Virus record (IMG/VR): IMGVR_UViG_3300031576_000016
Coordinates: 1 to 64,000 of that record
Reading direction: 5' to 3' (one strand)
Length of the DNA: 64,000 nt
Source: a virus
The notes beneath the pieces are model-generated. The model did not search any database and was not told where the DNA came from. It saw only the letters and a program-made list of their open reading frames with translations. Numbering within the stretch: the stretch's first letter is position 1; every line of letters starts with the position of its first letter. Both the position numbers and the translations under genes were made by a program. This document shows positions 1 to 64,000 of this stretch, piece after piece.

Positions 1-118
1 ACTTGATATGTACGAGTAACTCGCGGACATCGTTTTTGTGGCCCGGGTCGTTATCGCTTGGGATGTCCGTGAAGCGGATGGTCCGGTTGTGACCGGTGGT
101 TTGGTTTTCAGCTTTCAT
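1..118 (-). CDS. Hypothetical protein, partial (runs off left edge)
   Basis: ATG at 118 just after the stop of 120..395; open frame MKAENQTTGHNRTIRFTDIP... to position 1. Confidence 0.6.
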   Translation of the reverse strand, partial: MKAENQTTGHNRTIRFTDIPSDNDPGHKNDVRELLVHIK

Positions 119-119
119 G

Positions 120-395
120 TCACGCCTCCTTCTTGAACAGGAACCATTCGGTCGGCCGGTCCTTCACACCATCGACGAACAGCTTGCGTTGTTTCGCACA
201 GCGTTCCATCCAGTCGGCCCAGGCACGATTGAAGGAGTCGGGGCCGTGGAAGTAGTTGCCGCACGAGATACTGCCATTGTCCTGGCGGATGTGCGTGCTG
301 TACTTCTTCCCGCCATCATACTCGATGAGCACGACGCTGTACGGGACGGTCATGGGCTCCTTGATGAGCGGGGACGATGCGATGATTTCGTTCAC
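120..395 (-). CDS. Hypothetical phage protein
   Basis: GTG start with AAGGAG RBS, coupled to neighbouring genes. Confidence 0.75.
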   Translation of the reverse strand: MNEIIASSPLIKEPMTVPYSVVLIEYDGGKKYSTHIRQDNGSISCGNYFHGPDSFNRAWADWMERCAKQRKLFVDGVKDRPTEWFLFKKEA

Positions 396-559
396 GACTT
401 GCGCTCCTTATTCCAAGCAGGGTCACTATTGAGGGCGGCAGCAGCAGCTACCGCCCTCTTTTTGTTGTGGAATGGGCCAGCTGCCAGACCACCAGGCGAG
501 AATCGCCTGGTGTCGTAGACAATCCAACCAGCCGGCTTACGTTGGACAATGAATCGCAT
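392..559 (-). CDS. Small hypothetical protein (55 aa, not in ORF track)
   Basis: MRFIVQRKPAGWIVYDTRR...; fills the gap exactly, with a GTGA overlap onto the next gene. Confidence 0.65.
   Translation of the reverse strand: MRFIVQRKPAGWIVYDTRRFSPGGLAAGPFHNKKRAVAAAAALNSDPAWNKERKS
431..466 (+). terminator. Intrinsic-terminator-like hairpin on the antisense (+) strand
   Basis: GAGGGCGG/CCGCCCTC stem followed by TTTTTGTT. Confidence 0.4.
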
Positions 560-562
560 GTG

Positions 563-760
563 TCACACTTTCTTGACTTCCTTGGCGACGGCCAAGTTGA
601 GCATCGAGGCGGTAGTTTTCGCCAGTCGTGTCGCTTCGTCCACGTTGGTGATTTTGTAGTCGTTGATGGTTTGCTTCACGATGCCGTTTTTGACATGGAC
701 GACCCAAAAGCATTTGCGCACCTGGTCGTCCCAGATTTCAACAGCTTCGCTGTGTTTCAT
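563..760 (-). CDS. Hypothetical protein
   Basis: GAGGAGG RBS; tiles the operon. Confidence 0.75.
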   Translation of the reverse strand: MKHSEAVEIWDDQVRKCFWVVHVKNGIVKQTINDYKITNVDEATRLAKTTASMLNLAVAKEVKKV

Positions 761-761
761 G

Positions 762-1055
762 TCAGTTCCTCCTCAGTGAGCGTTCAGCAACACGTTCCAG
801 CACCGCAAGCTGCGTATCATCCAACTCGACGATGTCGCCAATCGGCGTGCCGCCGTAAGTGGCCATGATGCTGGTCATGGCATTAGCAGTGTCGCCGAAC
901 TTCTTGGTCATCTCGCCCATGACTCGGTCGCATTCATTCTCGGGCAAGTTGGTGTCAGCAAGATAGTGACGAAGCTCTTTCGTCCTGGTCTTGTAGCCAT
1001 ACAGGTTTCGGTCCATGACGAAAAACATTATCGTCTCACTGCCTGGCTGGAACAT
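762..1055 (-). CDS. Hypothetical protein
   Basis: AAGGAG RBS; tiles the operon. Confidence 0.75.
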   Translation of the reverse strand: MFQPGSETIMFFVMDRNLYGYKTRTKELRHYLADTNLPENECDRVMGEMTKKFGDTANAMTSIMATYGGTPIGDIVELDDTQLAVLERVAERSLRRN

Positions 1056-1536
1056 GACGAAGCTCCTTTCGCACCGCCTTGAAATTCTCGAACTCGTGGT
1101 CGTACAGACTGCTCACTTCTGCGAGAACGAAGTGGTTGCCACGACGTTTGAACCAGTGAAAGAGTCCCGTTCGGGACTTCTCACCGTAGATGCTGTGATA
1201 GATGCCGACCAGGTCCGCACCTGCGGCCCGGTCGCCAATCTCATACTCACGCTTCCAGAAGAAGCGTGTTCTGTGGGCCTTGAGCAAAGACGGGATGTCC
1301 TTGGGCTCCAGCGTGATGATGAGGGGCTTGAGACCCCAAAATGCCCGGTGACGGTTTTTGTGGTTGATGGGGACATACTTCGTCCACACCAATCTGTCCC
1401 ATTCGGTGCCGATGCTCCCAAGGGACATTTTCTCAAGGTCGTAGCGAAGCGGATGGCTGTAGTTGCCGTCTTTGCCGATGCCGGCGTAATCGAGCACCGG
1501 CCAGGCGACTTCGCTGCCATAGCGACTGACGACCAT
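1036..1536 (-). CDS. Hypothetical protein (start uncertain)
   Basis: Protein-like composition; tiles the operon. Confidence 0.7.
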   Translation of the reverse strand: MVVSRYGSEVAWPVLDYAGIGKDGNYSHPLRYDLEKMSLGSIGTEWDRLVWTKYVPINHKNRHRAFWGLKPLIITLEPKDIPSLLKAHRTRFFWKREYEIGDRAAGADLVGIYHSIYGEKSRTGLFHWFKRRGNHFVLAEVSSLYDHEFENFKAVRKELRHVPARQ

Positions 1537-1576
1537 GCCGTCATCGCGATGGATGGCATATTGAATCTGACGCGTG

Positions 1577-1903
1577 TCAAGCTCCTTTGCATACGACTTC
1601 GTGAAACCGGTCCAGTTGCTTACGCAAGAGGTAACCGGCGAAGCTCACCAGTTCCGGGTCTTCGTCCATTGATAGGACAACGATGTGGCTGGATTCATAT
1701 GGCCGTTTTGCGGACACGTGGTATACGGCCAGAACAAGCTCCAACCTATGCTTGCGAAGGTTATCCCACCACAGAGGAATGTTGGTTACCAGTTCCTTGC
1801 GGCTGCCCTTGAAGTGGATGGGGCAGTTTGCCCCGGTCAGCGAATAGGCAGTCTCCGTGAGTTTGCCAGACGGCTGCCATGCGCCCAGGATGGCGAACAT
1901 CAT
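1577..1903 (-). CDS. Hypothetical protein
   Basis: ATGA overlap with the upstream gene. Confidence 0.7.
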   Translation of the reverse strand: MMFAILGAWQPSGKLTETAYSLTGANCPIHFKGSRKELVTNIPLWWDNLRKHRLELVLAVYHVSAKRPYESSHIVVLSMDEDPELVSFAGYLLRKQLDRFHEVVCKGA

Positions 1904-2301
1904 TGAGCTTCGCTCCTCTCTTTCATGAACTTCTTCAACGCTTCAGCGGTCAGCGTTGTCAACTCGTTTTTCTTCAGTTTGCGTTCCAGGTGATGCTCGA
2001 CGAATTCCATTGGTGTTGCGAAGACTTCGTCGGTATCAGCAGGAAGGGAGAGCACTGGTTCGTCACAGTGCTTGACCACGTTGCTGCGATAGATGGCAGC
2101 CCCAGCGCACTGGACGGCCGAGTCATCCGGCAACTTCGTTGTGTGGCATTCGATGATGCCGTCGTGGTGGGCGAGCAGGCAGTATTCGGCCGGCGTCTTG
2201 TCCGCCAACCAGCCCGGAATCGCTGTGCGAGCGAACGGGCAATCTTTGCACGGATGGTGGATTTGCTTGAGCACAATCCGTGCCTGGTCATGCGTGGTCA
2301 T
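1900..2301 (-). CDS. Cys/His metal-binding protein, DUF6283-like
   Basis: PCxxCPF...CH...CAGA pattern; start re-set to MTTHDQ (ATGA overlap). Confidence 0.6.
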   Translation of the reverse strand: MTTHDQARIVLKQIHHPCKDCPFARTAIPGWLADKTPAEYCLLAHHDGIIECHTTKLPDDSAVQCAGAAIYRSNVVKHCDEPVLSLPADTDEVFATPMEFVEHHLERKLKKNELTTLTAEALKKFMKERSEAQ

Positions 2302-2399
2302 TTCGTTTCTTTTGCGAGCCACAGGCGCTTCCTCCGAATATGCCTGAGCCTTTGGGCTCGGCGGTTGAGCTTGCGACGTTCTTTGTTGCTGGTGTTCAC
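2298..2399 (-). CDS. 33-aa arginine-rich peptide (not in ORF track)
   Basis: MNTSNKERRKLNRRAQRLRHIRRKRLWLAKETK; GTGA overlap upstream and ATGA overlap downstream. Confidence 0.65.
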   Translation of the reverse strand: MNTSNKERRKLNRRAQRLRHIRRKRLWLAKETK

Positions 2400-2755
2400 G
2401 GTTCGTTATCCTCGTAGTCAGGGTTCTCAGCATAGAAGTCTTGCCAGGCTTCTTTGCTCATGTCCACAGGGTTGTTGGGGTCTGTGTCATCGACCTGGTC
2501 CACCGGCCTTCGCGTGCGTTCTTCGTCATAGGCCCGGCGGTCTTCGTCATCGTGGTCAATGTCCCCTTCCGGGAGAAAGTCCAGGTCTTCCATCTCTTCA
2601 AGTTCGCTCGCATCAATTTCGATGCGTGGCTCATGATTACGTGGTCGAGTGGCCCATAGGACGAGTACCCGCACAACTTCTTCGGGTCCTTCCTCAAGCC
2701 ACTCATTCACCTTCCGCTCGAAGTAGGCTTGCGCCTGCTCTTCCGTCATTGGCAT
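2396..2755 (-). CDS. Highly acidic hypothetical protein
   Basis: About one third Asp/Glu; GAGG RBS. Confidence 0.75.
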   Translation of the reverse strand: MPMTEEQAQAYFERKVNEWLEEGPEEVVRVLVLWATRPRNHEPRIEIDASELEEMEDLDFLPEGDIDHDDEDRRAYDEERTRRPVDQVDDTDPNNPVDMSKEAWQDFYAENPDYEDNEP

Positions 2756-2757
2756 GG

Positions 2758-3027
2758 CTACCTCATTTTCATTGGGGTGTTTTTGGGGTACGAGAAGCCC
2801 ATTGCTTTTCGCACATTGATGACCATGCGAGTAGCCCGGTTCGCACTGGCCGCGTGGCCTTGGTCGCCACAGCCGGTGTTGTAGCGATGGGACAGGTAGC
2901 CATAGAGCATTGTGGCACGTTGAATCAACGCGGCAAGCTCCTGTTCCATCTCCTGCTTACCTTGCTGTTGTTCCAACAGCTTCGGCCAATCGACAAATGG
3001 CTGTTCGAGAAGTTCTTGCGTGGTCAC
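2758..3027 (-). CDS. Hypothetical protein
   Basis: GTGA overlap; tiles the operon. Confidence 0.7.
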   Translation of the reverse strand: MTTQELLEQPFVDWPKLLEQQQGKQEMEQELAALIQRATMLYGYLSHRYNTGCGDQGHAASANRATRMVINVRKAMGFSYPKNTPMKMR

Positions 3028-3218
3028 GGTCGCCTTCCTTTCACTTCGGCCATGCCGACCTTGTTGCCGTTGGCATCGTGCAGTGACACATTGGTGCCAT
3101 TTGACAATTCAGCACAGCTTTCAAGTTCAAAGGCCAGTTCACGGAGGATGCGGGCCGCTTCGCTTCCCGCATCCTCAAAGGCCGCATTGTCCATGTTGAT
3201 TGTGATGACCAGTTTCAT
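3024..3218 (-). CDS. Small conserved-looking phage protein
   Basis: MDNAAFED...ARILR...DANGNKVG pattern; ATGA overlap at 3215-3218. Confidence 0.75.
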   Translation of the reverse strand: MKLVITINMDNAAFEDAGSEAARILRELAFELESCAELSNGTNVSLHDANGNKVGMAEVKGRRP

Positions 3219-3727
3219 CGCACATTCTCCGTGAGTTTGCGAACCACTTCCACGCACGCCAGAGCGTGCTTGAGGGTGACACCACCGGGCAAGTAGACTA
3301 GGGGCACATCATGCAGGCTTTCTTCAAGGCCGGCGAGAGCCTCCTTGGTGTTGGCCAAGATGTCTGCGGCCTTGTCGAAATTGCCCTTCATCATCTCGTC
3401 AGCCGCCTTCATGCCGCACAGCACGCCGCCTGCCAGCGCCAGTTGCTTCATGATATAGCCATTGCCTTCGATGAACACCTTGATGTGCTCGCTGGGCTCG
3501 GGGAGTTCCACTGTGAAGAGCACGCGGCGTTTGTCGCCATCTTTCTTCTTGCGGTCGGCCGAGTTGAGCCCATCGCCCATCACTTCGGCCTTGACGGTCA
3601 TGCCGCTCTCACCGCCCTCATGGGCGGTGTTGAGCCAGGCCCATACCTTGTTCGAGCTACGTCGCCCACCAAGGGAGACTTCGCGGTTGTCATTGCCCGC
3701 CTTGATGAATGCGTTCACACGTCCCAT
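3215..3727 (-). CDS. Hypothetical protein
   Basis: AAGGAG RBS before MGRVNAF. Confidence 0.75.
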   Translation of the reverse strand: MGRVNAFIKAGNDNREVSLGGRRSSNKVWAWLNTAHEGGESGMTVKAEVMGDGLNSADRKKKDGDKRRVLFTVELPEPSEHIKVFIEGNGYIMKQLALAGGVLCGMKAADEMMKGNFDKAADILANTKEALAGLEESLHDVPLVYLPGGVTLKHALACVEVVRKLTENVR

Positions 3728-3728
3728 G

Positions 3729-4736
3729 CTATTCTCCTTCGTAGTCAGCACTCACTTGCACATTGCCGATGATGACATTGTGCTCCACGTACTTGATTGG
3801 CTCACGCCAGTTGCACACTTTCGGGATGATGGCCTTATTGATGTATCCCTTGGCTCGCCAGGTCGGGATGTGCGTCTTGCAGAAACAGGTGGGTAACGTC
3901 CTGTAGTAGACGTAGTTGCTGGCCAGTTCAGCAGGAATGCCAGGCACAGGCAAGGCGAACGAGAGACACACGAATCCCTTATCCCATTCAGGTTTCGTGC
4001 CCACCATGTTGAGCTTACGCCTGGTCATGGCACAGGCCAGGTAGATGGCCAGGCGATGTTGTCGCATGTCGTCGTTGTCATCGTGCAGCCGTTTGTAGGC
4101 GGCGTAGTGGTGGTTGCGTTGCTCCCACTCGATGATGCCTTTCCAGCCCTCATCGAGCAGGCGCTGGTATGTGGGCATGGTTGCGGCCCTGGCGACATTC
4201 AGAAAGCTGACGGGGTCGCTTTCACGCAGGTAATCATGAATCATGGCCGCGTACTTCCATGCCGCATCATTGAACAGGCCGGCCTTTTCCATCTGCGATT
4301 CACGCAGCAGCGTCACGCCAAATTCGCTGCACAGTTGCTGGAGGCTGTTGCAGTAGAGAGCGGTACTCTCTTGGATGTTGGCCTGGTCCGCGAACAGACA
4401 CAAGCCTGACGTGTCTTCTGCTCGCACCACCAGTTCGCATCCCGGCTTGTAGCAGGCGGCAACCCGGTCTTGAAGATGACGCAGTTGTCTGATGGTGAAC
4501 AATTCGGCAACATCAATCGGTTCGCCGAACTTGGCCTTGGTGGACCAGAAGGGCACCAGGATTGGGATGGGGCGATTGTCCTTGACGTAGCTGGAGATGA
4601 TTTCTCCAACGCGGTCGTCAGGAGCAGAGCCAAGGCGAATGCTGCGTGTCGCATACACAGCCTCGATGGGGCATTGCGCTGCCATCGGTGGCTCACGCAT
4701 TGCCTGTTGAAGAAACTCCACGACTTTCGTTTCCAT
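3729..4736 (-). CDS. Isonitrile (isocyanide) synthase-like protein, PvcA/Dit1/IsnA family
   Basis: YVxxxxPIxILVPFxxxK...DxAExxxxxxLxxLxxxVxxxYxPGxxxxxxxED and C-terminal PxW follow the motif order of the family. Confidence 0.55.
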   Translation of the reverse strand: METKVVEFLQQAMREPPMAAQCPIEAVYATRSIRLGSAPDDRVGEIISSYVKDNRPIPILVPFWSTKAKFGEPIDVAELFTIRQLRHLQDRVAACYKPGCELVVRAEDTSGLCLFADQANIQESTALYCNSLQQLCSEFGVTLLRESQMEKAGLFNDAAWKYAAMIHDYLRESDPVSFLNVARAATMPTYQRLLDEGWKGIIEWEQRNHHYAAYKRLHDDNDDMRQHRLAIYLACAMTRRKLNMVGTKPEWDKGFVCLSFALPVPGIPAELASNYVYYRTLPTCFCKTHIPTWRAKGYINKAIIPKVCNWREPIKYVEHNVIIGNVQVSADYEGE

Positions 4737-4932
4737 AGTCGGTTCCCTTGCGTTGTTCGGCAGCTTGACTGGCGATTTTGAAGGCGAGTGCGGCTGCCTG
4801 TTTCGCACTCTCTTCTGCTGCATCCGGGTCATCGGTCAACCCACTGTCGGCGTCGTTGTTGTAGTTGCTATTGGCGTAGTGGAGAAAATCAACTACCTTG
4901 TCAACTTCCTCCGGTGTCAGGTCGAGTATCAC
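4693..4932 (-). CDS. Hypothetical protein
   Basis: Tiles the operon; AAGGA RBS. Confidence 0.6.
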   Translation of the reverse strand: MILDLTPEEVDKVVDFLHYANSNYNNDADSGLTDDPDAAEESAKQAAALAFKIASQAAEQRKGTDYGNESRGVSSTGNA

Positions 4933-5110
4933 GCTTTTGTTCCTTTTCCTTCATGACCATATTGATGAAAAAGAGCTTGTCCTGTTCGGCCTTGCTGGAG
5001 GCTCCACGCTCATTGCCACGCTCGATGATGCGTTCCATCTTGATGCCAAGGTTGGCAAGCTCGTCATATGACATCAAGCGGAATTTGTCGATGAGTGGGT
5101 TATTCCACAT
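4901..5110 (-). CDS. Hypothetical protein
   Basis: Tiles the operon. Confidence 0.6.
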   Translation of the reverse strand: MWNNPLIDKFRLMSYDELANLGIKMERIIERGNERGASSKAEQDKLFFINMVMKEKEQKRDTRPDTGGS

Positions 5111-5510
5111 CTTTCGAGTCCTCAATGGTGAGCATCGTCATGTCATCGAGCCGGCCGTATGCGGCGAAGTAGATGCAGTCTTCGCAGATGACATATTCCT
5201 GAATCCGCTTCTCTTTACGATTGTATCCCGTTGCGTCCTCGCGGCTACCACCCAGGGGACGCCGACAGCAATCACACGCTCGCCAGGAGAAGAACGGCTC
5301 GCCGATAAGCGGCTCGCCGAAGGCGGGGCACTCAGCGTTGGCACAAGTCGGGTAATCGCCATCGCGATTGAGTTCGGTGCGACATCGCTCGCAGGTCACA
5401 CGCCCACCGGACAGATTCTCGATTTCCTCTTTCTCGAAGAACTCGGTGACACGTCGTCGATATTCTTCGTAGTCGGCCTTGGTTCGGACATCTTTCAGCG
5501 GAGTATCCAT
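5100..5510 (-). CDS. Cys-rich zinc-binding phage protein
   Basis: CxxC, CxxxxC, FSWxxCDCC...LGGxR and CxxC motifs. Confidence 0.7.
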   Translation of the reverse strand: MDTPLKDVRTKADYEEYRRRVTEFFEKEEIENLSGGRVTCERCRTELNRDGDYPTCANAECPAFGEPLIGEPFFSWRACDCCRRPLGGSREDATGYNRKEKRIQEYVICEDCIYFAAYGRLDDMTMLTIEDSKDVE

Positions 5511-5511
5511 G

Positions 5512-5883
5512 TCACACCTGGATGTATTCGAGCAGCCTTTTGAGTTTCGTGCGCGTGCTCAGGTCAAGGCCGCGTTTACCAAGCACATCAGCAATTTCGT
5601 AGTCGTATTGCAGGAACACAGACAGTTCTTGCGGTGGTTCAACGTCATCGGGACCGTAGCCCTGAAGACCAATGTAGTCCAGGCCGGTGTTTTCGCACAG
5701 GCAGTACACCCGGTCCCCTTCGTAGAAGAGCCAGATGGAATCGTTGCTGCCACATGGCAACACGTGACGACGTTTCTTGCCCTGGATGGTGGGCTTGATT
5801 ACCGAGGCGGGATTCTCCCGCCTCGCTGCACATTGAGAGTCAAGGCTTTCGCGGTACACTTTCGTGTCAAGTTCTCGCATCAT
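5512..5883 (-). CDS. Hypothetical protein
   Basis: ATGA overlap at 5880-5883. Confidence 0.7.
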   Translation of the reverse strand: MMRELDTKVYRESLDSQCAARRENPASVIKPTIQGKKRRHVLPCGSNDSIWLFYEGDRVYCLCENTGLDYIGLQGYGPDDVEPPQELSVFLQYDYEIADVLGKRGLDLSTRTKLKRLLEYIQV

Positions 5884-6176
5884 CGGTAGAACCTCGCATT
5901 GGGAAGCCAATAACGCACACGCTTTTTGGCATCTTCACGAGAAGCTGCCCTGACGAACACTTCGATGTCGTAACCTGGCTCGTAGGCCCAATAGATGAAG
6001 GTGACAGGGCTGTCATTCACTGGCCCACCCCAATAGGCCCCGCCCTGGTCGTAGTCACCATCCACCCAACGAAGACGAATGAGGTTGAGCTTATAGGACA
6101 TCGCTCTGTCAGCAGGCAGACGATTGGGCCTGCCCATCTGAGCGCCGTACTTGCTTGACGCATTACTCAGCAGCAT
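5880..6176 (-). CDS. Conserved-looking phage protein
   Basis: YGAxMGR...GDYDxGGAYWG motif; GGAGG RBS. Confidence 0.75.
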   Translation of the reverse strand: MLLSNASSKYGAQMGRPNRLPADRAMSYKLNLIRLRWVDGDYDQGGAYWGGPVNDSPVTFIYWAYEPGYDIEVFVRAASREDAKKRVRYWLPNARFYR

Positions 6177-6177
6177 G

Positions 6178-6891
6178 TCATCCCTCCCTTGTGCCATTGA
6201 TGGTGAAGGTGTAGTCGTTGGCCTCAGCGAAGTCGCTAATGGCCTCCTCGCTTGTTTGGTCGTCGTGCCCCTCTTCGAGGGATTTGTAGATGGCTTGGCT
6301 CAGTTGCTCACGTAGCTTCTCCACGTCAGCTTCCCAATCATTGACCAGGCCATCGAGTTTCTCGGGGCCACACCACTCGACCTTGAAGTCGCAGGTGTTG
6401 TAATGCACATACCGAGAATCGGTACGCACCACCTTACCGGACAGGTCATTGGCGTAGCGGAGCAGTTTCTTGTACTGCACTTCCCACGGCTCACCGTTTG
6501 AGCCAATCTTGCGGTGAATGTAACCGCTGAAATCTTCGCCGCCTTCGGCGTTCCAGGCGTTCTTGCGTTTGGTGCCCATGATGCTGTCAGAGGGCGTGAC
6601 CTTGTGCGTCATGAACTGTAGCAGGCGGCGACAGTCCACATAGTCACAGGTGAAGCTGGCTCCATCTCCCTGTGACCAGAAGCCCGAGAAGCTGATTTTG
6701 GCCTCATCGAAACCAATCTGCGTGAGGGCCTTACCCCACATCTCATAGATGTAGTCCCACCAATCATGGTCAGTCTGACCTTCACGCAACCACTGTTGGA
6801 CCTTTTCGATGGCCCTGGTTTGGACTTTCCCCTACTTGTGGAGTTCGAGCAACTCCTTGTAGGTGTAGACGGTCTTAGTGACTGTCTTCAT
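6178..6891 (-). pseudogene. Phage protein of the VYTxxEL...FSGFWSQGDGASF family, interrupted by an in-frame TAG at 6832-6834
   Basis: GAGGAGG RBS plus ATG at 6891; reads MKTVTKTVYTYKELLELHK*GKVQTRAIEKVQQWLREGQ..., continuous in one frame. Confidence 0.7.
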
Positions 6892-7153
6892 GTTGTTCCT
6901 CCTCAATGTCCATGTTGATGAGCATTTCCCCACAGTGCCCACATCGAGTGCAGTTGTGGAAGCCGGACATGATTGCGCCGGTAGGGTCAACCAACCAGCC
7001 ATTCTCCAGGTAGGATTGGACAGTCCATACCACAGAACCAGCTGTGCTAAGGTCGATGTCGATGTCACCGTTGTTATTGGTGAGCAGAGAGGAACACTGT
7101 GGGCAATGGGTGAGTGGTTGCCCCTCGTGCATGTAGCGATAGCGTGGCATCAC
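6875..7153 (-). CDS. Zinc-ribbon protein
   Basis: CPQC...CGHC; GAGGAG RBS. Confidence 0.7.
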   Translation of the reverse strand: MMPRYRYMHEGQPLTHCPQCSSLLTNNNGDIDIDLSTAGSVVWTVQSYLENGWLVDPTGAIMSGFHNCTRCGHCGEMLINMDIEEEQHEDSH

Positions 7154-7341
7154 TTCTCCTCTTTGTAATCGTCAATCTCGAAGGTGTCAGTTTCGTACTG
7201 ACTACGATTGTTACCACCTTCGGGAATGTCGATGTCGTTGAACGCATCCTCACGGTCTTGCCCCGCTTCCACCACCACGGTAGCAACGAATTGGACAGTG
7301 TAACGGACCTTGAAGATGCGTGTGCGTTTGGATGCTGGCAT
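7150..7341 (-). CDS. Small hypothetical protein (DpnD/PcfM-like pattern)
   Basis: xxVxVEAxxxxDA pattern. Confidence 0.65.
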   Translation of the reverse strand: MPASKRTRIFKVRYTVQFVATVVVEAGQDREDAFNDIDIPEGGNNRSQYETDTFEIDDYKEEK

Positions 7342-7961
7342 TACAGGGCACTCCTTTCAATCGTACCATCCAGCACATTGACCTTGAGGGCCTCCTTCAG
7401 TACCTCATCGCTCTCATGGTCATAGCACTGGATGTCCACGCTTTCGAGCAGGGCAATGACATCTTCCCTGCTCATTTCCTGAATCTGGAACTTGAGGTTC
7501 TCACGCTCCGTTTCTCGGTAGAGGTTGTCTGCACAATGTTCGGAGCAACATGGGTAGTCATCAGCATCCATGTCCAGTGGATGCCATTTCTCTTTGCCCA
7601 GCAAATCCCCACACTGCACACAACGGGGAAGCGTCTCATCGAACTGTTTCGCTTCAGCCAACATGCGGGCGAACACTTCCTCAGTGGCCGGCTCTTCAGA
7701 CAGGTGCAGGCCCATGCCGTGGGTGTTGCCCACAGCAATCTGAATATCATCGTTGGGAGCATCAGCCTGCCACGCTTTCGCAATGGCGATGGCCGCTTCG
7801 GTAGCAGGTGTCAGGCCCTGGTATTCCTCCATCTCGCCAGCGTAGCGTTTGCACAGGGCATCAGACCCAGAGTAGTCGATACCACCCTGGGTGATTTCGA
7901 CAATCTTCTCACCATCGGGCCAGCGGTGTTGACGGGTGACAGTGAATGTTGCTTCGCTCAT
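7341..7961 (-). CDS. Hypothetical protein with zinc finger
   Basis: CxxCG...CCSxxC; ATGA overlap. Confidence 0.75.
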   Translation of the reverse strand: MSEATFTVTRQHRWPDGEKIVEITQGGIDYSGSDALCKRYAGEMEEYQGLTPATEAAIAIAKAWQADAPNDDIQIAVGNTHGMGLHLSEEPATEEVFARMLAEAKQFDETLPRCVQCGDLLGKEKWHPLDMDADDYPCCSEHCADNLYRETERENLKFQIQEMSREDVIALLESVDIQCYDHESDEVLKEALKVNVLDGTIERSAL

Positions 7962-8839
7962 AGGGTCTCCACGGTCATGGGAATCCGTAGGTACTGTTTA
8001 CGCTCGTACTCATCAATCCTGGTGCCATCGGGCACCTTCCACGGATTGAGCATGAAGTTCGCACCAAAGGGATGGTGTTCGTTCTTTGTCCCTGACCAGT
8101 AGCTACCGATGTACCACTCGTAGGGGCTATCGGTCCAAGCGAAACAGAACTTGCTGCGCTTGTGCATTTTCTCGGGCTGTGTACCCACCAGAATGATTCT
8201 GGTATCATCATCCCGATTCGTATCCGTGTACATCGCACCTTCGTATGCGAGGTTGTCGAGCAGCACCTTGACGGGCTTGACATCTTTGACATTGGTCAAT
8301 GACTGCAACCAGGTCACCACAGCCATTGCCGATTTGGATGGGCTGCACGTTTTCGTTGGCCCAGCCGTTCGCTTCACTGCCTGGGGCGGTTGTTCCACGA
8401 CGATGTTGAAGCGGGCTGCATCGTGGATGGTTTCCACCATGCCAAATTGCCAGTGCGGTTTGTTCTTGTCTCCTGGTGTGAATACCTGGCGACCACCAGA
8501 TTCCAGCGCCTCCGATTGCCATACCGTGATGCCGCGCCCCTCAGTGAGCCAACTCAGCATCTGGTCACGTTGTTCCGCTTTCCTCACGGTCACGTTGTAG
8601 ACGGCCTCCCATCCAAGGGGCGGGTCAATCATCTCCAAGGGCACAAGGCGCTGGTCACCTTCGACGGGCTTGTCCCCATTCAGCAGTTGGAGCAGAGCAT
8701 TCGTGCCCACGATTCCTTCCACACGTAGCCATGCCCACACAGTGGCATGAGTCGTGTGCGTGATGTGGTCGGCATACACTGTCAGGTAGTTGTCAAACGT
8801 CTTGAGCTTGACGCGAGCACCAATGGGTGGAACCCACAT
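7958..8839 (-). CDS. Hypothetical protein (293 aa)
   Basis: Long ORF with AAGGA RBS. Confidence 0.8.
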   Translation of the reverse strand: MWVPPIGARVKLKTFDNYLTVYADHITHTTHATVWAWLRVEGIVGTNALLQLLNGDKPVEGDQRLVPLEMIDPPLGWEAVYNVTVRKAEQRDQMLSWLTEGRGITVWQSEALESGGRQVFTPGDKNKPHWQFGMVETIHDAARFNIVVEQPPQAVKRTAGPTKTCSPSKSAMAVVTWLQSLTNVKDVKPVKVLLDNLAYEGAMYTDTNRDDDTRIILVGTQPEKMHKRSKFCFAWTDSPYEWYIGSYWSGTKNEHHPFGANFMLNPWKVPDGTRIDEYERKQYLRIPMTVETL

Positions 8840-8845
8840 ACTGCA

Positions 8846-9292
8846 TCATCCTTTCTTTTGCGGAGCGTTACGTTTGCGACACACACGGAACTTCACGGTT
8901 GCCGATGGCAGGGAAGAGAGCAGGGTTGCACGCCATTCACAGGGCATACAGTACAGCGGGCTACGCTCGCGGGCTTCGTCGATGGCATGGTTGGCCATGC
9001 GTTCGATGTATTCGTCAAGCTGACCTGAGCGGGCCGCTTGCCTCATGTTCTCTTCGTCGAGTTCTTCCAGGTCCCCAGGTAAGGAGACCTCGTAGTAGTC
9101 ATAGACATGGGGCCTTGGCTTGATGACTCGCACGATGCGGTATTCCAGCGTGGTTCCGAAGGTAGCGAGAAACACACGATGAAACGCATTCGCGGGTGTC
9201 TCATTCCCCTGTGTCTCCACAGGGACAGCGTGCTTGGCCTGACGGTATGACCCATCAGGCATCTTTGTCTCGTACCGGATTTTCGCTTTCAT
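8846..9292 (-). CDS. Hypothetical protein
   Basis: Start re-set to MKAKIRY behind a GGGAG RBS. Confidence 0.7.
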   Translation of the reverse strand: MKAKIRYETKMPDGSYRQAKHAVPVETQGNETPANAFHRVFLATFGTTLEYRIVRVIKPRPHVYDYYEVSLPGDLEELDEENMRQAARSGQLDEYIERMANHAIDEARERSPLYCMPCEWRATLLSSLPSATVKFRVCRKRNAPQKKG

Positions 9293-9308
9293 GTCATGAT
9301 GCTCCCTT

Positions 9309-9626
9309 CTACTCTGCAATAAGGTCCAGGTACGCCTGTGCCATCTTACGAATGGCCTCCAGGTTTTCAGGAGAGCGATGCTCTTTCTTGCGTGTGACCA
9401 GACGCACCTGTGGCATCCAGTCATGTGCTTCCACCAGCACAGCGATGTGATAGGGCGTACTCAGGTCAGCAATGGCCTTGTACGCTTCGATGACAGCCCC
9501 ACTGAGATACCATTCGCCACAGTGGGGTGGGCGAAGCTCGCCAGTCCATACGGCCTTGCGGCCGGCCAGCGTGTAACCATCGCCAGGACCCTTGGCTGGG
9601 TAGAGCACGTTGCGCTGTACGCTCAT
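9309..9626 (-). CDS. Hypothetical protein
   Basis: ATGA overlap at 9623-9626. Confidence 0.7.
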   Translation of the reverse strand: MSVQRNVLYPAKGPGDGYTLAGRKAVWTGELRPPHCGEWYLSGAVIEAYKAIADLSTPYHIAVLVEAHDWMPQVRLVTRKKEHRSPENLEAIRKMAQAYLDLIAE

Positions 9627-9982
9627 CGTAGGTATTTCATCCTTTGTGCAAAGAAGCCGTGTGGGATGTCTTCCATGCACGAGCCATCGGCATCGAGTGA
9701 AATGAGCACGCCATGAATGGGTCCTGGCGCTTTGCACACACACCAGGACACGAACCGTGCTTGAATCCTTCCCTGCTTATGCAGCCACTGCGCCACGAGC
9801 AGCAGTAGCTCATCACTGGTGACCAGGTCAACGTCAGTGCCGCCCTTATGGAACGCCAGCAGGCGTTCCTCATAGCCAGGCCCACGTGCGTTGGGCACAA
9901 CGATTGAGGCGATGTGGTATTCCTCGCCAGTGAGCATGTCCGATGGGATAAGCCCACACTGACAGAAGTGAATCGTAATCAC
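9623..9982 (-). CDS. Hypothetical protein
   Basis: Tiles the operon. Confidence 0.7.
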   Translation of the reverse strand: MITIHFCQCGLIPSDMLTGEEYHIASIVVPNARGPGYEERLLAFHKGGTDVDLVTSDELLLLVAQWLHKQGRIQARFVSWCVCKAPGPIHGVLISLDADGSCMEDIPHGFFAQRMKYLR

Positions 9983-10009
9983 GGCTCGCCGTCCTTTCAG
10001 GGCGTAGCC

Positions 10010-10216
10010 CTAGAACATGAGGTTGCGAAGGTTGTCAGCACACGTTTCCGCATCGCCTGGGTCGATGGTGTCAACCTTGTTCTTCCATGCCATTTCGGTC
10101 TTGGCCTTGGCGTGCTCATCAGCAATGTCCGCCAGGAGGTTGAGCACGGTACGCATACCGTAGTGCTTGATGAAGTCGGCCAACGCCTTCTTCAATGGTT
10201 CGTGTTTCTTGTCCAC
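10010..10216 (-). CDS. Hypothetical protein
   Basis: AAGGAG RBS plus GTG start. Confidence 0.75.
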   Translation of the reverse strand: MDKKHEPLKKALADFIKHYGMRTVLNLLADIADEHAKAKTEMAWKNKVDTIDPGDAETCADNLRNLMF

Positions 10217-10225
10217 GTATTCTCC

Positions 10226-10504
10226 TTAGACAGAGGCGAAGAAGTTGACTGCACGTTGCAACAGGCCCAGCGTGCCGGGCCTGATATGTACCACCTGCGG
10301 TGAGCCGGTGACCAGATACCACTGACGGAAACGCTTATTATAGCGAGCGATGACCGCCCGCTCCGCTTCGGTGAACTCGGCATGGTATGCCTTGCGAACA
10401 CGGCCGGTGAGCTTCTTGTCAAGGCCCATGACAACAATCGGATAGTCCACTTGTTCGTGGAAGTTGGTGATTGCGAGCATGATGGGTGCGATGCTAATCG
10501 TCAT
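10226..10504 (-). CDS. Hypothetical protein (start uncertain)
   Basis: Tiles the operon. Confidence 0.65.
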   Translation of the reverse strand: MTISIAPIMLAITNFHEQVDYPIVVMGLDKKLTGRVRKAYHAEFTEAERAVIARYNKRFRQWYLVTGSPQVVHIRPGTLGLLQRAVNFFASV

Positions 10505-10724
10505 CGACAGTGTCCTCCAGAATGCCATCATCGCTGATGTTGTACGCGATGGTTTCCACGTCTTGTTGGTCGCCCTCTTGTTCCACATAGGTGGACTGAA
10601 GAGCGTTGGCCTTATCAAGGGCCTGCTTGATGTCTTTGGCGAACACGTCGATATGATAGAGCTTCTTCACATCGACGGCCACGGTGAACCACTCGCCCTC
10701 TTCGTTGTTGATGGGTTCGGGCAT
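10494..10724 (-). CDS. Small acidic protein (DpnD/PcfM-like pattern)
   Basis: IDVxAxxxxxALxKA pattern; GGGAG RBS. Confidence 0.7.
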   Translation of the reverse strand: MPEPINNEEGEWFTVAVDVKKLYHIDVFAKDIKQALDKANALQSTYVEQEGDQQDVETIAYNISDDGILEDTVDDD

Positions 10725-10726
10725 TG

Positions 10727-11431
10727 TTACTCCCTATGCGGGAGCGGGTACGGCTTGGCAATCCACTCGTCCACGAGACGCTTGGCCTCTGCCTCACTCC
10801 CCGCTTCCTTGATGACTGCGGCCCACAGTTCCTGGTCCTCAAACCCACGCAGCGTTGATGAGTGAATCGTGATGGCCAGCAATGGACCGCGTGAGATTTC
10901 TCGCAGGTACTTGTTCAGAGCGTGCTTGACGTTGGCCGGGTCGAGCAAGTCCTGATAGCGTCTGCGGATGTCTCGACCGCTGAACGTGATTGGGTAGTCG
11001 TCGAAGTTGGCCCAGCCGTGGTATTCGCCAAGCTCGCGATACCCTCTCGCTCGTTCGACCACATCATCCGAACAAAACATCTGCTCGAATGCTTCCGGCG
11101 TGATGTTGATGCCTTCAGCAATCGAACAGAAGTTGTGGTATTGGTCGTAGCCATGACGCTGTTTGTGCTCGGCGTCCTTGTGCCACCACCACACCGGATG
11201 ATTGAGATGGAATTTGTTGTCGGAGAGAATGCCATCGGTCAGATAGCACTTCTCCAACATCACACGATGCACGGTCCACTCGCGCTTCTTCTCCCACTCT
11301 TCGGGCGGGATGACGATTTCCATTTCAGGTTGGTACACACCAGTAGTGTCTTGATAGACCAGGACACCACCGTGTTCGATGAAGTCAACGTCGCCCAGGT
11401 TGGCGAGATACTCCCATTTCGGCTGGCTCAT
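10727..11431 (-). CDS. Hypothetical phage protein
   Basis: MSQPKW...NLGDVxxxEHGG...YHGWxNFDxYP; ATGA overlap. Confidence 0.75.
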   Translation of the reverse strand: MSQPKWEYLANLGDVDFIEHGGVLVYQDTTGVYQPEMEIVIPPEEWEKKREWTVHRVMLEKCYLTDGILSDNKFHLNHPVWWWHKDAEHKQRHGYDQYHNFCSIAEGINITPEAFEQMFCSDDVVERARGYRELGEYHGWANFDDYPITFSGRDIRRRYQDLLDPANVKHALNKYLREISRGPLLAITIHSSTLRGFEDQELWAAVIKEAGSEAEAKRLVDEWIAKPYPLPHRE

Positions 11432-11661
11432 GCTAGAACTCCAACAGGTTGAGGCCGGATGGCCGGCTGATTCGTTTCGCACCACTTGAGAAACGACGCA
11501 TGTGTGACATCGAGACCAAAGGACACGCAGTCGTCGCTGTCCAGGCCGGTCTCGCTCATGGCGTGGGTCCACAGTTGCAGCTGTGCCCTCAGTGCCCGAG
11601 CCTCTTCCTGCTTACGGGCAATTTCCGCCAGCTTCTCGTTCGCTTCTTTGGGGAACTTCAC
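11428..11661 (-). CDS. Hypothetical protein
   Basis: GTG start (MKFPKEANEKL) fills the gap. Confidence 0.55.
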   Translation of the reverse strand: MKFPKEANEKLAEIARKQEEARALRAQLQLWTHAMSETGLDSDDCVSFGLDVTHASFLKWCETNQPAIRPQPVGVLA

Positions 11662-12142
11662 GGTCCACCTTGATGTTAGTGATGAGTTTGCACGCGCCCA
11701 GACATTCCGGGCACGTATACTTTGGCTCTTTGTCGTTGTCCTCTTCGTAGACGACATCGACCTCCATCGGATAGAACGGGGAGTTGCACTCCTCGCAAAT
11801 CCAGATGCCGCACTCTGCGGTCCAATCCATATCCGGCCGCTTGGACTTCGATACGCAACGATGTGTGCCGAAGTGTTGATGGAAACGACCGAACGGAATT
11901 TGCTGGCCGCAGGCCGGGCACACCACAAAGATGCGATGTGCGCTGCTCTTGCGACCATTAGCAGGAGAGACAGTTGGGGTCACGATGACATCCGCAACCA
12001 CCACGACCGTGTCGTGCGGCTGTCGCCATCGTGCAAGGCATTGGACTTGCAAGAACTTGCCAGCGAAATCCGCAGGCATCTTGTCGCCGTTGATGCCCAG
12101 AGTCTCGTACAACAGGCCACGGTCAATGCTCAGTCGTAACAC
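11612..12142 (-). CDS. Double zinc-finger protein
   Basis: CPAC...HxHxxxH and CxxC...CPEC. Confidence 0.7.
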   Translation of the reverse strand: MLRLSIDRGLLYETLGINGDKMPADFAGKFLQVQCLARWRQPHDTVVVVADVIVTPTVSPANGRKSSAHRIFVVCPACGQQIPFGRFHQHFGTHRCVSKSKRPDMDWTAECGIWICEECNSPFYPMEVDVVYEEDNDKEPKYTCPECLGACKLITNIKVDREVPQRSEREAGGNCP

Positions 12143-12645
12143 GCTTCAACCTCCCTTGTCCAACCATCGTAGCCGGGTGTGCCCGATGGGTACTCGGTTT
12201 CTTCGGGTGGTTCCTTGCCGCAGTAGTCGGCGTAATCGCCTGGTTCACCAACGGGAATCCAGTCGCCGTGTCCGAAGCTGCTGTAGTCGATGCGGCGCTG
12301 TTTGCCCAGCCTGACCTTGACGAACCGCGAGCCGGCATCGCCATCGTGGTGGATGTTGTCCAGCACGTCATTGACCATGTTATTGAACGCGACCCAATCG
12401 GCACCTTCCAGGCACGTGCTCTTGCGGTGACGACCGCCGGTGACACGACATGGGCCAGCATGATTCCCACAGTAGCCCTTGCTCCTGCGAAGGCGAATGG
12501 TCTCGATGTTCACACGCCAGGGACTTCGTCCATGCCTGATGACGCAAATGTTATCGACAACGAATCGCGATTCGGCAATGCGTTGCCGCAACAGGTCGCG
12601 GACCAACTCGGCGTGTGCCTGAGTCTTGCAGCGGACGTGATACAT
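12130..12645 (-). CDS. Hypothetical protein
   Basis: GGAGG RBS before MYHVRC; YCGNHxGPC motif. Confidence 0.75.
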   Translation of the reverse strand: MYHVRCKTQAHAELVRDLLRQRIAESRFVVDNICVIRHGRSPWRVNIETIRLRRSKGYCGNHAGPCRVTGGRHRKSTCLEGADWVAFNNMVNDVLDNIHHDGDAGSRFVKVRLGKQRRIDYSSFGHGDWIPVGEPGDYADYCGKEPPEETEYPSGTPGYDGWTREVEACYD

Positions 12646-12647
12646 GG

Positions 12648-12914
12648 CTACCTCCATCGCTTGTGTTCGGCGTCCGTTGCTTTTTCAAAGCCACACGCTT
12701 CGAGCACACGGTCGAGCAGACGGCCAAGGAAGTTGTTGATGACCGCTTGGCGAGGTTCGACACCGCTCTTGATGTCTTCTTCCACCTGGTCACACGCCTT
12801 GAGCATGATGCCAAGGGCGTAGATGTTGACGCGACGACCGGCCTTGCGGTCTCTGGCCTCTTGCAAGCGGTCGTGTTCGGTCACGGCCGAAACCATCTTG
12901 TCGTGCAGCGTCAT
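12648..12914 (-). CDS. Hypothetical protein
   Basis: ATGA overlap. Confidence 0.75.
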   Translation of the reverse strand: MTLHDKMVSAVTEHDRLQEARDRKAGRRVNIYALGIMLKACDQVEEDIKSGVEPRQAVINNFLGRLLDRVLEACGFEKATDAEHKRWR

Positions 12915-13168
12915 GCGGTCACCAATCCTTCTGCGGCCTCATAAGCCTTCATCACGTTGTCGTGAGCGAAGCTCTGAATGCCGCACAGACTGGCACACTT
13001 GTCACACCACAGCACGTTGATGGGGTGATTGTTGATTTCATCGGTGCCGGCATTGGGCAGCAACAGCCGAAGCTGACTGATGCTCCTTGACCAGCCGTGG
13101 ACGACGCCCGATAGGTTGCAAGCGTTCTGCACATCGAGCGCTTCTTGAGCGAGTTCTTTGAGGTTCAT
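12911..13168 (-). CDS. Hypothetical phage protein
   Basis: ALDVQxACNLSGVVH motif; ATGA overlap. Confidence 0.75.
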   Translation of the reverse strand: MNLKELAQEALDVQNACNLSGVVHGWSRSISQLRLLLPNAGTDEINNHPINVLWCDKCASLCGIQSFAHDNVMKAYEAAEGLVTA

Positions 13169-13437
13169 GATACTCTCCCGACATGGTTGCAGGAGAACTC
13201 GAAACGCTCGAACACCGATGCGTCCGGGTCCTCTCGATACCTCTCGACGGCGTCGTCGCCGCCGTGCGCCTTCGCACCATCTTCGCTGTAAACCAGCACA
13301 TCGAGCGTGGCCCGACCGCTGGAGATGAGATTGTTGAAGACGGCCTGCGCCGCCTCTTTGGGGTCGTCGAAATACTTCGGGTTGGCTTCTTGTCCGCCTT
13401 CAACCTGGTACTCGACGCCATCATGCAGTTTTGGCAT
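13165..13437 (-). CDS. Hypothetical acidic protein
   Basis: GAGG RBS. Confidence 0.75.
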   Translation of the reverse strand: MPKLHDGVEYQVEGGQEANPKYFDDPKEAAQAVFNNLISSGRATLDVLVYSEDGAKAHGGDDAVERYREDPDASVFERFEFSCNHVGRVS

Positions 13438-13444
13438 ATCAGCC

Positions 13445-13651
13445 TCAATCAGGATGGTTGCTATCGGCCGGCTGTCCCATCAACCCGTCGTTGTGGGTCT
13501 CGGCCTCATCTGCACACGCTTCGCAGCAATACGTGCCTTGAGCGGTCTCGAAGGCATCGTCGCCATTGTGCAACAGGTCGTTGCATTGATGACACGAGCA
13601 CGCTCTTTCGAGCGGCGGAACCTTGATGACAATCCAATGGCCTACGGCCAT
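13445..13651 (-). CDS. Small zinc-finger protein
   Basis: CxxC...YCCxxC. Confidence 0.7.
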   Translation of the reverse strand: MAVGHWIVIKVPPLERACSCHQCNDLLHNGDDAFETAQGTYCCEACADEAETHNDGLMGQPADSNHPD

Positions 13652-13676
13652 TATGCACCCCTTTTGTACGTGACAA

Positions 13677-13702
13677 CCCCGGGGGCCGCAAGACCCCCGA
13701 GG
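13677..13702 (-). terminator. GC-rich hairpin (terminator or processing site) separating two early blocks
   Basis: CCTCGGGGGTC-TTGC-GGCCCCCGGGG, an 11-bp stem with G-U pairs on the minus strand; weak U tail. Confidence 0.45.
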
Positions 13703-13723
13703 AAATGCGGACTGTACGTGAGT

Positions 13724-14356
13724 TTAGCTGGGGTTGCGGAGCTTTTTCAGACGGCCGTGGAGAACGCTGTAGGTCACACCGGCGATGCGGCTTGCTTCAC
13801 GAATCGAGTAGCCCTCTTGCTGAACCATCTCGATGGCGCGGGCCAGCTTCTCGGTCTTGGTGGGCACATAAGCAGGAGAGGGGACATCGTCGTCGGTCGC
13901 GGGGAAGTCGAAGGTGTCGTCTTCCAGGACTTCGGCGTGCGGGATGGCATCGACACTCGCTTCGGGCATGACCACGTTGGCGACACTCGGCGCGGGCGAC
14001 GGCTCATAATCCCACACCGGCAAACACTCCTCTTCCTGCACATCTGGCATGAAGCCGAGACTCAGCCCAGCGGTCGGACGGTAGATGATGCCAACCACGT
14101 ACCCATCGGGGCAGGGAATGGTTTGCGGCTCTTCCGCGACGGTCGTGGGGAAGTAGTTCTCACGCACCCACCGATAGCAGGCACAGGCGACGACGACGCA
14201 GAACAGGGCATAGCCGGCGACGAGGACGGTCCAGAAGGCCAGAGCCAGGGCGACCACGAGGACGGGCAACGTCATGGCCGCGAGGCACACCAGGCCCAGG
14301 TTGTAGAGGTTGATGGCCTTGAGCACGCTGACGCTGATGTTGAGGACGTTACGCAT
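13724..14356 (-). CDS. Membrane-anchored protein with C-terminal HTH (Psq-like)
   Basis: Hydrophobic N-terminus, acidic Pro-rich linker, AIEMVxxxGYSIREASRxxGVxxSxLxGRL. Confidence 0.7.
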   Translation of the reverse strand: MRNVLNISVSVLKAINLYNLGLVCLAAMTLPVLVVALALAFWTVLVAGYALFCVVVACACYRWVRENYFPTTVAEEPQTIPCPDGYVVGIIYRPTAGLSLGFMPDVQEEECLPVWDYEPSPAPSVANVVMPEASVDAIPHAEVLEDDTFDFPATDDDVPSPAYVPTKTEKLARAIEMVQQEGYSIREASRIAGVTYSVLHGRLKKLRNPS

Positions 14357-14477
14357 TGAACAGACTCCATACGATTAGCTGAGACACGCGGCACAGCAAC
14401 ACACTGCACCGAATTCAAACCTCTCTCTGTCACGGACTTACGTTCTATGGCCGCATAGTGGGCCTGAATTTGACGCG

Positions 14478-14759
14478 CTATTGCTTCGCTTTCGCGGTCG
14501 TGGCGACCTTGGAAGCCAGCTTTGCGGCGATATTGGCACGCTGAGACTGGAATGTCTCGGCATAGCAGTAGGGGCCGTTCTCGTCTTCCGACCAGTAGTA
14601 GGGCGTCAGGCCCTGACGATAGAGTTCGGTGATGAACAGCCCACGCCAACGGTTCTCCGGATGTTGGGTGAGGACTTCGACCGGGATGCGAGCACACACG
14701 TGGTCGTTACCCAGGTCGGTCTTGAGAACCGGGATGCGAGTGATGTGACGTTGACGCAT
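14478..14759 (-). CDS. Hypothetical protein
   Basis: AGGAG RBS. Confidence 0.7.
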   Translation of the reverse strand: MRQRHITRIPVLKTDLGNDHVCARIPVEVLTQHPENRWRGLFITELYRQGLTPYYWSEDENGPYCYAETFQSQRANIAAKLASKVATTAKAKQ

Positions 14760-14762
14760 GAC

Positions 14763-15098
14763 TTAGACTCCTGACTTGGGGCGAGCTTTCACCCGGCCGG
14801 TGCGTTCCACGCGGAGCGCTGCCGGGGATTGAGGCTGATTGGACCGGCGGAACATCCAGGTCACGACCGCACCATCGCGGCACACGGCCCACACCTGGTC
14901 ACCATTGGACGATTCGCGGCAGACATACGGCCTACGGCCGTTCGTGTCGCCGTACTCCTTGCGAAGCTGTATCACCAGCACAGCGATGGACTTGTGTTGC
15001 TGTGCGATGGACTCGACTTCCCGGACGGTTGCGTCCAGGTCAAGGCCGGTTTCGGCAATGCGGTTGTCGAGACGGGCCAGAGCGTGCAAGGATTGCAT
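14763..15098 (-). CDS. Hypothetical protein
   Basis: AGGAG RBS; HAxxRxxxR...VxTWMxRR. Confidence 0.7.
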   Translation of the reverse strand: MQSLHALARLDNRIAETGLDLDATVREVESIAQQHKSIAVLVIQLRKEYGDTNGRRPYVCRESSNGDQVWAVCRDGAVVTWMFRRSNQPQSPAALRVERTGRVKARPKSGV

Positions 15099-15157
15099 GG
15101 CAGACTCCTACGGATGGACGAACAGACACGGCCGCTTACTGCGCTTCAGCGGCACAC

Positions 15158-15316
15158 TTACTCATCCCATGTGTCAACCCTATGGCCTTCCGGGTCATAC
15201 ATGGTGAAGCCAACAGCAATGAGGTCGTTCATGTGCTGCGTGGGGGACTGGCGAAGGGTATTGGCAGCGATGACGCCAAGGGTAAAGAACAGGATGGCGA
15301 TGGCGAAGCGGGACAT
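15158..15316 (-). CDS. Small membrane or secreted protein
   Basis: GAGGAG RBS before the hydrophobic start MSRFAIAILFFTLGV. Confidence 0.55.
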   Translation of the reverse strand: MSRFAIAILFFTLGVIAANTLRQSPTQHMNDLIAVGFTMYDPEGHRVDTWDE

Positions 15317-15391
15317 GACACTCTCCTCTGCTGATGGGGGAAGGATTTGTGACACTGAAGTTGCACCACCGGCACCGAAATGGGTCATGTA

Positions 15392-15610
15392 TTAGCTGAG
15401 ACAACCCCACTTTTCGGCGCACTCGTCGCACACGATGGGCCAGATAGCCCATAGGTCAGTGCTGACTATGTTCAGGTCGGTCAGAACCAGGTCGGTAGCC
15501 ATGGCAACGGCCGCGACTGCAATGGTTTTGACGACACTTTCCCCGGACGGACGCACCAACAGACACGTCCACCAGGGTAGACCGAAACAAATGGCACAGA
15601 GTTCCGACAT
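15392..15610 (-). CDS. Small zinc-binding protein
   Basis: GAGGAG RBS; CxxC...CxxC. Confidence 0.55.
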   Translation of the reverse strand: MSELCAICFGLPWWTCLLVRPSGESVVKTIAVAAVAMATDLVLTDLNIVSTDLWAIWPIVCDECAEKWGCLS

Positions 15611-15641
15611 AGACTCCTCTGTTACATCGGCGTTACACGTT

Positions 15642-15680
15642 GCATAGACTTAGGGGCCGACTAAGAGCCTAAGTCTATGC
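15642..15680. repeat. Perfect 13-bp inverted repeat with 13-nt spacer
   Basis: GCATAGACTTAGG (15642-54) / CCTAAGTCTATGC (15668-80), intergenic. Confidence 0.85.
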
Positions 15681-15726
15681 GTAGTAAGGGTTTGCATATG
15701 ACAACCCATCTAGGTTACCAATCTAG

Positions 15727-15909
15727 CTAGACGGGGACCTTGTGCGGTTGGACGTAGTGGTCCTTCAGCGTCTTGGCCCGAGCTTCGGCGTTGGCCTTCT
15801 GAGTGTACGGGAAGCTCTCCACGAGCCGGCCGAATGGGTCCAGGACGTTCCACACGACCTTCATGGCACGGCCGGTGATGGGTTCGTAGACGCGGGGGAA
15901 GTCGAGCAT
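15727..15909 (-). CDS. Hypothetical protein
   Basis: GAGG RBS. Confidence 0.7.
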   Translation of the reverse strand: MLDFPRVYEPITGRAMKVVWNVLDPFGRLVESFPYTQKANAEARAKTLKDHYVQPHKVPV

Positions 15910-15930
15910 GTGAAACCTCAGTGGTATGGG

Positions 15931-16470
15931 TTAGATGGAGGCGATGGCGACGACTTTCTTGCCGAGCATGGACTTCGTGTATGCCGCATCCTGGACAGCC
16001 AGCTTGCGGGACTCGTTTTCGGTAGCGCTGCCCTTGGCACCGCCCTGGCTGGGCTTGCTGGGGCTGTTGCGGACCTTTTCCGGTCCGCCGCCTTGAGCCT
16101 GATGACCGACGCGGGCCGACATGACCAGTTCCCAACTGACCACGCAACTGAAGGCGATGGCACTGTGTAGCTGTTCCACGCTGCCGGAGATGACCAGTGC
16201 GGTTCGGTATTCGCCGTGGGTAGGGTGTTCCTCTTGCACCTTGACGCCAGTGCGGTGCAGCATAGCCTTGACCAGCCCTCTGGCTTTGTGGTTGTTGGTA
16301 TCGACCCACACGATGACGCGGGGGACGACGGTGAGGCATGGACCCATTGCGTCCAGTTCTGCCGCCCATTGTTCAGCGGACACACCAATCGGCTTGCGGA
16401 CCGTGTGGCACGTGGGCTTGACGCGGTCAACCCCGTTGTGGGGCAGTCGTTTCGGACGCGAGCGTGGCAT
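15931..16470 (-). CDS. Basic hypothetical protein
   Basis: AAGGAG RBS. Confidence 0.75.
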   Translation of the reverse strand: MPRSRPKRLPHNGVDRVKPTCHTVRKPIGVSAEQWAAELDAMGPCLTVVPRVIVWVDTNNHKARGLVKAMLHRTGVKVQEEHPTHGEYRTALVISGSVEQLHSAIAFSCVVSWELVMSARVGHQAQGGGPEKVRNSPSKPSQGGAKGSATENESRKLAVQDAAYTKSMLGKKVVAIASI

Positions 16471-16501
16471 GGTCGTTCTCCTTGTGTGGTGGACCAGGTA
16501 A

Positions 16502-16552
16502 GGGGGTCGGGGGGGAGTCGAACCCCCCTGTGTTAGGCCGACCTACAACCCC
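16502..16552 (-). ncRNA. Minimal tRNA-like element A (acceptor stem plus T-arm, no canonical D or anticodon arm)
   Basis: GGGGTTG/CGACCCC 7-bp stem, then TAG at positions 8-10, a TAGG/CCTA hairpin, and GGGGGG-TTCGACT-CCCCCC. Confidence 0.55.
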
Positions 16553-16558
16553 TTGCGG

Positions 16559-16840
16559 CTACTTCTTGCCCTTGGGCGCTTCTTCCCCGCTGATGAACGT
16601 GGCGAGGTTGGACGGGGTGAGGACGTGAGTGTTGGTTTTCTTCGCCGTTTCGCCGTCCGGAAGCAACACCTGGACTTTCTCGGCAACCTTGATGTTGTCG
16701 GTTTGCTTCTTGGCGAGCGCGGTCATGGCGTCGGCGGTGTCGTCACACTGGCCGTCCATCTTGAAGCCGAATGCCCCGACCTTGACGGTGACGGTGCTGC
16801 TGACGGCGTTCTTGCGGGCAAAGCTCTTGCGGTCGAACAT
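16559..16840 (-). CDS. Lys/Thr-rich hypothetical protein
   Basis: AAGGAG RBS; biased codon use. Confidence 0.8.
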   Translation of the reverse strand: MFDRKSFARKNAVSSTVTVKVGAFGFKMDGQCDDTADAMTALAKKQTDNIKVAEKVQVLLPDGETAKKTNTHVLTPSNLATFISGEEAPKGKK

Positions 16841-16882
16841 GGTAAACTCTCCTTGGGCGATACATGATGGGTTTGGACACAG

Positions 16883-16939
16883 TGCTCCCAGGGGGACTCG
16901 AACCTCCTACGGCCCCATCGGGCCGGCAACCTACGGAGC
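16883..16939 (-). ncRNA. Minimal tRNA-like element B
   Basis: GCTCC/GGAGC stem, GTAGGT, CGGCCC-GATG-GGGCCG hairpin, GGAGG-TTCGAGT-CCCCC T-arm. Confidence 0.5.
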
Positions 16940-17261
16940 GGGCGATTGTACGTTGCGTCCTGGACTCTTGCTGACCTGGCATTGCACGCGGGCCTGTGGG
17001 CTACGTCGCGTTCCAGTGGGCGGACTGGACCTGACCAGGTTCGTGCGGTCGGCTACCATCCAGGGGCAGACTATTTACCGGTCTGCGAGCGGTTGGAGCT
17101 TTTGCGGCAAGCTCACGCCTTTGCATCTGCGAGCCGGAGTCCTCTCGGTTCCGGGGGGGAGATTGGCTGACCGGCTGACGGCCGTACCGTACTTCCTGCG
17201 GCTATGTGACCGGGGCGTGAAGCACAGCACCCGGCTGCCCCAACCGTCATGGTTGGGACAT

Positions 17262-17435
17262 GGTAGAGAGGGGGGTGGTGCCGCGCGGCGGGGGGGTTTT
17301 TTTGTTTGGGAGGGGGGTAGCCGCCCCCCTGCATACCCCCGGGGGGCCTACATAAGCAGCAAGCGGGTCCCTTTTCAAAAAATGTCTCGGCTAATCTTCC
17401 AAAATGGCAAACGACGAAACCGAAAAAAATTTGGT
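17262..17435. other. Strand-switch region; candidate packaging (pac/cos) site or genome terminus
   Basis: Clustered G6-7/C5-6 runs, CCCCCGGGGG palindrome and following A-tracts, between divergent gene arms. Confidence 0.45.
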
Positions 17436-17542
17436 CTTGCCTCAAAACTGCGTTTTCTGGTAGCCTCTTCTCACGAGCAGGGGCCGGCCGGTGTTTTCAA
17501 GGCCCGCCGCAACCGGCCCCGCTCGTATCCTGGAGGCTTGTC

Positions 17543-18037
17543 ATGCTCGACAAATTGCTGACGTTGTGCCAGACGGAACTTGAAGGGCTGCTAACGCAGC
17601 CCGAGATTTGGTCCGGGCTGCTCATCAATCGACGGAAGCCCGAGACGGTGCGTCTGTGGACGCCCTACGAAGACGGGAGGCTTTGTCTCCATCGTTTTTC
17701 ACCATGCGATGACAGCGAAGCTCTCGCGCATCCGCACCCCTGGCCAGCCGCCTTCATGGTGCTCGCCGGGGCCTACAGGCTGCACCTGGGGATTGGTTCG
17801 GCGATGCCTCACCAACTGATTCTGGCTCGCGGCGGTGCTTATGAGATAATTACGCCTTCGGCGTGGCACTCGGTCGCGCCGCTGTGCGAAACCTGGACCG
17901 TGATGCTCAACGGGGCGGACTACGCCGCCCCGGATAAGGCAGTTCGCAGGACTGCCGGCAAGGGATTGGAAACTCTTACGGACGCGCGGAAGCGCATCGA
18001 ACTGGATGTGATTTGTGATATTATTGGCGGCGGATAG
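17543..18037 (+). CDS. Cupin-fold protein
   Basis: LHRF...HPHPW...WHSV cupin metal-binding pattern; GGAGG RBS. Confidence 0.65.
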   Translation: MLDKLLTLCQTELEGLLTQPEIWSGLLINRRKPETVRLWTPYEDGRLCLHRFSPCDDSEALAHPHPWPAAFMVLAGAYRLHLGIGSAMPHQLILARGGAYEIITPSAWHSVAPLCETWTVMLNGADYAAPDKAVRRTAGKGLETLTDARKRIELDVICDIIGGG

Positions 18038-18212
18038 GGCGGCTGTCGCGGCCGAGATGCACCGCATTCGTGGCCGGCTTCTTGAGGCCGGTTTTCTTCG
18101 CCTGTTTCAGACCGCTGGCGCGGTCCGGTTCGCGAACGTGGAGTTCGCCGACCAGGTGTGTGACGCTTTGCGGAGGATAAAAGATGTGGAAGTCAGTGGT
18201 AGAGCAGACTGA
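18015..18212 (+). CDS. Hypothetical protein
   Basis: Tiles the operon. Confidence 0.5.
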   Translation: MILLAADRAAVAAEMHRIRGRLLEAGFLRLFQTAGAVRFANVEFADQVCDALRRIKDVEVSGRAD

Positions 18213-18438
18213 TGCCCGCGAAGTGGAGCAGCGGTCCATCTTGCTTGAACTAAATCGGCTGCGTCAACGCATGATTACGTGCGGCATGGTGCTGACGTTT
18301 CATGCAACCGGGGAGGCTCTGTCGGTCGCCGGCTATGAAGTCGCCGCGCTGCTTCAGGGGACGTGGCCGGATGAAGCCTTAGACACCATCGAGAAAGAAG
18401 CGTCCTGGCGGACGCTCCATCGCATCAAAGGAGGATGA
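18184..18438 (+). CDS. Hypothetical protein
   Basis: GGAGG RBS. Confidence 0.65.
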   Translation: MWKSVVEQTDAREVEQRSILLELNRLRQRMITCGMVLTFHATGEALSVAGYEVAALLQGTWPDEALDTIEKEASWRTLHRIKGG

Positions 18439-18439
18439 T

Positions 18440-18676
18440 ATGGTCGTGCTCATGACTTCGCACAGCGGACACCACTTTTCTCTGCTCATCCAGAGCGATG
18501 CTCTGTCTGAGTTGCTGCAAAGTTGGCATGGGATGGTGGGCGAAACCCACCTTCCCTGCCTGTATGCTATAGGTCTCCAAAGGACAGACTTGTCCTTCCT
18601 GATGCGGGAGGTAGTTCGCTTTGTTGCATTTCACGCGCCAGCTTCTCAGCAGCGAGTTCGGCTAGTTTGTACCTGA
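18440..18676 (+). CDS. Hypothetical protein
   Basis: AGGAGG RBS; 3' end overlaps the convergent gene. Confidence 0.55.
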   Translation: MVVLMTSHSGHHFSLLIQSDALSELLQSWHGMVGETHLPCLYAIGLQRTDLSFLMREVVRFVAFHAPASQQRVRLVCT

Positions 18677-18941
18677 CACGTCTCACCCACCAGACGCTGA
18701 CCGGGTCGCCGGTCACCCGTCTGAGGGCTTCAACAATTTGCCAGTCCGCCAAACGCTCCGTGTTATCGCGAACAAATTCCACTTCGGCAGGCCGCTTTTC
18801 TAAGTCCACTTCTTTGGTACTACGCACCCGCTTCAGGCCGGCAATGACCCCGGGCGTGACGCCAAATCGCTCCGCGAGCTTATTTCTCGACAACCCTTCG
18901 GGGTTGCGGCGTATGTACTCTTTGTCTTGTGGTGTGAGCAT
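18567..18941 (-). CDS. Tandem-HTH DNA-binding protein
   Basis: EYIRRN...LSRxKLAERFGVT and a second unit EFVRDN...LxDxQI; GAGG RBS before MLTPQDK. Confidence 0.65.
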   Translation of the reverse strand: MLTPQDKEYIRRNPEGLSRNKLAERFGVTPGVIAGLKRVRSTKEVDLEKRPAEVEFVRDNTERLADWQIVEALRRVTGDPVSVWWVRRVRYKLAELAAEKLAREMQQSELPPASGRTSLSFGDL

Positions 18942-18967
18942 GGGTACGGTCCTCGTGGCGCAGCCAC

Positions 18968-18972
18968 GTGTA
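18968..18972 (+). promoter_or_regulatory. GTGTA putative late promoter core
   Basis: GTGTA-N9-GGGG upstream of the 19018 gene; recurrent motif. Confidence 0.45.
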
Positions 18973-19017
18973 GAATGGTCAGGGGCCGATGCCCCATGAA
19001 TCATACCGGAGAGGCAT

Positions 19018-19158
19018 ATGCCAGACACTATCGACAGCGAACTCAAGGTTCGTGAAACCGAAGCGGAGCGGGCCAAGGCAAAAGAAGAAACGCAGCAGCC
19101 GGACCCGGCCGATGCCGAAGCTATCCTGAAAAAGAACGAGGTCGCGCAGCGTGATTGA
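19018..19158 (+). CDS. 46-aa charged protein (not in ORF track)
   Basis: GAGG RBS; MPDTIDSELKVRETE...; overlaps the next start. Confidence 0.65.
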   Translation: MPDTIDSELKVRETEAERAKAKEETQQPDPADAEAILKKNEVAQRD

Positions 19159-19684
19159 GTTCGCGGTCGCTCTATTGGCGAGCTTGCTCGCCATGTCGTT
19201 TGTTGAGTACGGCATCCATCGCTGGCTCATGCACCGGCGAACGCTTTCTTGGCTGCGTCAGGTCTACGAGCGGCACACTTTCTTGTATCATCGGAAGTAT
19301 TGCCGGGTGTTCAATCACGAGCCGGACCCGGCCGGCCGCACCATCAACATCAATCTCGAAGTCTGGTTCGGCCTTCTCATTGCCTCGCCTCTACTGGTCA
19401 CGCTCTGGTGGTTCGATTACACCTGGCTGGCCGCGCTCTTCGCGGTCATCATCGCCATTCATCACCGGACCTGGTCGTTGATTCACGACGAGATGCACAA
19501 TCAAAAATGGCGCTGGTTCCGGACGATGTGGCCCTACACGACCCTGCAACGTTACCATTTCATGCACCATCGCTACCCAGGCAAAAACTTCAACGTCGTG
19601 TTGCCGTTCTGGGACTTTGTGTTCGGGACGCATATGTGGCCTTCGCCAAAGGATGAGGCTACCATGAAGGAGATAGGGCTATGA
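19151..19684 (+). CDS. Fatty acid hydroxylase / sterol desaturase family membrane protein
   Basis: EYxxHRWxMH, HxxxxH, HDxMH, YHxxHH, NFNVxxPxWDxxFGT; transmembrane segments. Confidence 0.85.
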   Translation: MIEFAVALLASLLAMSFVEYGIHRWLMHRRTLSWLRQVYERHTFLYHRKYCRVFNHEPDPAGRTININLEVWFGLLIASPLLVTLWWFDYTWLAALFAVIIAIHHRTWSLIHDEMHNQKWRWFRTMWPYTTLQRYHFMHHRYPGKNFNVVLPFWDFVFGTHMWPSPKDEATMKEIGL

Positions 19685-19956
19685 GTCATGACCTTTCAGG
19701 TCCATCGGCCGAGGCGTGCCCGGCCTGCAATGGACGCGGCTTCATCCTGGGAGGCTTAGAGCCTTCCGACCAGCGGGCTTTACTCGCGGCACTTTTGAAG
19801 AATGTGCGTTTTCGCATGGAGCCGCGCTGTCCCGGGCATATGTGCCAGACAGAACAATGGCTGCTCATCGAGATTGCCGGCGACCACCCACTCGTGTGGG
19901 ACAAGCTCGCCGAGTACAAGTTGTGCGAAGGAGACTTTCAGTATGACGGCGACTGA
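19681..19956 (+). CDS. Hypothetical protein with CxxCxGxG
   Basis: ATGA overlap. Confidence 0.65.
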   Translation: MSHDLSGPSAEACPACNGRGFILGGLEPSDQRALLAALLKNVRFRMEPRCPGHMCQTEQWLLIEIAGDHPLVWDKLAEYKLCEGDFQYDGD

Positions 19957-20401
19957 AAAGAAGGCCCGGCAACTGCTGATGGATTGGCGGAACAAGCAAG
20001 GCCACGACCGCTGCTGGTACTATCCGGAAATCTTCAGGTCGCTTTGCGACCTTTTTGAAGTGCCGACTTGTCCGGACCCGGGCCTGCCGCCGCGCGACGA
20101 GTTCCGGGAGGGCTGCTGCCGCTACGAAGACGAGCAGTATGGACCCTTGCCATCCTCTCTGCTTATCCGTGCCGAAGTGCGACACGCTTCCCACTTCTTA
20201 CGAAACAATGCCCTATGGGGCAAGTCGGTCGTCGCTCTGTATCTGGACGGCGCGACCGAGGCGTTTACGACTCATGAGTTTGAATGTAAGCTCGCCGAGT
20301 TCGGGACGCCGAATGCCAATGGAGACGTGTTTTTAGGACAACAGGCGGAAGAAGTCCAGAAGGAACAGAAACTTGAGCGAGAACAATTCTTACTTGTCTG
20401 A
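19943..20401 (+). CDS. Hypothetical protein (QGHDRCW motif)
   Basis: AAGGAG RBS before MTATEKK. Confidence 0.7.
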   Translation: MTATEKKARQLLMDWRNKQGHDRCWYYPEIFRSLCDLFEVPTCPDPGLPPRDEFREGCCRYEDEQYGPLPSSLLIRAEVRHASHFLRNNALWGKSVVALYLDGATEAFTTHEFECKLAEFGTPNANGDVFLGQQAEEVQKEQKLEREQFLLV

Positions 20402-20705
20402 GGGGCTCGCATCTGAGCACTTCGAGATTCTGAAAAACGCAACTTCGTTGCGTTTTGTGAATGGGCGCGTTGAAGTCACGTCTTCGACAGCGCCGAAAAT
20501 CAAAATTCGCGGCAAGACCGGCCGAGGCCGGGTCTCGATTCGTGGTCAGACTGTCCGAAACCTGGTTTCGGCCAAGGTGACCAAAGAAGGCACCAGGACC
20601 AAGGTGGTTTTGGAATTCGAGGGAGGTTGCCCGAGCGAGGGTATCATCGACAATGAGCGCGGAATTTATGTACCGCTATCTGACGAGGAAGCTGCACGAG
20701 CTTGA
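20373..20705 (+). CDS. Hypothetical protein
   Basis: TTG start with AAGGA RBS. Confidence 0.6.
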   Translation: MSENNSYLSEGLASEHFEILKNATSLRFVNGRVEVTSSTAPKIKIRGKTGRGRVSIRGQTVRNLVSAKVTKEGTRTKVVLEFEGGCPSEGIIDNERGIYVPLSDEEAARA

Positions 20706-20844
20706 TGCCTGCGGCCTCGATGATTCGGCCGAGGCTGAAGAGCTTCGCTCAGACAGCGATGCTTTGTGGCCTCGGCTCGATGACGCTGCCCGGCGTCGGC
20801 TCGGCGAGTATTCCGAGCGACTTTACCAGTCAAGAGGACAGTAA
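20668..20844 (+). CDS. Small hypothetical protein
   Basis: Helical acidic ORF that fills the gap. Confidence 0.55.
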   Translation: MYRYLTRKLHELDACGLDDSAEAEELRSDSDALWPRLDDAARRRLGEYSERLYQSRGQ

Positions 20845-20902
20845 ACGGAGGGTCTTGATTGTCTGATTCAGGAGACTGGCGTCAGCCAGCGAAAGCTATG
20901 AA

Positions 20903-21496
20903 ATGAATCTCCCGCCCGGCTATACCGAGCAGCGGGTCCTCGAAGCGATTGAAAAAGCAGTCACCATCCTGGCCCCCAGCTTCGTATTCGGCTACTACGA
21001 CCTCGACGACATCAAACAGGAAGCCCGGACCTTCGGGCTTCAGTGCCTGGACAAATACGATGTAAGTCGCCCACTCGAAAACTTCGTTTACACCCACATT
21101 CGCAACCGGCTCATCAACCTGCGCCGGGACAAGCTCAGGCGCAACGACGCCCCTTGCGAGAAGTGTCACAACGGCACCACTTGCAACGAAGGCCACTACT
21201 GCGAAAAGTATCAGGTTTGGCTCGACCGGAACTTGGCGAAGGCCAATATCATGAGGCCGCTCGACCTCAACTACATCTCCGACGAAGGCGAGCACAAGAC
21301 CAAGCTCGACTCGACGGTGTGTGAAGATGTCGAGATACAGGAACTCTGTCGTCTCGTCGATGAAAAGCTTCCTGTGGACTTACGCGCAGCGTTTTTGCAA
21401 ATGCGTGCCGGCGTGAGTCTGCCCAAGGCAAAACGACAGGAAGTCGAACTGGCAGTAAAGGAAATCCTCGGATGCCCGCCAAACCCGGACGAATAA
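20903..21496 (+). CDS. Sigma-70-family (ECF-like) phage sigma factor
   Basis: Region 2 pattern DDIKQEA...LDKYDxSRPLENFxYxHIRNRLxNLxRD; Cys/His insert; short C-terminus. Confidence 0.8.
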   Translation: MNLPPGYTEQRVLEAIEKAVTILAPSFVFGYYDLDDIKQEARTFGLQCLDKYDVSRPLENFVYTHIRNRLINLRRDKLRRNDAPCEKCHNGTTCNEGHYCEKYQVWLDRNLAKANIMRPLDLNYISDEGEHKTKLDSTVCEDVEIQELCRLVDEKLPVDLRAAFLQMRAGVSLPKAKRQEVELAVKEILGCPPNPDE

Positions 21497-22296
21497 GCAA
21501 GACCGACCAGAAGTGGATTCTCGAAAACGCCGGCACGTTGTCTGTTGATGACATGGCGACCAAGCTCGGCAAGCGTCCCGAACTTATCCACAAGTTCATC
21601 CGCGAAAACGGCGGCACCGTTCCGGCTCCCGAGGACCGCATCAGCATCCGCGAGGAGCTTCGCCAGTCCGAAGAGTGGAAGCGCTTGAAGTCGGAGTTCT
21701 CCGGCGAGGAACTGAAGCTGTTCGAGGAGAAGTACATCAGCCTGATGTCGCAATTCAAGGGCAACGTGTTGCCCTCGGAAGAGACCAGCGTCATGCAGGC
21801 CATCAAGTACATCATCCTCATGAGTCGTAACCTCATCGCCCGCTCAAACGCGCTGCGTGACGTGGGCCGGCTCGAAACCATGATGGACGACCTTCTCGCG
21901 CGGCACAACTACGACCCAAAGCAGTTCGACAACAACGCCAAGGCCCTGGCCCTGAATCTGGAGACCCAGCTTCAGGCTGCCCGCGCAAGCGAACAGGCTC
22001 ACACGAATGAGTACGTGAAGTTTCAAGAGCGATACGACAACATCATGAAGTCGTTGAAAGCTCAGCGCGACCAACGCATCAAAGACGTGGAGTCCTCGAA
22101 GACCAACATCCTCGCGCTGGTGAAAATGCTCCAGCAAAAGGACATCCAGGACCGCGAGGGTCGCTCGGCCGAGCTTATGCGGAAAGCCGCAGACAAAGAA
22201 TACAAGCGACTTGGCGCGCTGCACACCTATGAGGATGGCGGGCTCGACCGGCCCATCCTCTCCCCCGACACGCTCGACATAGGAGACGAAGAATGA
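21472..22296 (+). CDS. HTH plus coiled-coil protein, candidate terminase small subunit
   Basis: N-terminal HTH (SVDDMAxKLGK), helical body, position ahead of the packaging module. Confidence 0.45.
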   Translation: MPAKPGRISKTDQKWILENAGTLSVDDMATKLGKRPELIHKFIRENGGTVPAPEDRISIREELRQSEEWKRLKSEFSGEELKLFEEKYISLMSQFKGNVLPSEETSVMQAIKYIILMSRNLIARSNALRDVGRLETMMDDLLARHNYDPKQFDNNAKALALNLETQLQAARASEQAHTNEYVKFQERYDNIMKSLKAQRDQRIKDVESSKTNILALVKMLQQKDIQDREGRSAELMRKAADKEYKRLGALHTYEDGGLDRPILSPDTLDIGDEE

Positions 22297-22517
22297 ACTG
22301 GATTTTGCTCGTCAGCATTTTCATCGGCATCGGCCGATTCACTATCCCCGGCCACGAAATTTCCTACAATGGAAGCTACGAGGCGTTTGCCCATATCTGG
22401 GTGGGCGCGCTGCTCGTGCTGGCTTTCCAGAAGCGGAAGGCCGCTATCTTGGCCCTGGTGTTGCTGACGATTCTCGAAGTCATTGCCTTCGCGGTTTTCA
22501 AAGGATGGATGCCATGA
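22293..22517 (+). CDS. Small membrane protein (about 3 TM segments)
   Basis: Hydrophobic stretches; ATGA overlap. Confidence 0.65.
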   Translation: MNWILLVSIFIGIGRFTIPGHEISYNGSYEAFAHIWVGALLVLAFQKRKAAILALVLLTILEVIAFAVFKGWMP

Positions 22518-22738
22518 TTGTGCTGACCCGGGCCAACAACAAAGAGCTTCTCGAAAAGGTTCTCGCGTACCTCAAATCGAGGTATCCCGAAGAGAACACC
22601 CAGGACCTGAAGGTTTTGCAGGAAGGGAAGATTTGCTGGTGTCTGTTTTTCGACGGACCCAGGGAACGGCTGCTGCCCGTCATTAGTGTCGCGGCAGAGC
22701 TTGCAAAAGGAGCGATGGAATGGATAAGCGAGCCCTGA
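22514..22738 (+). CDS. Hypothetical protein
   Basis: ATGA overlap. Confidence 0.65.
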   Translation: MIVLTRANNKELLEKVLAYLKSRYPEENTQDLKVLQEGKICWCLFFDGPRERLLPVISVAAELAKGAMEWISEP

Positions 22739-23859
22739 TTTTCGGCGTCACCGGACAAGACGGGTCTTACCTCGCGGAGTTTCTCCTTTCTAAGGGATAT
22801 TCCGTATGCGGTGTGTGTCGCCGCGTGAGCGTGCCCAACACGCAGCGGATTCATCACCTTCTGAACGAGCCGAGGTTCCGGCTTGAGTTCGGGGATGTGA
22901 CGGACATGAGCAGTGTCAGCCGCATCTACAACGAGAACCTGGACGGCCACTACGACGAAGTCTACAATCTGGCCGCTCAGTCTCACGTCGGCCTCTCTTT
23001 TGACGAGCCGGCCCACACGACCCAGGTGACCTACCTCGGGTGCCTCAACATTCTGGAAACCATCCGTCAACGGCACTACAGCCGGTGGATGTCAGAGCCC
23101 TGCCCCAACACGAAGGTTCGGTTCTACCAGGCCAGCAGCAGCGAGATGTTCGGCCGGGGCCGGAGCATGGACTTCTCCAAGATGTTGACTGGCGGCAACG
23201 TGACGGAGTCTGTGATGTACCACGGCTCGCCGAATATCTGGAAGGAGCCGGACCCGAACCACAACCAGGATACCGGCTGGGTCCAGCACGAACTGACCCC
23301 CATGCTTCCCTGCTCACCCTATGCCGTCGCCAAGCTTGCGGCCCACAACCTCGTGCGCATCTACCGCGAGTCCTACGGGCTCTTTGCGTGCAGCGGCATC
23401 CTGTTCAATCACGAGTCCGAGCGACGGGGCGAGAACTTCGTCACCCGCAAAATCACCAAGTACGTGGCCAGCCTAAAGGCCGGCCACGTCAAGACCAAGC
23501 TGATGCTCGGAAACCTCACGGCCAAGCGCGATTGGGGCCATGCTGAGGACTATGTGCGCGGCATGTGGCTGATGCTCCAGCAAGACAAGGCCGATGACTA
23601 CGTGCTCGCGACTGGTGAGACGCACACAGTCGAAGACTTCCTGCGTGAAGCGTTCGCCGTCATTGGCATCGACGACCACAAGCCCTATGTGGCCCAGAGC
23701 GCGGACTACATGAGACCCAACGAAGTCCCCTTCCTGCTTGGGGATGCGACCAAGGCCAAGAACTGCCTGGGCTGGGTTCCGCAGGTGAATTTCGCGGACC
23801 TGGTCCGTCGAATGGTGTTATCTGATGTAGCTGAGACAAACAATGCCAAAGCGAGTTGA
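22720..23859 (+). CDS. gmd: GDP-mannose 4,6-dehydratase
   Basis: GVTGQDGSYL, YNLAAQSHV, YQASSSEMFG, SPYAVAK, GILFNHES, RGENFVTRKI, RDWGHA. Confidence 0.96.
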   Translation: MDKRALIFGVTGQDGSYLAEFLLSKGYSVCGVCRRVSVPNTQRIHHLLNEPRFRLEFGDVTDMSSVSRIYNENLDGHYDEVYNLAAQSHVGLSFDEPAHTTQVTYLGCLNILETIRQRHYSRWMSEPCPNTKVRFYQASSSEMFGRGRSMDFSKMLTGGNVTESVMYHGSPNIWKEPDPNHNQDTGWVQHELTPMLPCSPYAVAKLAAHNLVRIYRESYGLFACSGILFNHESERRGENFVTRKITKYVASLKAGHVKTKLMLGNLTAKRDWGHAEDYVRGMWLMLQQDKADDYVLATGETHTVEDFLREAFAVIGIDDHKPYVAQSADYMRPNEVPFLLGDATKAKNCLGWVPQVNFADLVRRMVLSDVAETNNAKAS

Positions 23860-24169
23860 AAGTCTGAGCGGTCCATATAAGGCGTGGCGCATGGAAGTCT
23901 TCAAGCGAGACGGCTTCAAGTGCCAGATGCCAAACTGCGGCAAAAAAGGCAAAATCGCCCCTCACCACATCAAGCGCTGGGCCGACGTTCCAGCGCTGCG
24001 GTACGCGGTCACCAATGGCATTACGTTGTGTCATGGGTGCCACGAAAAAGTCAAGGGGAATGAGGCTCAGTACGAGTCTCAGTTCATCAGTATCGTGGCA
24101 TCCAAGTCGGAAGGGGCCATAGATGTTTTGGTCATGAAGTATGCCCTCCGAAAAAAGCAAGAGTCCTAA
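23843..24169 (+). CDS. HNH endonuclease
   Basis: RDxxxCQ..C...HHI...NGITLCxxCH. Confidence 0.9.
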   Translation: MPKRVESLSGPYKAWRMEVFKRDGFKCQMPNCGKKGKIAPHHIKRWADVPALRYAVTNGITLCHGCHEKVKGNEAQYESQFISIVASKSEGAIDVLVMKYALRKKQES

Positions 24170-24641
24170 GTACCAGTACCGCGTCCTGCGTGATACACGA
24201 GAAAAAGACGAATACGGCTGGGTCTTCCCCGCGAACGACCGGTGCCTTGGCACGGTTGAGACGACGCTTCATACCGGGGACTACACACTCGAAGGCTACG
24301 AGAAGCTGTTCATCATCGAACGCAAAGGCGGCATCGCTGAGTTCGCCAAGAACCTGGTTCAAAAGCGATTCGAGATGGAGCTTTGCCGGCTCGATGAATG
24401 GCTTCATCCATATCTTATTCTTGAGTTTGACTTAGCTCACATTGTCAACTTCCCACTAGGGTCCGGCATCCCAGAGAGTAAGCTTCGCTACCTGAAGCTC
24501 ACTCCTCAGTTCTTGATGCAACGTGTCTGCGAACTACAACTCCGTCATAAGACCAGGCTGATTTTTGCCGGCAAGTACGGCAAGCACATCGCGTCGAGCC
24601 TGTTCAAGAGAATTTGTGAAAATGTCACGCTCCCCGCATGA
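24141..24641 (+). CDS. ERCC4 (XPF/Mus81-like) domain nuclease
   Basis: DTREK...GDY...IERK signature. Confidence 0.85.
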   Translation: MPSEKSKSPKYQYRVLRDTREKDEYGWVFPANDRCLGTVETTLHTGDYTLEGYEKLFIIERKGGIAEFAKNLVQKRFEMELCRLDEWLHPYLILEFDLAHIVNFPLGSGIPESKLRYLKLTPQFLMQRVCELQLRHKTRLIFAGKYGKHIASSLFKRICENVTLPA

Positions 24642-26709
24642 ACGAGCCATCGAAATCGCCAATGAAGAGTGGTTGAACCTTGGCGACACTACCAAGCTCG
24701 AAATCGTCAACCCGTTCGCTATGCGAACCGAAGAAGACATCGAGAAGCCAATCGACCATCTGCTGGCGCTGATGCGTCGGCCAGAATACTTCGGCTTCAC
24801 GTGCAAATGGCTGTTCAACAAGACTCTCGTGCCCTATCAGGGTGCCTGGCTTTATGAGCTTTGGAACCGGCCGTTTCCAATGCTGGTTGGTAGTCGTGGA
24901 GCGGGCAAGTCTTTCATGCTCGGGCTTTACTGCGTGCTACGCGCGTTGTTCACACAGGGCACCAAAATCGTCATCGTTGGCGCAGCCTTCAGGCAAGCCA
25001 AATATGTGTTCGAGTACGCCGAGAACATATGGCACAACGCTCCGATGTTGCAAGACATCTGCGGCGACAGCCGGCGAAATGGGCCCAAGCGCGACGTAGA
25101 CCGGTGCGTCTTCCGCATTGGCGAGAGCGAAATTGTGGCGTTGCCCATTGGCGACGGCTCGAAGATTCGTGGTCAACGTGCCAGCATCATCATCTCTGAC
25201 GAATTCTCGTCGGTGCCACTGCCTATTTACGAAACTGTCATCGAGCCGTTTGCCAGCGTGTCTATGGACCCGGTGGCGAAGCTTCAAGAGGCAGCACGCA
25301 TCCGGGCCTTCAAACGAATGGGTCTATGGAGCGATGAGCAGGAAGCGGAGACGGGCATCGGGTTCTTGTCGAACCAATCCATCATCTCCGGCTCCGCATA
25401 CTATGGCTTCAACCACTTTGCGGCTTACTGGCGGCGCTGGAAGGCCATCATCGAGTCGCGCGGCGAGCCCAAGAAGCTTCAGGAGATTTTCGGCGGCGAC
25501 GTGCCGCCCAAGTTCAACTGGCGTGACTATTGCGTCATCCGGATGCCCGTCGAGTTGTTGCCCGAAGGCTTCATGGATGAGAAGAATGTCGCCAAGGCCC
25601 GGGCCACGGTCCATCTCACACAGTACCAGATGGAATATGGTGCGTGTTTCGCCAATGACAGCAACGGCTTTTTCAAGGCTTCCCTCATCCAGAGTTGCGT
25701 GGTCGGCAACCCGGTCACGCCCATCGAGCACCGCAGCTGCGGCGAAGTCTGCTTCAACGCGGTCCTGAAGGGCCTTCCCACTCGTCGATACGTCATGGGC
25801 ATTGACCCGGCGTCCGAGCACGACAACTTCTCGATTGTTGTCCTGGAGCTATGGGGGGACCACAGGCGCATTGTCTACTGCTGGACCACCACGCGCAAGC
25901 GGCACAAAGCGAAGTTGAAGAAGGGGCTGACTCAGGAGCATGACTTCTACAGCTATGCGGCCAGGAAGATTCGCGAGCTTATGTACCTCTTCCCTTGCGA
26001 GCGACTCTGTGTTGACTCTCAGGGTGGTGGTGTTTCCATCATCGAAGCTTTGCAAGACCCTAAGCGTCTCGCAGCAGGCGAGCGACCCATCTATCCAGTC
26101 ATCGACTTTGATGACCCGAAGGACACCGACGCCCTCGTGGGCGACCACATACTTGAAGTTGTCAACTTCGCGAAATCGGAATGGGTGGTGCAGGCGAACC
26201 ACGGCATGAAGAAAGACTTCGAGGACAAGGTCCTCCTCTTCCCGCAGTTCGACACTGCAGTGCTCGGCCTTGCTATCGAAGAGGACAAGGAGCGCGGCCG
26301 CGTCATTGCCGATGACGAATGGACCGAGAAGCTCTACGACACGCTCGAAGATGCCATCATGGAGATTGAAGACCTCAAGGACGAGTTGGCGACCATCGTT
26401 CACACCCAGACCGGGACGACGATGCGCGACCGCTGGGACACGCCCGAGGTCAAGCTACCTGGCGGCAAGAAGGGCCGGCTTCGCAAAGACCGTTACTCGT
26501 CGCTCCTCATGGCGAACATGGCTGCCCGCATCCTCGCGCTGACGCCCATCCAGGCCGACGTGGAGGTCTATGGCGGCTTCGCCAGGGAGATTGTGGGTCG
26601 CAGCAAGGGGCGCGCGGCGCGCGCGACCAATCATCAGAACCCATCCTGGTACACGGAGAAGGTGCAAACTGGCCGAGCATTCGGCGCGGTTGTGCAGCGT
26701 CGGCGATAA
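24622..26709 (+). CDS. terL: Terminase large subunit
   Basis: Walker A GSRGAGKS, RGQR, Walker B IIISDEF, RNase-H MGIDPA, CVDSQGGG, KDRYSS. Confidence 0.92.
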   Translation: MSRSPHERAIEIANEEWLNLGDTTKLEIVNPFAMRTEEDIEKPIDHLLALMRRPEYFGFTCKWLFNKTLVPYQGAWLYELWNRPFPMLVGSRGAGKSFMLGLYCVLRALFTQGTKIVIVGAAFRQAKYVFEYAENIWHNAPMLQDICGDSRRNGPKRDVDRCVFRIGESEIVALPIGDGSKIRGQRASIIISDEFSSVPLPIYETVIEPFASVSMDPVAKLQEAARIRAFKRMGLWSDEQEAETGIGFLSNQSIISGSAYYGFNHFAAYWRRWKAIIESRGEPKKLQEIFGGDVPPKFNWRDYCVIRMPVELLPEGFMDEKNVAKARATVHLTQYQMEYGACFANDSNGFFKASLIQSCVVGNPVTPIEHRSCGEVCFNAVLKGLPTRRYVMGIDPASEHDNFSIVVLELWGDHRRIVYCWTTTRKRHKAKLKKGLTQEHDFYSYAARKIRELMYLFPCERLCVDSQGGGVSIIEALQDPKRLAAGERPIYPVIDFDDPKDTDALVGDHILEVVNFAKSEWVVQANHGMKKDFEDKVLLFPQFDTAVLGLAIEEDKERGRVIADDEWTEKLYDTLEDAIMEIEDLKDELATIVHTQTGTTMRDRWDTPEVKLPGGKKGRLRKDRYSSLLMANMAARILALTPIQADVEVYGGFAREIVGRSKGRAARATNHQNPSWYTEKVQTGRAFGAVVQRRR

Positions 26710-26713
26710 ACTG

Positions 26714-26718
26714 GTGTA
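26714..26718 (+). promoter_or_regulatory. GTGTA putative late promoter core
   Basis: Immediately after the terL stop, upstream of the portal gene. Confidence 0.45.
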
Positions 26719-26817
26719 TCTCCATTTGTAGCAATTGAATTGGTCAACTCGATATACTCTTGCAACTCCTGTCGTGTCTTCAACTTACATGATTAGGATT
26801 GCCAATGTGAATACACT

Positions 26818-29133
26818 GTGAGCAAGCCCATAAAGCCCCCCGAGCCCTCGTCTTACCTGTCCTGGGAAGCCGGCGATGAACGCGGCCGAGCCCTGGCATT
26901 CAGCCAGACCGCTGCCGCGCTGAAGAAGGTCGAGCCCATCATGCGGACCCAGGGCTCCAGCATCTTCCTCAACGTCGCTCCCGGCGGCGTGTCTGTGCGC
27001 GACGGCTTTGACCGTGGCGACTATGAGAGCTTTCGCGGCGGCGAGGCGTTGCCGGGCACTCCCAAAGAATCCATCGCGGCCTGTGAGAACGCCTACCTCA
27101 ACGTCGGTGTTGTTCGCAACATCATCGACCTCATGGCGGACTTTGCCATTCAGGGCATCGACCTGGTCCACCCCAATGAACGTATCGAGCGCTTCTACAA
27201 AGAGTGGTTTCGTCGTGTCGGCGGGCCGGAACGGTCTGAACGATTCGTAAACTATCTCTATCGAGCCGGCAATGTTGTCGTAAAACGACAGACGGCGAAG
27301 CTGACGGCCCGCGATGAAGAACGCATCAAAAAGTCCATCGCAGAGCCAGAGGTAGAAGTCGAGGAGCCGGTCAAGCTCCTGAAGCGCGAGATACCCTGGC
27401 GGTACACTTTCCTCAACCCCTTATCAGTTGAGTTGTTAGCAGAAGAGCTTGCCCCATTTCTCGGCCGCGAAAACTTCGCTTTCGCGATAAAGATTTCGCA
27501 AAACCTTTCGCTAAAGATACGCTCTCCGAAGGGTCCGATTGAACGGGACCTCGTCGCCAAATTGCCAGCAGACATCCTCTCTCTGCTCAAGTCGGGCAAG
27601 CGCCTCATTCCGCTCGACCCGGAGAAGGTACGCGCTTTCTACTACAAGCGCGATGACTGGAAGCCGTGGGCCTTTCCAATGGTCCACTCCATCCTCAGCG
27701 ACCTGAACTGTCTGACGAAGATGAAGCTGGCGGACCTCGCGGCGCTCGACGGGGCCATTAGTTGCATCCGTGTCTGGCGGCTCGGCAACATCGAAGCTCG
27801 CATCATTCCGAATGAAGCCTTGATTCAGCGTCTGGCTGAGATGCTGACGAACAACGTCGGCGGCGGCGTCATGGACCTCATCTGGGGGCCAGACATCGAC
27901 CTGCTCGAAACAAACACCGACGTTCACCACTTTCTCGGCCAGACGAAGTATGAGCCGGTTCTGACAGCCATCTATGCCGGCCTCGGCGTGCCTCCAACGC
28001 TCACAGGCGCGGCCACGCAATCCGGGTTCACCAACAACTTCATCTCGCTTCAGACCATGACGGAGCGGCTCGAATACGGCCGCAGCATCCTTCGCGAGTT
28101 CTGGGAGTATGAGATTCGCCTGGTGCAACGCGCGATGGGTTTCCGGTTCCCGGCGACCCTGGTGTTCGACCGCATGACCCTCTCTGACGAAGCGAGCGAG
28201 AAACAGCTTCTCATCAACCTGGCAGACCGAGACATCATTTCCTGGGAGAGTGTCGTCGAGCGGTTCGGTGAGACTCCAGAGATTGAAGCGGTCCGGCTCC
28301 GTCGCGAAATGCGCAAGCGTGAAGATGGCATGTTGCCCGAGAAGGCCAGCCCGTTCCACGACCCAGAACACGAATTCGGACTCCAGAAGATTTTCTCTCA
28401 GGGCGGCACCGTCACCCCGAGCGAAGTCGGTCTCGAACTCGAAGAGCGAGCGTCTGGCGAGAAGACCGTCATGGAGCAGCAGCAGAAACACGAAAAGGAT
28501 GTGCTTGGCAAGACTCAGGAGCACAACCATGAGGTCCTTGACAAAACCCACAAGCACGAGAAGCAATCGCAAAAGGTGGACCAGGAAACAAGTAAGCAGG
28601 AGATGGACCACGACTTCAAGACGCAGCAGTTGCAATTGAAGCACGGCGTCCACCCAGGCCAGATTGAAAAACACGCTATCAAGCATGGCGTCCCGGGCCA
28701 GGGCCGGCCGAAGAACTCGAACGACAAGACGAAGCGGAAATCGAAGACGGTCAAGCCGCGCACGTCGGCTCAGTTCGTTCAAGAGTTGGCCCACGCGGAG
28801 AACCTGCTGGCTTCGCTCAATGAGATGGTCGCGCCGGTCTACCTTCGCTCGCTTGGCAAGCAGAATCTTCGTCAGTTGACGGACACCGAGGGGAAGGACT
28901 TCGAGGAGTTCAAGTTCGCCCTCCTGTGTCAGTTCCAGCTGGGAGAAGAGATTACGCAGGAGAAGGTGAAGGCAGCTGTGTCAAGCGACCTCTTCCTTCC
29001 TGCTCACGTACAGCAACTCTATCGTACAACGCTTTCGACGTATGTCCAGAAGAACGACCGCGACCCGCCTGTGGAGGTTTTGCGTCGGTTCCAGGCTTCC
29101 GTCTTCGCCCTTTACCGTGGTGAGTACGAGTAG
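26818..29133 (+). CDS. Portal protein
   Basis: Follows terL; YxxVGVVRNIIDxMADF, IYAGLGVPxxL and portal-like C-core; long C-terminal tail. Confidence 0.85.
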   Translation: MSKPIKPPEPSSYLSWEAGDERGRALAFSQTAAALKKVEPIMRTQGSSIFLNVAPGGVSVRDGFDRGDYESFRGGEALPGTPKESIAACENAYLNVGVVRNIIDLMADFAIQGIDLVHPNERIERFYKEWFRRVGGPERSERFVNYLYRAGNVVVKRQTAKLTARDEERIKKSIAEPEVEVEEPVKLLKREIPWRYTFLNPLSVELLAEELAPFLGRENFAFAIKISQNLSLKIRSPKGPIERDLVAKLPADILSLLKSGKRLIPLDPEKVRAFYYKRDDWKPWAFPMVHSILSDLNCLTKMKLADLAALDGAISCIRVWRLGNIEARIIPNEALIQRLAEMLTNNVGGGVMDLIWGPDIDLLETNTDVHHFLGQTKYEPVLTAIYAGLGVPPTLTGAATQSGFTNNFISLQTMTERLEYGRSILREFWEYEIRLVQRAMGFRFPATLVFDRMTLSDEASEKQLLINLADRDIISWESVVERFGETPEIEAVRLRREMRKREDGMLPEKASPFHDPEHEFGLQKIFSQGGTVTPSEVGLELEERASGEKTVMEQQQKHEKDVLGKTQEHNHEVLDKTHKHEKQSQKVDQETSKQEMDHDFKTQQLQLKHGVHPGQIEKHAIKHGVPGQGRPKNSNDKTKRKSKTVKPRTSAQFVQELAHAENLLASLNEMVAPVYLRSLGKQNLRQLTDTEGKDFEEFKFALLCQFQLGEEITQEKVKAAVSSDLFLPAHVQQLYRTTLSTYVQKNDRDPPVEVLRRFQASVFALYRGEYE

Positions 29134-29135
29134 GG

Positions 29136-29298
29136 GTGTATGTAACGAATGGCGATGGACCTTATGGCAGCAAGGGTTCCGCTCTCTTTGAGAGGTCAGT
29201 ACCTTCTACTCCTGGTCCGGTAGTAACGGTGCGTGTCGAAACTCCGCGAGGAGAAGGCCAAAACCAGGCATCGCCTTCATTCAAAGTAGGAAACACCA
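29136..29298 (+). promoter_or_regulatory. GTGTA motif plus structured 5' leader of the protease/scaffold gene
   Basis: GTGTA at 29136; several complementary segments including a GNRA-capped hairpin. Confidence 0.4.
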
Positions 29299-30912
29299 AT
29301 GTACCAGATTCCAATTTTCAAAGCTGAGCGGGACGCCGGCCTGGTTGAAAAGATTCGGGCGTCCGCCAGCGTTGCGTTTGCCTCGGCGTTGACCCTGAGC
29401 GACAAGGTCCTCATGGGCAAGAACTACGAGGACAAACTGCGCAAGTTTGCTCTCGGCTTCGCCGGCTCGAAGTCCAAGGCGTCCATCGAAGACTTTGACC
29501 TCCACTACCTGAAGACCATTCTGGTTTCGACAGGCTGGAACAAGAATGACGATGTGTTCGAGAGGTTCGAGACCTGGGCAGCGCGGCGCACACCGGAAGA
29601 CAAACCGGTCAACTACGAACACAACTGTTCCGACATCATCGGCCACATGATTGGCTGCTATGTCATTGGTGAAAATTCTGAGTTGGTCACGGACGAGTCC
29701 GTGGTTGATGACCTGCCATCGAAGTTCCACATTGTCGTTGGCGCGGTCCTCTACAAGTATTGGGACAAGCCGGACCTTCAAGAACGTATGGACAACGTCC
29801 TGCGCGAAATCGCTCAGGGCGGCTGGTTCGTGTCGATGGAAGCTCTATTCAAGGGCTTCGACTATGCGGTTGTTGCCAATGACGGCACAGCGCGCATCAT
29901 CGCTCGCAATGAGGAGACAGCCTTCCTCACAAAACATCTGCGGGCATATGGCGGCACTGGTGCTTATGAGGACATGAAGGTGGGGCGCTTGCTCCGCAAC
30001 ATCGTGTTTTCTGGCAAGGGATTGGTTCGCAAGCCTGCCAACCCAGACAGTGTCATCCTTACTCAGGCCAACGATTTTCGAGGAACCTTGGGCAAACTGT
30101 CTGAATTTTTGCGCGCAAAGCTAGAATCGGGGTATTCAGAAGTAGCCTCACTGTCCTCGGATGTGACTCCAAAGGAGCGAAGAGATAACATGGCAACCGA
30201 AAACGAAACACTGCAAAAGCAGCTTGCGGCTCTTCAAGCCGATAACGAAAAGCTTCAGAAGCAACTGGCTGATACCAACAGCAAGCAGTTGGAAGCTCAG
30301 GTCAAGGCTGCTGAAGACGCGAAGGCGAAGTCCGACGAAGCTCTCAAGACAGCGAATGAAAAGATTGTCGCTCTTGAGAAGAATGCCGCGACCATCGCCG
30401 ACGAAGTCAAGGCTCTCAAGGCAACCATCGAGAAGAGTGAAACGGCGCACAAGGCTGTGTCCGACGAACTCAACACCATCAAGGAAAAGGTCAAGACGGC
30501 TGCTCGCATTGCAGCGGTCAAGACTGCGCTGAAGGTCAATGAGAGTGACGCCGAAGCGGTCAAGGCCGCTGAAGAACTGGCGACCACGCTCACGAATCTC
30601 AGTGACGAGGGCTTCGCTGCCCACTTGAAGGCCATCTCGAAGTTCACGCCCGCGCAGCTGCCTCCGAAGGGCACGCCGGCCAAGGACCCGCCGAAGGCGA
30701 CCAACAAGCCGGCTCCGATGAGCGGCAAGGGGTCTGAAACTGAAGACCCGGCTGAAGGCGCTGCCGACTCGAAGACTCTCGACGACGCGGAGCCAGACGC
30801 AGAGGCTGCTCTGGCAACTTCTGAAGCCGCCGGAGCCCAAGTCCAAGCGGTGCGTAAAAGCATCGCGAGCTACTTCGGCTGCGAACCGGACGAAGAGAAC
30901 GCCGAAGAGTAA
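29299..30912 (+). CDS. Prohead protease / scaffold fusion
   Basis: NKNDDxF, KPxNxEH, IIGH, VSME, GxGxVxxPAN protease motifs followed by an Ala/Lys/Glu coiled coil. Confidence 0.85.
   Translation: MYQIPIFKAERDAGLVEKIRASASVAFASALTLSDKVLMGKNYEDKLRKFALGFAGSKSKASIEDFDLHYLKTILVSTGWNKNDDVFERFETWAARRTPEDKPVNYEHNCSDIIGHMIGCYVIGENSELVTDESVVDDLPSKFHIVVGAVLYKYWDKPDLQERMDNVLREIAQGGWFVSMEALFKGFDYAVVANDGTARIIARNEETAFLTKHLRAYGGTGAYEDMKVGRLLRNIVFSGKGLVRKPANPDSVILTQANDFRGTLGKLSEFLRAKLESGYSEVASLSSDVTPKERRDNMATENETLQKQLAALQADNEKLQKQLADTNSKQLEAQVKAAEDAKAKSDEALKTANEKIVALEKNAATIADEVKALKATIEKSETAHKAVSDELNTIKEKVKTAARIAAVKTALKVNESDAEAVKAAEELATTLTNLSDEGFAAHLKAISKFTPAQLPPKGTPAKDPPKATNKPAPMSGKGSETEDPAEGAADSKTLDDAEPDAEAALATSEAAGAQVQAVRKSIASYFGCEPDEENAEE
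30190..30912 (+). CDS. Nested in-frame scaffold protein
   Basis: Internal AAGGAG (30172-77) and in-frame ATG exactly at the start of the coiled coil. Confidence 0.55.
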   Translation: MATENETLQKQLAALQADNEKLQKQLADTNSKQLEAQVKAAEDAKAKSDEALKTANEKIVALEKNAATIADEVKALKATIEKSETAHKAVSDELNTIKEKVKTAARIAAVKTALKVNESDAEAVKAAEELATTLTNLSDEGFAAHLKAISKFTPAQLPPKGTPAKDPPKATNKPAPMSGKGSETEDPAEGAADSKTLDDAEPDAEAALATSEAAGAQVQAVRKSIASYFGCEPDEENAEE

Positions 30913-30948
30913 TCCCAAGACAGAAACCTACAAAGGAGACTTCGTCCC

Positions 30949-31416
30949 ATGCTGAAACCTGACCGAGTAATTCTCGAAACTGACATCACTCTGACCTGTG
31001 AATCCGTCGCAGAGCGCGGCGTCGTCCTATGCCACAAGACCAGCGGTTCTGGTGCGGCGATGGGCGACCATGCAGGCCAGTCCGACTTGTATGCGAACCC
31101 TTCTGGAAAGAAGGTCGCGGGTCTGCTGATGTGCGACGTGGTCAACGTTGACCTCACGCGCTATCACCTGAACTTCCACAAGGACGAAGTCCCTGTTGGA
31201 AACCGCGTGTGGTTGCTCCGCAAGGGCACTGTCGTGACCGACAAGGTCACCGGCTCGCCGACTGCTGGCGCGACTGCGTACTTGACTGCCAACGGCGTTC
31301 TGACTCCGACTGTGTCCGCGACTGGCGGCGTTGTTGCAACACCAAAGGTCGGCGAGTTTGCCGGCGGTCTGGATGAGAACGGCTTCGTTCGAGTTCACAT
31401 CAACCTACCGGCCTAA
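30949..31416 (+). CDS. Head decoration / cement protein
   Basis: Lies between scaffold and capsid genes; beta-rich, Gly-rich, 155 aa. Confidence 0.7.
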   Translation: MLKPDRVILETDITLTCESVAERGVVLCHKTSGSGAAMGDHAGQSDLYANPSGKKVAGLLMCDVVNVDLTRYHLNFHKDEVPVGNRVWLLRKGTVVTDKVTGSPTAGATAYLTANGVLTPTVSATGGVVATPKVGEFAGGLDENGFVRVHINLPA

Positions 31417-31449
31417 CCCACGGACAGAAACCATAGGAGTATGACACAA

Positions 31450-32475
31450 ATGGCAACCAAGCGCCTCAAAAAGCCGACCCCTGAAATGAACGCACTTCTG
31501 GTGCGTGCAGGGTCCAATGACTACGAAGTCGCTCGCGCGGCTCAACGTGAGCTTGCGAAGGCACTCTCGCTTCCCCTGAAGCAAGGTGTCATGAAGGGCG
31601 ACATCATCGCGGGCATCTTCGAGCCCATCCGATTTCAACCGGGTGCCGCAACGGAATTCCCTCTCGACTTCCTCAGCCCAGGAACTGAGAAGGACTTCGT
31701 GGCCTACACGATTCCGAGTGTTGGCCGCATTCCCGAACGTCACATCGAAGGCGATTACGTCATGGTTCCGACCTATGACGTTGGCTCCTCGATTGACTGG
31801 CACCTGAAGTACGCGCGTGACGCACGCTGGGACATCATCGGCCGAGCCATGCTCGTCCTTGAGTCCGGCTTCGTCCGCAAGGCCAACAACGACGGCTGGC
31901 ACACGCTGCTTGCAGCGGGCGTCGGTCGCAACTTGGTCTCCTACGACGACAAGTCCACTGCTGGCCTCTTCACGAAGCGCCTCGTCGCCATCATGAAGAC
32001 CGTCATGCGGCGCAATGCGGGCGGCAACAGTACCTCCCTCAACCAGGGCAAGCTGACCGACCTGTACATCAGCCCGGAAGGTCTCGAAGACATCCGGTCC
32101 TGGGACTTGAGCCAGATTGACGAGTTCACTCGTCGCGAAATCTTCCTCGCTGGCGGAAGCGGTCCTGACGGCGTGGCCGCGCTGTCCAAGATTTTCGGCG
32201 TCGTGCTTCACGACATCGACGAGCTTGGCGTGGGCCAGGAATACCAGGGCTACTACGAAGACACCCTCGGCGGCACGTTCCCGGACGACAAAGTGGAACT
32301 CGTCGTTGGTCTCGACATGCAGAATCGCGACTCCTTCGTGATGCCGATTCGCGCTGAAGTCGAAATCTTCGAGGACCCGACCTTCCACCGTCAACGTCGG
32401 GCTGGCGTCTATGGCTTCGGCGAGCACGGCTTTGCCGTTCTCGACAGCCGACGCATCCTCCTGGGCGCATTCTAA
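31450..32475 (+). CDS. Major capsid protein (HK97 fold)
   Basis: Position, size, strong codon bias and following terminator; start chosen by RBS spacing (31441 is the alternative). Confidence 0.85.
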   Translation: MATKRLKKPTPEMNALLVRAGSNDYEVARAAQRELAKALSLPLKQGVMKGDIIAGIFEPIRFQPGAATEFPLDFLSPGTEKDFVAYTIPSVGRIPERHIEGDYVMVPTYDVGSSIDWHLKYARDARWDIIGRAMLVLESGFVRKANNDGWHTLLAAGVGRNLVSYDDKSTAGLFTKRLVAIMKTVMRRNAGGNSTSLNQGKLTDLYISPEGLEDIRSWDLSQIDEFTRREIFLAGGSGPDGVAALSKIFGVVLHDIDELGVGQEYQGYYEDTLGGTFPDDKVELVVGLDMQNRDSFVMPIRAEVEIFEDPTFHRQRRAGVYGFGEHGFAVLDSRRILLGAF

Positions 32476-32513
32476 GCGTTCCCATCTACCTCCTGTGATG
32501 GGTGCAGGGTTCG

Positions 32514-32547
32514 AGGGGCGGTCCTGATGGACCGCCCCTTTTCTTTT
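32514..32547 (+). terminator. Rho-independent terminator after the capsid gene
   Basis: AGGGGCGGTCC-TGAT-GGACCGCCCCT followed by TTTCTTTT. Confidence 0.9.
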
Positions 32548-32548
32548 C

Positions 32549-32553
32549 GTGTA
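32549..32553 (+). promoter_or_regulatory. GTGTA putative late promoter core
   Basis: Directly after the terminator and before the neck genes. Confidence 0.5.
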
Positions 32554-32576
32554 TCTTCCTTGGGAGGACACTCTGC

Positions 32577-33095
32577 ATGGCACTACCAACTGAACTCACC
32601 GACATACTTCGCGTCTTGGTCAATGACGCTGATTCGACTTCTTACACGGACGCAATTCTGGAAAAGACGCTCGCTGTAGCGGCTCGCCAGGTCACCGTCG
32701 AGATGGACTTCACTCAAGACTTCAAGATTACCATCGGCACGACGCCGGCTATCGCGCCGGACCCAACAGACGATGCTGGTGGAACACGCGACGACTCATT
32801 CATCAACCTCGCGACTCTCAAGGCGGCTTGCATCATGGACCAGGGGGCCGCGCTCCTGGCTGCGAAGCAAGCCATCGCGGTCGGCGACGGCTCATCGAAG
32901 ATTGACTTGCGCGAACGCGCAGCGTGGTTGCTCAAGCTGCTGGAAAAAGGCTGGTGTGCAGCCTTCGAGAACGCCAAGCTCGAATATAAGTCCGGGCAGG
33001 TACAGGTTGCTGGAGCGGCCGTCATGACCCCGTTCCGCCTTTACGCGGCTGGCATGTTCGGCGGACGCGATGTCCGCAGCGTCATGAACTACTAA
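32577..33095 (+). CDS. Head-tail connector (adaptor)
   Basis: LRxLxND...YTDxxL pattern; first gene after the capsid gene; GGAGG RBS. Confidence 0.7.
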   Translation: MALPTELTDILRVLVNDADSTSYTDAILEKTLAVAARQVTVEMDFTQDFKITIGTTPAIAPDPTDDAGGTRDDSFINLATLKAACIMDQGAALLAAKQAIAVGDGSSKIDLRERAAWLLKLLEKGWCAAFENAKLEYKSGQVQVAGAAVMTPFRLYAAGMFGGRDVRSVMNY

Positions 33096-33104
33096 GGAGA
33101 AACT

Positions 33105-33299
33105 ATGGCAGTCCTAATCCGCCTTCGCACTGATGAAGACGTGGTCAACGGTCTGGTGACCGTGCGGCCGCGCGACAACGGAGCCCGCGACGAATATACG
33201 CCGGCTGGGGCTCAAAGCATTCCCTCGGGTGAAGACCCGGGGCACTGGTCCGTCCTGGACGGCCGCTACATCACTGACCCAACAGGATGGAATGGCTAA
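33105..33299 (+). CDS. Small hypothetical (virion?) protein
   Basis: AAGGAG RBS. Confidence 0.7.
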   Translation: MAVLIRLRTDEDVVNGLVTVRPRDNGARDEYTPAGAQSIPSGEDPGHWSVLDGRYITDPTGWNG

Positions 33300-33823
33300 T
33301 GGGAAAAATCTTCACGCTCGATGCCGATGTCAAGAACATCATTCGCGATGCCATCGACGACCTCATTCTCGAACTCGGCAAGGATTGTCTTTTGGTCTAT
33401 CCGCCGAAGATGACTTTGTGCGTCAACTGCGTGAGCGACCCCATCGGACACAAGCCATCCAATCGTTGGAAAAATGGTGGGCCCATGCGCTTTCCTCTGG
33501 GCTCGCTCTGTCCACTTTGCAATGGCGAAGGCAGACGGGCCGAAGAAGTGACCGAGACACTGCGCTTTCTCTGCGAATGGGACCCAAAGAAGTTTCTCAA
33601 GCCGGTTCAAGGCGTGGACCTACGGGTGCCCTACGGCATGTGTCAGACCAAGGGCTACCTTACGGACTTGCCGAAGGTGCTTCGCTGCGACCACATGATT
33701 CTTCAGAACAACATCAGCGGCGTCCTGCGACTGAAGTACAAATTGGCTGGCGAGCCTGGCGACTACTCGAACATCATCCAGGGTCGCTATTTTGTGGCCA
33801 CGTGGGAACGCACCAACCAATGA
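33299..33823 (+). CDS. Head closure / stopper protein with zinc finger
   Basis: CxxC...CPxCxGxG insert; position in the neck module; TAATG overlap. Confidence 0.6.
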   Translation: MGKIFTLDADVKNIIRDAIDDLILELGKDCLLVYPPKMTLCVNCVSDPIGHKPSNRWKNGGPMRFPLGSLCPLCNGEGRRAEEVTETLRFLCEWDPKKFLKPVQGVDLRVPYGMCQTKGYLTDLPKVLRCDHMILQNNISGVLRLKYKLAGEPGDYSNIIQGRYFVATWERTNQ

Positions 33824-34518
33824 TAGACATCACGCTGGACATCGACCCTGTTCTCGTTGAGCAGGAGATAGCACAGGCCCTGGTCAGGAAGTTCTCTGGC
33901 ATTCTCAGTTCGATGATTGGGCCGGTTCGGGCTCGTGTGGCGGAAGCAATCGAGACGCTCATCAAGCAGTCGCCGGAGTATGTCTCTTTGACTGAGTCGC
34001 GCGGCCAACTGCGTGGTGAACTTGGTCTCATTGGCGGCGGTCCCAGGCCGACAATTGACCCAGAGTCGTTCATCAACCTGCTCATCAACACAATTCAAAA
34101 CAATGTCGAAGTTGAACTGGAGCCATTTATCCGGACCGGTTCCACTTTCGTTGGTGGGCTCGTGGTCCGCGTGCTACGCTCGCAATTCGACGACCTGGTC
34201 GCGTTGAGCGGCGCTGTCTACGTCTCTCCCGAGCGCGGCTACAGCATCCCTTGGCTGAATTGGCTTTTGCTTGGAGGTCCCGGGGACCTCATCACAACCC
34301 ATTGGTACATGCACACCGGAGAAACCGAACATAGGTCTCGTACCGGCATGGGCGTCATGGTTCCGGTAGGCGGCGGGCATTCCGGCTGGGGACTTGGGCC
34401 CAACGGCGGCACCCCTGACAACAACTGGTTGACTCGCTCGCTCGCGCCGCTCGTCAATGGGCAGCCGAAAGGCGTCATCCATGTGATTCTCGAAGAAGAG
34501 CTACTCAGGAGGACATAA
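33820..34518 (+). CDS. Neck / tail completion protein
   Basis: Start re-set to MIDITLD (ATGA overlap); position; IPWLxWLL and SRTG motifs. Confidence 0.55.
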   Translation: MIDITLDIDPVLVEQEIAQALVRKFSGILSSMIGPVRARVAEAIETLIKQSPEYVSLTESRGQLRGELGLIGGGPRPTIDPESFINLLINTIQNNVEVELEPFIRTGSTFVGGLVVRVLRSQFDDLVALSGAVYVSPERGYSIPWLNWLLLGGPGDLITTHWYMHTGETEHRSRTGMGVMVPVGGGHSGWGLGPNGGTPDNNWLTRSLAPLVNGQPKGVIHVILEEELLRRT

Positions 34519-35483
34519 TGTCTGACTATACGAAACTGAAGGGCATCCAGCACATCGGCGATGTCCTTTTGAGCAAGACCCTCGAAACCAACATCATCAC
34601 CTATTTCAATTGGGGCCTCCTGGAAGTCGGCGGCTTTTTCAATGTGTCCATTCCGTCGCCCGGCGTCTATGGCGGCGACCAGCACAAGCTTCGCCTGGTG
34701 AGTGAGGACCCATACTACAGCACTGGTCAGGTTTGGGAGGGGTTCCGAAGTGATTGGGTGTGGGAGACCGGCGTCGAATACGACTACCAACCAATCCGCG
34801 TCAGCGGCGTGAATGTCGATGGCACGTTCTACCCGACAGCGACCACGACGGGCACCTATGCTCACAAAATCAACTACCCACTTGGGCGTGTGACATTTGA
34901 CAATGCCATTCCGCCCACCAGTGTTGTGACATGCGAACATAGCTACCGCTATGTCCATTTCACCCACGGCGGTGTGCCTTGGTGGAGGCAGATACAGACC
35001 AACTCCATGCGTGGGGACGACGTTCATTTCCTTCAGCAGGGAAGCGGAGCATGGTCCATCCTAGCTCAAAATCGTATTCAGCTGCCGGCTGTCATTGTGG
35101 AAGCCACGCCACGGACATCGCGCCGGCCATATGAAATCGGCAGCACGCGAGCCTGGGTTCGTCAGGATGTGCTGTTCCATGTCTTGGCTGACAATCCGGA
35201 CGACGTGAAGTTTCTGCACGACGCCATCACCTACCAGTGGCAAAAGCAGTTCTTTCTATTCGACCTGAATCGCATGTTCCAAGACGAGAAATTCCCATTG
35301 GACGCAGGCGGGTCGCCAGTGACCGGCGCAATGATGTATCCGCAATTGGTCGCCCCTACAGGCGAAGGCGGCTACCGCTGGAACATTGTCAGCACGGCCA
35401 ACATGCAGTCTACAGACGCGAGTATGCCCGGGTCCATATGGGCGACCACAATTCGTGGCACATTTGAACTGGATTTACCGTAA
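34518..35483 (+). CDS. Tail terminator-like protein
   Basis: LPAVIVE...RRPYEIG pattern; precedes the tail tube gene. Confidence 0.55.
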   Translation: MSDYTKLKGIQHIGDVLLSKTLETNIITYFNWGLLEVGGFFNVSIPSPGVYGGDQHKLRLVSEDPYYSTGQVWEGFRSDWVWETGVEYDYQPIRVSGVNVDGTFYPTATTTGTYAHKINYPLGRVTFDNAIPPTSVVTCEHSYRYVHFTHGGVPWWRQIQTNSMRGDDVHFLQQGSGAWSILAQNRIQLPAVIVEATPRTSRRPYEIGSTRAWVRQDVLFHVLADNPDDVKFLHDAITYQWQKQFFLFDLNRMFQDEKFPLDAGGSPVTGAMMYPQLVAPTGEGGYRWNIVSTANMQSTDASMPGSIWATTIRGTFELDLP

Positions 35484-35486
35484 GCG

Positions 35487-35491
35487 GTGTA
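35487..35491 (+). promoter_or_regulatory. GTGTA putative late promoter core
   Basis: GTGTA-N9-GGG upstream of the tail tube gene. Confidence 0.5.
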
Positions 35492-35547
35492 AATCTTAGT
35501 GGGCAACGAACGGATAGTCTAACAACCCCACAGGGAGCACAACGAAC

Positions 35548-36573
35548 ATGGCAAATAAGCGCATCTTCTATGCCGTGCAGCAAGCCGCCTTTACCAAGTG
35601 CGGCATCGAGGCGTATTCTTCGCCCGACGACAAGGCTGTTCACGGCCTTCAGAGCCTCGGCATCAACACCAAGTTCAACCTTGAACAGGTGTTCGAGATT
35701 GGTCAGATTTCCATCTACCAAAACATCGAGAACATTCCGGACGTGGAAATCACGATGGAAAAGGTTCTCGACGGCTACCCGCTGATTTACCACCTTGCCA
35801 CGCACGGTGCGACGGTCCCGAGTCTCTCGGGTCGCGCAAACGTCAAGGCAACGGTTGGTCTGTCGATTTTCAACGACACGCAGGACTCCGCGTCCGGCAC
35901 CACGATTGCTCAATGCCAGATGTCTGGTGTGTACGTGAGTTCGCTCGCCTACAACATCCAGGTCCAGGGCAACGCGACTGAGCAAGTCACCATCGTGGGC
36001 AACAACAAGGTGTGGAACAACGCCTTCACCACGACTTCCTTCGACAACGATGACGCGCCGCTCGCGACCGAAGGCGTCAACCGTCGTCAGCACATCAAGT
36101 TCGGTGCGTCTGACCCGGCCGGCCCGGTCAACAGTCACTTGCCGCAGGACATCCCGGGCATCACAAGCTCCGGCACGAACGAACTGACCAACGGCGAGTT
36201 CGGTGCTCACGTTCAGAGCATCAAGGTTTCCGCAAACCTTGGCCGCGAACAACTGTTCGAGCTTGGCCGCAAGGGTCCGTTCCACCGCTACGTCAACTTC
36301 CCGGTCGAAGTTCGTTGCGACATCGAAGTCCTCAGCACGGCCGGCGACCAGGTCAGCGCTCTCGAAGAAGCGAGCAACCTGACTGACCGCAAGATTTTCA
36401 TCTGGATGACCGAAGGCACGAAGCTCGACCTCGGCACCAAGTCCAAGTTGGCCTCGGTCAACTACGGTGGTGCGAATGCTGGTCAGAACGGCGGCAACGC
36501 CACTGTGACCTACAGCTATGTGACCTTCAACGACCTTACTGTCACGCATCCCGAAGACCCGAGCGCGTTGTAA
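35548..36573 (+). CDS. Major tail (tube) protein
   Basis: Beta-rich with an internal duplication (GLQS...EQVFEIG / HVQS...EQLFELG), strong codon bias, followed by a terminator. Confidence 0.75.
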   Translation: MANKRIFYAVQQAAFTKCGIEAYSSPDDKAVHGLQSLGINTKFNLEQVFEIGQISIYQNIENIPDVEITMEKVLDGYPLIYHLATHGATVPSLSGRANVKATVGLSIFNDTQDSASGTTIAQCQMSGVYVSSLAYNIQVQGNATEQVTIVGNNKVWNNAFTTTSFDNDDAPLATEGVNRRQHIKFGASDPAGPVNSHLPQDIPGITSSGTNELTNGEFGAHVQSIKVSANLGREQLFELGRKGPFHRYVNFPVEVRCDIEVLSTAGDQVSALEEASNLTDRKIFIWMTEGTKLDLGTKSKLASVNYGGANAGQNGGNATVTYSYVTFNDLTVTHPEDPSAL

Positions 36574-36584
36574 CCAAACGCTCC

Positions 36585-37055
36585 TCACGGAGCATCCAAG
36601 GCCGAGACATTTGTCTCGGCCTTTTCTTTTTGATGTGGGCAGTAGCCGTAGAAGCCGATGGAGCAGTTGCAGTTCATACATAGAACGCGATACCCTGGCG
36701 GGAAGCCTTCGCGCTTGAGCCAGAGATAGAACTTTCTACCAGTCATGCCAGATTTGCGGTGTTGATTGCCGCCTCCGTCGATGTGGTCGAGAGTCAGAAA
36801 CTCAAGACGCCATTCTCCGCAACACGCACACTTCATGGTTCCCTTGCTGTAGGCTGAAAGAATCTCATGTCGCCAGCGTTGGTAGTCTTTCTTTTGAGCT
36901 ACTCGCTCTACAGCACGAACCTGCGGCTGCTTTCGCCTGGCTCTAGCATAGACATTGTGACATGCTTTGCATATCTCTTGTCGCCTAGCTTTCGACATCT
37001 CTGACATTGGTTTTGTGTGACCGCACTTTTTACACCTGACTTCTGTGGTCTTCAT
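36585..37055 (-). CDS. Free-standing HNH homing-type endonuclease
   Basis: CxxC..CxxC N-terminus; CACCGE...LTLDHI...LCxNCN; antisense and lower GC than its neighbours. Confidence 0.85.
   Translation of the reverse strand: MKTTEVRCKKCGHTKPMSEMSKARRQEICKACHNVYARARRKQPQVRAVERVAQKKDYQRWRHEILSAYSKGTMKCACCGEWRLEFLTLDHIDGGGNQHRKSGMTGRKFYLWLKREGFPPGYRVLCMNCNCSIGFYGYCPHQKEKAETNVSALDAP
36598..36631 (+). terminator. Rho-independent terminator of the tail tube gene
   Basis: AAGGCCGAGACA/TGTCTCGGCCTT followed by TTCTTTTT. Confidence 0.85.
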
Positions 37056-37126
37056 TGTAACCCTTCCTTGGATAACCGTGACTCATCCAAAGGATGATAC
37101 ATTCGCCACGTCGAAGCCGACCACTC

Positions 37127-37221
37127 GTGTAATATCAGGCGGGAGAGTTTCACTCTAGGCGGTGAAACTCAGGATGGTGAAAGATGAAACTTGTTGTTCA
37201 CTACGGAGTGAACCAGCCATC
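37127..37221 (+). promoter_or_regulatory. GTGTA motif plus structured leader
   Basis: GTGTA-N9-GGG, then GAGTTTCAC/GTGAAACTC and GTTCACT/AGTGAAC hairpins. Confidence 0.5.
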
Positions 37222-37247
37222 ATTAGTAAACGGAAGGAACGCAAAGC

Positions 37248-37436
37248 GTGGAACCACTTCAGTACGAAGCAATCTGCAAATACGTCGGCAAGCTCTTTCT
37301 CGAAAGCAACTCACAACTCGAATCACAGTCGGCATTCTTCCACGCGAAGATGCAGGAACTCCGCGAGCAAGTCAAGAAGCTTGAGCAGGAGAGGGATGAG
37401 GCTCTGCGACTCATCGCCACGACGAAGCGGGAGTAA
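37248..37436 (+). CDS. Small coiled-coil protein
   Basis: AAGGA RBS plus GTG start. Confidence 0.7.
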   Translation: MEPLQYEAICKYVGKLFLESNSQLESQSAFFHAKMQELREQVKKLEQERDEALRLIATTKRE

Positions 37437-37438
37437 TA

Positions 37439-38521
37439 GTGCAGCCTCACGAACGCGAACTTATCGTTGCCCGCATCTGCTCGGGCACCGTTCGTTGCCC
37501 GGTCCATTTCGACGGCCGCAACACCACCATCATCATGCGTCAGCCGACGCGCGAGCAACTCTACATCGCCGCCGAACTGTTCACTGATGTGTTTCGGGAG
37601 TCCGAGCTTGAGGGCCTCTTCAGCGAAGATGAGCTTTATGCGTTCTTGATGGACAACGACCTCTGGACTCTGGAAAAAGATAAGCAATACGTCGGGCTCC
37701 CCAAGGACATTGAGGAGTTCAAGCTGAAGCTGTTCAAGCTCACGTTCAAGTCGAATGAGCGGCAAGTCGCACGCAAGGCCCTGGCCCTGGCCAAGAGCGT
37801 CTATGCCGGGCTCGCCGCCGAGCGAGCGATGTATGCACACCTTTCCTGCCAAGGCGCAGCCAATCTTGCACGGAACAGGTATTTGTTGGGCTGCTCGATG
37901 TATTATCCAAACGGAAGCCCCGTCTTCGTTGGCGAGACCTTCTGGGAGGAGCCAAGTGACCTCCTGGACCTGGTCATGCAGTCTCAGAGCCATCTGCGTC
38001 TTGGCGAGGAAGCCATTCGCGAGATAGCCCGGACCGACCCCTGGCGAAGTATTTGGATATGCAGGAAGGGAGAGGGGCACGTCTTTGGCGTGTCGCCCGT
38101 CGATTACACGGAGGAACAACGGTCGCTTGTGGGTTGGTCGAATCTCTACGACAACATCTACGAGCATCCGGACTGCCCATCTGATGACATCATCGAAGAC
38201 GACGACATGCTGGATGGCTGGCTCATCGACCAGCGGAGACAGCGTGAAGCGCGCCAACTCAAGAAGTCCGCCGAAGACATCGTGTCCAACGAAAAGATTC
38301 GTGGCAGCAGCGAAATCTTCGTCCCGGCCGGCACAAGCAAGGATGCCGCGAAAATCAATGAGCTAAACGACGAGATGACTCGGGGCTTGTTGAAGCAGCG
38401 GTTCGACTACCTCAAGAAACACGGCAAGGTTGCTGAACAGGATATGCCGGACACGAAACGTAGGCTGCAAATGGCGGCGGCTGACTTGGGCGCGAAAGCC
38501 ATAACAGGAAAGACACAGTAA
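37439..38521 (+). CDS. Tail-region protein (possible tail assembly chaperone)
   Basis: Lies between the tube and TMP genes. Confidence 0.5.
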   Translation: MQPHERELIVARICSGTVRCPVHFDGRNTTIIMRQPTREQLYIAAELFTDVFRESELEGLFSEDELYAFLMDNDLWTLEKDKQYVGLPKDIEEFKLKLFKLTFKSNERQVARKALALAKSVYAGLAAERAMYAHLSCQGAANLARNRYLLGCSMYYPNGSPVFVGETFWEEPSDLLDLVMQSQSHLRLGEEAIREIARTDPWRSIWICRKGEGHVFGVSPVDYTEEQRSLVGWSNLYDNIYEHPDCPSDDIIEDDDMLDGWLIDQRRQREARQLKKSAEDIVSNEKIRGSSEIFVPAGTSKDAAKINELNDEMTRGLLKQRFDYLKKHGKVAEQDMPDTKRRLQMAAADLGAKAITGKTQ

Positions 38522-38901
38522 TGGACCAAATGGACCGGCTACGCAACGTGGCCAACACTCGTAAGGAAGTTGAAGAGCACGCGACCCAGCGAAGCTTCCA
38601 GGAAGCCTCCAGGCGGCGTCTGCTCAAGATACTCGAAAAGAAGCTCCACACGGCGTTCATCGGAGCCCTGTCGCACGTTGAGACCCACTTCGGTAGGCTC
38701 TGGGGGCATGGCAAGGACGAGATGGATTGCACTGAACAAGAACTGGCCTGGCGTGAGATTTGGAATCTGTGTCGCACGGATATTCTCACCAACGGCAACA
38801 ATCAGCTTCGCGCGGTGCAGGCTGAGATGCAGTTGTACAAGATTGAGTGGAATCGGTATTCCACTCAGCTAGTAGTGAAACGGAATGGCCAGGACGTGTA
38901 G
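38521..38901 (+). CDS. Hypothetical tail-region protein
   Basis: TAATG overlap. Confidence 0.7.
   Translation: MDQMDRLRNVANTRKEVEEHATQRSFQEASRRRLLKILEKKLHTAFIGALSHVETHFGRLWGHGKDEMDCTEQELAWREIWNLCRTDILTNGNNQLRAVQAEMQLYKIEWNRYSTQLVVKRNGQDV
38896..38900 (+). promoter_or_regulatory. GTGTA putative late promoter core
   Basis: Overlaps the stop of the previous gene, 25 nt before the next start. Confidence 0.35.
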
Positions 38902-38925
38902 TATCTGGCACAAAGGAGGAGGCAC

Positions 38926-39816
38926 ATGGCCGACCAAAAGAAAATCGAGAACAAGAAAAACTTCAAGGTCACCGTCGATGACAAGGAACTCAACCTTGCC
39001 GTGCGCCGGCCGGACAACAAAGCCCGCCAAGGCGGACAACAGGTCTACAATCGAGCGTTCCGCCAGGCAATCGAGTCCGGCGCAATCGTTCGAGCCCGCA
39101 TCGAAGCGGTGATGCGCGACCAGAACCTATGGGACGACGCCCGCCAGAAGCGGTTCGAGGAACTCAACAAGCGATTGCTCGATTACGAACTGTCGCTGAA
39201 AAAGGGTGGTCGCAAGCTCAAGGACGCCCGCGAGATGGCCATCCAGATGCGCCGGGACCGCTGGGAACTCCGTAATCTGAACTACGACCGCAACCAACTC
39301 GACCTTCACACGGCCGAGGCTCAGGCCGAGAACGAGCGCTTCAACTACCTCGTCGCGACCTGCACGGTGTATGGTGATACGGGGAAGCCATACTTCAAGG
39401 ACGTGGAAGATTATCTCACGAGGGATAACGACCCCGTCGCTCCTCAAGCGGCCACAACGCTTGGGAAGATGATTTATGGCCTGGACGACGACTTCGAGCA
39501 CCAGTTGCCCGAAAACAAGTTTCTCAGGAAGTACAAGTTCGTCAACGACACACTGCATCTCGTTGACACGACCGGCCGTCTCATCGACGTGAATGGTCGC
39601 CTGGTGGACTCCGAAGGACGCCTCATCAACGAGAAGGGCGAACTGGTGGACACCGATGGCAACCTCCTCACCGAGGATGGCGAGTACAAAGTCGATTTCG
39701 CGCCGTTCTTGGACGACGACGACGAACCGATTTCTGAGGACACCGACAAGAGCACCCAGGACAACGCTGCTCCTGTCGAAGACGAAGAACCCGAACCGCA
39801 AGAAGTCTCGGTCTAA
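38926..39816 (+). CDS. Tail assembly chaperone-like protein with 7-aa L(V/I)DxxGx repeats
   Basis: Directly upstream of the TMP gene; AGGAGG RBS. Confidence 0.55.
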   Translation: MADQKKIENKKNFKVTVDDKELNLAVRRPDNKARQGGQQVYNRAFRQAIESGAIVRARIEAVMRDQNLWDDARQKRFEELNKRLLDYELSLKKGGRKLKDAREMAIQMRRDRWELRNLNYDRNQLDLHTAEAQAENERFNYLVATCTVYGDTGKPYFKDVEDYLTRDNDPVAPQAATTLGKMIYGLDDDFEHQLPENKFLRKYKFVNDTLHLVDTTGRLIDVNGRLVDSEGRLINEKGELVDTDGNLLTEDGEYKVDFAPFLDDDDEPISEDTDKSTQDNAAPVEDEEPEPQEVSV

Positions 39817-39851
39817 TCTCCCCGCCGGATAGTCACGCTCACAAGCAATGG

Positions 39852-39898
39852 AAAGGGCAGCTTCGCCTCAGACAAGGTGCGCAGCTGCCCTTTTTTTT
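39852..39898 (+). terminator. Rho-independent terminator just upstream of the TMP gene
   Basis: AAAGGGCAGCT/AGCTGCCCTTT with a T8 tract. Confidence 0.8.
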
Positions 39899-39910
39899 AT
39901 TGGGTAACCA

Positions 39911-42900
39911 ATGGCTGATTTCAACATTGTTGCGAGACTTCAGATTCAGCTTCAAGCTGGGTCTGCGGCGGCTGCGGTGCAGCAGCTTCAACAGCAGCTG
40001 CGCAACGCGAACCTGTCGCTCGCCTTCGGCCTCCAGCCGCAAGCTCTTGGTGGTCTCAACAACCTCAACCAGGGGCTTCGCGCGACTCAGGCTGCGGCCT
40101 CAGCAACCTCCTCCTCTCTGCGCAGTACCACCCAGGTCATCAATGATGGCTCCACGGCCATCGAACGCTTTGGGGCTCAAGCCGGGCTCGCCGCTCGCCG
40201 CTTCATTGCCTTCACCGTAGGCGCGTCTACCATTGTGAAAGTCGCGCAAGCCTTTCGAGAAGGTATTGCGGCCGGTATTGATTTCAACCGCACGATGGTG
40301 AAGATTGCCCAGGTTGGCGGCGACACCAAGGGGCAGTTGGCTGAGCTTGCGTCAGAAGTGACCAGGCTCTCGACTACCTGGGGCATCTCGTCCAAAGAGC
40401 TTGCTAACGCGGCACTCGTTTTCAAGCAGGCCGGCTTGTCGGCTCAAGAAGTCAAGGGCCATCTTGAGACCCTTGCCCTCACGGACCTCGCGCCAAACTT
40501 CGAGTCGATGGCTCAGACGGCCGAAGGTCAAATCGCCATCTGGCGTCAATTCGGCACCAACGTAGACCAAACGCGCGAAGCCCTTGGTGCAGCCAACGCG
40601 GTTGCCGGCGGCTTTGCCGTTGAGTCGCGCGACCTTATCGAAGCCGTCCGCAAATCCGGCGGTGCGTTCAAGGCAGCTGGCGGCAGCTTCAACGAGTTCA
40701 TTTCTCTGTTCACAGCCGTGCGTAGCACGACACGAGAATCGGCCGCTGAAATCGCGACCGGTATGCGGACAATCTTCACCCGCATTCAGCGTCCTCAGAC
40801 TGTTGAGTCGCTCCGCGAACTCGGCGTGAATTTGCGGTACACAGCGGATGAAGCCAAGAATCTTGGTCGTGCCGACCTCGAAAATCAGTTCGTTGGTCCA
40901 TATGAAGCCGTGAGCCGCTTGAACGAGGCACTGCGGGACATTCCGACCACGGACCCGCGCTTCTTGCAGGTCATCGAGCAGCTTGGCGGCTATCGTCAGG
41001 TCAGCCGTGTTCTGCCGATGATTCTCCAGTTCAGTGAGGCTCAGAAGGCCCTGAACGTCGCTCAAACCGGCAGCCTGTCCCTGACAGCGGCAGCCGAGAA
41101 GTCTCAGGAATCGCTTGGCCGTCGCTTGAGCCAGGTCAACGAAGAGTTCCTTGGCTTCATGCGAAGCATCGTGGAGAGCAAGGGTTTCCAGAGCTTTGTG
41201 CGGTTCTCCCTGGACCTTGCCAGCGCACTCATCAAGGTCCTGGATGTGGCTCGGCCACTTATCCCGGTCATCACCACGCTCGCCGCAGTCCGTATCGCAC
41301 AGAATTTCGGCCAGACGGCCGGCGGCTTCCTCTCGCACTTCATCGGCACGGCCCCGGGCAGCTTCACTCCGAAAAAGGTTGAACCTGGCGTTCGCTTCGC
41401 CAAGGGCGGTTATGTTCCCGGCTCGGGAGCTACCGACTCGGTCGCGGCTCACGTCATGCCGGGCGAACACGTCACCAAGAAAGATTCGACGCAGTCGGTT
41501 GACCGCCGGTATCCTGGCTTCTTGACAGCCATGAACCAGGGGGGCGACATTGGCGTCGAGAACTATTTCCGACATCGTTTTGCCGATGGCGGCGAAGCCC
41601 GCCAAGGGTTCGGCTTTGGTGACACGGTCAAGTCACTTCTCGCGAATAGCGTTCTCGGCCTTGGACTGCTAACAGGCGTTGATTCCGGTGACGCCTACGA
41701 AGTCGCAAAACAGCGAAGTGGCGAACAAGTCGAGCACGTCCAGAAAAGCCTTCAGGAAGACGAGAAGAAGAAGCGCCAAATCAAGCAAGCTTTCGGCGGC
41801 GAGACGCCGCGTCAGCGCTTCGGCTTTGGTGACAGCGTCAAGAAGTGGCTCTCGACCGGAATCTTGGCAGCCGGCTCGCTCGTTGGTGGTCACGGCCTGG
41901 ACGACCAGGTTTCTGTTGGCCAACAGGAAAAGCGCGACCGCATCGAGAATGTGAAGGAGTCGCTTGAAGAAGAGCTTCGTCGCAAGAACAAGAAGAAGCC
42001 TCAGAAGCTCGGCAAGGGCGGTACGCCCGACCTGGTTGCCGCCGATGGCTCGATGGTTCTGCCTCTCATCGAGAAGCACTTCGACGATGTCAAGCAAGAC
42101 GACCGTGGTCGCTATGTTACAAAACAAAACAATCGCGATGTGTTCTTCGAGTACATGCCAAAAATCAACGCCCTGAAGATTGACTTCTTGCAGGACGGCA
42201 TCGGCGACTTCAAGCACACGAACAAGTCTCTCCAGAAGGGCACACTGTCCTTCCTGCGCAATCTCCAGGGCGTTGCCAAATCTGCTGGCCAAAAGGTATT
42301 CGGCATTGTTGCGGCGGGCTCGGAACAAAAGCGCTCGAAGATTTACAAAGAGGGTCTTGAAAAGCTCGGCTTTGTCGCAGACGACACGTGGTCGGAATAC
42401 TACAAGAAAGCCGCCTTCGGCGGCGAGATGCGGCTGGCCAAGGGCGGCGATGACATCTTCAGCAAGTTGCCGAAGTATCCAAAAGAGGATGAGTCTGAGC
42501 TTCCGCCACAATACGGCAACCCAATCAATGAGTTCATACAGAAGAAAACTGGCCTAAGTAAGAAAGAGATAACTGCCGCTGCTCTTGCCGGGAGCGTTGC
42601 CGCTAATGGACTCCTAGCTGCCACTAGCATGTGGATTCCAGGTTCGCAGCCGGTTGCTACCGGCATTACTGCTCTTGGAATCGCTGGTGTCAAGAAGTTA
42701 CTGAAAAAGCGCCGTGGCTTTGCTGGCGGTCTGGATGTCATGCCAGATGGTCAGCATGAGTCGCTTCGTAATCTGTACGACCAGGTCAAGGAATACGCAG
42801 AGACGCGATTCAGTGCTCACGCTGGCAGCCCGGAAAGCGACCAGAAGAAGAGCAAGGCAACCATCGCTCACATTCGCCGCCTGGCGGCTGCTACACTCAG

Positions 42901-45900
42901 CAGGAAGGAAGTGTTGCAGCGTATCCCGGCCGGCTCCTCGATTGCTGGCATCGGTGCCTTCGGTGTGGCTATCAAGACGCCCGATGGCGACGTGATTCGC
43001 GCTCAGGCCGACAAAGCACCGGACCTCGCAAACAAATACGCCGCTGAGATTGGACGCAAGCCGTTCAAGCCTTGGCAGTACGCAACCGCTCGCCCGCCTA
43101 TTGATGAAGTGTTGCAGCCGACAGCCACGATGACTGTCAAGAAGGGTGAACGCTCAACGTTCATGGAGCGTCTGCCTTATGTGACGCCGCTCACCGAGCT
43201 TCCTCACCATCAGCAGGAAGAAGCTCATGAGAAGGCCCAGGCAGAACTGTTGCCGTCGATGGCCAAAAAGGGCTGGATGCTTACTGACAAGCACAAGGGC
43301 AACCTAGCGGTTGACAAGGCCGGCCGGTTCATCGCGCTTGACCCGGCGACTGCCAAAAAGATGAATGAGGACCAGCAGTCGCGGCTTCTCAGGATTCTCG
43401 CTTCAGACAAAGCGGTTGCTACTGGCCTGCCAGGGGCTCAGGTCGATGAGTCTACGATTCACGACCCGCGTCTGAGTGTTAGCCCGCCAAGTCCAACAGT
43501 GCAGACGCGCGGTCGTAAAAAGTTCGACATCGGCGGCGAAGCCGCTTTGCCGGAAGCAATGAAGTTGTTGCAACAACGCTTCCAGACTTTCGACGTGTCG
43601 CGTATTGCTGAGAACGTGACGTTTCACGACAAGATTCCATCGAAGACTTTCCCAGAGCGTGGCGCGATTGGTAAGTTTTATCCGGAGACGGATGAAATTG
43701 CCCTTTCTCGCCAGTTGAAGTCTCCGCGCCTTCTTGCAAAGACGCTGCTTCATGAATTCGTTCATAGGATTGATTACGACGAGGGCACGCAAAAGCGGCA
43801 TGGCTCTCGCGACAAAAAGTCTGTTCCCGGCAAGTTGGCTGCGCAGCTTCAGCCTGCATGGTCTGAAATGGCGATGCAGAGATATTTCAAGGGTAAGACC
43901 AAGGAACAGTTGACTCCGAAGGAACAAGAGTCGCTGGCATATCTGACGGCTCCACATGAAGTTCTTGCCTACATGGTCTCGGACGTGGCCACTCGGGACA
44001 AGGACCAGGTTCCTGAAGAACATGAAAAGGCTGTGCAGACACTGCTCAGGCGTCACCTACCGGCTCGGCAACCGCAGAAGTACGAACGTGGCGGATGGGT
44101 TGTCCCTGGCGAAGGCAACACTGACTCCTTTCCTGCTGACCTTGCTCAGGGTTCGTATGTCATCCGGAAGTCCTCGGTTCAAAAGCTCGGCGCGTCCAAC
44201 ATCCTGAAGATGGCAACCGGCGGCACTGTCCCGGCATTGCTCATGCCTGGCGAGGTTGTTATTCCGCCAGGTAAGGCTCGTCAAATCGGTCGTCACGCTC
44301 TGACCGAGATGAACCTTCACGGCCGTATGCCGTTCGCTCAGGGCGGCTTTGTGCGGATGGCAACTGGCGACCAGGTGCCGAAACAGGAGACTGTCAAGGT
44401 CGGCGCGCTACCTGAACGTTTTCAGGATGACGTTGAAAGGATGTTTCGTGGACTTGGTGCCAAGGTTCAGAAGCCACTGCATGAACTTGAAGTGGTCATT
44501 GAGCGGTTCGGCAAGAACATTGTCCGCGTTGTGAAGATTGTCGATGTGGCTGTCACTTCTACCGCGTTGCCAAAATCGGCAGCTTCTGCTGCTACGACTC
44601 CAGCAACCAAGCCACAAACAGTGCCTGCGCTGCAAATAGTCCGGGACCTGAAAGCTCACTTGATTGCTCAGGCTGAGGCGGGTGGTAAGTCTGGCAAGCT
44701 TTCTTCCGAGCAGGTTGAGAAGCGCAAGGCTCGCTATGACAAAATGCTCAGTGAGGAAAATCCAGAACGGTCGCTAGAAAAGTATGCCAAGTTTCAAACG
44801 AAGGCCCCGTCCTTCAGTGGTTACTTGGACAAGCGAGACCGCAAGCAAGCTGCCGAGGACCTGAAGAGCACCATCTATACGTCGTACCTGGAGACTGGCA
44901 CGACTAGCAAATACAAGAGCGCCAAAACTCCCGAAGAACGTGGTCGCGTGTTAGCTACGGCTGTGCCAAAGTACATTCGTCAAAATCTTGCCGATTTTGA
45001 GGGTGGTACTGAGACTGGTCGCAGCTATGAGACTGCGAAGAAGACTCGTGGCCTAGAGAGTCAATATCAAAAGGCGCTGAGGACACAGTCGCCAGAAGAA
45101 GCTTTGAAGTCGGTTGTTTATCAGGCAACAGCAAAGCGCATCCAGTATGAAGAAAGCTCTCGTCAAAATAAGGGTAAAGCGCCACGAACCCAAAAAGAGC
45201 TTCAAGCTGCAATTGAGGAACGATACCAGACGCGCATGGGCAAGTATGATGCCCACGACTTTGAGGGGCCGGCTGCGGATGTGGCTCGCGCAAAACTGTT
45301 CGGGCACAAAGACCATATCAAACGCGGTGCCGAGGAAGCTTCTGCACGTACCGGCAAAAGCGTTGACGAAACCAGGGTCGATAGTCTTGAAGCACTCCAT
45401 AGTAGCCTTGGCGATAGTTCTCAGGCTGCGGCCATTTATCGTCAGCAACAAACCACCGGTCTCCAAAGCCAACTAAAGCGCGGTAAAATCAGCCAGGCTA
45501 CTTTTGAAAAGCGAGTGGCCAAGCTCGATTCTCTAAGCGACGATAAGGCATCGAAACTATTACTGTATACCAGGGATGGTACGCTGCGCGAGAAGGTTGG
45601 CAAGCAGCTTGCTGCCGCCGGCATTACCGCCGGTAAGACTCCTCAAGAGACTCGGGAGAACATTGGTAAACGCCTCCAGGAAATGAAGGGAGAGTTGGAG
45701 GCTGCTAAGCCGACAACGGTTCCCGAAGTTGCCGGTCGCGGCCTCACGCCGGAAGAGAAGCGTAAGCGACTCGTTGACCAAGAAGTTCGCGGTGCGACCC
45801 TAGAGTCCGACTTGACTCCAAGCAAAGCCGACTTGAAGGAGTTGCGCAAGGACCCGGCCTTTGTAAAACAAGAGAAGCAAGACGCTGCACCATCAGCCCC

Positions 45901-48900
45901 GGAGAAAGCCTGGACTCAGCCAGCAGCCGCCGCCCAGACTGTTGCCCTTCCTACTAAGGTGGACGCGGTCAAAAAGTCTGTGCCTCGACCGACCGATAGG
46001 CAGCAACTTGAACGTCGCCTGAACGAACTCGAAGGCGTGGATGTTCCTTCTGCGCACGAGATGAAGGAAATTGCCGACATCCATCGGCAGTTGAAGAATC
46101 AGAAGACACCGGTTCCGCCACAACAACAGACCGGACGTGGCCGCGTTCGCGATACGCTTGCTCCGAGTGACCTACGTGACATCCAGGAACAGACAAAGGA
46201 CCTGGTTGTGCCCGAGGCCGCGATTTCGTCTGCCTCCGATAAGCTCAAGGCAGGGCCTACCGCTCAGGTCGCACGACAAGAACGCGAAGCTCGCGATAAG
46301 AAGCCGTCGCCAATCATTTTGCCTGGTGACCAACCGGCTGGTCCGCCGCGTCCGCTCTTCATTCCTGGTCAGACACAGGCGCAGCCTGATGCAAAGGTTT
46401 TCACAAGCGAAGCTGACTTCCGCCGCAGTCAGCAACCTTCTGCCAAAATTGTTACTGGCGATGAGACTCCGGTTCCATCGCTGGTTCAACCGACTCGGGA
46501 AGAAGTCAAAAAGTATGGTCGTTCTGCTGCTGGCCCGACTGCGGTTGCAGCAGCAGCTAAACAGCCTCGTGACATTCGTCGCATTATGGACAAGTTGGCC
46601 ACTTCCGGTTTGGTTGAAGACTTGGAAGTGCCTGGTAAGGGTGCTGACCCACGAGCCAAGAAGGGGCTTCTTCGTTATCTGAAGCAGTATGGCGAAGAGA
46701 TTGAGAAGGCTGGCAAAGGCACTTTGTCGCGTCGTCTTCAGAAGCTTGCTCGCAAGGCACCAGATTGGCAACCAAGCTTGCGTGGTATTCTGCCAGCCCC
46801 AGAAGAGGACACTACCACGTTTTCGTTCGCTGAGGAAGCGGCTGCCGCCACAAAGTCCAAGCCTCGCCCAAGCAAGAAGACCAAGGAACTGGACTTGGCG
46901 GTTGGCTACAAAGAGCCAAAGGTTGAATTTACGTTCCCTGAAGAAAAAGCGCCGCTGCCGCTTGAAAGCGACGTGAACCAAAAGTCGCGGCTGCGCCGTG
47001 AGCAGGAAGAGGAAGCCAAGAAGCGGCACAAGAACGCCGTGGATTTGGCATCGCAGCCAAGTCACAAATTGCAGGGGGACGCGGCAACTGTCCCGGTCAG
47101 TCTGACAAAAGAAGAAATCATCAGTAAGACCGTTAGCGATTTTGCTCCTACGGGCGAACCGAAGGAGCCGGATGTGCCGGCAAGTCTATTTGATAAGGAC
47201 AAGAAAAAGAAACAGACTTCTCGCCAAGAACATCTCAAAAAAGAGCGCCAGAGGTTCATCAAAGAAGAGGGCGTAACTGAAGAAGCGATTGCGTTTCGTG
47301 AGCGGATGCTTGACAGCACGAAGTCGCTGGATGAAGCTCGCAAGCTCATAGCCAGTCCCGAGTTTGATGGCCACGAGAAAATCAATCCTTATTTCGATGT
47401 CTACGCTCAAGAGCGTCATGGACAGAAGAAGAAAAGGAAGCCAAAGACTTGCGGCCTTGCTCCGGAACAAAGCTTCTTTGATAAGCCGACGCCGCAGCCG
47501 CGTCCGACCAGTTCGTTGCCGCCTCCTCCTTCGGGCAAGGTGCCTGAGACCTATAGTTTCGCTGGGGACCCGCCGGAGTCGAAACGGTATCACGTCGAAG
47601 GTGACCCTCTGCATCCAGCCCAACAACAGGGCGGTGAGCACCGCTCGCGCGACTTCTACCGCACGTTGTACAACAGCACAACGGCTGGCGATACGCTTGG
47701 CTATACCAAGAAGACGCGCCGCGAACTCGCAAAAGCCAAGGATGCTCTTGACCAGGCTCGTCTCGATGCTGCCGCTGACCCTACCGACGACAATCGGTTG
47801 CGTTTCAAAGAAGCTGGGCGGGCTTATGACAAGCTTGAGAAACAAAAGGTAGTCGTCGGCCGACGCGAAGCCGACCCGTACTACGCTCGTCGATTGCTCG
47901 ACCAGGCGAAGTCGGAATTGTTGCCGCACGAATACAAGGCGTTCGAGGCAGAGACACGTCGCGTTCACCCGAACCTTGCTTCGCAGGGCGGCGACCCAAC
48001 CATCTTGCGTCAGTACAAGGAAGGCAAGAGCGACGACGAAATTCGCGATAACCATTATGGACAAACTGGCAGACGAGTTGGTCTATTTGGTGGAGCCGCT
48101 ATCGGTGGGGCTGTTGGCTCATTGTTTGGTCCACTCGGCACCGTTCTTGGCGGCACCATTGGCGCTGCTGTTGGTCAAAAAATCGCAAAAGCCCTGCCTG
48201 GGTCTGCGGCGTTTGAGGAATCATTAGCAGAGAAGGGGACGGGCAACGTCAGTGTCGGTCATATTGCTGAGTACAAAACCGACAAGGAGACTGGCCAAAA
48301 GCGGCTTATTGGCGGTGACCTTCGCGAAAAAGGCCAAGCTGAACTAACCAAGTATCTGGCTGGTCGCGGTCCTGTCAGCGATGCAACAAAGCACGCCTTT
48401 GAAACTGAGGCCATCGGGCGGGCGGAAGCCCGCGTCAAACGCGAACTGATTTCCGCGCAGGAACGTTGGCTGAAAGCTGTTCATCCAAATATCTCTGCGA
48501 CCGAAAAACACAAGTTGGCTCTTGAGCAAGTTGATGCTGCTCTTGCTGGGCAGGCAAAGGTTGTCAAGAGTTCAACAGGTCGCTATTTGGGCGTTGAAAC
48601 AGAGCACACGAAGGCGAGCGACCTGGATAAGGCCACAGGCGCTGGTGGTGTTGGTTTCCAATTTCGCTCAGCTAAAGGTGCTATTGGCGACTGGATGGCC
48701 GATAAGTATCGTAGCTTGAAGGCTGGCTACGAAAAGTTCGAGTCGTCTAAAGCTGGTCAAGTGCTGAGTGGCGCGGGCAGCTTTTTGTCCAGTCAACCGG
48801 TTACGTTCTTGGCTCCGCTACTTGGAGGACAAATTGAACAATCGGCCGGCACCGCTGAAAATGCAGTCAAGGCTGGTGCTAGTGGTGAAGGCACATATAC

Positions 48901-51900
48901 AACTCGTCGTGGAATTGGTGGCGCTGCAACGGGCGCGATTCTTGGCGCAACTGTCGGTTCTATTGCTGGTCCGATTGGTGCCGCAGTTGGTGGTGCAGCT
49001 GGCGCTCTGGTTGGATTCACAAGTGCTATCAAGGATGCTGCAAACGAAATTCGTGAAGTAAAAATTGGCAATGCGTTGACCATTATTTCGGACCGTTTGA
49101 CCACGATTGCCAATGTGCCAGTACGAACTTTGCCAGGTGGACAGGCTACTGCTGATGACCCATTGGTTCGTTCTTCGATGGCTGACGTTCTGCGTGAACT
49201 CACTACTTCTCGCAATGAAACACTCGACAAAAACATTAGTGAATCTAGCGGCTTCTGGCGTAGTGCCGGAGCCGTGTTCGGCATCTCGAATCCGGTTGAT
49301 GTTCAAGGTCTCGCCGCGCGTCAGGAATCTGCTGACCGCCAGCAGGTTTCTCAAATCCTGCCGCAGAGCACGCAAATCATCAACCGTCAGGCCGAAGTGT
49401 TACTACGCAACAATCCGAACATTGGCGCTCGCGACGTTGCTCGACGCCTCAGCACTGAGGGTCTCACTGGCCAACTGATTCCTCGCATTGCTCAGGCTCG
49501 CCGCGTACCACTAGAACAATACTTGGATGAGCTTGCTTTGCAGGTTGCCCAAGTCAATACTCGATTGCGTGCTGAGTTGGCGCAGCACCAGGCTCGCGAA
49601 GGCCAGGAGAAGGTTATTCATACCTTTGGCCGGCTCGTGCTGGCGGTCCAATCGGCCTCCGACAGCCTGGTCACTCTGCGGGCGCAGGCTCAGTCTATGT
49701 CGGATGTGTTCTATGGCAACGTCACGGCTACGCCGGTCACCGCTCATTCCGAAGCTCTAACTCAGCTGGGACGCCAGGACCGTGGAGCCATTCGCCCGCT
49801 TGAAACCATCTCTCACGTCGTTGGCGATGAGCGCGGCAACCGTCTGCTTGAGCACGGCCGGGCAACTGACGATGTGGCTCGCGTTCTACCGGCTATCCTG
49901 GCTCGCGTTGGTTCGACCAACCCGCTTGAGCCGTCTGACTTCTCCCGCCAGGTGCGCGAACAACTTGTCAGCGCTTTCGGCGGTACGCCAACAGGCGGAC
50001 AAAACGCCGCCATCAACACCGTTCTGTCTGAGATTCAACGTGTCGGGGCGACGGGCGGCACCGCGCAGATTTTGCGTGAGATGCAGATTGACGCGACCGA
50101 GTTCACGCAGAAGCTCATCAACCCGCTGGCTGACCCGTTGAAGAAATTTGGTCAACAAGTTGCCCAGGACCTGGAGAAGGCCGGCAAGGAGTTTACCGAG
50201 AACGTCAACGAGTTTGTTCGTCGCACTCGCGTGGCCGGCGAAAGCATGGACCGCCTGGCTGCACTCCGCGTCACCACGGCCCGGGTACGAGCCGAGGTTA
50301 CGGCCCAGCAAAGCGGACGCCCGAATGATGTGCTCAGCCAACTCTCTCTGCAAACTCTTCAGAGCGGTTTGCAGTCTCGTCAAGAACGATTGACTGGCGT
50401 CGTCGGTCCGGCAGCGAGCAACCCAGACTTCATCGGTCGCCAGCTTCAGACTGTTCGCGCTCGTATCAACGAAGCGACCCATCGCCAGCAGGAAACCTTT
50501 GAACTGACCGGCGGACGCGGGCCTGCTTATGAAGCAGCAGCGCTTCAGTTGGCTCGGTTGAAGGACCAAGCAGCCAATTTGCAAAATGCTCTCAAGCACC
50601 TGGCTGACGTGTCCGAGAGGAACGCAGCTGCGCAGGAAAAGTTGGGGGCACTCAAACAAGAAGCTGATGCTCGCATTGGCCTCGGCGAACGCTACCTGCG
50701 TGCTGACGGCGAAGAGATGATGCGGCTCAATCGCGGCAGCCTCCTGGTCAACCAGGCATACAGCCGGCCGCAAGGTCAGCGCGGCCTGGACAACCTATCG
50801 GTTGAAGACCGTCGTCTCGCCCTGGATTGGGTCGGGGCTGCACGTGGCACACGTCTACAAGGCTTCCAAGGAAGCCCGCTGGCTGATGACGTTCATCGCA
50901 CGCTCATTCAAGAGAGTGCTGGCGGTGCGTTCAACTTGACCGCTGGTCAACAGAACGAGATGCAAGAGTTGCAGCGTGTCCTATTGGCAAATGCAGCTAC
51001 TGCGGAGCAGGCTCAGAACCAACTCATCACATTCCAGCGTGAGTCGGCTGGTGAGTTTTTCCAGAACCTAACTCAGCAACACGAGCAGTTTTTCAGTCGT
51101 CTTGAACAGACGCTCGCACGCGACCGTCTCTTTGAACAACAAAATCGTTTGAATGAAGTGGCAACTCAGCAGGCTTCGCTTCAGGGTTTGAATACGAATC
51201 GCGAAACTCTGCAACGAGCCGGCGTCACCAACGATGACCAAGTTCGCAATTTGCGCAGCAATCGCGGCCTTGTTAGCGAATACATGGGTCGCGTAAGCGA
51301 AGTACAAGCTTTGCGCCAAAGGTCAAGTAATCCGAGTGGCGCTGCCGATATTTTCGAGCGCACTTATGGCGACCGTCTTGGTTCGCAATTCTCTGATGCT
51401 GGCGGATGGGGAATCAACATTGGGCAAATGGGCCTTAGTTCTGGTTCCATAGGTCGCCTAACCGAGAATGTGCGAAACACCACAGGGTTCACGCCTGAGC
51501 AAACTCAAAGGGTTATCTCTAGGTTCTTGCAGCGTTCTGAAAACATAACTGGCCAAACTGGTAGTGCCAACACCAGAAGTGCTGTTACTGCAAACATCGA
51601 GGAGGCTATTCGTCGCGAACAGGCTTTGCAGTCGCAGGAAGCGCAGCAACGCTTGGCACCACTAGAGAATAACCTTCGCGGACGCCAAATCAACGTTGGT
51701 GGTCTGTCGCAGGCTGCGGCAAGTGGCAACTCAAACGCTCTGCTCCAGGCTATCGACTCATTTGATGGCGTTTCCAACTCCTTCACAACGCTGGATACGC
51801 GCATCCAGAATACCGCAGCGTCGTTCATCAATCTATCGAATAGTGTTCGCACGCTTCAGACGCGCGTTGACAATAACAACCCTAACGCTGGCGGCAATCC

Positions 51901-54900
51901 TTTCCGTTTTGCAACCGGCGGCACGGTTCCAAATGAACCAAGTCGCGTCTATCGGTCCTATGGCACTGACTCTGTGCCAGCCATGCTCACCCCTGGCGAG
52001 TTCGTGGTTCGGGCCGAAGCTGCGAGTGCCAACCGTGGACTTCTCGAAGCCATCAACCGCTCGAAGGGCGGTAGCGTCCAATACCACCAACGTGGTGGAG
52101 TCGCTTATCTGGCTGATGGTGGTTACGCAGATGATGAGCCGTGGGAAGTCAACGCTTACAACTCGCTGTACCGTCGCCGAAGCATGATTGGAGCCGGCGT
52201 TCTGGCTACCGGTGCTGCTTATCGTTATCGTAGTCAACTTGGCTCTGCTTGGCGAAACACCCTTGGTCGCGTTCCGGGTTTGAGATGGACAGCCGGGGGA
52301 ACTCCAGCAGCGGCAGCGGCTCCTACTACTACCGCTTCGCCGCCAACTCCGGTAGTGGAGCCTATGCCAGCATCCGTTCCGGCCACGCAGCCTCGTCAGG
52401 GGCTCCTTGGTCGCGTTCGCGGGTGGTTCGGCGGGACAGCCCCAGCACCTGTTCCTTCTCCTGCTAATACCGGAGCCGGCTATTTCACGGCACCGGCCGA
52501 CAATGTCGCGGCTGAGCTTGTTCCATCGCCTGCCCCTGCCGCTCCAGTAGACCCGGCTACCGCTCATACTGAACGTCTTAGTCGTCTGACTCCAGAAGCT
52601 CGTGCTCGCTACCAACGCATTATGGCGACCGAGCCAATCTCGCGTGCTGACGCTTTGGCAAGAGCAGAAGCGTACAACCAACGCATTTTGGGTGCTCAGA
52701 CACGAGGCGCAGAACGTGCTGCTGCTTACGGCCAACAGCAATCGAACTACGGCGCTGCACAACCACGCAATGCTCCGACGCAACCTGTGGCCAATGAGCC
52801 GCCAGGCTCAAATACGTGGTCGCGTCCAAATCGCGTTATTCCTCGTCCTTCCCCGACCGCCGCTACCACTTCGTCCCCAGCGGCAGCACCAGGCGCAACC
52901 CCAGCGCCTGTTGTTGAGGCTCCTGCTCCGGCTGCGGCTCCCCGCGCAACCGGAGCAGCCTCTACTCGCGTCACGCCAACAACCGCAACCGAGCCAGACA
53001 TCTATCGCTTGGCTCTCCAGGAGACGGCTGGCACACCACGTACTGGCCCAACCATTCGTCAGCTTCAAGCGACGAACGGAGCGGCTCAGGCTCCTCGTCC
53101 GCCTGTTCCGCAGGCAGCAGCGGCAACGCCAACACCAGTTGCACCCGTTCGCACACAGGTGACCGCTGGCCAAGGCATGGTAATCACGCTTGGCGCGAGC
53201 TTGGCCTGGAACCACCTGGCTCAGCAAGCCGGCTTCAATCAGAATGTCACCGACGCCGGCAACCTTGGCATTCTTGGCGGCGGCGTGGCATTGTCTACTC
53301 CGACCGTTGCTGGTGCTGGTCTGTCAGCAACCGTGGCTGCACCTGCGGCCATCATCGCTGCACCAGTGGCTGGTGTCATGGCCGGCAACATCATCGGTCG
53401 CAACGAAGACGCGACATCGCTGTTGACGACTGTCGTTCGTAATACGCCGACACCGCTGGCTGTCGCATACCGTGCGGCCGGCATCGACGAGGATGTGGCT
53501 CGCCGAGGCAGTCGCGAATATCAACGCATCTCTTCCAATGTTCACCAGGCACTGACAGTTCCTGGTGGTGATTGGGGACAACGCACTGCTGACGCAACTG
53601 CAAGCTGGGGTGAAAATGTGCCGGTAGCCGGACACATTGCTTCAGGTGTTGCGACATTTGGTGCTAACACAGGACGTGTGGTCACCGATGTTGTCACTGG
53701 CGTTGGTGCTGAATTGGCAACGCCGGTTGTCAACACGCTGGATGCTGGTGGTTCCTACATTCGTGCCAGCCAACAAGCGGCCTACACTGATGCTCGCGCA
53801 GCGTTCCAGCCATACTTCAGCAAGTATCTGGATGCCATCGAAGCTCGCCAAGATGAGCAGTTGAATGCGGCTGGCGCTTTGATTCCTTCGCTGAAGAGCG
53901 AAGTTGACGCCGCCATCGCTCAGACAGAATACCGCTCAGCGGTGCCGGAAGCTTCTCGCTCGTCGTTCTCCGCGCGTCTTGGTCGCATCTCGATTGGTAA
54001 GCCAACAGAGACCAGCCCAAACATCCTGAGCTTCATCGAAGACACATATGGTCAGGGTCACCTATGGAAGACAAATAATGGTGTTCACCTACAAGATGTG
54101 ATGCGGCAGCATGGCAGTCGCGTCGGCATGGGCGATGATGAAGGCGTTCGTATCGACTTCCAGAACCGCGCGAGTGAGAATCCGCGAGTCGGACGCGAAG
54201 CGATTTTCGCCAAGCTCCGTCAGCGCATCACTCAGCCTCTGGATGGAGCCGAAGGCCCGCGTCCTCGATTCGCTGTCATGGACCGTTTGCGTGACGCTTA
54301 CACTCCGGGCGACAACAACATCCGCACAATGATTGACCGGCTCCGTGGCGAAAGTGCTACCGAGCAAACAGTCCAGACGGACCGTCACACGACATTGCTG
54401 ACACAGGCGACTCAGTTGGACAATGACGAGCAACGCGCGGCATTGTTTGAACAGCCGACTCGGTTGCAGCAGCTACGCGAAAGTCTCCGGGCTCGTCGCG
54501 AAGTAGTGGCGGCTTTGGCAAACATGCCCGCCGACTACCGCAACTTGATGACATGGTACACCACTGGTTCGCCGCCGTGGATGCAACGCATTCGTCAGTA
54601 CCAGCAGGCAGCAGTTCTGGCTGGTCTCGACATCGAACGCGACCAAATGCTGACGCCTATCGGCTACGCAGCAGACCGGTTCTCGAACGAACAGCGCGAA
54701 CTCATCACCAATGTTCGCCGTGGTCAGATTGCTGAAATTCGCCGTCGTCAGAATGTGGATGCTCGGCTCGCCAATGGCGACACGCTCACGGCCATCTTGA
54801 ATGAGGTGCCGGCTGGGTGGAAGTCCATCTACGAACAGTCGATTCGCGAAACAGGCGGCAGCAATGCCGCAGAGACTGCTCACCTGACCGAGACAATGGG

Positions 54901-57900
54901 CGGCGTGGCCGGCGTCTATACTCGCGTTATTGGCGGCAACTTCGAGGGCAACAACTCGGCAGGCCAGCTTGCTTCGGCCGCGCGTTTGATTCCGGATGAT
55001 TTCCTACGTGCTCAGCTTTTGCCTGGTGGTCTTGAAGCCGACAACGCATTGTTCTCCTACCGGTCGAGTGACCTTCAGGATGCGATTGGGGCCGTTCGTC
55101 AACGACAGCTTCGCTTGCTACAAGAGGCCGGCGAAATCAATGCGGTTGGCGATGTGCCTCGTCAGCTTCGCAACGAAGGTGTCATCCCAGGCTTCGCTCC
55201 GCTCTCGTCCATTGCTCGTCAGTATCTGACTCCGCAGGCCCTGCCGCTTGATGCGTTCTTGGCCCAGGCCGGCAATTCGGAAGTGTCGCGTCGGTTCCGT
55301 CTGCGTGACGCTAACAACATCAAGCGTGAGAATCGCTCGTTCATGGCGATGCGACTCGACACGGCAGAAATCGCTGCTGCTCTGAATCCGCAGGCCGCGC
55401 CAGCCCCAGCCCCGAATGCAAACGTTCAACTCGCACGCGGCGGCATGGTCTATCTCGCCCAGGGCGGTATGCCTTCGCCGCTGTTCCAGCCGAGGGGCAC
55501 GGACACCATCCCGGCAATGTTGTCGAAGGGCGAATTCGTCGTCAACGCAGAAGCAACCAAGCAGCACCTGCCGCTTTTGGTGCAAATCAACGAGGGTCGT
55601 CGCCCATCCTACCGCGAAGACGGCGGGGCTGTTGGTGGAGCTATGTCGGCTGTCGCTGCGACTGCTTCTACGGCCCCATCCTCCCCTTCTCTGCTCAGTT
55701 CCGGAAACGAAGGCGACACCTATAACTTGGCCTCGATGCCGAGCAATGAACGCTTCTTGCTGACACAGACATTGTCTACTCTTGGCAAGCACCAGGTCGG
55801 CTCGATTCAAGACGCTGACGCTCGTCTGACGGGTCTCGAACAACGTTCGTCGAGCACCGCAGCCACTCAAGACAACCTGGCCGACGACCGCATCATTTTC
55901 GCGAAACTCGTGGCCGACAACATCGACGCCGGTCACCGCAATGCCGACGTGTTGGTCCGGTCGCAAACTAACCTTCAGAAACGGTTCTTCCTCCACTTGG
56001 GCGGCTCCCAGGACAAGTTCCTTGACAAGTTCGGCATGTCGCTCACTCTGGCTCCGAAGCTCGCGGCCAATGCCGCTCGCGCGGGTGACACGAACAATGT
56101 CTCGATGAAGCTCTTCCGCACCGGCGGCGTCGTTCAGTATTACGCAACCGGTGGTGAAACCAGCATGTTCCAGCCGCGCGGTTCGGACACAGTTCCGGCC
56201 ATGTTGAGCCATGGCGAGTTCATCGTCAATGCGGCCTCGACTCGGCACAACCTGGGTCTGTTGCGAAAAATCAACAACACCAAGGGTCCGGTCTATTATG
56301 CACGCGGGGGCCTGGTGGGTCCGGCCTACTTCTCTGAGGGTGGTCAGGCAGAACAACCGCAACCGCCGCCGATGCCGGCCACGCCGTCCGAGCCGATTTA
56401 CATCGACGAGGCAGGCCCGACTGTGGCTCAGCAGAATGCCGCAGCCGGCATTCAGGAATCTGGCGGCGAAGTTCCACAAGCCAGCAATGCTGCGGCTACG
56501 GCTCCAACTCCTGAGCTTCCGAGTCAGACGCCGTTTGGCGAAGACCCAGACCGCCCAGCAGCGGCCATGTTCCGGTTCGCGGCCGGAGGGTTCGTCCGTC
56601 CACGTTACTTGGCCCAGGGCGGACTTGTCAGCTACTTCGATGGCGGTGGACCTGTGCCGGCTCCGGCCCCAGCGGAAAGCCCTGAGCAACAACAGACCTT
56701 CCAACGATGGCGAGATTACCTGGCTGAGCCGGCGAATCAAACGCCGCCTCAAATCCAGATGTTGGAAGGGTGGTTCAATCGCGGCTTCGGTGCCAATGGT
56801 TGGGACCGCGCGGCATTGCGTGCTCGCCTGGCCCGAGACGGCAATCGTCTATCTCCACGTTGGCGAGGTTTCTTCCAGGCATGGTCTGGATGGGTCGGTC
56901 GTCAAAACACCGAGCGCGATGCAGCCGCACAAGCTCGTCTGGAAACATTCCGTCGTACCTTGGTGCCGACTGTCGGCGGCGCGCCAGCCGCGCCTCTGCC
57001 GCCCGAACAGGCAGAAGCTCGTTACCAGGCCGAGTATCGTCGTCTCCGCGACATCTGGACTCGTGGCGGCAATCCACTTCAGGGCAATCTCGAAGGCGAC
57101 GACGTTGAGGCGTCGGTCAATCAGGAAACAACTGCGGCCATCGCTGCCGGTCGTGCGAATTTCCAGTTCCTCAGTCCGGAACAGCGTGCTCGCTATCGCA
57201 TCCTTCGTGAAATGCAAGGTGCCCAGGTTCGCCAGCGCACGGCTCGCGGACAGGCCCTGACGTTCACCGGCGGTCCAACAGCTGACAACGCGCAAGGACG
57301 CGCTCTTGGCGAAGGCATTACAGGTCAGCAGGCATTCGCAGCGGCTCCTGGCGCTGTGGCCGAAGAGAACCTGTCTCCGACCGAGCAGGCTGTCCTTGAG
57401 GAAGAATATCGCTTCGCGGCTCAGGACCGTTTCAATCGTGAGACCCAAGGTCTGACGACTCTCGAACAGTTGACGCAATACTGGCAGCCGCGCGAAGGAC
57501 AGTCGAGCCCAGCATTCCGCCAGGCGTTCCGCGCGAACTCCAGTCGATACACGCCTCAGCAACGGGCAGAGATTCAGGCTCAATGGGACTTCTACGACGC
57601 CTACCTCGCACGCCGGCCGGCTCTCGAAGCGGCTCAACAGCAAGCGCGCGAACAGCAACGTCAGCAGGAAGCACAGCGTCAGCGTGAGGCTCAGGAACGC
57701 GAGACCGCCAACCAGCGCGTGCAAACGTTCCGCGACCAGCAGGCCGCGCTCGACCAGGAAATTCAGTTCCAGGCTGCCGTCAATCCGAATGGCGGCTCGG
57801 CGAACTTCCTACGTGAACGTCAAGCCGGCGAGCAGTTCAACCAGAACATGCAGCGTTTCAACGCTCGTTGGGGCGAACTCGAAAATCGTGACCGCAACGG

Positions 57901-58786
57901 CCGCGAAGAACGCGAATGGAATCGGATGCAGGCCCAATGGCGTCAAGTCGAACGCCAGGGTGGTGAAGATGGGGCACGTCGCTTGTTCGTGGCCCAGAAC
58001 GCGGCTCAGGCCCATCAGGGCGCGGCCATCCAGAACTTGCAGCGCCGGCAGTTCATTGCCAACGCTCAGCAGCCGTTCCAGGCATTCGGCTTCTCCCGGC
58101 CTGGCATCGAAGGTCAGCGTCAGGCGGATGTCGCCGTGCTCGCCCAGCGTCAAAACTGGAACCAGCAGGTGCTCCTCCAGGACTTCAACGCTCGCCGGTT
58201 GCTTGGACAGCAGCCCGGCTTCCCGGTGCCGGCACGTGCCTTCGCTGAGGGCGGCGTCGTTCCTGGCAGCGGCGTCCACGACACTGTGCCTTCCCTGCTC
58301 ACTCCAGGTGAGTACGTCCTGAATCGCCACGCTGTCCAGCGGATTGGTGTTGGCAACCTCCACAGCATGAACCATTTCGCAAATGGCGGCTTGGTGGGCG
58401 GCGTGAACTACCTGGCCGGCGGCGGACAGGCCACAGGGTCTGGTGTGGGCATCAATCCGGAAGTCGCTCAGGCGTTCAGTCGCTTCGGTGACACCGTGGT
58501 TCAGATGGGCGGCGGCTTCAACGTCTTCAACGCAAGTGTGCAGCAGTTGACCAGTGCGTTTAGTATCTTCGGGGAACGTTCGTCCAAACTCACCGACGCC
58601 CTGAACAACTTCCCGGGCACGCTCAATATCCAAGGACATCAAACGGTGGAACTCATTCTCAACGGAGCCGAAGTTCTCGCAAGTATGCAAGGGGACTTGC
58701 AGGCTCTGGTCCAGGACGCAGTCAAGACGGTCGTTCGCGAACGCCTTGGCGGTATCCTCTCTGATGCCGGCGTGCAACTGGAGTAA
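39911..58786 (+). CDS. Giant tail tape-measure protein (6,291 aa) with embedded kinase-like and zincin metallopeptidase domains
   Basis: N-terminal TP901-type TMP core (..AVESRDLIEAVRKSGG...TTRESAAEIATGMRTIFTRI), glycine zippers, coiled coils, repeated TDxxPAxLxxGE motifs; canonical position. Confidence 0.9.
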   Translation: MADFNIVARLQIQLQAGSAAAAVQQLQQQLRNANLSLAFGLQPQALGGLNNLNQGLRATQAAASATSSSLRSTTQVINDGSTAIERFGAQAGLAARRFIAFTVGASTIVKVAQAFREGIAAGIDFNRTMVKIAQVGGDTKGQLAELASEVTRLSTTWGISSKELANAALVFKQAGLSAQEVKGHLETLALTDLAPNFESMAQTAEGQIAIWRQFGTNVDQTREALGAANAVAGGFAVESRDLIEAVRKSGGAFKAAGGSFNEFISLFTAVRSTTRESAAEIATGMRTIFTRIQRPQTVESLRELGVNLRYTADEAKNLGRADLENQFVGPYEAVSRLNEALRDIPTTDPRFLQVIEQLGGYRQVSRVLPMILQFSEAQKALNVAQTGSLSLTAAAEKSQESLGRRLSQVNEEFLGFMRSIVESKGFQSFVRFSLDLASALIKVLDVARPLIPVITTLAAVRIAQNFGQTAGGFLSHFIGTAPGSFTPKKVEPGVRFAKGGYVPGSGATDSVAAHVMPGEHVTKKDSTQSVDRRYPGFLTAMNQGGDIGVENYFRHRFADGGEARQGFGFGDTVKSLLANSVLGLGLLTGVDSGDAYEVAKQRSGEQVEHVQKSLQEDEKKKRQIKQAFGGETPRQRFGFGDSVKKWLSTGILAAGSLVGGHGLDDQVSVGQQEKRDRIENVKESLEEELRRKNKKKPQKLGKGGTPDLVAADGSMVLPLIEKHFDDVKQDDRGRYVTKQNNRDVFFEYMPKINALKIDFLQDGIGDFKHTNKSLQKGTLSFLRNLQGVAKSAGQKVFGIVAAGSEQKRSKIYKEGLEKLGFVADDTWSEYYKKAAFGGEMRLAKGGDDIFSKLPKYPKEDESELPPQYGNPINEFIQKKTGLSKKEITAAALAGSVAANGLLAATSMWIPGSQPVATGITALGIAGVKKLLKKRRGFAGGLDVMPDGQHESLRNLYDQVKEYAETRFSAHAGSPESDQKKSKATIAHIRRLAAATLSRKEVLQRIPAGSSIAGIGAFGVAIKTPDGDVIRAQADKAPDLANKYAAEIGRKPFKPWQYATARPPIDEVLQPTATMTVKKGERSTFMERLPYVTPLTELPHHQQEEAHEKAQAELLPSMAKKGWMLTDKHKGNLAVDKAGRFIALDPATAKKMNEDQQSRLLRILASDKAVATGLPGAQVDESTIHDPRLSVSPPSPTVQTRGRKKFDIGGEAALPEAMKLLQQRFQTFDVSRIAENVTFHDKIPSKTFPERGAIGKFYPETDEIALSRQLKSPRLLAKTLLHEFVHRIDYDEGTQKRHGSRDKKSVPGKLAAQLQPAWSEMAMQRYFKGKTKEQLTPKEQESLAYLTAPHEVLAYMVSDVATRDKDQVPEEHEKAVQTLLRRHLPARQPQKYERGGWVVPGEGNTDSFPADLAQGSYVIRKSSVQKLGASNILKMATGGTVPALLMPGEVVIPPGKARQIGRHALTEMNLHGRMPFAQGGFVRMATGDQVPKQETVKVGALPERFQDDVERMFRGLGAKVQKPLHELEVVIERFGKNIVRVVKIVDVAVTSTALPKSAASAATTPATKPQTVPALQIVRDLKAHLIAQAEAGGKSGKLSSEQVEKRKARYDKMLSEENPERSLEKYAKFQTKAPSFSGYLDKRDRKQAAEDLKSTIYTSYLETGTTSKYKSAKTPEERGRVLATAVPKYIRQNLADFEGGTETGRSYETAKKTRGLESQYQKALRTQSPEEALKSVVYQATAKRIQYEESSRQNKGKAPRTQKELQAAIEERYQTRMGKYDAHDFEGPAADVARAKLFGHKDHIKRGAEEASARTGKSVDETRVDSLEALHSSLGDSSQAAAIYRQQQTTGLQSQLKRGKISQATFEKRVAKLDSLSDDKASKLLLYTRDGTLREKVGKQLAAAGITAGKTPQETRENIGKRLQEMKGELEAAKPTTVPEVAGRGLTPEEKRKRLVDQEVRGATLESDLTPSKADLKELRKDPAFVKQEKQDAAPSAPEKAWTQPAAAAQTVALPTKVDAVKKSVPRPTDRQQLERRLNELEGVDVPSAHEMKEIADIHRQLKNQKTPVPPQQQTGRGRVRDTLAPSDLRDIQEQTKDLVVPEAAISSASDKLKAGPTAQVARQEREARDKKPSPIILPGDQPAGPPRPLFIPGQTQAQPDAKVFTSEADFRRSQQPSAKIVTGDETPVPSLVQPTREEVKKYGRSAAGPTAVAAAAKQPRDIRRIMDKLATSGLVEDLEVPGKGADPRAKKGLLRYLKQYGEEIEKAGKGTLSRRLQKLARKAPDWQPSLRGILPAPEEDTTTFSFAEEAAAATKSKPRPSKKTKELDLAVGYKEPKVEFTFPEEKAPLPLESDVNQKSRLRREQEEEAKKRHKNAVDLASQPSHKLQGDAATVPVSLTKEEIISKTVSDFAPTGEPKEPDVPASLFDKDKKKKQTSRQEHLKKERQRFIKEEGVTEEAIAFRERMLDSTKSLDEARKLIASPEFDGHEKINPYFDVYAQERHGQKKKRKPKTCGLAPEQSFFDKPTPQPRPTSSLPPPPSGKVPETYSFAGDPPESKRYHVEGDPLHPAQQQGGEHRSRDFYRTLYNSTTAGDTLGYTKKTRRELAKAKDALDQARLDAAADPTDDNRLRFKEAGRAYDKLEKQKVVVGRREADPYYARRLLDQAKSELLPHEYKAFEAETRRVHPNLASQGGDPTILRQYKEGKSDDEIRDNHYGQTGRRVGLFGGAAIGGAVGSLFGPLGTVLGGTIGAAVGQKIAKALPGSAAFEESLAEKGTGNVSVGHIAEYKTDKETGQKRLIGGDLREKGQAELTKYLAGRGPVSDATKHAFETEAIGRAEARVKRELISAQERWLKAVHPNISATEKHKLALEQVDAALAGQAKVVKSSTGRYLGVETEHTKASDLDKATGAGGVGFQFRSAKGAIGDWMADKYRSLKAGYEKFESSKAGQVLSGAGSFLSSQPVTFLAPLLGGQIEQSAGTAENAVKAGASGEGTYTTRRGIGGAATGAILGATVGSIAGPIGAAVGGAAGALVGFTSAIKDAANEIREVKIGNALTIISDRLTTIANVPVRTLPGGQATADDPLVRSSMADVLRELTTSRNETLDKNISESSGFWRSAGAVFGISNPVDVQGLAARQESADRQQVSQILPQSTQIINRQAEVLLRNNPNIGARDVARRLSTEGLTGQLIPRIAQARRVPLEQYLDELALQVAQVNTRLRAELAQHQAREGQEKVIHTFGRLVLAVQSASDSLVTLRAQAQSMSDVFYGNVTATPVTAHSEALTQLGRQDRGAIRPLETISHVVGDERGNRLLEHGRATDDVARVLPAILARVGSTNPLEPSDFSRQVREQLVSAFGGTPTGGQNAAINTVLSEIQRVGATGGTAQILREMQIDATEFTQKLINPLADPLKKFGQQVAQDLEKAGKEFTENVNEFVRRTRVAGESMDRLAALRVTTARVRAEVTAQQSGRPNDVLSQLSLQTLQSGLQSRQERLTGVVGPAASNPDFIGRQLQTVRARINEATHRQQETFELTGGRGPAYEAAALQLARLKDQAANLQNALKHLADVSERNAAAQEKLGALKQEADARIGLGERYLRADGEEMMRLNRGSLLVNQAYSRPQGQRGLDNLSVEDRRLALDWVGAARGTRLQGFQGSPLADDVHRTLIQESAGGAFNLTAGQQNEMQELQRVLLANAATAEQAQNQLITFQRESAGEFFQNLTQQHEQFFSRLEQTLARDRLFEQQNRLNEVATQQASLQGLNTNRETLQRAGVTNDDQVRNLRSNRGLVSEYMGRVSEVQALRQRSSNPSGAADIFERTYGDRLGSQFSDAGGWGINIGQMGLSSGSIGRLTENVRNTTGFTPEQTQRVISRFLQRSENITGQTGSANTRSAVTANIEEAIRREQALQSQEAQQRLAPLENNLRGRQINVGGLSQAAASGNSNALLQAIDSFDGVSNSFTTLDTRIQNTAASFINLSNSVRTLQTRVDNNNPNAGGNPFRFATGGTVPNEPSRVYRSYGTDSVPAMLTPGEFVVRAEAASANRGLLEAINRSKGGSVQYHQRGGVAYLADGGYADDEPWEVNAYNSLYRRRSMIGAGVLATGAAYRYRSQLGSAWRNTLGRVPGLRWTAGGTPAAAAAPTTTASPPTPVVEPMPASVPATQPRQGLLGRVRGWFGGTAPAPVPSPANTGAGYFTAPADNVAAELVPSPAPAAPVDPATAHTERLSRLTPEARARYQRIMATEPISRADALARAEAYNQRILGAQTRGAERAAAYGQQQSNYGAAQPRNAPTQPVANEPPGSNTWSRPNRVIPRPSPTAATTSSPAAAPGATPAPVVEAPAPAAAPRATGAASTRVTPTTATEPDIYRLALQETAGTPRTGPTIRQLQATNGAAQAPRPPVPQAAAATPTPVAPVRTQVTAGQGMVITLGASLAWNHLAQQAGFNQNVTDAGNLGILGGGVALSTPTVAGAGLSATVAAPAAIIAAPVAGVMAGNIIGRNEDATSLLTTVVRNTPTPLAVAYRAAGIDEDVARRGSREYQRISSNVHQALTVPGGDWGQRTADATASWGENVPVAGHIASGVATFGANTGRVVTDVVTGVGAELATPVVNTLDAGGSYIRASQQAAYTDARAAFQPYFSKYLDAIEARQDEQLNAAGALIPSLKSEVDAAIAQTEYRSAVPEASRSSFSARLGRISIGKPTETSPNILSFIEDTYGQGHLWKTNNGVHLQDVMRQHGSRVGMGDDEGVRIDFQNRASENPRVGREAIFAKLRQRITQPLDGAEGPRPRFAVMDRLRDAYTPGDNNIRTMIDRLRGESATEQTVQTDRHTTLLTQATQLDNDEQRAALFEQPTRLQQLRESLRARREVVAALANMPADYRNLMTWYTTGSPPWMQRIRQYQQAAVLAGLDIERDQMLTPIGYAADRFSNEQRELITNVRRGQIAEIRRRQNVDARLANGDTLTAILNEVPAGWKSIYEQSIRETGGSNAAETAHLTETMGGVAGVYTRVIGGNFEGNNSAGQLASAARLIPDDFLRAQLLPGGLEADNALFSYRSSDLQDAIGAVRQRQLRLLQEAGEINAVGDVPRQLRNEGVIPGFAPLSSIARQYLTPQALPLDAFLAQAGNSEVSRRFRLRDANNIKRENRSFMAMRLDTAEIAAALNPQAAPAPAPNANVQLARGGMVYLAQGGMPSPLFQPRGTDTIPAMLSKGEFVVNAEATKQHLPLLVQINEGRRPSYREDGGAVGGAMSAVAATASTAPSSPSLLSSGNEGDTYNLASMPSNERFLLTQTLSTLGKHQVGSIQDADARLTGLEQRSSSTAATQDNLADDRIIFAKLVADNIDAGHRNADVLVRSQTNLQKRFFLHLGGSQDKFLDKFGMSLTLAPKLAANAARAGDTNNVSMKLFRTGGVVQYYATGGETSMFQPRGSDTVPAMLSHGEFIVNAASTRHNLGLLRKINNTKGPVYYARGGLVGPAYFSEGGQAEQPQPPPMPATPSEPIYIDEAGPTVAQQNAAAGIQESGGEVPQASNAAATAPTPELPSQTPFGEDPDRPAAAMFRFAAGGFVRPRYLAQGGLVSYFDGGGPVPAPAPAESPEQQQTFQRWRDYLAEPANQTPPQIQMLEGWFNRGFGANGWDRAALRARLARDGNRLSPRWRGFFQAWSGWVGRQNTERDAAAQARLETFRRTLVPTVGGAPAAPLPPEQAEARYQAEYRRLRDIWTRGGNPLQGNLEGDDVEASVNQETTAAIAAGRANFQFLSPEQRARYRILREMQGAQVRQRTARGQALTFTGGPTADNAQGRALGEGITGQQAFAAAPGAVAEENLSPTEQAVLEEEYRFAAQDRFNRETQGLTTLEQLTQYWQPREGQSSPAFRQAFRANSSRYTPQQRAEIQAQWDFYDAYLARRPALEAAQQQAREQQRQQEAQRQREAQERETANQRVQTFRDQQAALDQEIQFQAAVNPNGGSANFLRERQAGEQFNQNMQRFNARWGELENRDRNGREEREWNRMQAQWRQVERQGGEDGARRLFVAQNAAQAHQGAAIQNLQRRQFIANAQQPFQAFGFSRPGIEGQRQADVAVLAQRQNWNQQVLLQDFNARRLLGQQPGFPVPARAFAEGGVVPGSGVHDTVPSLLTPGEYVLNRHAVQRIGVGNLHSMNHFANGGLVGGVNYLAGGGQATGSGVGINPEVAQAFSRFGDTVVQMGGGFNVFNASVQQLTSAFSIFGERSSKLTDALNNFPGTLNIQGHQTVELILNGAEVLASMQGDLQALVQDAVKTVVRERLGGILSDAGVQLE

Positions 58787-58789
58787 CCG

Positions 58790-60259
58790 ATGCCATTCGT
58801 TTTTTGGGCTGATATTGGATTGCCGCCGAGCGGCGGGCGAAGCCCGTATCGGGTCATCCCATCGCCGTTCGTGCAAATCTCGAAAGGCTTCAATGTCACC
58901 GACGACGGTCGCATTGTCGGCACGACATTCCAAATCACCGTCAAGGGAAAGCTCACGGCTGACAAAGGGTCGCCCAACTCGACCGGTCAATTTTGGGACA
59001 CGACGGGCTATCCGCCTGATGAGAGCATTGCCAGCGACTCCCGGCTCGCGTCCATCTTCCGAAAGCAAGAGGCACTGCGGACGTTGTTCTCCGCGCAGAA
59101 CCAGGGCGGCAAGTTGGAGTTCACTCCCTGGGATGGCACCGGTTCGATGCACTGCAATCCGCGCATCACGCGGCCGGTGGAGTTTGCTGAAGGCAACTGG
59201 TTCAATACCTGTGATTACACAGTTCAACTTGAAGCTGATTTGCTGTATCTCAACGGCTCGGTTCCAGGAAGCGGCGAGGACTATGGTGATGCCGCCAGCT
59301 ACAAGGTCTCGAAGGCGACTGAGGAGTGGAACATCGAGGCTGGCGATGAACGAGCCCGGACCTGGCGAATGACACATAGCGTGTCCGCGCAGGGCAAGCT
59401 TTTTTACAGCCCATCCGGAACGCTCGACAAAACGCCGTGGGAAAATGCCCGCGACTATGTCATTGGCAAGATTGGCCTGGGAGCAAACCTGGCTCGGGCG
59501 ACCGCAACCGGCGTCCTCAATGCTGGCGGGCTCAAGGCTTACAACCACATGCGCAGCCAGCACGTCAACGAGCTTGGCGGCGGCTTCTCGGTGACCGAGA
59601 CCTGGTTGTGTTATGACCCAGGCAGCGGCATCCCGGCGATGGAGGACTTCACGGTCAACATCCGCACGGCGGACAATGGCATTACCCATGTGTCGTGTGA
59701 GGGAAGCGTGGTTGGCTTCGAGGAGCGCAGCACGGATTGGTTCACGCTGAATACGGCTCGCTACACGAATGCGACCGGGCAGTGGGCGGCAGTCAAGCCG
59801 ATAGTGTTCAGTCGTTGTCAGACGATTTCTGGCCTCACGCTGAACCCGCTTCCGTTGTCGCTGACAGAGGCTCATAACCAATACAACGGCACGGTCAACT
59901 ACACGCAGGAATATGACAACCGCGCTGTGCCGACAATTGTAGGTGCCATCAGCGAAGTTGTCACACTACAGGACCATCACGCCGCCGACGTGTTCGCTTC
60001 GATTCCAGTGTTGGGTCGAGCCCTGGGTCCAGTCTTGCAAAACATCGGCACCAAGACCGCGCGGAAGCGCGTTGTGCAGCTTGAGATTGTTATGCCGGCA
60101 GCGCGGATTGGATATTCGCCGAGCGTGCCGAATACCAACGCATTGGTGTTGTCGCTGATGCCCGTTGGCTACTCGGTCATCTTCATGGACAGCGACGACG
60201 AAACATGGGTCGCTCGCACTGGACGGTACACGAGGAGCACCAGCTTCACCTGGGAATAA
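58790..60259 (+). CDS. Tail tip protein (distal-tail-like)
   Basis: Follows the TMP gene; beta-rich with repeated ExW...SVS-type units. Confidence 0.6.
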   Translation: MPFVFWADIGLPPSGGRSPYRVIPSPFVQISKGFNVTDDGRIVGTTFQITVKGKLTADKGSPNSTGQFWDTTGYPPDESIASDSRLASIFRKQEALRTLFSAQNQGGKLEFTPWDGTGSMHCNPRITRPVEFAEGNWFNTCDYTVQLEADLLYLNGSVPGSGEDYGDAASYKVSKATEEWNIEAGDERARTWRMTHSVSAQGKLFYSPSGTLDKTPWENARDYVIGKIGLGANLARATATGVLNAGGLKAYNHMRSQHVNELGGGFSVTETWLCYDPGSGIPAMEDFTVNIRTADNGITHVSCEGSVVGFEERSTDWFTLNTARYTNATGQWAAVKPIVFSRCQTISGLTLNPLPLSLTEAHNQYNGTVNYTQEYDNRAVPTIVGAISEVVTLQDHHAADVFASIPVLGRALGPVLQNIGTKTARKRVVQLEIVMPAARIGYSPSVPNTNALVLSLMPVGYSVIFMDSDDETWVARTGRYTRSTSFTWE

Positions 60260-60262
60260 CGG

Positions 60263-63200
60263 ATGCCTTTTACTCGTACAACATTTCTTGGGGCCAGCAT
60301 TCGTGGATTCAATACCGCGATTGGTTGGAACGGCCAACAAAGCACACTGACGGTGCAGTTGGTTGTTGACCCGCTGAACGGCGACGTGTTCAATCCGCCG
60401 CCGGTGGGTACGCCCATTTATTTCCAGGTTGGTTACTTCTACTTTTTCGGTCTCCTACAAAAATGGGAGAAGAAGAACGACAAAGACGGACTCCCTACAT
60501 ATGAAGCCGTCTGTGTGGACCCGAAGGAAATTCTCGATGGTGCCCAGGTCATCCTCGGCGGCTACAGCGGCACGACTACTGGCATCCCAAATCTCTACAA
60601 CGCTTTTGGGTTTTGGGAATCGACCGGCTTCGGCAACTCGTATACGAACGAAAGTGGTATGCCGTGGTTCCGAGCTATGTCGGCTCTCACCACGATGGCC
60701 AACACTTTTGGCGGCACGCCGTTTGGCGGGCCACTCAATTTTCGCGGCTACACCTACAGTCTCGACCTGAGCCGACTGCCAGTTCCGCCGAGCTACTATC
60801 GCGTCGGCAATGTGTCAGCCAGCGTGCTCGAACTCATCCAGCAGATATGTGAGGACGCTCAGTGCGACTTCACAGTGGAGTTGTTCGGCTACCAGATTCG
60901 TATTCGTACTGTCAGCCGTTTCGCCCAGCCGCCGCTCGGCACCATCAACGCCATCACGAGCACCAATTGGGGCGGTACGGTCGTTCGTTCCAACAGTGGC
61001 CTCGAATGCCGCAACGAACTGACAACGGCCTTCCTGGTCGGCGGCGATGTCAACACCCTGTATGAGACACAGGGCATTGTGCAATTCTGGGGCTATGACC
61101 TTGCCGGTTCCCCGCTCACTGGCACGGATACCTATTTCTGGTATCCGCGCATGGTTCTCAATCCGCCGGCTCCGGCCTATGCGGTTGATGCCAAGAAGCG
61201 TTTCCCTGTGCCGGTCATCTCTGCCACTCGTCCAGCAGATTGGGACGCCTACCGTTGGCCTGACCCTGCTCCAACAGGGCCTGGTACTCAGAACGGCTAC
61301 ATCTGGGCTCGCAAGTCGCTGCGGATTACCGCAGCCACGAACGCTACCCCCATTGTTGTGACAACGGCAGAGCCGCACTTATTCACAACCGGAACAAAGG
61401 TCACAGTTGCTGGTTGCCTTGGCAACACAGCCGCTAATGGTGCCGCCTGGGTCATCACCTATCGCACAGCGACTTCTTTTTCTCTGGACACATCGGCTGG
61501 CAACGGCAACTACACAGGCAGTGGAACTGTCATTTGGGACACGGTCGGTGCTGGCATTCCGGCCGGCGTTGTCAACATTGGTCGCTTCACCTGGAGCAAT
61601 CAACGTCAAGGCGGCGAGCTTCTCCAGGGCGAGAGCATGACTCTGAACGCGACCGCCGTCGCGGGCATTCTTGGCAGCACGACCTACGACTGTAGCACGT
61701 TCGAGATGCGGTGTGCTCAGGCGAACATGGAGTCCTGGTCGAGCTACATGCACGCAGTCCGACCGGATATGGCTCAACGGATTGGCCTGACGAGCCGCGT
61801 GCGAAACATGCACCCGGTTGAAGGCGTGGTGCTGCCGCGCGATGCTTTCAACGATGATGCAGCGGCTGTTCAACGTCGGCAACTGATGGCTGTGCAGGGT
61901 GACCTCGCACAAAAAGAAGTGGCGATGTGGCAATTCGTCAAGAGCCGCGCTGACGAGTTCATGGGCAAGAAGTTCCTGGTTGGCTTGCCATTCATTTTGC
62001 AGGCTCAGGACCCGGAGACGCTGCATCTGAAGTCGAGCTACAAGGTCACCGATGCCGGCTATCTGCCTGAAGGTGCCACACCGCTCGGACTCACGTCGCT
62101 CAACGAAGACACGTTCAAGACGCAAGATGGGCGGTTCAAAGCGTTCGTCAAGTTCGACAACCTGGTTGGTGCTGACTTCGAGAAGATTTCCGCCCAGGGC
62201 ACGGTGGTCGAGAACAACGTCCTCTTCATGGATGTGCAGGTCCAGCCGAATATCGTGTTCGCGCCGGCCCCGTCTGCCGTTGTGACATTGAGCGGCCCAT
62301 TGCTCGACAAGGTCGATAGCGGCGTCACTGGCGACATGAGCATCATAGCGGCGATTCTTCAGATGAATCCGCCGCAAGCTCAGCAGGTATTGCAAGCCGG
62401 TCAGCAGGGAACGGTGGGTGTGCGGTGCTCGCCGCGAACACGCAACCCCGCTGCCATTGCTGTTCCTCTGCAAAGCAACATCATGACCTATGGGCCGTGG
62501 TGGGCCGTAGGCGCGCCTGGCAAGGTGAAGTTCGAGCACGACCAGGGTCTGACGCCGTGGAACTACGGCAGCTACACGAACATGGCCAATGCCGGCCTCG
62601 CGCGTGTCGGCACCATCATCAGCACCATGCAGGTCTCGGAAGCTGGCACGATTGAACTCGCCGGCGCTCCAATGCGGCCAATGGGCGGCATGTTCAGCCT
62701 GGGCGACGTGCTCAGTGCCAACGGGCCGAACATGACGAACATGGACGTGAACTACAACACCAATGGTGTCACGACCTCGTTCCACTTCAAGACATACACT
62801 CCGCGTTTCGGCGTGTTCACCAAGGGCTACACAGAGCGGCTGAAGAAGCTCGGTCAGACGGCCCAGGAACTGCGTCGGGCAATGCGACTGTCGTTCAAGG
62901 AACAACAGGAAGTCCAGACTGCCCAGGGCGAGGCTGCTCGAACAAACAGGCGCTTCTTGGAAGGCGCGCCGCCGGCCGTTCTTCGCGAGTCGCCGAGTGA
63001 GCTATTCGTGGCTCGTCTATTTCACGACCCCAATGGCGGGGCAACCCGCGTGGGCGTAGCCGTCACAACGACCAAGGAAGGCTTGGAGTTCGTCAACGCT
63101 GCCACAGATGGCATCCGTGATGCGAAGGCTGATGAAGCATACCAGTCCACGGCTGCAATGGACCTGGCCGGCTTGTTCCGGCCGTTTTCGACGCGGCACA

Positions 63201-64000
63201 ACGCGAAGTTCATGTCGCATTACCAGGACCCTACCCTTCACTGCTCAGTTGACCGTTACTCATTGGACCCCTGGAAGGACTACAATGATATCGAAGCATT
63301 CCTATGGGGTGAGGAATATGAGGGGCTTCACGCATATCGACGTGGTGTTCGTAGAGATGCTCGTGCTGTCGGGCTCCGTGCGCCATTGGTCATGAGCGGC
63401 TGGGGTTACGATACCGATGGTAGGCCAACTCCACGTCTCGAAGGCGTTATTGTTGGCATTAGTGGTGGCTGTCCATATGTCGTTTATAGTCCAGGGCACG
63501 GTCTCGCTAGTGGCTATAAGCTTTTCATTTCCGAATCGAGCAACACCACAATCAACGACCGCGAGTGGCCGGTCACAGTTATTGATGCTGACTACTTTGA
63601 GCTTACTGGCTCTTGTGTCAGTCCGGATGATAGCAGTAGTAGTTATAGCGGGTCGGAATCGTGGTCTTCTAATAGCTCATCGAGTTCTGTTTCAGCTTCT
63701 TCTGATTCGTCGCTGAGTTCTTCTTCGACTTACTCTTCGAGTTCTACTTCAAGTTCGAGTAGCTCTGCTTCGAGTGACAGTGACTCTTCCGCTTCGAGTA
63801 TGTCCGATGCGTCCTCGGGCTCTACTGGTAGCAGCGAGTCGTCCTCCAGTGTACTCAATACGTCCGAGTCCAGCTATACACAGAGCAGTAGTTCGTCCTG
63901 GAGCACTTCGAGCGATTCGTCGTCTACGTCGCTTTCGTCTTCGTCCGACTCCAGCTTCAGTTCGGTGAGCAATGCGTCTTCTGATAGCACCGAGTCACAA
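60263..64000 (+). CDS. Baseplate hub / central tail fibre protein, partial; Ser-rich C-terminal part (not in ORF track)
   Basis: ATG at 60263 (MPFTRTTFLGASI...). The segments I translated (start, about 61.3-61.5 kb, 63.2-64 kb) are in one stop-free frame. It contains two E1-FCCH-like beta domains and is Ser-rich from about 63630. Confidence 0.75.
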   Translation, partial: MPFTRTTFLGASIRGFNTAIGWNGQQSTLTVQLVVDPLNGDVFNPPPVGTPIYFQVGYFYFFGLLQKWEKKNDKDGLPTYEAVCVDPKEILDGAQVILGGYSGTTTGIPNLYNAFGFWESTGFGNSYTNESGMPWFRAMSALTTMANTFGGTPFGGPLNFRGYTYSLDLSRLPVPPSYYRVGNVSASVLELIQQICEDAQCDFTVELFGYQIRIRTVSRFAQPPLGTINAITSTNWGGTVVRSNSGLECRNELTTAFLVGGDVNTLYETQGIVQFWGYDLAGSPLTGTDTYFWYPRMVLNPPAPAYAVDAKKRFPVPVISATRPADWDAYRWPDPAPTGPGTQNGYIWARKSLRITAATNATPIVVTTAEPHLFTTGTKVTVAGCLGNTAANGAAWVITYRTATSFSLDTSAGNGNYTGSGTVIWDTVGAGIPAGVVNIGRFTWSNQRQGGELLQGESMTLNATAVAGILGSTTYDCSTFEMRCAQANMESWSSYMHAVRPDMAQRIGLTSRVRNMHPVEGVVLPRDAFNDDAAAVQRRQLMAVQGDLAQKEVAMWQFVKSRADEFMGKKFLVGLPFILQAQDPETLHLKSSYKVTDAGYLPEGATPLGLTSLNEDTFKTQDGRFKAFVKFDNLVGADFEKISAQGTVVENNVLFMDVQVQPNIVFAPAPSAVVTLSGPLLDKVDSGVTGDMSIIAAILQMNPPQAQQVLQAGQQGTVGVRCSPRTRNPAAIAVPLQSNIMTYGPWWAVGAPGKVKFEHDQGLTPWNYGSYTNMANAGLARVGTIISTMQVSEAGTIELAGAPMRPMGGMFSLGDVLSANGPNMTNMDVNYNTNGVTTSFHFKTYTPRFGVFTKGYTERLKKLGQTAQELRRAMRLSFKEQQEVQTAQGEAARTNRRFLEGAPPAVLRESPSELFVARLFHDPNGGATRVGVAVTTTKEGLEFVNAATDGIRDAKADEAYQSTAAMDLAGLFRPFSTRHNAKFMSHYQDPTLHCSVDRYSLDPWKDYNDIEAFLWGEEYEGLHAYRRGVRRDARAVGLRAPLVMSGWGYDTDGRPTPRLEGVIVGISGGCPYVVYSPGHGLASGYKLFISESSNTTINDREWPVTVIDADYFELTGSCVSPDDSSSSYSGSESWSSNSSSSSVSASSDSSLSSSSTYSSSSTSSSSSSASSDSDSSASSMSDASSGSTGSSESSSSVLNTSESSYTQSSSSSWSTSSDSSSTSLSSSSDSSFSSVSNASSDSTESQ

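Follow-up and report, generated by a model that had tools for sequence, protein, structure and literature searches.

Isonitriles are rare compounds and strong metal binders. The isonitrile synthases of the IsnA type, represented by the structures of PvcA (3E59) and PIsnA (9DH4, 9DHM and 9DHN), are usually accompanied by PvcB or IsnB, an oxygenase of the TauD family, and such an Fe(II)/2-oxoglutarate-dependent partner is typical of the IsnA family without strictly defining it. Yeast Dit1 is a clear member of the Pfam family to which these enzymes give their name, DIT1_PvcA (PF05141), and has the P450 Dit2 as its partner. Overall, only two routes of isonitrile biosynthesis are known (PMC12946266). 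Dit1, which serves the synthesis of N-formyl-tyrosine for the spore wall, is described as yielding a product other than free vinyl isonitrile and as working without a TauD-type partner (PMC7345447); it provides a precedent for divergent outcomes within the PF05141 fold.

The gene considered here was found in viral DNA. The window, that is, the whole stretch of DNA analysed, covers positions 1 to 64,000 of the IMG/VR virus record IMGVR_UViG_3300031576_000016, a contig of 93.6 kb with an estimated completeness of 61%. The DNA of this uncultured phage probably originates from a cave metagenome, and it is matched in full in one cave-metagenome run; no RNA run is listed as containing it. An initial annotation, made from the letters and their open reading frames, had read the gene as a diverged isonitrile synthase of the PvcA/Dit1/IsnA type located in an early operon of a phage. 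In what follows, the gene, its relationship to the canonical synthases, the family to which its product (P0002) belongs and the residues that it has kept or exchanged are described, and the readings of its function are weighed against one another.

The gene and its setting

The PvcA-like gene is intact and ends in a TAG stop codon at 3731-3729 (Table 1). The longest open frame at this place, 3729-4832 on the minus strand, encodes 367 aa, and ATG 4736 is an internal ATG of that frame. Because of the Shine-Dalgarno-like AAGGGA in front of ATG 4736, the 335-aa start is favoured over ATG 4832, and ATG 4736 is likely to be the start of the gene; the family alignment begins at this very codon, and the relatives all start at or near it. 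An identical protein is encoded on a contig of 194 kb. The start at ATG 4832 was rejected, as it is unsupported by the relatives and would add 32 residues that are basic, of low complexity and found in no relative.

A single base separates the stop codon of the PvcA-like gene from the start codon of the 170-aa ORF downstream, whose GAAGGAG falls within the final codons of the PvcA-like gene, and the two are predicted to be translationally coupled. The 170-aa ORF has no match in Pfam, PHROGs, NCBIfam or PADLOC, and across the 73 loci of the neighbour analysis it is not kept beside other family members. On the other side, the 79-aa ORF overlaps the initial 44 nt of the PvcA-like gene. Given this overlap, the gene is probably part of a longer leftward transcript, and the overlap together with the one-base spacing downstream argues that it lies inside a leftward multi-gene unit. 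A scan of positions 2500-6500 for promoters and terminators gave no signal above shuffled background. The surroundings are a leftward block of small genes, mostly of no known family, and the window also carries a large terminase gene, both of which bear out the phage setting proposed in the initial annotation.

Table 1. Position of the PvcA-like gene, its two halves and associated features in the window
Feature	Position	Strand	Remarks
PvcA/IsnA-fold CDS, 335 aa (P0002)	3729..4736	-	ORF; public gene call identical
Residues 40-158, N-terminal half	4263..4619	-	alignable by sequence to canonical isonitrile synthases
Residues 159-335, C-terminal half	3732..4262	-	PvcA match by structure only; carries family-specific invariants
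Shine-Dalgarno-like AAGGGA	4744..4749	-	7 nt 5' of ATG 4736; direct sequence reading
Downstream ORF, 170 aa	3215..3727	-	ATG at 3727; GAAGGAG at 3740-3734
Small upstream ORF, 79 aa, GTG start, other frame	4693..4932	-	ORF list and sequence; putative coding
Large terminase	24565..26709

Homology to PvcA and IsnA

P0002 is a true, distant homologue of the PvcA/IsnA isonitrile synthases and has the PvcA fold throughout, as the initial annotation had supposed. The Pfam profile DIT1_PvcA recognizes P0002 with an E-value of 2.4e-5 (24.2-24.4 bits), over profile positions 2-167 of 273 only. The HMM search proposed in the initial annotation therefore does find the expected family, although even the higher score, 24.4 bits, falls under the gathering cut-off of 26.4 bits, and only two of 12 close relatives match the profile at E<0.01. 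The NCBIfam equivalog for L-tyrosine isonitrile synthase, NF045653, gives 15.9 bits (E 0.0046) and fails its cut-off of 600 bits. When the PDB sequences were searched with a profile of 12 family sequences, PIsnA 9DHM (E 2.9e-4) and PvcA 3E59 (E 3.3e-3) were the only meaningful matches. Comparison by hhalign of 149 family sequences with 41 canonical synthases gave 96.8% in local mode (E 3e-10, 123 columns) and a probability of 97.9% in global mode, and in the reverse direction canonical enzymes score 27-50 bits on the HMM of the phage family. HMMER alignments to 3E59 and 9DHM were obtained for residues 40-158, so that the N-terminal half is homologous to the IsnA-type synthases at the sequence level, with an overall identity of P0002 to these enzymes of 13-15%. 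In the ESM Atlas, all of the nearest clusters carry PF05141.

The AlphaFold2 model of P0002 (pLDDT 89.5, pTM 0.88) extends this likeness to the whole chain. Its best Foldseek matches are PvcA and PIsnA, with E-values of 3.5e-10 to 6e-9, and VIA-align superposes model residues 22-334 on residues 12-318 of PvcA chain 3E59_B with a Z score of 18.9, about 262 aligned residues and an rmsd of 3.4; for PIsnA 9DHM and 9DH4, Z is 18.5. The structural comparison with PvcA that the initial annotation had suggested thus came out in its favour. The next-best fold is the Rossmann core of TyrRS, TrpRS and the cyclodipeptide synthases (CDPS), at Z 8.5-9.8.

These second-tier matches raise the alternative that P0002 is a tRNA-dependent enzyme, similar to a cyclodipeptide synthase or to a degenerate tyrosyl-tRNA synthetase, which acts on aminoacyl-tRNA. 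A Rossmann-like (HUP-type) core is indeed common to class I aminoacyl-tRNA synthetases (aaRS), cyclodipeptide synthases and the phage protein, but the aaRS reach a Z of 9.8 or less, about half of the PvcA score, the phage protein has no anticodon-binding domain, and the HIGH and KMSKS motifs are both absent from the P0002 sequence. Moreover, the family is mildly acidic, and its median pI of ~6.3 disfavours a nucleic-acid binder, so a role on tRNA is considered extremely unlikely. Among the viral structures of BFVD, no PvcA-like structure was found, the only matches being aaRS of giant viruses.

A separate phage-borne family

An exhaustive profile search recovered a phage sister family of at least 691 clusters (50% identity) at E<=1e-3, with 399 at E<=1e-30, and its members are nearly all 350-380 aa in length (~360 aa). 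P0002 matches positions 12-361 of the family profile with a score of 420 bits (E 6e-121). A word-based search returned 11 relatives, all of them without Pfam annotation. A maximum-likelihood tree, built from 50 sequences of the phage type and 30 canonical ones, splits the two types at 100% SH-aLRT by a branch of ~5 substitutions per site. Within the phage type, P0002 groups with P0003 and P0004 (SH-aLRT 95) and has a tip branch of 1.21, as compared with a median of 0.66. Judged from this tree, P0002 is a member of a separate phage-borne family and not of the canonical isonitrile synthase family. The family is named in none of Pfam, PHROGs, NCBIfam and PADLOC; searches of PHROGs and PADLOC with the PvcA-like protein gave no match, and in the literature searched there was nothing that links phages with a PvcA-like family.

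The family has invariants of its own. Across 149 sequences with a mean identity of 30%, five columns are invariant (R34, K67, D75, Y128 and W293), and ~25 further columns are at least 90% conserved, among them the near-invariants G36, P39, G64, A77, E78, G99, R105, E107, D108, E146, G197, W198, G200, Y214, Y232, R239, F260, Y278, R279, T280, H289, R294 and G297. In P0002, none of the five invariants is missing, and 22 of these 23 near-invariants are present as well; the exception, G64W, is unique among the 149 sequences. At columns with a conservation of 81-88%, P0002 also shows E42R, R44G, Y210H and Y218H. With a unique G64W and a long tip branch, P0002 could be a weakened member of its family. 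On the canonical profile, it ranks seventh of 149, with 27.4 bits as compared with a family median of 17.3. Because P0002 branches from deep within the phage family, its canonical-like residues do not appear to be ancestral, and this score likely reflects convergence or noise rather than ancestry.

In the AlphaFold2 model, most of the conserved residues belong to the five parallel strands or follow them immediately. K67 is found four residues after strand 1; R105, E107 and D108 mark the end of strand 2, E146 and S147 follow strand 3, F260 follows strand 4, and Y278, R279 and T280 close strand 5. H289..W293-R294 stand ahead of the C-terminal sheet. Ligands are bound in this strand-end region by proteins with Rossmann-type folds, and the position of the family invariants therefore suggests that the same cleft is under selection, lined differently. 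One may speculate from the model that a metal or a protonated amine might be held by the acidic cluster of E107, D108 and E146 in combination with H289. By its pattern of conservation, the phage family resembles an independent family of enzymes.

Canonical residues kept and lost

The canonical alignment was grown from a single seed, a bona fide PF05141 gene (264 bits) from a Bacteroidota genome, and is rich in Actinomycetota-like sequences; its 24 invariant columns may be an over-strict list, given one seed and a set of this composition. About nine of the 24 are kept in the phage family and about 15 are changed or deleted. Kept are, in canonical/phage numbering, P38/P62, K43/K67, D56/D75, E59/E78, G80/G99, Y106/Y128, R206/R239-240, W210/W251 (71%) and P250-W251/P292-W293. 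Of these, K67, D75, E78, G99 and Y128 reach a conservation of 98-100% across the phage family, and W293, the counterpart of canonical W251, is conserved at 100%, with the preceding Pro kept. The residues common to both types of enzyme thus comprise P62 and K67, D75-x-A-E78, Y96-x-P-G99, Y128, R239, W251 and P292-W293. P0002 itself matches the canonical P-A-F-P-A-K (K43), P-D-x-x-E (D56, E59), Y-x-P-G (G80) and Y106, and it has an aromatic residue at the site of canonical F40.

The motifs on which the initial annotation had relied are all present and in the order given there, namely P56-I-P-I-L-V-P62-F63..K67, D75-V-A-E78 ... Y96-K-P-G99, E107-D108 and P291-T-W293. The family match drawn from them holds with one exception: the 'ED' is not shared with the canonical enzymes. 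E107-D108 is specific to the phage family, because it follows strand 2, at the site of the canonical C-S-D-G, and is not aligned to FLF-E177-D178.

Among the canonical residues that are gone, K49, the second invariant Lys, is lost in a 5-residue deletion, leaving the phage protein without the K49 loop. C86-S87-D88-G89 is exchanged for R105-x-E107-D108-x-S-G..L-F, and D94 and R140 are changed as well; at the sites of S87 and D94, P0002 has S110 and D117, which are found in 51% and 40% of the family, respectively. In the C-terminal half, where residues were mapped by a low-confidence global profile alignment (hhalign -glob), NGIHRFLFED (G170/R173/F174/E177/D178) gives way to the segment G197-W198-x-G200 ... 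E-Q-R..Y214, and RLSIHP (R223/S225/H227) to LSF. By the same low-confidence alignment, R223 becomes Q/x, H227 becomes x, T249 becomes P, H252 becomes R294 and W247 becomes H289, a new His, and K235 is also changed, so that the canonical W-H is replaced and both canonical invariant histidines (H227 and H252) are among the changed positions. The counterpart of S225, S259, is present in P0002, but just 34% of the family have it. In addition, the phage family has an N-terminal R-x-G-x-x-P motif that the IsnA-type enzymes do not share. The 2008 paper on the PvcA structure reportedly describes six conserved motifs round a putative active-site cavity, of which we take two to be kept, two half-kept and two replaced. 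Some of the 'lost' residues, such as histidine and basic residues, may have been relocated, as canonical W247..W251-H252 may correspond to phage H289..W293-R294, and with residues moved in this way, the same chemistry could survive. The loss of active-site residues that the initial annotation had named as evidence against itself was thus found in part, both histidines included.

It is against these residues that the proposal of a genuine isonitrile synthase has to be weighed. Such an enzyme would join ribulose-5-phosphate to the alpha-amine of an amino acid from the host, giving a free alpha-isocyano acid, which may, by analogy with what has been proposed for yeast Dit1, hydrate to an N-formyl amino acid; the phage would employ the product as a small molecule that binds metals or is reactive. 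PvcA and PIsnA are the only structural relatives well above background, and this likeness spans the full length; K67, D75, E78, G99 and Y128 are preserved in the N-terminal half; and H289, four residues before the invariant Trp, might compensate for the canonical His after it. The seventh rank of P0002 on the canonical profile and its aromatic residue at the F40 site point the same way, as does the fact that the IsnA route is one of just two known to isonitriles (PMC12946266). However, about 15 of 24 invariants are gone, including K49, S87-D88-G89, R140, R173, E177/D178, R223, H227 and H252, both the Pfam cut-off and the 600-bit NCBIfam cut-off are missed, no downstream tailoring enzyme occurs in five phage records, and the deep nesting of P0002 in the phage family speaks against an ancestral origin of its canonical-like residues. 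The assignment as an isonitrile synthase as such, which the initial annotation had made, is accordingly not upheld for this separate family, and we regard it as unlikely.

Distribution and gene neighbourhood

All family members with readable context are on phage contigs. In IMG/VR, there are 11 family loci, the longest of their contigs measuring 186 kb, and the JGI and ENA metagenomes yielded 60 more. A pattern scan of one genome per prokaryote species (185,579 genomes) yielded one match, and there a portal gene and a large terminase gene adjoin the family gene. No match was obtained by tblastn against 50,697 GenBank phages, nor by megablast of 12 kb. In the neighbour analysis of 73 loci from 47 lineages (60% identity), no neighbour family occurs in more than three lineages, and the GC content of the loci ranges from 24% to 67%. 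Likewise, when five carrier records of 31-57% GC, two of them complete, were compared in full, the PvcA-like gene was the sole ORF family common to this phage and the four other carriers. By these comparisons, the gene is a stand-alone element that appears horizontally mobile among unrelated phages.

The oxygenase partner that is usual for IsnA-type synthases is lacking in the carrier records compared. A TauD-type oxygenase (PF02668, the PvcB/IsnB partner) was absent from the five carrier records, with an E. coli control positive, and the initial annotation's remark that no PvcB-like oxygenase adjoins the gene therefore extends to the whole record and to the four other carriers. A CDO-type cupin (CDO_I) was equally absent from the five records, with a working positive control. 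Fused longer forms of 710-2025 aa were sought and none was found, which is weak evidence. The recognizable neighbours comprise DNA ligase, Pol A, helicase, exonuclease, QueC and a Ro60/TROVE-like protein; as these are replication and nucleic-acid genes, early or middle expression of the PvcA-like gene would fit, and no pathway emerges from them.

A stand-alone gene that moves among unrelated phages is a pattern typical of phage counter-defence genes, and this pattern, along with the loss of many canonical invariants, lends some weight to the idea of a non-catalytic binder, a 'sponge' whose old substrate cleft would sequester a metabolite or signalling molecule of the host during infection. Nevertheless, the charged and aromatic invariants that the family has accumulated at the strand ends are dense, include acidic pairs and a His, and look catalytic. 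At ~360 aa, the protein is also far above the size of the phage sponges known to us, which are much smaller, and neither PADLOC nor PHROGs offers a link, so that mere sequestration is deemed very unlikely.

A proposed phage enzyme with related chemistry

The reading that we prefer, with somewhat better than even confidence, is an enzyme that uses the ancestral cleft for a chemistry related, and not identical, to the amine/keto-sugar-phosphate condensation of the isonitrile synthases, on small molecules supplied by the host. That the chemistry is probably related to theirs and no longer the same follows from the replacement of most signature residues and the lack of a partner gene. In this scheme, the PvcA-like gene would be expressed from the leftward block of small genes, and its product keeps the Rossmann-like PvcA fold and, at the C-terminal edge of the parallel sheet, the substrate cleft. 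The shared core, that is, the Lys after strand 1, D-x-A-E, Y-x-P-G, Tyr128, Arg239, Trp251 and Trp293, is retained, and the canonical remainder is replaced by R34, R105, E107, D108, E146, G197-W198, Y214, Y232, Y278-R279-T280, H289 and R294. The enzyme would act alone on substrates from the host cell. Like its relatives, it would presumably bind a sugar phosphate and/or a primary amine, the latter probably in the form of an alpha-amino acid, and may then carry out a related C-N condensation with an outcome that differs from the canonical formation of L-Tyr or L-Trp isonitriles. Compared with Dit1, the phage protein is neither a clear PF05141 member nor paired with a P450.

What is new here is the neighbour analysis of 73 loci, the comparison of whole records, the searches for partners, the tree, and the residue map with G64W. 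Because the gene moves alone between unrelated phages, its substrate should be something that most bacteria contain. It may tentatively be suggested, although we doubt it more than we believe it, that phages of many lineages carry a self-sufficient enzyme which, early in infection, takes a common amine of the host and makes from it an isonitrile or some other reactive C1-nitrogen group. If this were true, an amino acid, a polyamine or the amino group of a nucleotide would be the candidate amine, and the product would be a warhead or ligand of viral make, poisonous to metallo-enzymes or defence proteins of the host, or a mark on a phage molecule. No isonitrile-type chemistry would have been assigned to viruses before, and catalysis on the IsnA fold would gain a third branch. 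The role suggested in the initial annotation, inhibition of metalloenzymes or defence of the host, is likewise speculative. As a single gene, the PvcA-like gene is a tractable target, and either outcome would be informative: a virus-made isonitrile, or a new reaction on an old scaffold, the latter of which would also show which of the canonical residues isonitrile formation can do without.

Gene context of the PvcA-like gene in the window

The PvcA-like gene of the cave phage encodes a 335-aa protein (P0002) and lies among small ORFs on the same strand (table below). The 170-aa ORF is preceded by GAAGGAG (3740-3734) and is separated from the stop codon of the PvcA-like gene by one base; searches of Pfam, PHROGs, NCBIfam and PADLOC gave no match for it, and in the neighbour comparison no homologue of it was found adjoining other members of the PvcA-like family. 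On the other side, the interval up to the Cys-rich gene is occupied by two putative small ORFs of 79 and 74 aa, the former of which overlaps the start of the PvcA-like gene by 44 nt.

Within the protein itself, residue 64 (window 4545-4547), located in the loop preceding the invariant Lys67, is Trp, while 144 of the 149 relatives carry Gly there and the corresponding residue of canonical isonitrile synthases is Phe. Elsewhere in the window, a nucleotide-sugar epimerase-like gene and a single ORF of 6,291 aa were observed.

Coordinates of features in the window and in loci with related genes
Feature	Position	Strand	Remark
170-aa ORF	window 3215-3727	-	translationally coupled to PvcA-like gene
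Putative ORF, 79 aa	window 4693-4932	-	ORF list and sequence
Putative ORF, 74 aa	window 4901-5125	-	ORF list
Cys-rich gene, 136 aa	window 5100-5510		phrog_3034
Epimerase-like gene	window 22720-23859	+	phrog_540, E 2e-67; close upstream of terminase
6,291-aa ORF	window 39911-58786	+	
TROVE/Ro60-like + vWA protein, then DUF7873 protein	L002-L005 7378-9974	+	after homologue
Antisense ORF, 641 aa	L006/L007 5107-7032	-	spans entire homologue
QueC (7-cyano-7-deazaguanine synthase) gene	L008 8241-8888	+	two genes downstream of homologue
Family member locus	L013 2530-5619	-	adjoins portal and large terminase
PF05141 gene	L017 622-2307	+	Bacteroidota
PF05141 gene	L018 772-2331	-	Bacteroidota

Homologues in other genomes

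Only one family member was found in a 'cellular' genome, on a 10-kb contig of a Bacteroidota MAG (L013); it adjoins portal and large terminase genes, which identifies the contig either as a prophage or as phage DNA that was binned into the MAG. Two PF05141 genes of Bacteroidota display unusual architectures: in L017 a complete isonitrile synthase is joined to a TetR_N DNA-binding domain, and L018 encodes a DIT1_PvcA-GNAT fusion.

At the phage loci L006 and L007, greedy ORF picking chose the antisense ORF in place of the true homologue gene, and this ORF is most likely a shadow frame; the GC content of the full phage record containing L006 is 57%. In four related phages (L002-L005; about 37% GC, 107-186 kb), the TROVE/Ro60-like protein is 600 aa long, with DUF2828/DUF7788 and phrog_850 ('RNA-binding protein') assignments, and another locus, L077, likewise has the DUF7873 gene after the homologue. 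QueC was seen near the homologue in the L008 lineage only, with an exonuclease gene between the two, and its presence suggests deazaguanine modification of the DNA of this phage.

What the first reader, a model, noticed from the sequence alone, without database searches (positions are those of the whole stretch)
39911..58786. Tape-measure protein built as a motif-delimited effector polyprotein
Seen: the 6,291-aa ORF starts as a normal TMP but carries about 20 or more short [FYLM]-A/x-x-GG motifs. It also has about 7 copies of a longer GG..(G)TD(S/T)xPAxLxxGE(F/Y)V unit, at about 41396, 44078, 44210 (partial), 51908, 55450, 56140 and 58241. Between 41.4 and 44.4 kb the GG motifs fall precisely at the edges of unrelated modules: two paralogous TM units, a GNAT-like block, a TM peptide, a kinase and a peptidase. 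Known: TMPs are ejected into the host and are often proteolysed. At about 0.15 nm per residue a pure ruler would give a tail of about 0.9 um. Inference: the motifs are processing or recombination junctions, and the tail lumen delivers a cassette of host-takeover enzymes before any phage gene is expressed.
Basis: partly seen in the sequence, partly recalled or inferred. Interest (0 to 1): 0.92.

Follow-up and report, generated by a model that had tools for sequence, protein, structure and literature searches.

The report
Giant tape measure with swappable enzyme cassettes
This 6,291-residue gene is the tail "ruler" protein of a large uncultured phage; a short joint known from phage lambda's ruler, repeated seven times, divides it into sections, and one section holds enzyme-like modules that related phages swap at Gly-Gly linkers, so the tail probably carries ready-made proteins into the host, though neither delivery nor cutting at the joints has been shown.

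Summary
The ORF (39911-58786, 6,291 aa) is real. It starts as a TP901-type tape measure protein (TMP) and has 28 [FYLM]xxGG motifs, against about 7 expected by chance.

The long unit matches the element at aa 734-790 of lambda gpH, inside the fragment that lambda cuts off during tail maturation. All 120 compared proteins of an uncultured giant-TMP family (3.5-7.7 kaa) carry it, mostly in 4-7 copies. At least 468 IMG/VR contigs encode relatives of the N-terminal domain. The units are conserved islands between hypervariable segments.

In the first slot (aa 545-1392):
- The kinase call is supported by a predicted fold.
- The zincin call is supported by invariant HExxH, Tyr and Glu.
- The GNAT label has no support.

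Relatives carry ADP-ribosyltransferases in the same slot. Close relatives exchange whole modules exactly at a GG junction, so the recombination-junction reading is supported. Cleavage at the motifs and delivery of effectors remain inferred. Only about 13% of the protein is cassette, and the rest looks like ruler or is unknown.

Published precedents are polyvalent proteins, the P23-45 TMP-fused RNA polymerase and the TM4 hydrolase motif. This scan has already reported the same kind of protein in at least 14 other genomes.

The parts
39911..58786 (+). Tape measure protein gene, 6,291 aa plus stop
   Evidence: Single open frame. Family members of 3.5-7.7 kaa share the same layout.
39911..41395 (+). 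Conserved N-terminal TMP domain (aa 1-495), including PF10145 PhageMin_Tail at aa 150-360
   Evidence: Pfam E 3e-24, 86 bits against a cut-off of 33. PHROG TMP families match. Aligns to 119 of 119 family proteins.
41399..41542 (+). gpH-C-type unit 1 (aa 497-544)
   Evidence: Unit HMM E 5e-13
41579..42022 (+). Two paralogous ~72-aa units, each a hydrophobic stretch followed by a charged helix (aa 557-628 and 629-704). Each ends in xxGG.
   Evidence: BLASTP 38% identity, E 3e-12; hydrophobic segment at aa 572-590
42023..42448 (+).
   Evidence: No Pfam hit. ESM atlas best score 0.77 with no family. Homologues found only in P0124 and P0128.
42449..42730 (+). Linker with a hydrophobic Gly/Ala-rich peptide (aa 847-940, hydrophobic at 887-909), ending in GFAGG
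   Evidence: Hydropathy scan; sequence
42731..43537 (+). Truncated protein-kinase-like module (aa 941-1209), bounded by GFAGG and FDIGG
   Evidence: AF2 pLDDT 79.9. Foldseek gave at least 500 PDB hits; every row shown is a kinase, nearly all protein kinases (plus AceK), at probability 1.0 and TMq about 0.42. ABC1 E 2e-4, below cut-off. ESM neighbours are SteC and Kinase-PolyVal. DxHxGN and DPG are conserved in homologues.
43538..44080 (+). Zincin-like module (aa 1210-1390, HEFVH at aa 1281-1285), bounded by FDIGG and YERGG
   Evidence: H, E, H, D, Y and E are invariant in 11 aligned copies. 31 copies occur in 22 proteins. Pfam and PDB give only sub-threshold matches, the recurring ones being zincin families.
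44087..44317 (+). Tandem units 2 and 3 (aa 1393-1469)
   Evidence: Unit HMM E 6e-13 and 3e-10. A tandem pair is typical of the family at this position.
44348..48070 (+). Lys/Glu/Arg-rich low-complexity segment (aa 1480-2720), unique to this protein
   Evidence: No family BLAST hits; composition; no Pfam hit
48308..51880 (+). Conserved TMP core (aa 2800-3990). Gly-zipper hydrophobic segments lie at aa 3001-3040 within it and at aa 2723-2747 just upstream.
   Evidence: Aligned in about 50 of 119 relatives. Weak Gly-zipper Pfam hits. Hydropathy scan.
51911..52060 (+). Unit 4 (aa 4001-4050)
   Evidence: Unit HMM E 1e-17. AF2 of aa 3992-4082 gives no compact fold, pLDDT 60.
52163..55420 (+). Unique segment (aa 4085-5170): Ala/Pro-rich, a hydrophobic stretch at aa 4459-4491, then unassigned sequence that is almost free of lysine
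   Evidence: No relatives. No PDB or Pfam hit. Composition.
55433..55597 (+). Unit 5 (aa 5175-5229)
   Evidence: Unit HMM E 5e-17
56120..56278 (+). Unit 6 (aa 5404-5456)
   Evidence: Unit HMM E 8e-15
56279..58225 (+). Cluster of tandem short GG motifs (aa 5463-5580), then a unique Gln/Arg/Ala/Glu-rich segment with no lysine
58244..58375 (+). Unit 7 (aa 6112-6155)
   Evidence: Unit HMM E 5e-20. tblastn hits TMPs in 304 phage records.
58376..58783 (+). Conserved C-terminal tail (aa 6156-6291). By position it corresponds to the tip-bound end of lambda gpH.
   Evidence: Aligned in the family. Lambda C-terminal helix in the tail tip: PMC10721106, PMC12617516.

Best explanation
This is the tape measure protein of a large uncultured long-tailed phage. 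It belongs to a widespread uncultured family of giant TMPs.

A constant backbone is present: the PF10145 N-terminal domain, a helical core with Gly-zipper hydrophobic segments, and a C-terminal tip end. This backbone is divided by seven copies of a 45-60-aa unit that ordinary TMPs such as lambda gpH carry once or twice near the C-terminus. The segments between units vary freely.

The first slot lies next to the N-terminal domain, so by the known orientation of TMPs it sits at the head-proximal end and leaves last. It is an array of small modules joined by [FYLM]xxGG linkers. In this phage the array holds two membrane-type units, an unknown block, a hydrophobic peptide, a truncated protein kinase and a zincin peptidase. 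Relatives hold other modules there, including ADP-ribosyltransferases. Modules are exchanged between phages at the linkers.

Most likely the whole chain still sets tail length. At infection it leaves the tail ahead of the DNA, taking the modules into the envelope and cytoplasm.

Shown: anatomy, homology, the kinase fold, motif conservation, and module exchange at the junctions. Inferred: ejection, enzymatic activity, and action on the host. Cleavage at the linkers is possible but is not needed for this reading.
For: TMP identity.

Family size and layout:
- 163 proteins of 3.5-11 kaa at E <= 0.001.
- 468 IMG/VR contigs.
- 657 units in 120 of 120 proteins, with a shared order of parts.

Units as conserved islands between unique segments.

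The unit matches lambda gpH aa 734-790 at E 6e-8. It occurs in TMPs of 304 cultured-phage records.

Module evidence:
- Kinase fold. Conserved catalytic-type motifs. The truncated form fits the PolyVal kinase described in PMC5512222.
- Zincin invariants.
- ADP-ribosyltransferases above the Pfam cut-off in slot 1 of four relatives, each bracketed by GG motifs (three on both sides, one upstream only).

Module edges lie close to the motifs. For the kinase the median distance is 38 aa upstream and 39 aa downstream, against 139 and 148 at random. For the zincin it is 20 aa upstream against 220.

Independent assortment in a close clade: P0032 shares module I with P0022 at 96% identity but with P0033 at 22%. 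It shares module II with P0033 at 94% but with P0022 at 30%. The switch lies at the GG junction.

Unit copies within this gene are only 63-76% identical at DNA level, so the peptide is under selection. The gene was split in 1 of 96 loci only.

Precedents: P23-45 gp96, a TMP with an active virion RNA polymerase (PMC10770324); TM4 mt3 (PMC1796659); lambda gpH* ejection and channel (PMC12617516).
Against: There is no direct evidence that any module is active or reaches the host.

In this protein all enzyme calls fall below curated Pfam cut-offs. The kinase has Arg where the ATP-binding Lys is expected, and its model rests on only 4 sequences.

Most of the variable sequence, about 3,800 aa, matches no enzyme family and looks like low-complexity ruler.

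Nodularia phage 2AV2 has a 3,404-aa TMP with two units (units scanned in the close relative kac65v151) and a 795-nm tail (PMC6293099). So giant TMPs that carry units can be used in full as rulers.

The host is unknown. Relatives appear only in MAG bins from many phyla.
Confidence: 0.68

Rival explanations
1. Processed polyprotein. The [FYLM]xxGG linkers or the units are cleavage sites. The cutter is the embedded zincin or an unknown tail-maturation protease. The TMP is therefore cut into separate effectors, either in the tail or after ejection.
For: Lambda gpH is cut in the Gly-rich region just upstream of its single unit, giving gpH* and gpHC. T5 pb2 is also cut (PMC12617516).

The linkers and unit flanks are predicted disordered, so they would be accessible.

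A zincin sits in the cassette. Zincins were proposed as processing enzymes of polyvalent proteins (PMC5512222).
Against: No cleavage data exist for this family. The lambda site and protease are unknown.

The zincin is present in only 22 of 128 proteins, whereas the motifs are in all of them, so it cannot be the general cutter.

No JAB, NlpC/P60 or C39 peptidase was found in the 93.6-kb record, which is incomplete.

The junction conservation extends beyond GG, for example GGxIYRQRFMxG. That also fits a docking or recombination role.
Confidence: 0.27
2. Pure ruler. The whole chain only sets an extreme tail length of about 0.9-1.5 um. The units are repeated docking points for tail assembly, for example for chaperones or tube initiation. 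The enzyme-like modules are captured sequence without function in the host.
For: 2AV2 has a 3,404-aa TMP and a 795-nm tail, about 0.23 nm per residue (PMC6293099). P23-45 has a 5,002-aa TMP and an extremely long tail (PMC10770324).

Most variable segments are low-complexity. The unit has no fold of its own.
Against: Catalytic-type residues are conserved across diverged copies of the kinase and zincin. The ADP-ribosyltransferase domains in relatives score above curated cut-offs.

Modules are kept intact while being shuffled, which indicates selection on the modules themselves.

In P23-45 the TMP-fused enzyme is active and is used (PMC10770324).
Confidence: 0.12
3. Artefact. The giant ORF is an assembly chimera or a run-on of several genes.
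For: GC content and lysine content change along the gene.
Against: The same protein is on a 194-kb contig. Dozens of independent assemblies give collinear 4-7.7-kaa proteins. Units fall in a single ORF in 95 of 96 loci.
Confidence: 0.02

Closest known systems
Phage lambda gpH (tape measure), matured to gpH* plus gpHC
   Same: The unit at aa 734-790 is the same: FATGG...GEFV...IGxGNL...YATGG. A Gly-rich hydrophobic stretch lies upstream of it and the tip-bound C-terminal end lies downstream. The protein is ejected and forms the channel for the DNA (PMC12617516).
   Different: Lambda has one unit and 853 aa, with no enzyme modules. This protein has seven units, 6,291 aa and variable cassettes. 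Its N-terminal domain is TP901-type (PF10145), not lambda-type.
Polyvalent proteins of phages and conjugative elements (Iyer et al. 2017, PMC5512222)
   Same: Many unrelated effector-type domains (ADP-ribosyltransferase, truncated kinase, zincin) sit in one virion-associated polypeptide. Domains are extensively shuffled. Zincins were proposed there as processing enzymes. Relatives of this protein carry PF18760 ART-PolyVal.
   Different: Those proteins are described as head-packaged (MuF or portal fusions) or as transferred by conjugation. Neither the 2017 paper nor the 2022 follow-up that were searched mentions a tape measure. Here the carrier is the TMP, with its own repeated unit and GG linker.
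Thermus phage P23-45 gp96 (also P74-26, G20c, TSP4); Chaban et al. 2024, PMC10770324
   Same: A giant TMP (5,002 aa) that carries a cytoplasm-acting enzyme in its N-terminal part, plus metallopeptidase and membrane domains. There is experimental proof that the fused enzyme works early in infection.
   Different: The enzyme there is one fixed virion RNA polymerase at the N-terminus. No sequence relationship was detected: tblastn searches of the phage collection returned no Thermus record among those tallied or listed. No swappable cassette array or repeated gpH-C units have been reported for it, and gp96 itself was not scanned here.
TMPs with embedded cell-wall hydrolase motifs (mycobacteriophage TM4 gp17 mt3, PMC1796659; T5 pb2; SPbeta YomI)
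   Same: An enzyme motif sits inside the ruler. It is dispensable for assembly and still counts toward tail length.
   Different: Those enzymes act on peptidoglycan during entry. Here, and in relatives, the modules are of types that act on proteins or nucleotides inside cells (kinase, ADP-ribosyltransferase).
Nodularia phage vB_NpeS-2AV2 / kac65v151 TMP (cultured)
   Same: A very long TMP (3,404 and 3,282 aa) with internal copies of the same unit. The tail of 2AV2 is 795 nm (PMC6293099).
   Different: It has two units, was not retrieved by the N-terminal-domain search, and no enzyme cassette was identified.

Membership tests
Tape measure protein, TP901 / PF10145 type | PhageMin_Tail domain above the curated cut-off | tested here: met
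   86.3 bits against a cut-off of 33.2, aa 150-360
Tape measure protein, TP901 / PF10145 type | Located in the late or structural gene block, downstream of terminase and head genes and upstream of large tail-tip genes | tested here: inconclusive
   Terminase large subunit lies at 24565-26709 on the same strand. The neighbouring genes have no Pfam or PHROG match.
Tape measure protein, TP901 / PF10145 type | Protein length sets tail length | not testable with these tools
   Needs electron microscopy of virions. Precedents: PMC1796659, PMC6293099.
Lambda gpH C-terminal unit | [FY]AxGG ... PA..(L/V)..GE(F/Y)V ... G..L..(M/I)N ... [FY]AxGG | tested here: met
   The HMM built here hits lambda gpH aa 734-774 at E 6e-8 and finds seven copies in this protein.
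Lambda gpH C-terminal unit | Maturation cleavage next to the unit | not testable with these tools
   The site and protease are unknown even in lambda (PMC12617516).
Polyvalent proteins (Iyer et al. 2017) | Several unrelated enzymatic domains in one phage virion-associated polypeptide | tested here: met
   Kinase fold plus zincin motif in this protein. ADP-ribosyltransferases, a sigma-70 r2 domain (sub-threshold when rescanned in P0007) and a nuclease in relatives.
Polyvalent proteins (Iyer et al. 2017) | Match to PolyVal-specific Pfam families | tested here: not met
   None in this protein at E <= 1. Only an ESM-feature neighbour with PF18762. Relatives P0025 and P0037 do match PF18760.
Protein kinase-like superfamily | Bilobal kinase fold | tested here: met
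   AF2 pLDDT 79.9. At least 500 Foldseek hits; the rows shown are kinases at probability 1.0. TMq is about 0.42 because the C-lobe is truncated.
Protein kinase-like superfamily | Catalytic D...N and metal-binding D conserved; ATP-binding Lys in strand 3 | tested here: inconclusive
   DxHxGN and DPG are conserved in 8 of 9 homologues, but the strand-3 position is Arg (VIRxQ).
Protein kinase-like superfamily | Curated Pfam score | tested here: not met
   ABC1 21.2 bits against a cut-off of 22.9
Zincin metallopeptidases | HExxH plus a downstream third ligand | tested here: met
   H, E, H, D, Y and E are invariant in 11 of 11 aligned copies. The HExxH...Y...E pattern is as in the lethal-factor / MtfA type.
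Zincin metallopeptidases | Curated Pfam score or solved-structure match | tested here: not met
   Best results are SprT-like E 0.014, M90 0.0011 and a PDB profile hit at 0.094, all below threshold.
GNAT acetyltransferase | Any sequence or feature match to GNAT | tested here: not met
   No Pfam hit at E <= 1. ESM atlas best score 0.77 with no family.

The most novel reading that the evidence does not exclude
The [FY]AxGG junctions and gpH-C units may be sites of a conserved tape-measure maturation cleavage. This would be the same reaction that turns lambda gpH into gpH* and gpHC, whose site and enzyme have been unknown for 40 years. If so, giant TMPs would be true polyproteins that release a phage-specific, recombinationally reshuffled set of separate effectors into the host before any phage gene is expressed.
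Probability: 0.25. Interest if true: 0.85.

Novelty: new variant of a known kind. Interest (0 to 1): 0.6.

Why it matters
If the cassette is delivered, the long non-contractile tail is a second store of pre-made host-manipulating proteins alongside the head. Its contents are reshuffled between phages at a fixed linker, so it would form a large, unexplored pool of early-acting effectors (kinases, ADP-ribosyltransferases, peptidases).

The family also ties a widespread TMP element to the still unexplained maturation cut of lambda gpH. That gives a concrete motif to mutate in a model phage.

It also warns that tail length cannot be read from TMP length without checking what the extra sequence is.

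Tried and rejected
DNA for the kinase homologues could not be fetched, so the kinase alignment has only 4 rows.
- Scans for kinase-module loci found nothing in viral contigs or metagenome contigs.
- Global alignments of modules against whole giant proteins (A1, A4, A7) were misaligned and were not used.
- Sequence searches of the PDB with the cassette, with two variable segments and with the kinase profile gave nothing.
- A lambda gpK-like (JAB + NlpC/P60) or C39 double-glycine peptidase was sought as the GG cutter. None is present in the 93.6-kb record, which is about 61% complete.
- The GNAT label was rejected.
- An HPD motif that looks like a J-domain was seen in relatives P0019, P0020 and P0036 (an HSD variant in P0027). 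Pfam did not confirm it in P0036 and P0027, the two that were scanned.
- AF2 of the unit alone gave no confident fold: pLDDT 60, pTM 0.31. It was not sent to fold search.
- Host assignment failed. Relatives occur only in MAG bins from many phyla, the closest labelled Gemmata.
Full report
**The object.** The window is part of a 93,578-bp IMG/VR virus record that CheckV rates about 61% complete. A single + strand frame runs from 39911 to 58786 and encodes 6,291 residues. The identical protein is on record from a 194-kb contig. A terminase large subunit lies upstream on the same strand. Most neighbouring genes match nothing in Pfam or PHROGs, so this phage is far from cultured ones. The first 500 residues are a TP901-type tape measure domain: PF10145 scores 86 bits against a cut-off of 33, and many PHROG TMP families match.

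**The motifs.** [FYLM]xxGG occurs 28 times against 7.1 +/- 2.6 in shuffled sequence. [FYLM]AxGG occurs 16 times against 1.0. Its consensus is AKGGLVPGPGGTDTVPAMLTPGEFVVNKKAAQKIGLGLLEAINSG, usually closed by a second [FY]AxGG. At DNA level the copies are only 63-76% identical over 41 nt. They are therefore old copies kept by selection on the peptide, not recent duplications.

**What the unit is.**
- The same HMM hits lambda gpH at aa 734-774 (E 6e-8), followed by YATGGYV.
- This part of gpH lies in gpHC, the ~14-kDa C-terminal fragment cut off in the Gly-rich region during tail maturation. The cut site and the enzyme are unknown, and residues ~690-817 are not resolved by cryo-EM (PMC12617516).
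- tblastn with single units hits annotated TMPs in 100 and 304 cultured-phage records, including Gordonia, Escherichia, Mycobacterium, Burkholderia and Nodularia phages. Most of the listed records show one or two matching places.
- Folded alone with a 75-sequence alignment, the unit has no compact structure (pLDDT 60, pTM 0.31). Only the PAMLTPGEFV stretch and the following helix reach pLDDT 71-81, and the GG flanks stay low. It looks like a linear element that needs a partner, not a domain.

**The family.**
- A search with the N-terminal 500 residues among proteins of 3,460-11,010 aa gave 163 hits at about 40-50% identity, with lengths up to 7,724 aa.
- Patterns from the family alignment found 468 IMG/VR contigs. 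Hits in species genomes are all MAG bins spread over many phyla, so the host is unknown.
- All 120 proteins examined carry the unit: 657 copies in total, mostly 4-7 each. The order of parts is shared: N-terminal domain of about 500 aa; unit 1; slot 1 of 180-1,500 aa; a tandem unit pair; a long segment; further units about 1,000 aa or less apart; a last unit; and a C-terminal tail of 110-220 aa.
- BLAST of this protein against the other 119 shows conservation only in the N-terminal domain, the units, a core at aa 2800-3950 (about 50 proteins) and the C-terminus. Residues 560-1350, 1500-2800, 4100-5150 and 5500-6050 are essentially unique.
- Units fall in more than one ORF in only 1 of 96 loci. 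The chain is therefore kept in one piece.

**The cassette (aa 545-1392).** A full-library HMMER search with this stretch found only 8 other proteins. Most of them are giant, and at least one is confirmed as a TMP.
- **Kinase-like module.** It recurs in 15 of 128 proteins at different positions. In eight of the nine aligned copies it follows a [FYL]xxGG motif, and in nearly all copies another such motif follows it. IPxGSxFxGxG, VIRxQ, DxHxGN and DPG are conserved, but the strand-3 lysine is Arg. AF2 of aa 976-1190 gave pLDDT 79.9 with a four-sequence alignment. Foldseek returned at least 500 PDB matches; every row shown is a kinase, nearly all protein kinases (plus AceK), at probability 1.0 with TMq about 0.42. 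This fits a kinase that lacks most of the C-lobe, which is how Iyer et al. describe the kinase of polyvalent proteins. ESM features point the same way, to SteC and to PF18762. Pfam ABC1 stays just below its cut-off.
- **Zincin module.** It recurs 31 times in 22 proteins. Eleven aligned copies have invariant HExxHxxD, Tyr and Glu. Pfam and PDB give only sub-threshold matches; the recurring ones are zincin families.
- **Other modules.** The two TM units are paralogues. The 'GNAT-like' block has no support.

**Relatives and exchange.**
- Four relatives carry ADP-ribosyltransferase domains above curated cut-offs in slot 1: PF18760 in P0025 and P0037, and PF03496 in P0007 and P0055. Each is bracketed by GG motifs, three on both sides and P0037 clearly only upstream. 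Precomputed annotations add a nuclease, sigma-70 region 2 and EF-hands in others.
- Module starts lie a median of 38 aa (kinase) and 20 aa (zincin) after a motif, against 139 and 220 aa for random positions. BLAST alignment ends are 2.8-fold enriched within 10 aa of a motif.
- A clade of seven proteins has unit 1 at 86-98% identity. Within it, P0032 shares module I with P0022 (96%) but not with P0033 (22%). It shares module II with P0033 (94%) but not with P0022 (30%). The switch lies at the junction RANGG(S/P)IYRQRFM. This is direct evidence for cassette exchange at the junctions.

**How it most likely works.**
- The C-terminus of a TMP sits in the tail tip and leaves first (PMC10721106, PMC12617516). 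Slot 1 is therefore at the head-proximal end and would enter last, just ahead of the DNA. That suits enzymes that act inside the cell.
- The Gly-zipper hydrophobic segments (aa 2723-2747, 3001-3040, 4459-4491) fit the channel-forming role known for gpH*.
- Delivery of a TMP-fused enzyme has been shown for Thermus phage P23-45, whose 5,002-aa TMP carries an active virion RNA polymerase (PMC10770324).
- Ruler and cargo are not alternatives. Deleting the 114-aa hydrolase motif of TM4 shortens the tail by about 20 nm (PMC1796659). Nodularia phage 2AV2, with a 3,404-aa TMP whose close relative kac65v151 carries two units, has a 795-nm tail.
- For this phage that implies a tail of roughly 0.9 um or more, if all of the chain is measured.

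**What is not shown.**
- Cleavage at GG is untested. The embedded zincin cannot be the general cutter, because it is present in only 22 of 128 proteins. No JAB, NlpC/P60 or C39 peptidase was found in the incomplete record.
- Activity of the modules and their entry into the host are inferences.
- Only about 13% of the chain is recognisable cassette. The remaining variable sequence is low-complexity and unassigned.

**Comparison and novelty.**
- The concept overlaps with polyvalent proteins (PMC5512222) and with the P23-45 TMP fusion. It also overlaps with TMPs that hold cell-wall hydrolases.
- Three things are not in those papers as far as the searched library shows: a large family in which the TMP is the carrier; the lambda-type unit multiplied as a partition; and module exchange at a fixed GG linker.
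- This scan has already reported the same kind of protein in at least 14 other genomes with similar verdicts. One of those notes supplied the P23-45 reference, which was then read and checked here.
- The rating is a new variant of a known kind, and this protein is one more member of it.

Noticed in passing
window 48900-58786 (aa ~3000-6291 of the TMP): Lysine is almost absent from the C-terminal half, with K-free runs of 469, 585 and 767 aa. In contrast, aa 600-2900 have 7-12% Lys. GC content is about 0.55 at 42-52 kb and about 0.60 on either side. The family as a whole shows no such bias (Lys 7.6% against 7.3% in the two halves). This suggests a mosaic origin or a phage-specific selection against Lys.
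   Followed up: partly
relatives P0019, P0020, P0027, P0036 (slot 1): A module with an HPD or HSD motif in a context like that of a DnaJ J-domain (...VNHPDRNPGG...) moves between positions in this clade. Pfam DnaJ did not match in the two proteins scanned.
   Followed up: partly
relatives P0042, P0007, P0094, P0070, P0049: Other giant TMPs of the family carry Pfam matches to sigma-70 region 2, staphylococcal nuclease, EF-hands and an E3-binding domain. Most come from precomputed annotations; only the sigma-70 r2 match of P0007 was re-seen, at E 3e-4.
   Followed up: partly
protein P0125 (529 aa, from the representative search): This short stand-alone protein has a coiled-coil N-terminus, a degenerate unit, GG linkers and the same kinase module. 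GG-delimited modules therefore also occur outside giant TMPs. Its genomic context could not be fetched.
   Followed up: no
L102 (Nodularia phage vB_NpeS-2AV2) 8983-19197: This cultured phage has a 3,404-aa TMP and a reported tail of 795 nm. That is about 0.23 nm per residue, well above the usual 0.15.
   Followed up: partly
window 60263-64000 (ORF running off the window): A large protein downstream of the TMP (more than 1,245 aa) has a weak match to the E1 FCCH domain (E 5e-4, below cut-off). It is probably a tail-tip protein.
   Followed up: no
L085-L101 (species-genome contigs): Family contigs are binned into MAGs of unrelated phyla, including Gemmata, SAR202, Flavobacteriales, Saccharibacteria and even an archaeon. 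This pattern is typical of phage contigs misplaced by binning, so those labels should not be read as hosts.
   Followed up: no

Follow-up and report, generated by a model that had tools for sequence, protein, structure and literature searches.

The locus studied here raises the question of whether a phage tail protein could carry a protein kinase. An earlier note on this DNA had described a kinase-like module inside a tape measure protein and proposed that it is delivered with the virion, analogous in role to the T7 gp0.7 kinase but pre-packaged.

The tape measure protein and its fenced cassette

In the window (the whole stretch of uncultured phage DNA analyzed here, 64,000 nt), translation yields a single open frame of 6,291 amino acids. 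A Pfam scan of this frame places PF10145 (PhageMin_Tail) on residues 150 to 360 (E = 4e-24), and tape measure PHROG families match it with E values down to 2e-20, together indicating a PhageMin_Tail/TP901-type core. Relatives of 3,300 to 6,440 residues share the N-terminal core, middle region, and C terminus with this protein, the source record of one of them (P0003) is named as a TP901-family tape measure protein, and a terminase large subunit is encoded upstream on the same strand. Glycine-zipper membrane-type segments are also present. Judged from these sequence matches, the frame is a tape measure protein and hence a virion protein, as the earlier note had it. The features discussed below are as follows.

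39911 to 58786, plus strand: tape measure protein P0001, 6,291 aa, bearing the module (single open frame; PF10145; PHROG)
42716 to 42730, plus strand: upstream fence peptide GFAGG, aa 936 to 940 (translation; relatives' fences)
42833 to 43435, plus strand: kinase-like domain as modeled, aa 975 to 1175 (AlphaFold2, Foldseek, VIA-align, Pfam ABC1, phmmer)
42947 to 42964, plus strand: Gly-rich loop GIGAFG, aa 1013 to 1018, between strands 1 and 2 (G1013/G1015 conservation; gp0.7 alignment)
42992 to 43000, plus strand: beta3 V-I-R, aa 1028 to 1030, with Arg at the position of the usual ATP-binding Lys (conservation; model strand; gp0.7 alignment)
43091 to 43180, plus strand: R-P-x-I-x-x-V-L-Q (aa 1061 to 1069) and E-R-L-P-Y (aa 1086 to 1090) (conservation)
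43283 to 43303, plus strand: catalytic loop T-D-K-H-K-G-N, aa 1125 to 1131, with D1126 and N1131 (conservation; PI4K-beta, gp0.7, and ABC1/UbiB alignments)
43334 to 43348, plus strand: metal-binding loop A-L-D-P-A, aa 1142 to 1146, the DFG equivalent (D-P-G in the family) (conservation; PI4K-beta and gp0.7 alignments)
43523 to 43537, plus strand: downstream fence peptide FDIGG, aa 1205 to 1209 (translation; relatives' fences)
43523 to 44095, plus strand: neighboring putative zincin-like HExxH module, H-E-F-V-H-R-I-D at aa 1281 (motif; weak profiles)

The span first noted, 42731 to 43518, corresponds to residues 941 to 1202; the family-conserved part of the domain covers approximately residues 983 to 1157, and the relatives found by phmmer span query positions 43 to 217. 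The kinase module is an optional, self-contained cassette with [FYL]-[AS]-x-G-G fence peptides on both sides. Such a peptide lies 156 to 190 residues ahead of the catalytic Asp in nearly all kinase-bearing relatives, and the next one follows 7 to 76 residues past the D-P-G in most of them (7 to 22 in five proteins), which puts the end of the conserved domain directly behind the DFG equivalent. The module occurs in roughly a dozen tape measure proteins of giant size.

This distribution bears on a reading in which the kinase works during assembly in the producing cell, on its own tape measure protein, on tail chaperones, or on further virion proteins, and is only carried along, without activity, at infection. 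Translation takes place in the producing cell's cytoplasm with ATP at hand, and the domain might not survive passage through the tail; both points favor such a role. Against it, the cassette is missing from 159 other related tape measure loci (82 from IMG/VR and 77 genome loci) and is therefore unneeded for assembly in this clade, and a stand-alone 187-aa form of the domain occurs on several contigs. Precedent also favors action after ejection: in the Thermus phage P23-45, the tape measure protein gp96 (5,002 aa) has as its N-terminal part a virion RNA polymerase, which transcribes pre-early phage genes and is therefore active from the outset of infection (Chaban et al. 2024, PMC10770324). Both are giant tape measure proteins bearing an enzyme, but that of gp96 is an RNA polymerase rather than a kinase, and its activity is experimental where ours is predicted. 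We consider action confined to the producing cell quite unlikely.

The HExxH module that neighbors the kinase cassette is possibly a processing peptidase, judging by its motif. It matches SprT-like weakly (E = 0.053), along with PHROG families 6361 and 1233 (unknown function), 4529 ("minor head protein and DNA pilot," E = 0.0011), and 87 ("metallo-protease," E = 0.065), and HExxHxxD modules were aligned in the relatives P0003, P0006, and P0011.

Conservation of the kinase motifs

When 1.84 billion representatives were searched exhaustively with phmmer, 17 relatives were returned (E = 8.6e-16 to 5.9e-4), giving an 18-copy family whose members are 28 to 41% identical. The translation places GIGAFG, the TDKHKGN loop, the ALDP metal-binding Asp, and the bounding peptides GFAGG and FDIGG exactly where the earlier note had read them, with N1131 and D1144 at +5 and +18 from D1126. 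Both loop glycines, G1013 and G1015, are kept in 17/17 copies, and D1126, N1131, and D1144 are each present in all 18, as are V1028 and R1030, so that the suspected arginine at beta3 is found in every copy. Conservation extends to the rest of the catalytic loop (H1128 in 16/18 and G1130 in 17/18), the metal loop (P1145 in 16/17), and a set of intervening residues (R1061 and Q1069 in 16/18, P1062 in 15/18, E1086 in 16/18, and P1089 in 18/18) that, from the model, would belong to the alphaC-beta4 loop and the beta5/hinge region. The domain thus has the GxGxxG loop, catalytic Asp/Asn, and metal-binding Asp that are hallmarks of the protein-kinase-like (PKL) fold and lacks the hallmark pairing of a beta3 Lys with an alphaC Glu: no conserved acidic residue was found in alphaC across the 18-copy alignment, and the helix itself is deleted in three short members.

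The invariance of these residues among the copies and the 17 phmmer relatives themselves indicate that the motif set is not a product of chance. Short motifs do arise by chance in a protein of 6,291 residues, and a chance resemblance in a long, low-complexity protein was considered; we reject it as extremely improbable given the relatives, the predicted fold, and the shuffled controls described below.

Predicted fold

An AlphaFold2 model built from the 17 homologues has a pLDDT of 92.1 and a pTM of 0.80 for the kinase-like domain, with the elements in the order of a five-stranded N-lobe with alphaC, hinge, alphaE, and catalytic and metal loops; R1030 falls in the third strand (54 to 59 in model numbering, which is the residue number minus 974). 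Foldseek returned at least 500 matches in the PDB at E ≤ 1e-3, and the top ones listed were kinases only, ROCK1/2 and AceK among them, at a probability of 1.0, while its matches in BFVD were mostly viral and phage protein kinases. With VIA-align, the best 50 of 48,161 chains were all kinases or pseudokinases (Z = 7.4 to 9.0, 130 to 180 residues aligned). The TM-scores are modest (0.40 to 0.47), as expected because half of the kinase is missing. These comparisons predict with confidence that residues ∼975 to 1160 form a minimal PKL domain, in agreement with the fold first suspected from the motifs.

After the D-P-G, the model contains one nonconserved helix. A eukaryotic-type activation segment, an APE motif, and the alphaF-alphaI C-lobe are absent, as seen both in the model and in the fence spacing of the relatives, and the Pkinase Pfam model had no match at E ≤ 1 in the 6 members scanned. 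The domain ends right after its DFG equivalent and is therefore without a C-lobe, and lacking both this and the activation segment, it has no visible substrate-binding surface.

The arginine at beta3, the unconserved alphaC Glu, and the absent C-lobe count against kinase activity. The same features favor a pseudokinase or nucleotide-binding scaffold, that is, a kinase fold that perhaps binds nucleotide without transfer and whose role, structural or regulatory, would lie in assembling the tail, setting its length, or ejection, or else in stoichiometric binding of a host protein. Substitution of Arg for Lys at beta3 is the classic kinase-dead change and is carried by the KSR pseudokinases, and pseudokinases rank among the very first structural matches, tied with active kinases in the VIA-align best 50 (ULK4, Z = 9.0; STRAD-alpha, 8.6; IRAK3, 7.8; MLKL, 7.4). 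However, pseudokinases usually lose some of the catalytic Asp, Asn, metal-binding Asp, or loop Gly residues, all of which are invariant here at ∼30 to 40% identity. The nearest family, T7 gp0.7, is moreover an active kinase of equally truncated design (PMC5512222). On balance, we regard a scaffold without transfer as rather unlikely.

Relationship to known kinase families

The T7 gp0.7 family of the Autographiviridae (PF27024, Phage_T7_kinase, Pfam 38.1, as given in the Atlas) is the best family-level relative among those tested. We compared the two families with hhalign, using our own alignment of 9 gp0.7 homologues, and obtained a probability of 84.8% with E values of 6.5e-6 (local) and 7.3e-7 (global) over 167 collinear columns; 80 column-shuffled controls scored at most 25.9, compared with 44.3 for the real alignment. 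Identity in the global profile alignment is about 16%. PHROG family 15752 matches the tape measure domain at E = 0.01, and the further PHROG kinase families 3297, 18305, and 2828 match it weakly. GIGAFG aligns with the gp0.7 loop L-G-N-G-H-F, the catalytic loop with D-M-H-S-G-N, the metal loop with T-D-P-V, and, in the single-sequence comparison only, R-P-P-I-D-E-V with R-P-G-I-P-N-V. R1030 is matched by the V-I-K-V Lys of gp0.7; this Lys of the conserved V-I-K-V-G-F-K-K block is kept in 9/9 gp0.7 homologues but is always Arg in the tape measure family. Both phage families have an N-terminal helical extension, an L-G-x-G-x-F-x-A-A loop, a V-I-[K/R]-V strand, D-x-H-x-G-N, and D-P in place of DFG, and in both, conservation stops a few residues past the D-P. 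The tape measure domain is therefore a probable distant homologue of gp0.7 by sequence comparison, which goes further than the analogy of role drawn in the earlier note. They differ in context: gp0.7 is a free early-gene product made after infection, with a C-terminal transcription shut-off domain according to its record, while the domain described here lies inside a tape measure protein. Pre-packaging thus stands insofar as the carrier is a virion protein, and an active, delivered kinase would follow by analogy.

A second set of matches points toward ABC1/UbiB and PI4K-beta, which have in common a D-x-H-x-G-N catalytic loop followed by a metal-binding Asp. Pfam ABC1 (PF03109) is the only Pfam family above its cut-off for the domain, at 24.0 bits against 22.9 (23.6 bits in the genome scan, falling to 22.5 when scanned in a 400-aa piece), and matches 4/6 family members at E ≤ 1. 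This match is limited to profile positions 174 to 230 (57/244), covering the catalytic and metal loops only, and no similarity to the ABC1 N-lobe was detected in the tape measure domain. In a profile search of the PDB, 8/8 matches were kinases, with D-x-H-x-G-N and D-[FP]-G as the aligned motifs; in the best of them, PI4K-beta, D-R-H-N-G-N and I-D-F-G align residue for residue with the catalytic and metal loops.

These matches are consistent with a kinase for lipids or small molecules, of the ABC1/UbiB or PI3K/PI4K type, which at the membrane where the tape measure protein inserts would modify a lipid of the envelope, a quinone-related compound, or a metabolite. Beyond the ABC1 score and the PI4K-beta match, such an enzyme is favored by TIGR01982 (UbiB, E = 0.004, centered like ABC1 on the catalytic loop), by the glycine-zipper membrane-type segments, and by Rv3197, which we take to be an ABC1-family protein and which gave the longest structural alignment (180 residues, Z = 8.2, VIA-align). 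However, the matches span only the two loops common to all PKL enzymes, and the E. coli UbiB single sequence gave an hhalign E value of 0.11 over 35 columns, versus 0.0036 over 129 columns for single-sequence T7 gp0.7. No KxGQ-type motif, the defining mark of the ABC1 family, was seen in the kinase-domain family alignment. ABC1/UbiB kinases and PI4K-beta are also much larger and keep the beta3 Lys, and the periplasm, being without ATP, counts against this type of target. We therefore consider a lipid or small-molecule kinase unlikely.

Truncated kinases are known from injected proteins. In the Kinase-PolyVal domain (PF18762) of phage and conjugative-element polyvalent proteins, the whole C-terminal subdomain is lost and the active-site residues are kept, and these C-lobe-less kinases have been compared to that of T7 (Iyer et al. 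2017, PMC5512222). [quoted passage not shown] It lacks two Kinase-PolyVal hallmarks, an insert between the conserved His and the catalytic Asp and a conserved Glu before strand 2, and the PF18762 model had no match in the genome at E ≤ 10 or in 6 members at E ≤ 1; tape measure proteins have 0 occurrences in that study (PMC5512222). The type III secretion effectors OspG/NleH (PF22303) are likewise minimal kinases of ∼200 residues, theirs delivered by an injection machine. In the Atlas, both are feature neighbors (Kinase-PolyVal, 0.93; OspG/NleH, 0.94); the PF22303 OspG_kinase model had no match in the genome at E ≤ 10, and OspG was not among the VIA-align best 50 of 48,161 chains.

Proposed function

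Building on the conserved motifs, the predicted fold, the probable homology to gp0.7, and the cassette behavior described above, we hypothesize that the domain is a minimal kinase, a cassette related to gp0.7, that binds Mg-ATP and phosphorylates a host protein after ejection of the tape measure protein, a reading with about an even chance of being correct. Its predicted layout comprises an N-terminal helix, a five-stranded N-lobe with the GxGxxG loop and a short, poorly conserved alphaC, the hinge E-R-L-P-Y, alphaE, D1126-x-H-x-G-N1131, and D1144-P-A as its end, with R1030 likely taking the phosphate-contacting role of the usual Lys. In its folded state the domain, of which several copies are presumably present, would probably be too bulky for the lumen of the tail tube and would therefore have to travel unfolded and refold after ejection, reaching the cytoplasm. 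Phosphorylation of the host protein would occur once the tape measure protein exits the tail tube ahead of the DNA, with the domain potentially cut free by the adjacent HExxH module.

Since the predicted kinase domain lies inside a tail protein, the phage particle may carry a preformed kinase into the host, by analogy with P23-45 gp96 (PMC10770324) and polyvalent proteins (PMC5512222). A tentative extension, possible but doubtful, is that the tape measure protein serves as a programmable effector polyprotein whose fenced cassettes are cut out after ejection, perhaps by the HExxH module, with one of them an active, Arg-using, C-lobe-less kinase that would phosphorylate host targets at DNA entry, before phage gene expression.

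A kinase-like cassette inside a giant tape measure protein

The IMG/VR record that contains the window is 93.6 kb in length (completeness ~61%), and a single open frame at 39911-58786 (+) encodes P0001, a protein of 6,291 residues. Its N-terminal part matches PF10145 over aa 150-360 (E 4e-24) as well as tape measure PHROGs (best E 2e-20) and, judged by these profiles, is a genuine core of this protein class; the large terminase gene lies upstream on the same strand. An earlier note had proposed a virion-delivered protein kinase within this tape measure protein (TMP), and all the elements that it listed for aa 941-1202 were found in the P0001 translation at the residues it gave. The features discussed here are the following.

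Features of the tape measure protein P0001 (+ strand; aa numbers are those of P0001)
About 41459, 44246, 51992 and 58304 (aa 517, 1446, 4028 and 6132): repeated unit G-G-x-V-P-G-x-G-x-T-D-S-V-P-A-x-L-x-P-G-E-F-V, at least 4 occurrences
aa 936: fence peptide GFAGG, ahead of the kinase-like cassette
aa 1013: GIGAFG, the Gly loop
aa 1028-1030: V-I-R, at the beta3 position
aa 1125-1131: T-D-K-H-K-G-N, the catalytic loop
aa 1142-1145: A-L-D-P, with the metal-binding Asp
aa 1205: fence peptide FDIGG, after the cassette
43523-44095 (aa 1205-1395): HExxH module, a putative zincin-like peptidase directly downstream of the cassette, between FDIGG and YERGG
48077-48193 (aa about 2723-2761) and 48908-49042 (aa about 3000-3044): membrane-type segments of the glycine-zipper kind, with matches to Pfam Gly-zipper_Omp (E 3e-5) and YMGG-like (E 0.002)

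The repeated unit matches several PHROG tape measure families and is kept in giant relatives of P0001. The glycine-zipper segments fall within a middle region common to the relatives and, on sequence grounds, may be where the TMP inserts into a membrane. Between terminase and TMP (26818-39816), 7 of the large + strand ORFs had no PHROG family at E<=0.001, a Pfam scan of 4 of them returned no family at E<=0.01, and the ORF at 29299-30912 gave weak matches only, among them a methyltransferase PHROG (E 1.6e-4). Pfam and PHROG names for the genes around P0001 were uninformative, and by this measure the phage is very divergent. The best match of the tape measure core in prokaryote genomes was a locus in a Gemmataceae (Planctomycetota) MAG (L087, 45% identity), with the remaining matches in MAGs scattered across many phyla.

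Conservation and distribution of the cassette

A phmmer search with the 263-residue stretch, exhaustive over 1.84 billion cluster representatives, recovered 17 relatives (E 8.6e-16 to 5.9e-4, 28-41% identity), with matches spanning query residues 43-217, equivalent to aa 983-1157. Across 18 aligned copies of the domain, two of them contributed by one protein, G1013, G1015, V1028, R1030, P1089, D1126, N1131 and D1144 are invariant, and H1128, G1130, P1145, R1061, Q1069 and E1086 are nearly so. Given 17 relatives of the stretch and conserved motifs, chance motif resemblance is excluded.

Of the relatives, twelve are giants of 3,371-6,440 aa, most of which share the tape measure core, the middle region and the C-terminus with P0001, and one relative was named a TP901-family tape measure protein by its source. 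The cassette moves between proteins, at positions from aa 83 to 1984, and P0007 (6,288 aa, from a Logan assembly) carries two, at aa 907-1001 and 2347-2492, each copy preceded by an HExxH motif at a distance of about 150-250 residues. The domain also stands alone in P0013, a relative of 187 aa (cluster of 7 members, several short contigs) with a Gly/Arg-rich N-terminus. Nearly all of the giant relatives have a [FYL]-[AS]-x-G-G peptide 156-190 residues ahead of the catalytic Asp, and a downstream fence lies 7-76 residues beyond D-P-G in most relatives (up to 104), including five in which the distance is just 7-22 residues. P0001 contains 23 copies of [FYLMW][ADSGT]xGG, compared with 2.8 +/- 1.6 in 500 shuffles; the peptide may mark the boundary between modules, or it may be a site of recombination or of cleavage.

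The cassette appears rare in the sequences searched: a domain HMM found it in none of 82 related IMG/VR tape measure loci (ORFs up to 5,682 aa) and none of 77 loci from GTDB genomes, which we read as the mark of an optional cassette and not as absence from nature. Searches with the domain itself also returned zero matches by tblastn against 50,697 phage records and zero loci in a related-locus search of IMG/VR, and a homologue search with the family alignment recovered P0008 alone, already an input sequence of that alignment.

Predicted fold

We modeled aa 975-1175 with AlphaFold2 from an alignment of 17 sequences in which the core was aligned correctly and only the ends were misaligned, obtaining a mean pLDDT of 92.1 and a pTM of 0.80. 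The model begins with a helix and three strands, on which the Gly loop and R1030 lie, followed by a short helix and two long strands; it continues with a long helix and four short strands that surround the catalytic and metal loops, and closes with a final helix. In the model, this is the kinase order of elements. Foldseek returned at least 500 PDB matches at E<=1e-3, and the top matches listed were protein kinases (ROCK1/2) and AceK, with probability 1.0 and query TM-scores of 0.40-0.44. Against predicted viral structures, most of its matches were protein kinases of viruses and phages, some of them T7-like. VIA-align, run against 48,161 representative chains, placed exclusively kinases and pseudokinases among its best 50, including ULK4 (Z 9.0), the CDK8 module (8.9), PINK1 (8.8), the 216-residue archaeal TkArkI (8.7, 156 residues aligned), AceK, Rv3197 (180 aligned) and Rio1. 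The tool itself rates Z values of 8-9 as middling, and we take support from this comparison because the list is uniform and the sequence evidence independent, not because of the size of Z. The protein-kinase-like (PKL) fold on which the earlier reading depended is predicted by AlphaFold2 and matched to kinases by Foldseek and VIA-align, and we are close to certain that the domain has it.

Probable distant homology to T7 gp0.7 and matches to other kinases

The Pfam ABC1 and TIGR01982 UbiB matches center on the predicted active site. The isolated domain scored 24.0 bits against Pfam ABC1 (PF03109; cut-off 22.9), the genome scan gave 23.6 bits, and 4 of 6 family members matched at E<=1; the match is limited to profile positions 174-230, which comprise the catalytic and metal loops, and the same stretch matches TIGR01982 UbiB (E 0.004). 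A profile of six members retrieved eight PDB sequences, all of them kinases, led by PI4K-beta (E 0.18), in which D-R-H-N-G-N ... D-F-G aligns with D-K-H-K-G-N ... D-P. A single-sequence PDB search gave a chance match only, to a transcription regulator (E 1.3). The matches to PHROG kinase families were weak, and they included 15752 (E 0.01), which is the family of T7 gp0.7.

We compared the family by hhalign with a set consisting of T7 gene 0.7, which encodes a seryl-threonyl protein kinase, and eight diverse homologues retrieved from phage records. The two families aligned over 167 collinear columns with a probability of 84.8% (E 6.5e-6 local, 7.3e-7 global), and a second independent local alignment covered the catalytic loop (score 30.1, E 1.2e-3). 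The real alignment scored 44.3, compared with 12.6 +/- 2.7 (maximum 25.9) for 80 column-shuffled gp0.7 alignments. The domain and T7 gp0.7 have in common L-G-x-G-x-F-x-A-A, V-I-[K/R]-V, D-x-H-x-G-N and, aligned in the single-sequence comparison only, R-P-x-I-P-x-V; both replace D-F-G with D-P, and conservation stops shortly afterwards in both families. They differ at beta3, where R1030 of P0001 aligns with a Lys in gp0.7. An Atlas search named Pfam 38.1 PF27024 (Phage_T7_kinase); the likeness to gp0.7 itself comes from our own nine-sequence alignment. Because of the hhalign scores and shared motif details, what the earlier note offered as a functional analogy to gp0.7 can be extended, and the two are probably distantly homologous. 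A kinase of the ABC1 or PI4K type, acting on lipids or small molecules, would account for the loop matches, and we consider it quite unlikely; in single-sequence hhalign, T7 gp0.7 aligned over 129 columns (E 0.0036) and E. coli UbiB over 35 (E 0.11).

An unusually reduced kinase-like domain

Lys-to-Arg replacement at beta3 usually kills kinases and is found in KSR pseudokinases, and here Arg occupies this position in 18 of 18 copies. The family alignment contains no conserved alphaC glutamate, three short members lack the alphaC helix, and the domain breaks off at the DFG equivalent, with neither an activation segment nor an alphaF-alphaI lobe; the model's final helix shows no conservation. 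The beta3 Arg and the missing alphaC Glu call for caution on activity and would suit a pseudokinase or scaffold. The catalytic Asp, the Asn, the metal Asp and the Gly loop are invariant, which argues for a working active site that would bind nucleotide and catalyze phosphotransfer, and we judge a pseudokinase or scaffold to be unlikely. If active, the domain would confront kinase biochemistry with a core of 150-180 residues ending at the DFG equivalent and keeping Arg throughout at a position for which Lys is regarded as essential.

Kinase domains within the "polyvalent proteins" that phages and conjugative elements encode have been described by Iyer et al. 2017 (PMC5512222), who give the T7 kinase as precedent and make no mention of tape measure proteins. 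Those kinases have lost the entire C-terminal subdomain and retain the active site, and HExxH peptidases, often adjacent, were proposed to release domains (PMC5512222). The polyvalent kinase family PF18762 has described hallmarks that do not fit our domain, and its model, like those of PF22303 and PF18818, had no match in the genome. The HExxH module of P0001 contains H-E-F-V-H-R-I-D at aa 1281 with P-H-E further downstream, and several relatives have H-E-x-x-H-x-x-D equivalents near the cassette. Its matches were weak (SprT-like, PHROG 87 'metallo-protease', PHROG 4529 'DNA pilot'); a single-sequence AF2 model was poor (pLDDT 63.5) and gave zero Foldseek matches at E<=0.001.

A possible route into the host and its implications

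We propose that the virion carries the cassette as a minimal kinase belonging to the gp0.7 lineage. During infection, the TMP would exit the tail tube before the DNA does, with the cassette, in its N-terminal sixth, coming out late and refolding after ejection; the neighboring HExxH module possibly cuts it free at the G-G fences, and in the host cytoplasm it would phosphorylate host proteins ahead of any phage gene expression. For this mechanism as a whole, we see the chances as evenly divided. Chaban et al. 2024 showed that pre-early genes of Thermus phage P23-45 are transcribed by a virion RNA polymerase that forms the N-terminal part of the phage's 5,002-aa TMP (PMC10770324), so an enzyme fused to a giant TMP can act in the infected cell. 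A rival reading has the kinase acting in the producing cell only; with the cassette missing from the 82 IMG/VR and 77 GTDB loci and the P23-45 precedent at hand, we judge this to be very unlikely. Searches of the open-access and bioRxiv literature uncovered no tape measure protein described as containing a kinase, and what is new is both the family, a strongly pared-down kinase type in which the beta3 Arg is invariant, and its carrier. The virion-delivered kinase originally envisaged is backed in part, through the predicted fold, the conserved catalytic residues, the relation to gp0.7, the cassette behavior and the virion-protein carrier; nucleotide binding, catalysis, substrate, refolding, cleavage and cytoplasmic location are the inferred parts of the mechanism.

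The fenced-cassette layout suggests that TMPs could be engineered as cargo carriers. Muralytic domains and the P23-45 RNA polymerase are known TMP-carried enzymes, and kinases would join the short list of TMP-borne enzymes if the domain is active and delivered. Host proteins would then be modified prior to the expression of phage genes, a timing that differs from that of the T7 kinase, with the possible disarming of defense or takeover of host machinery on entry.
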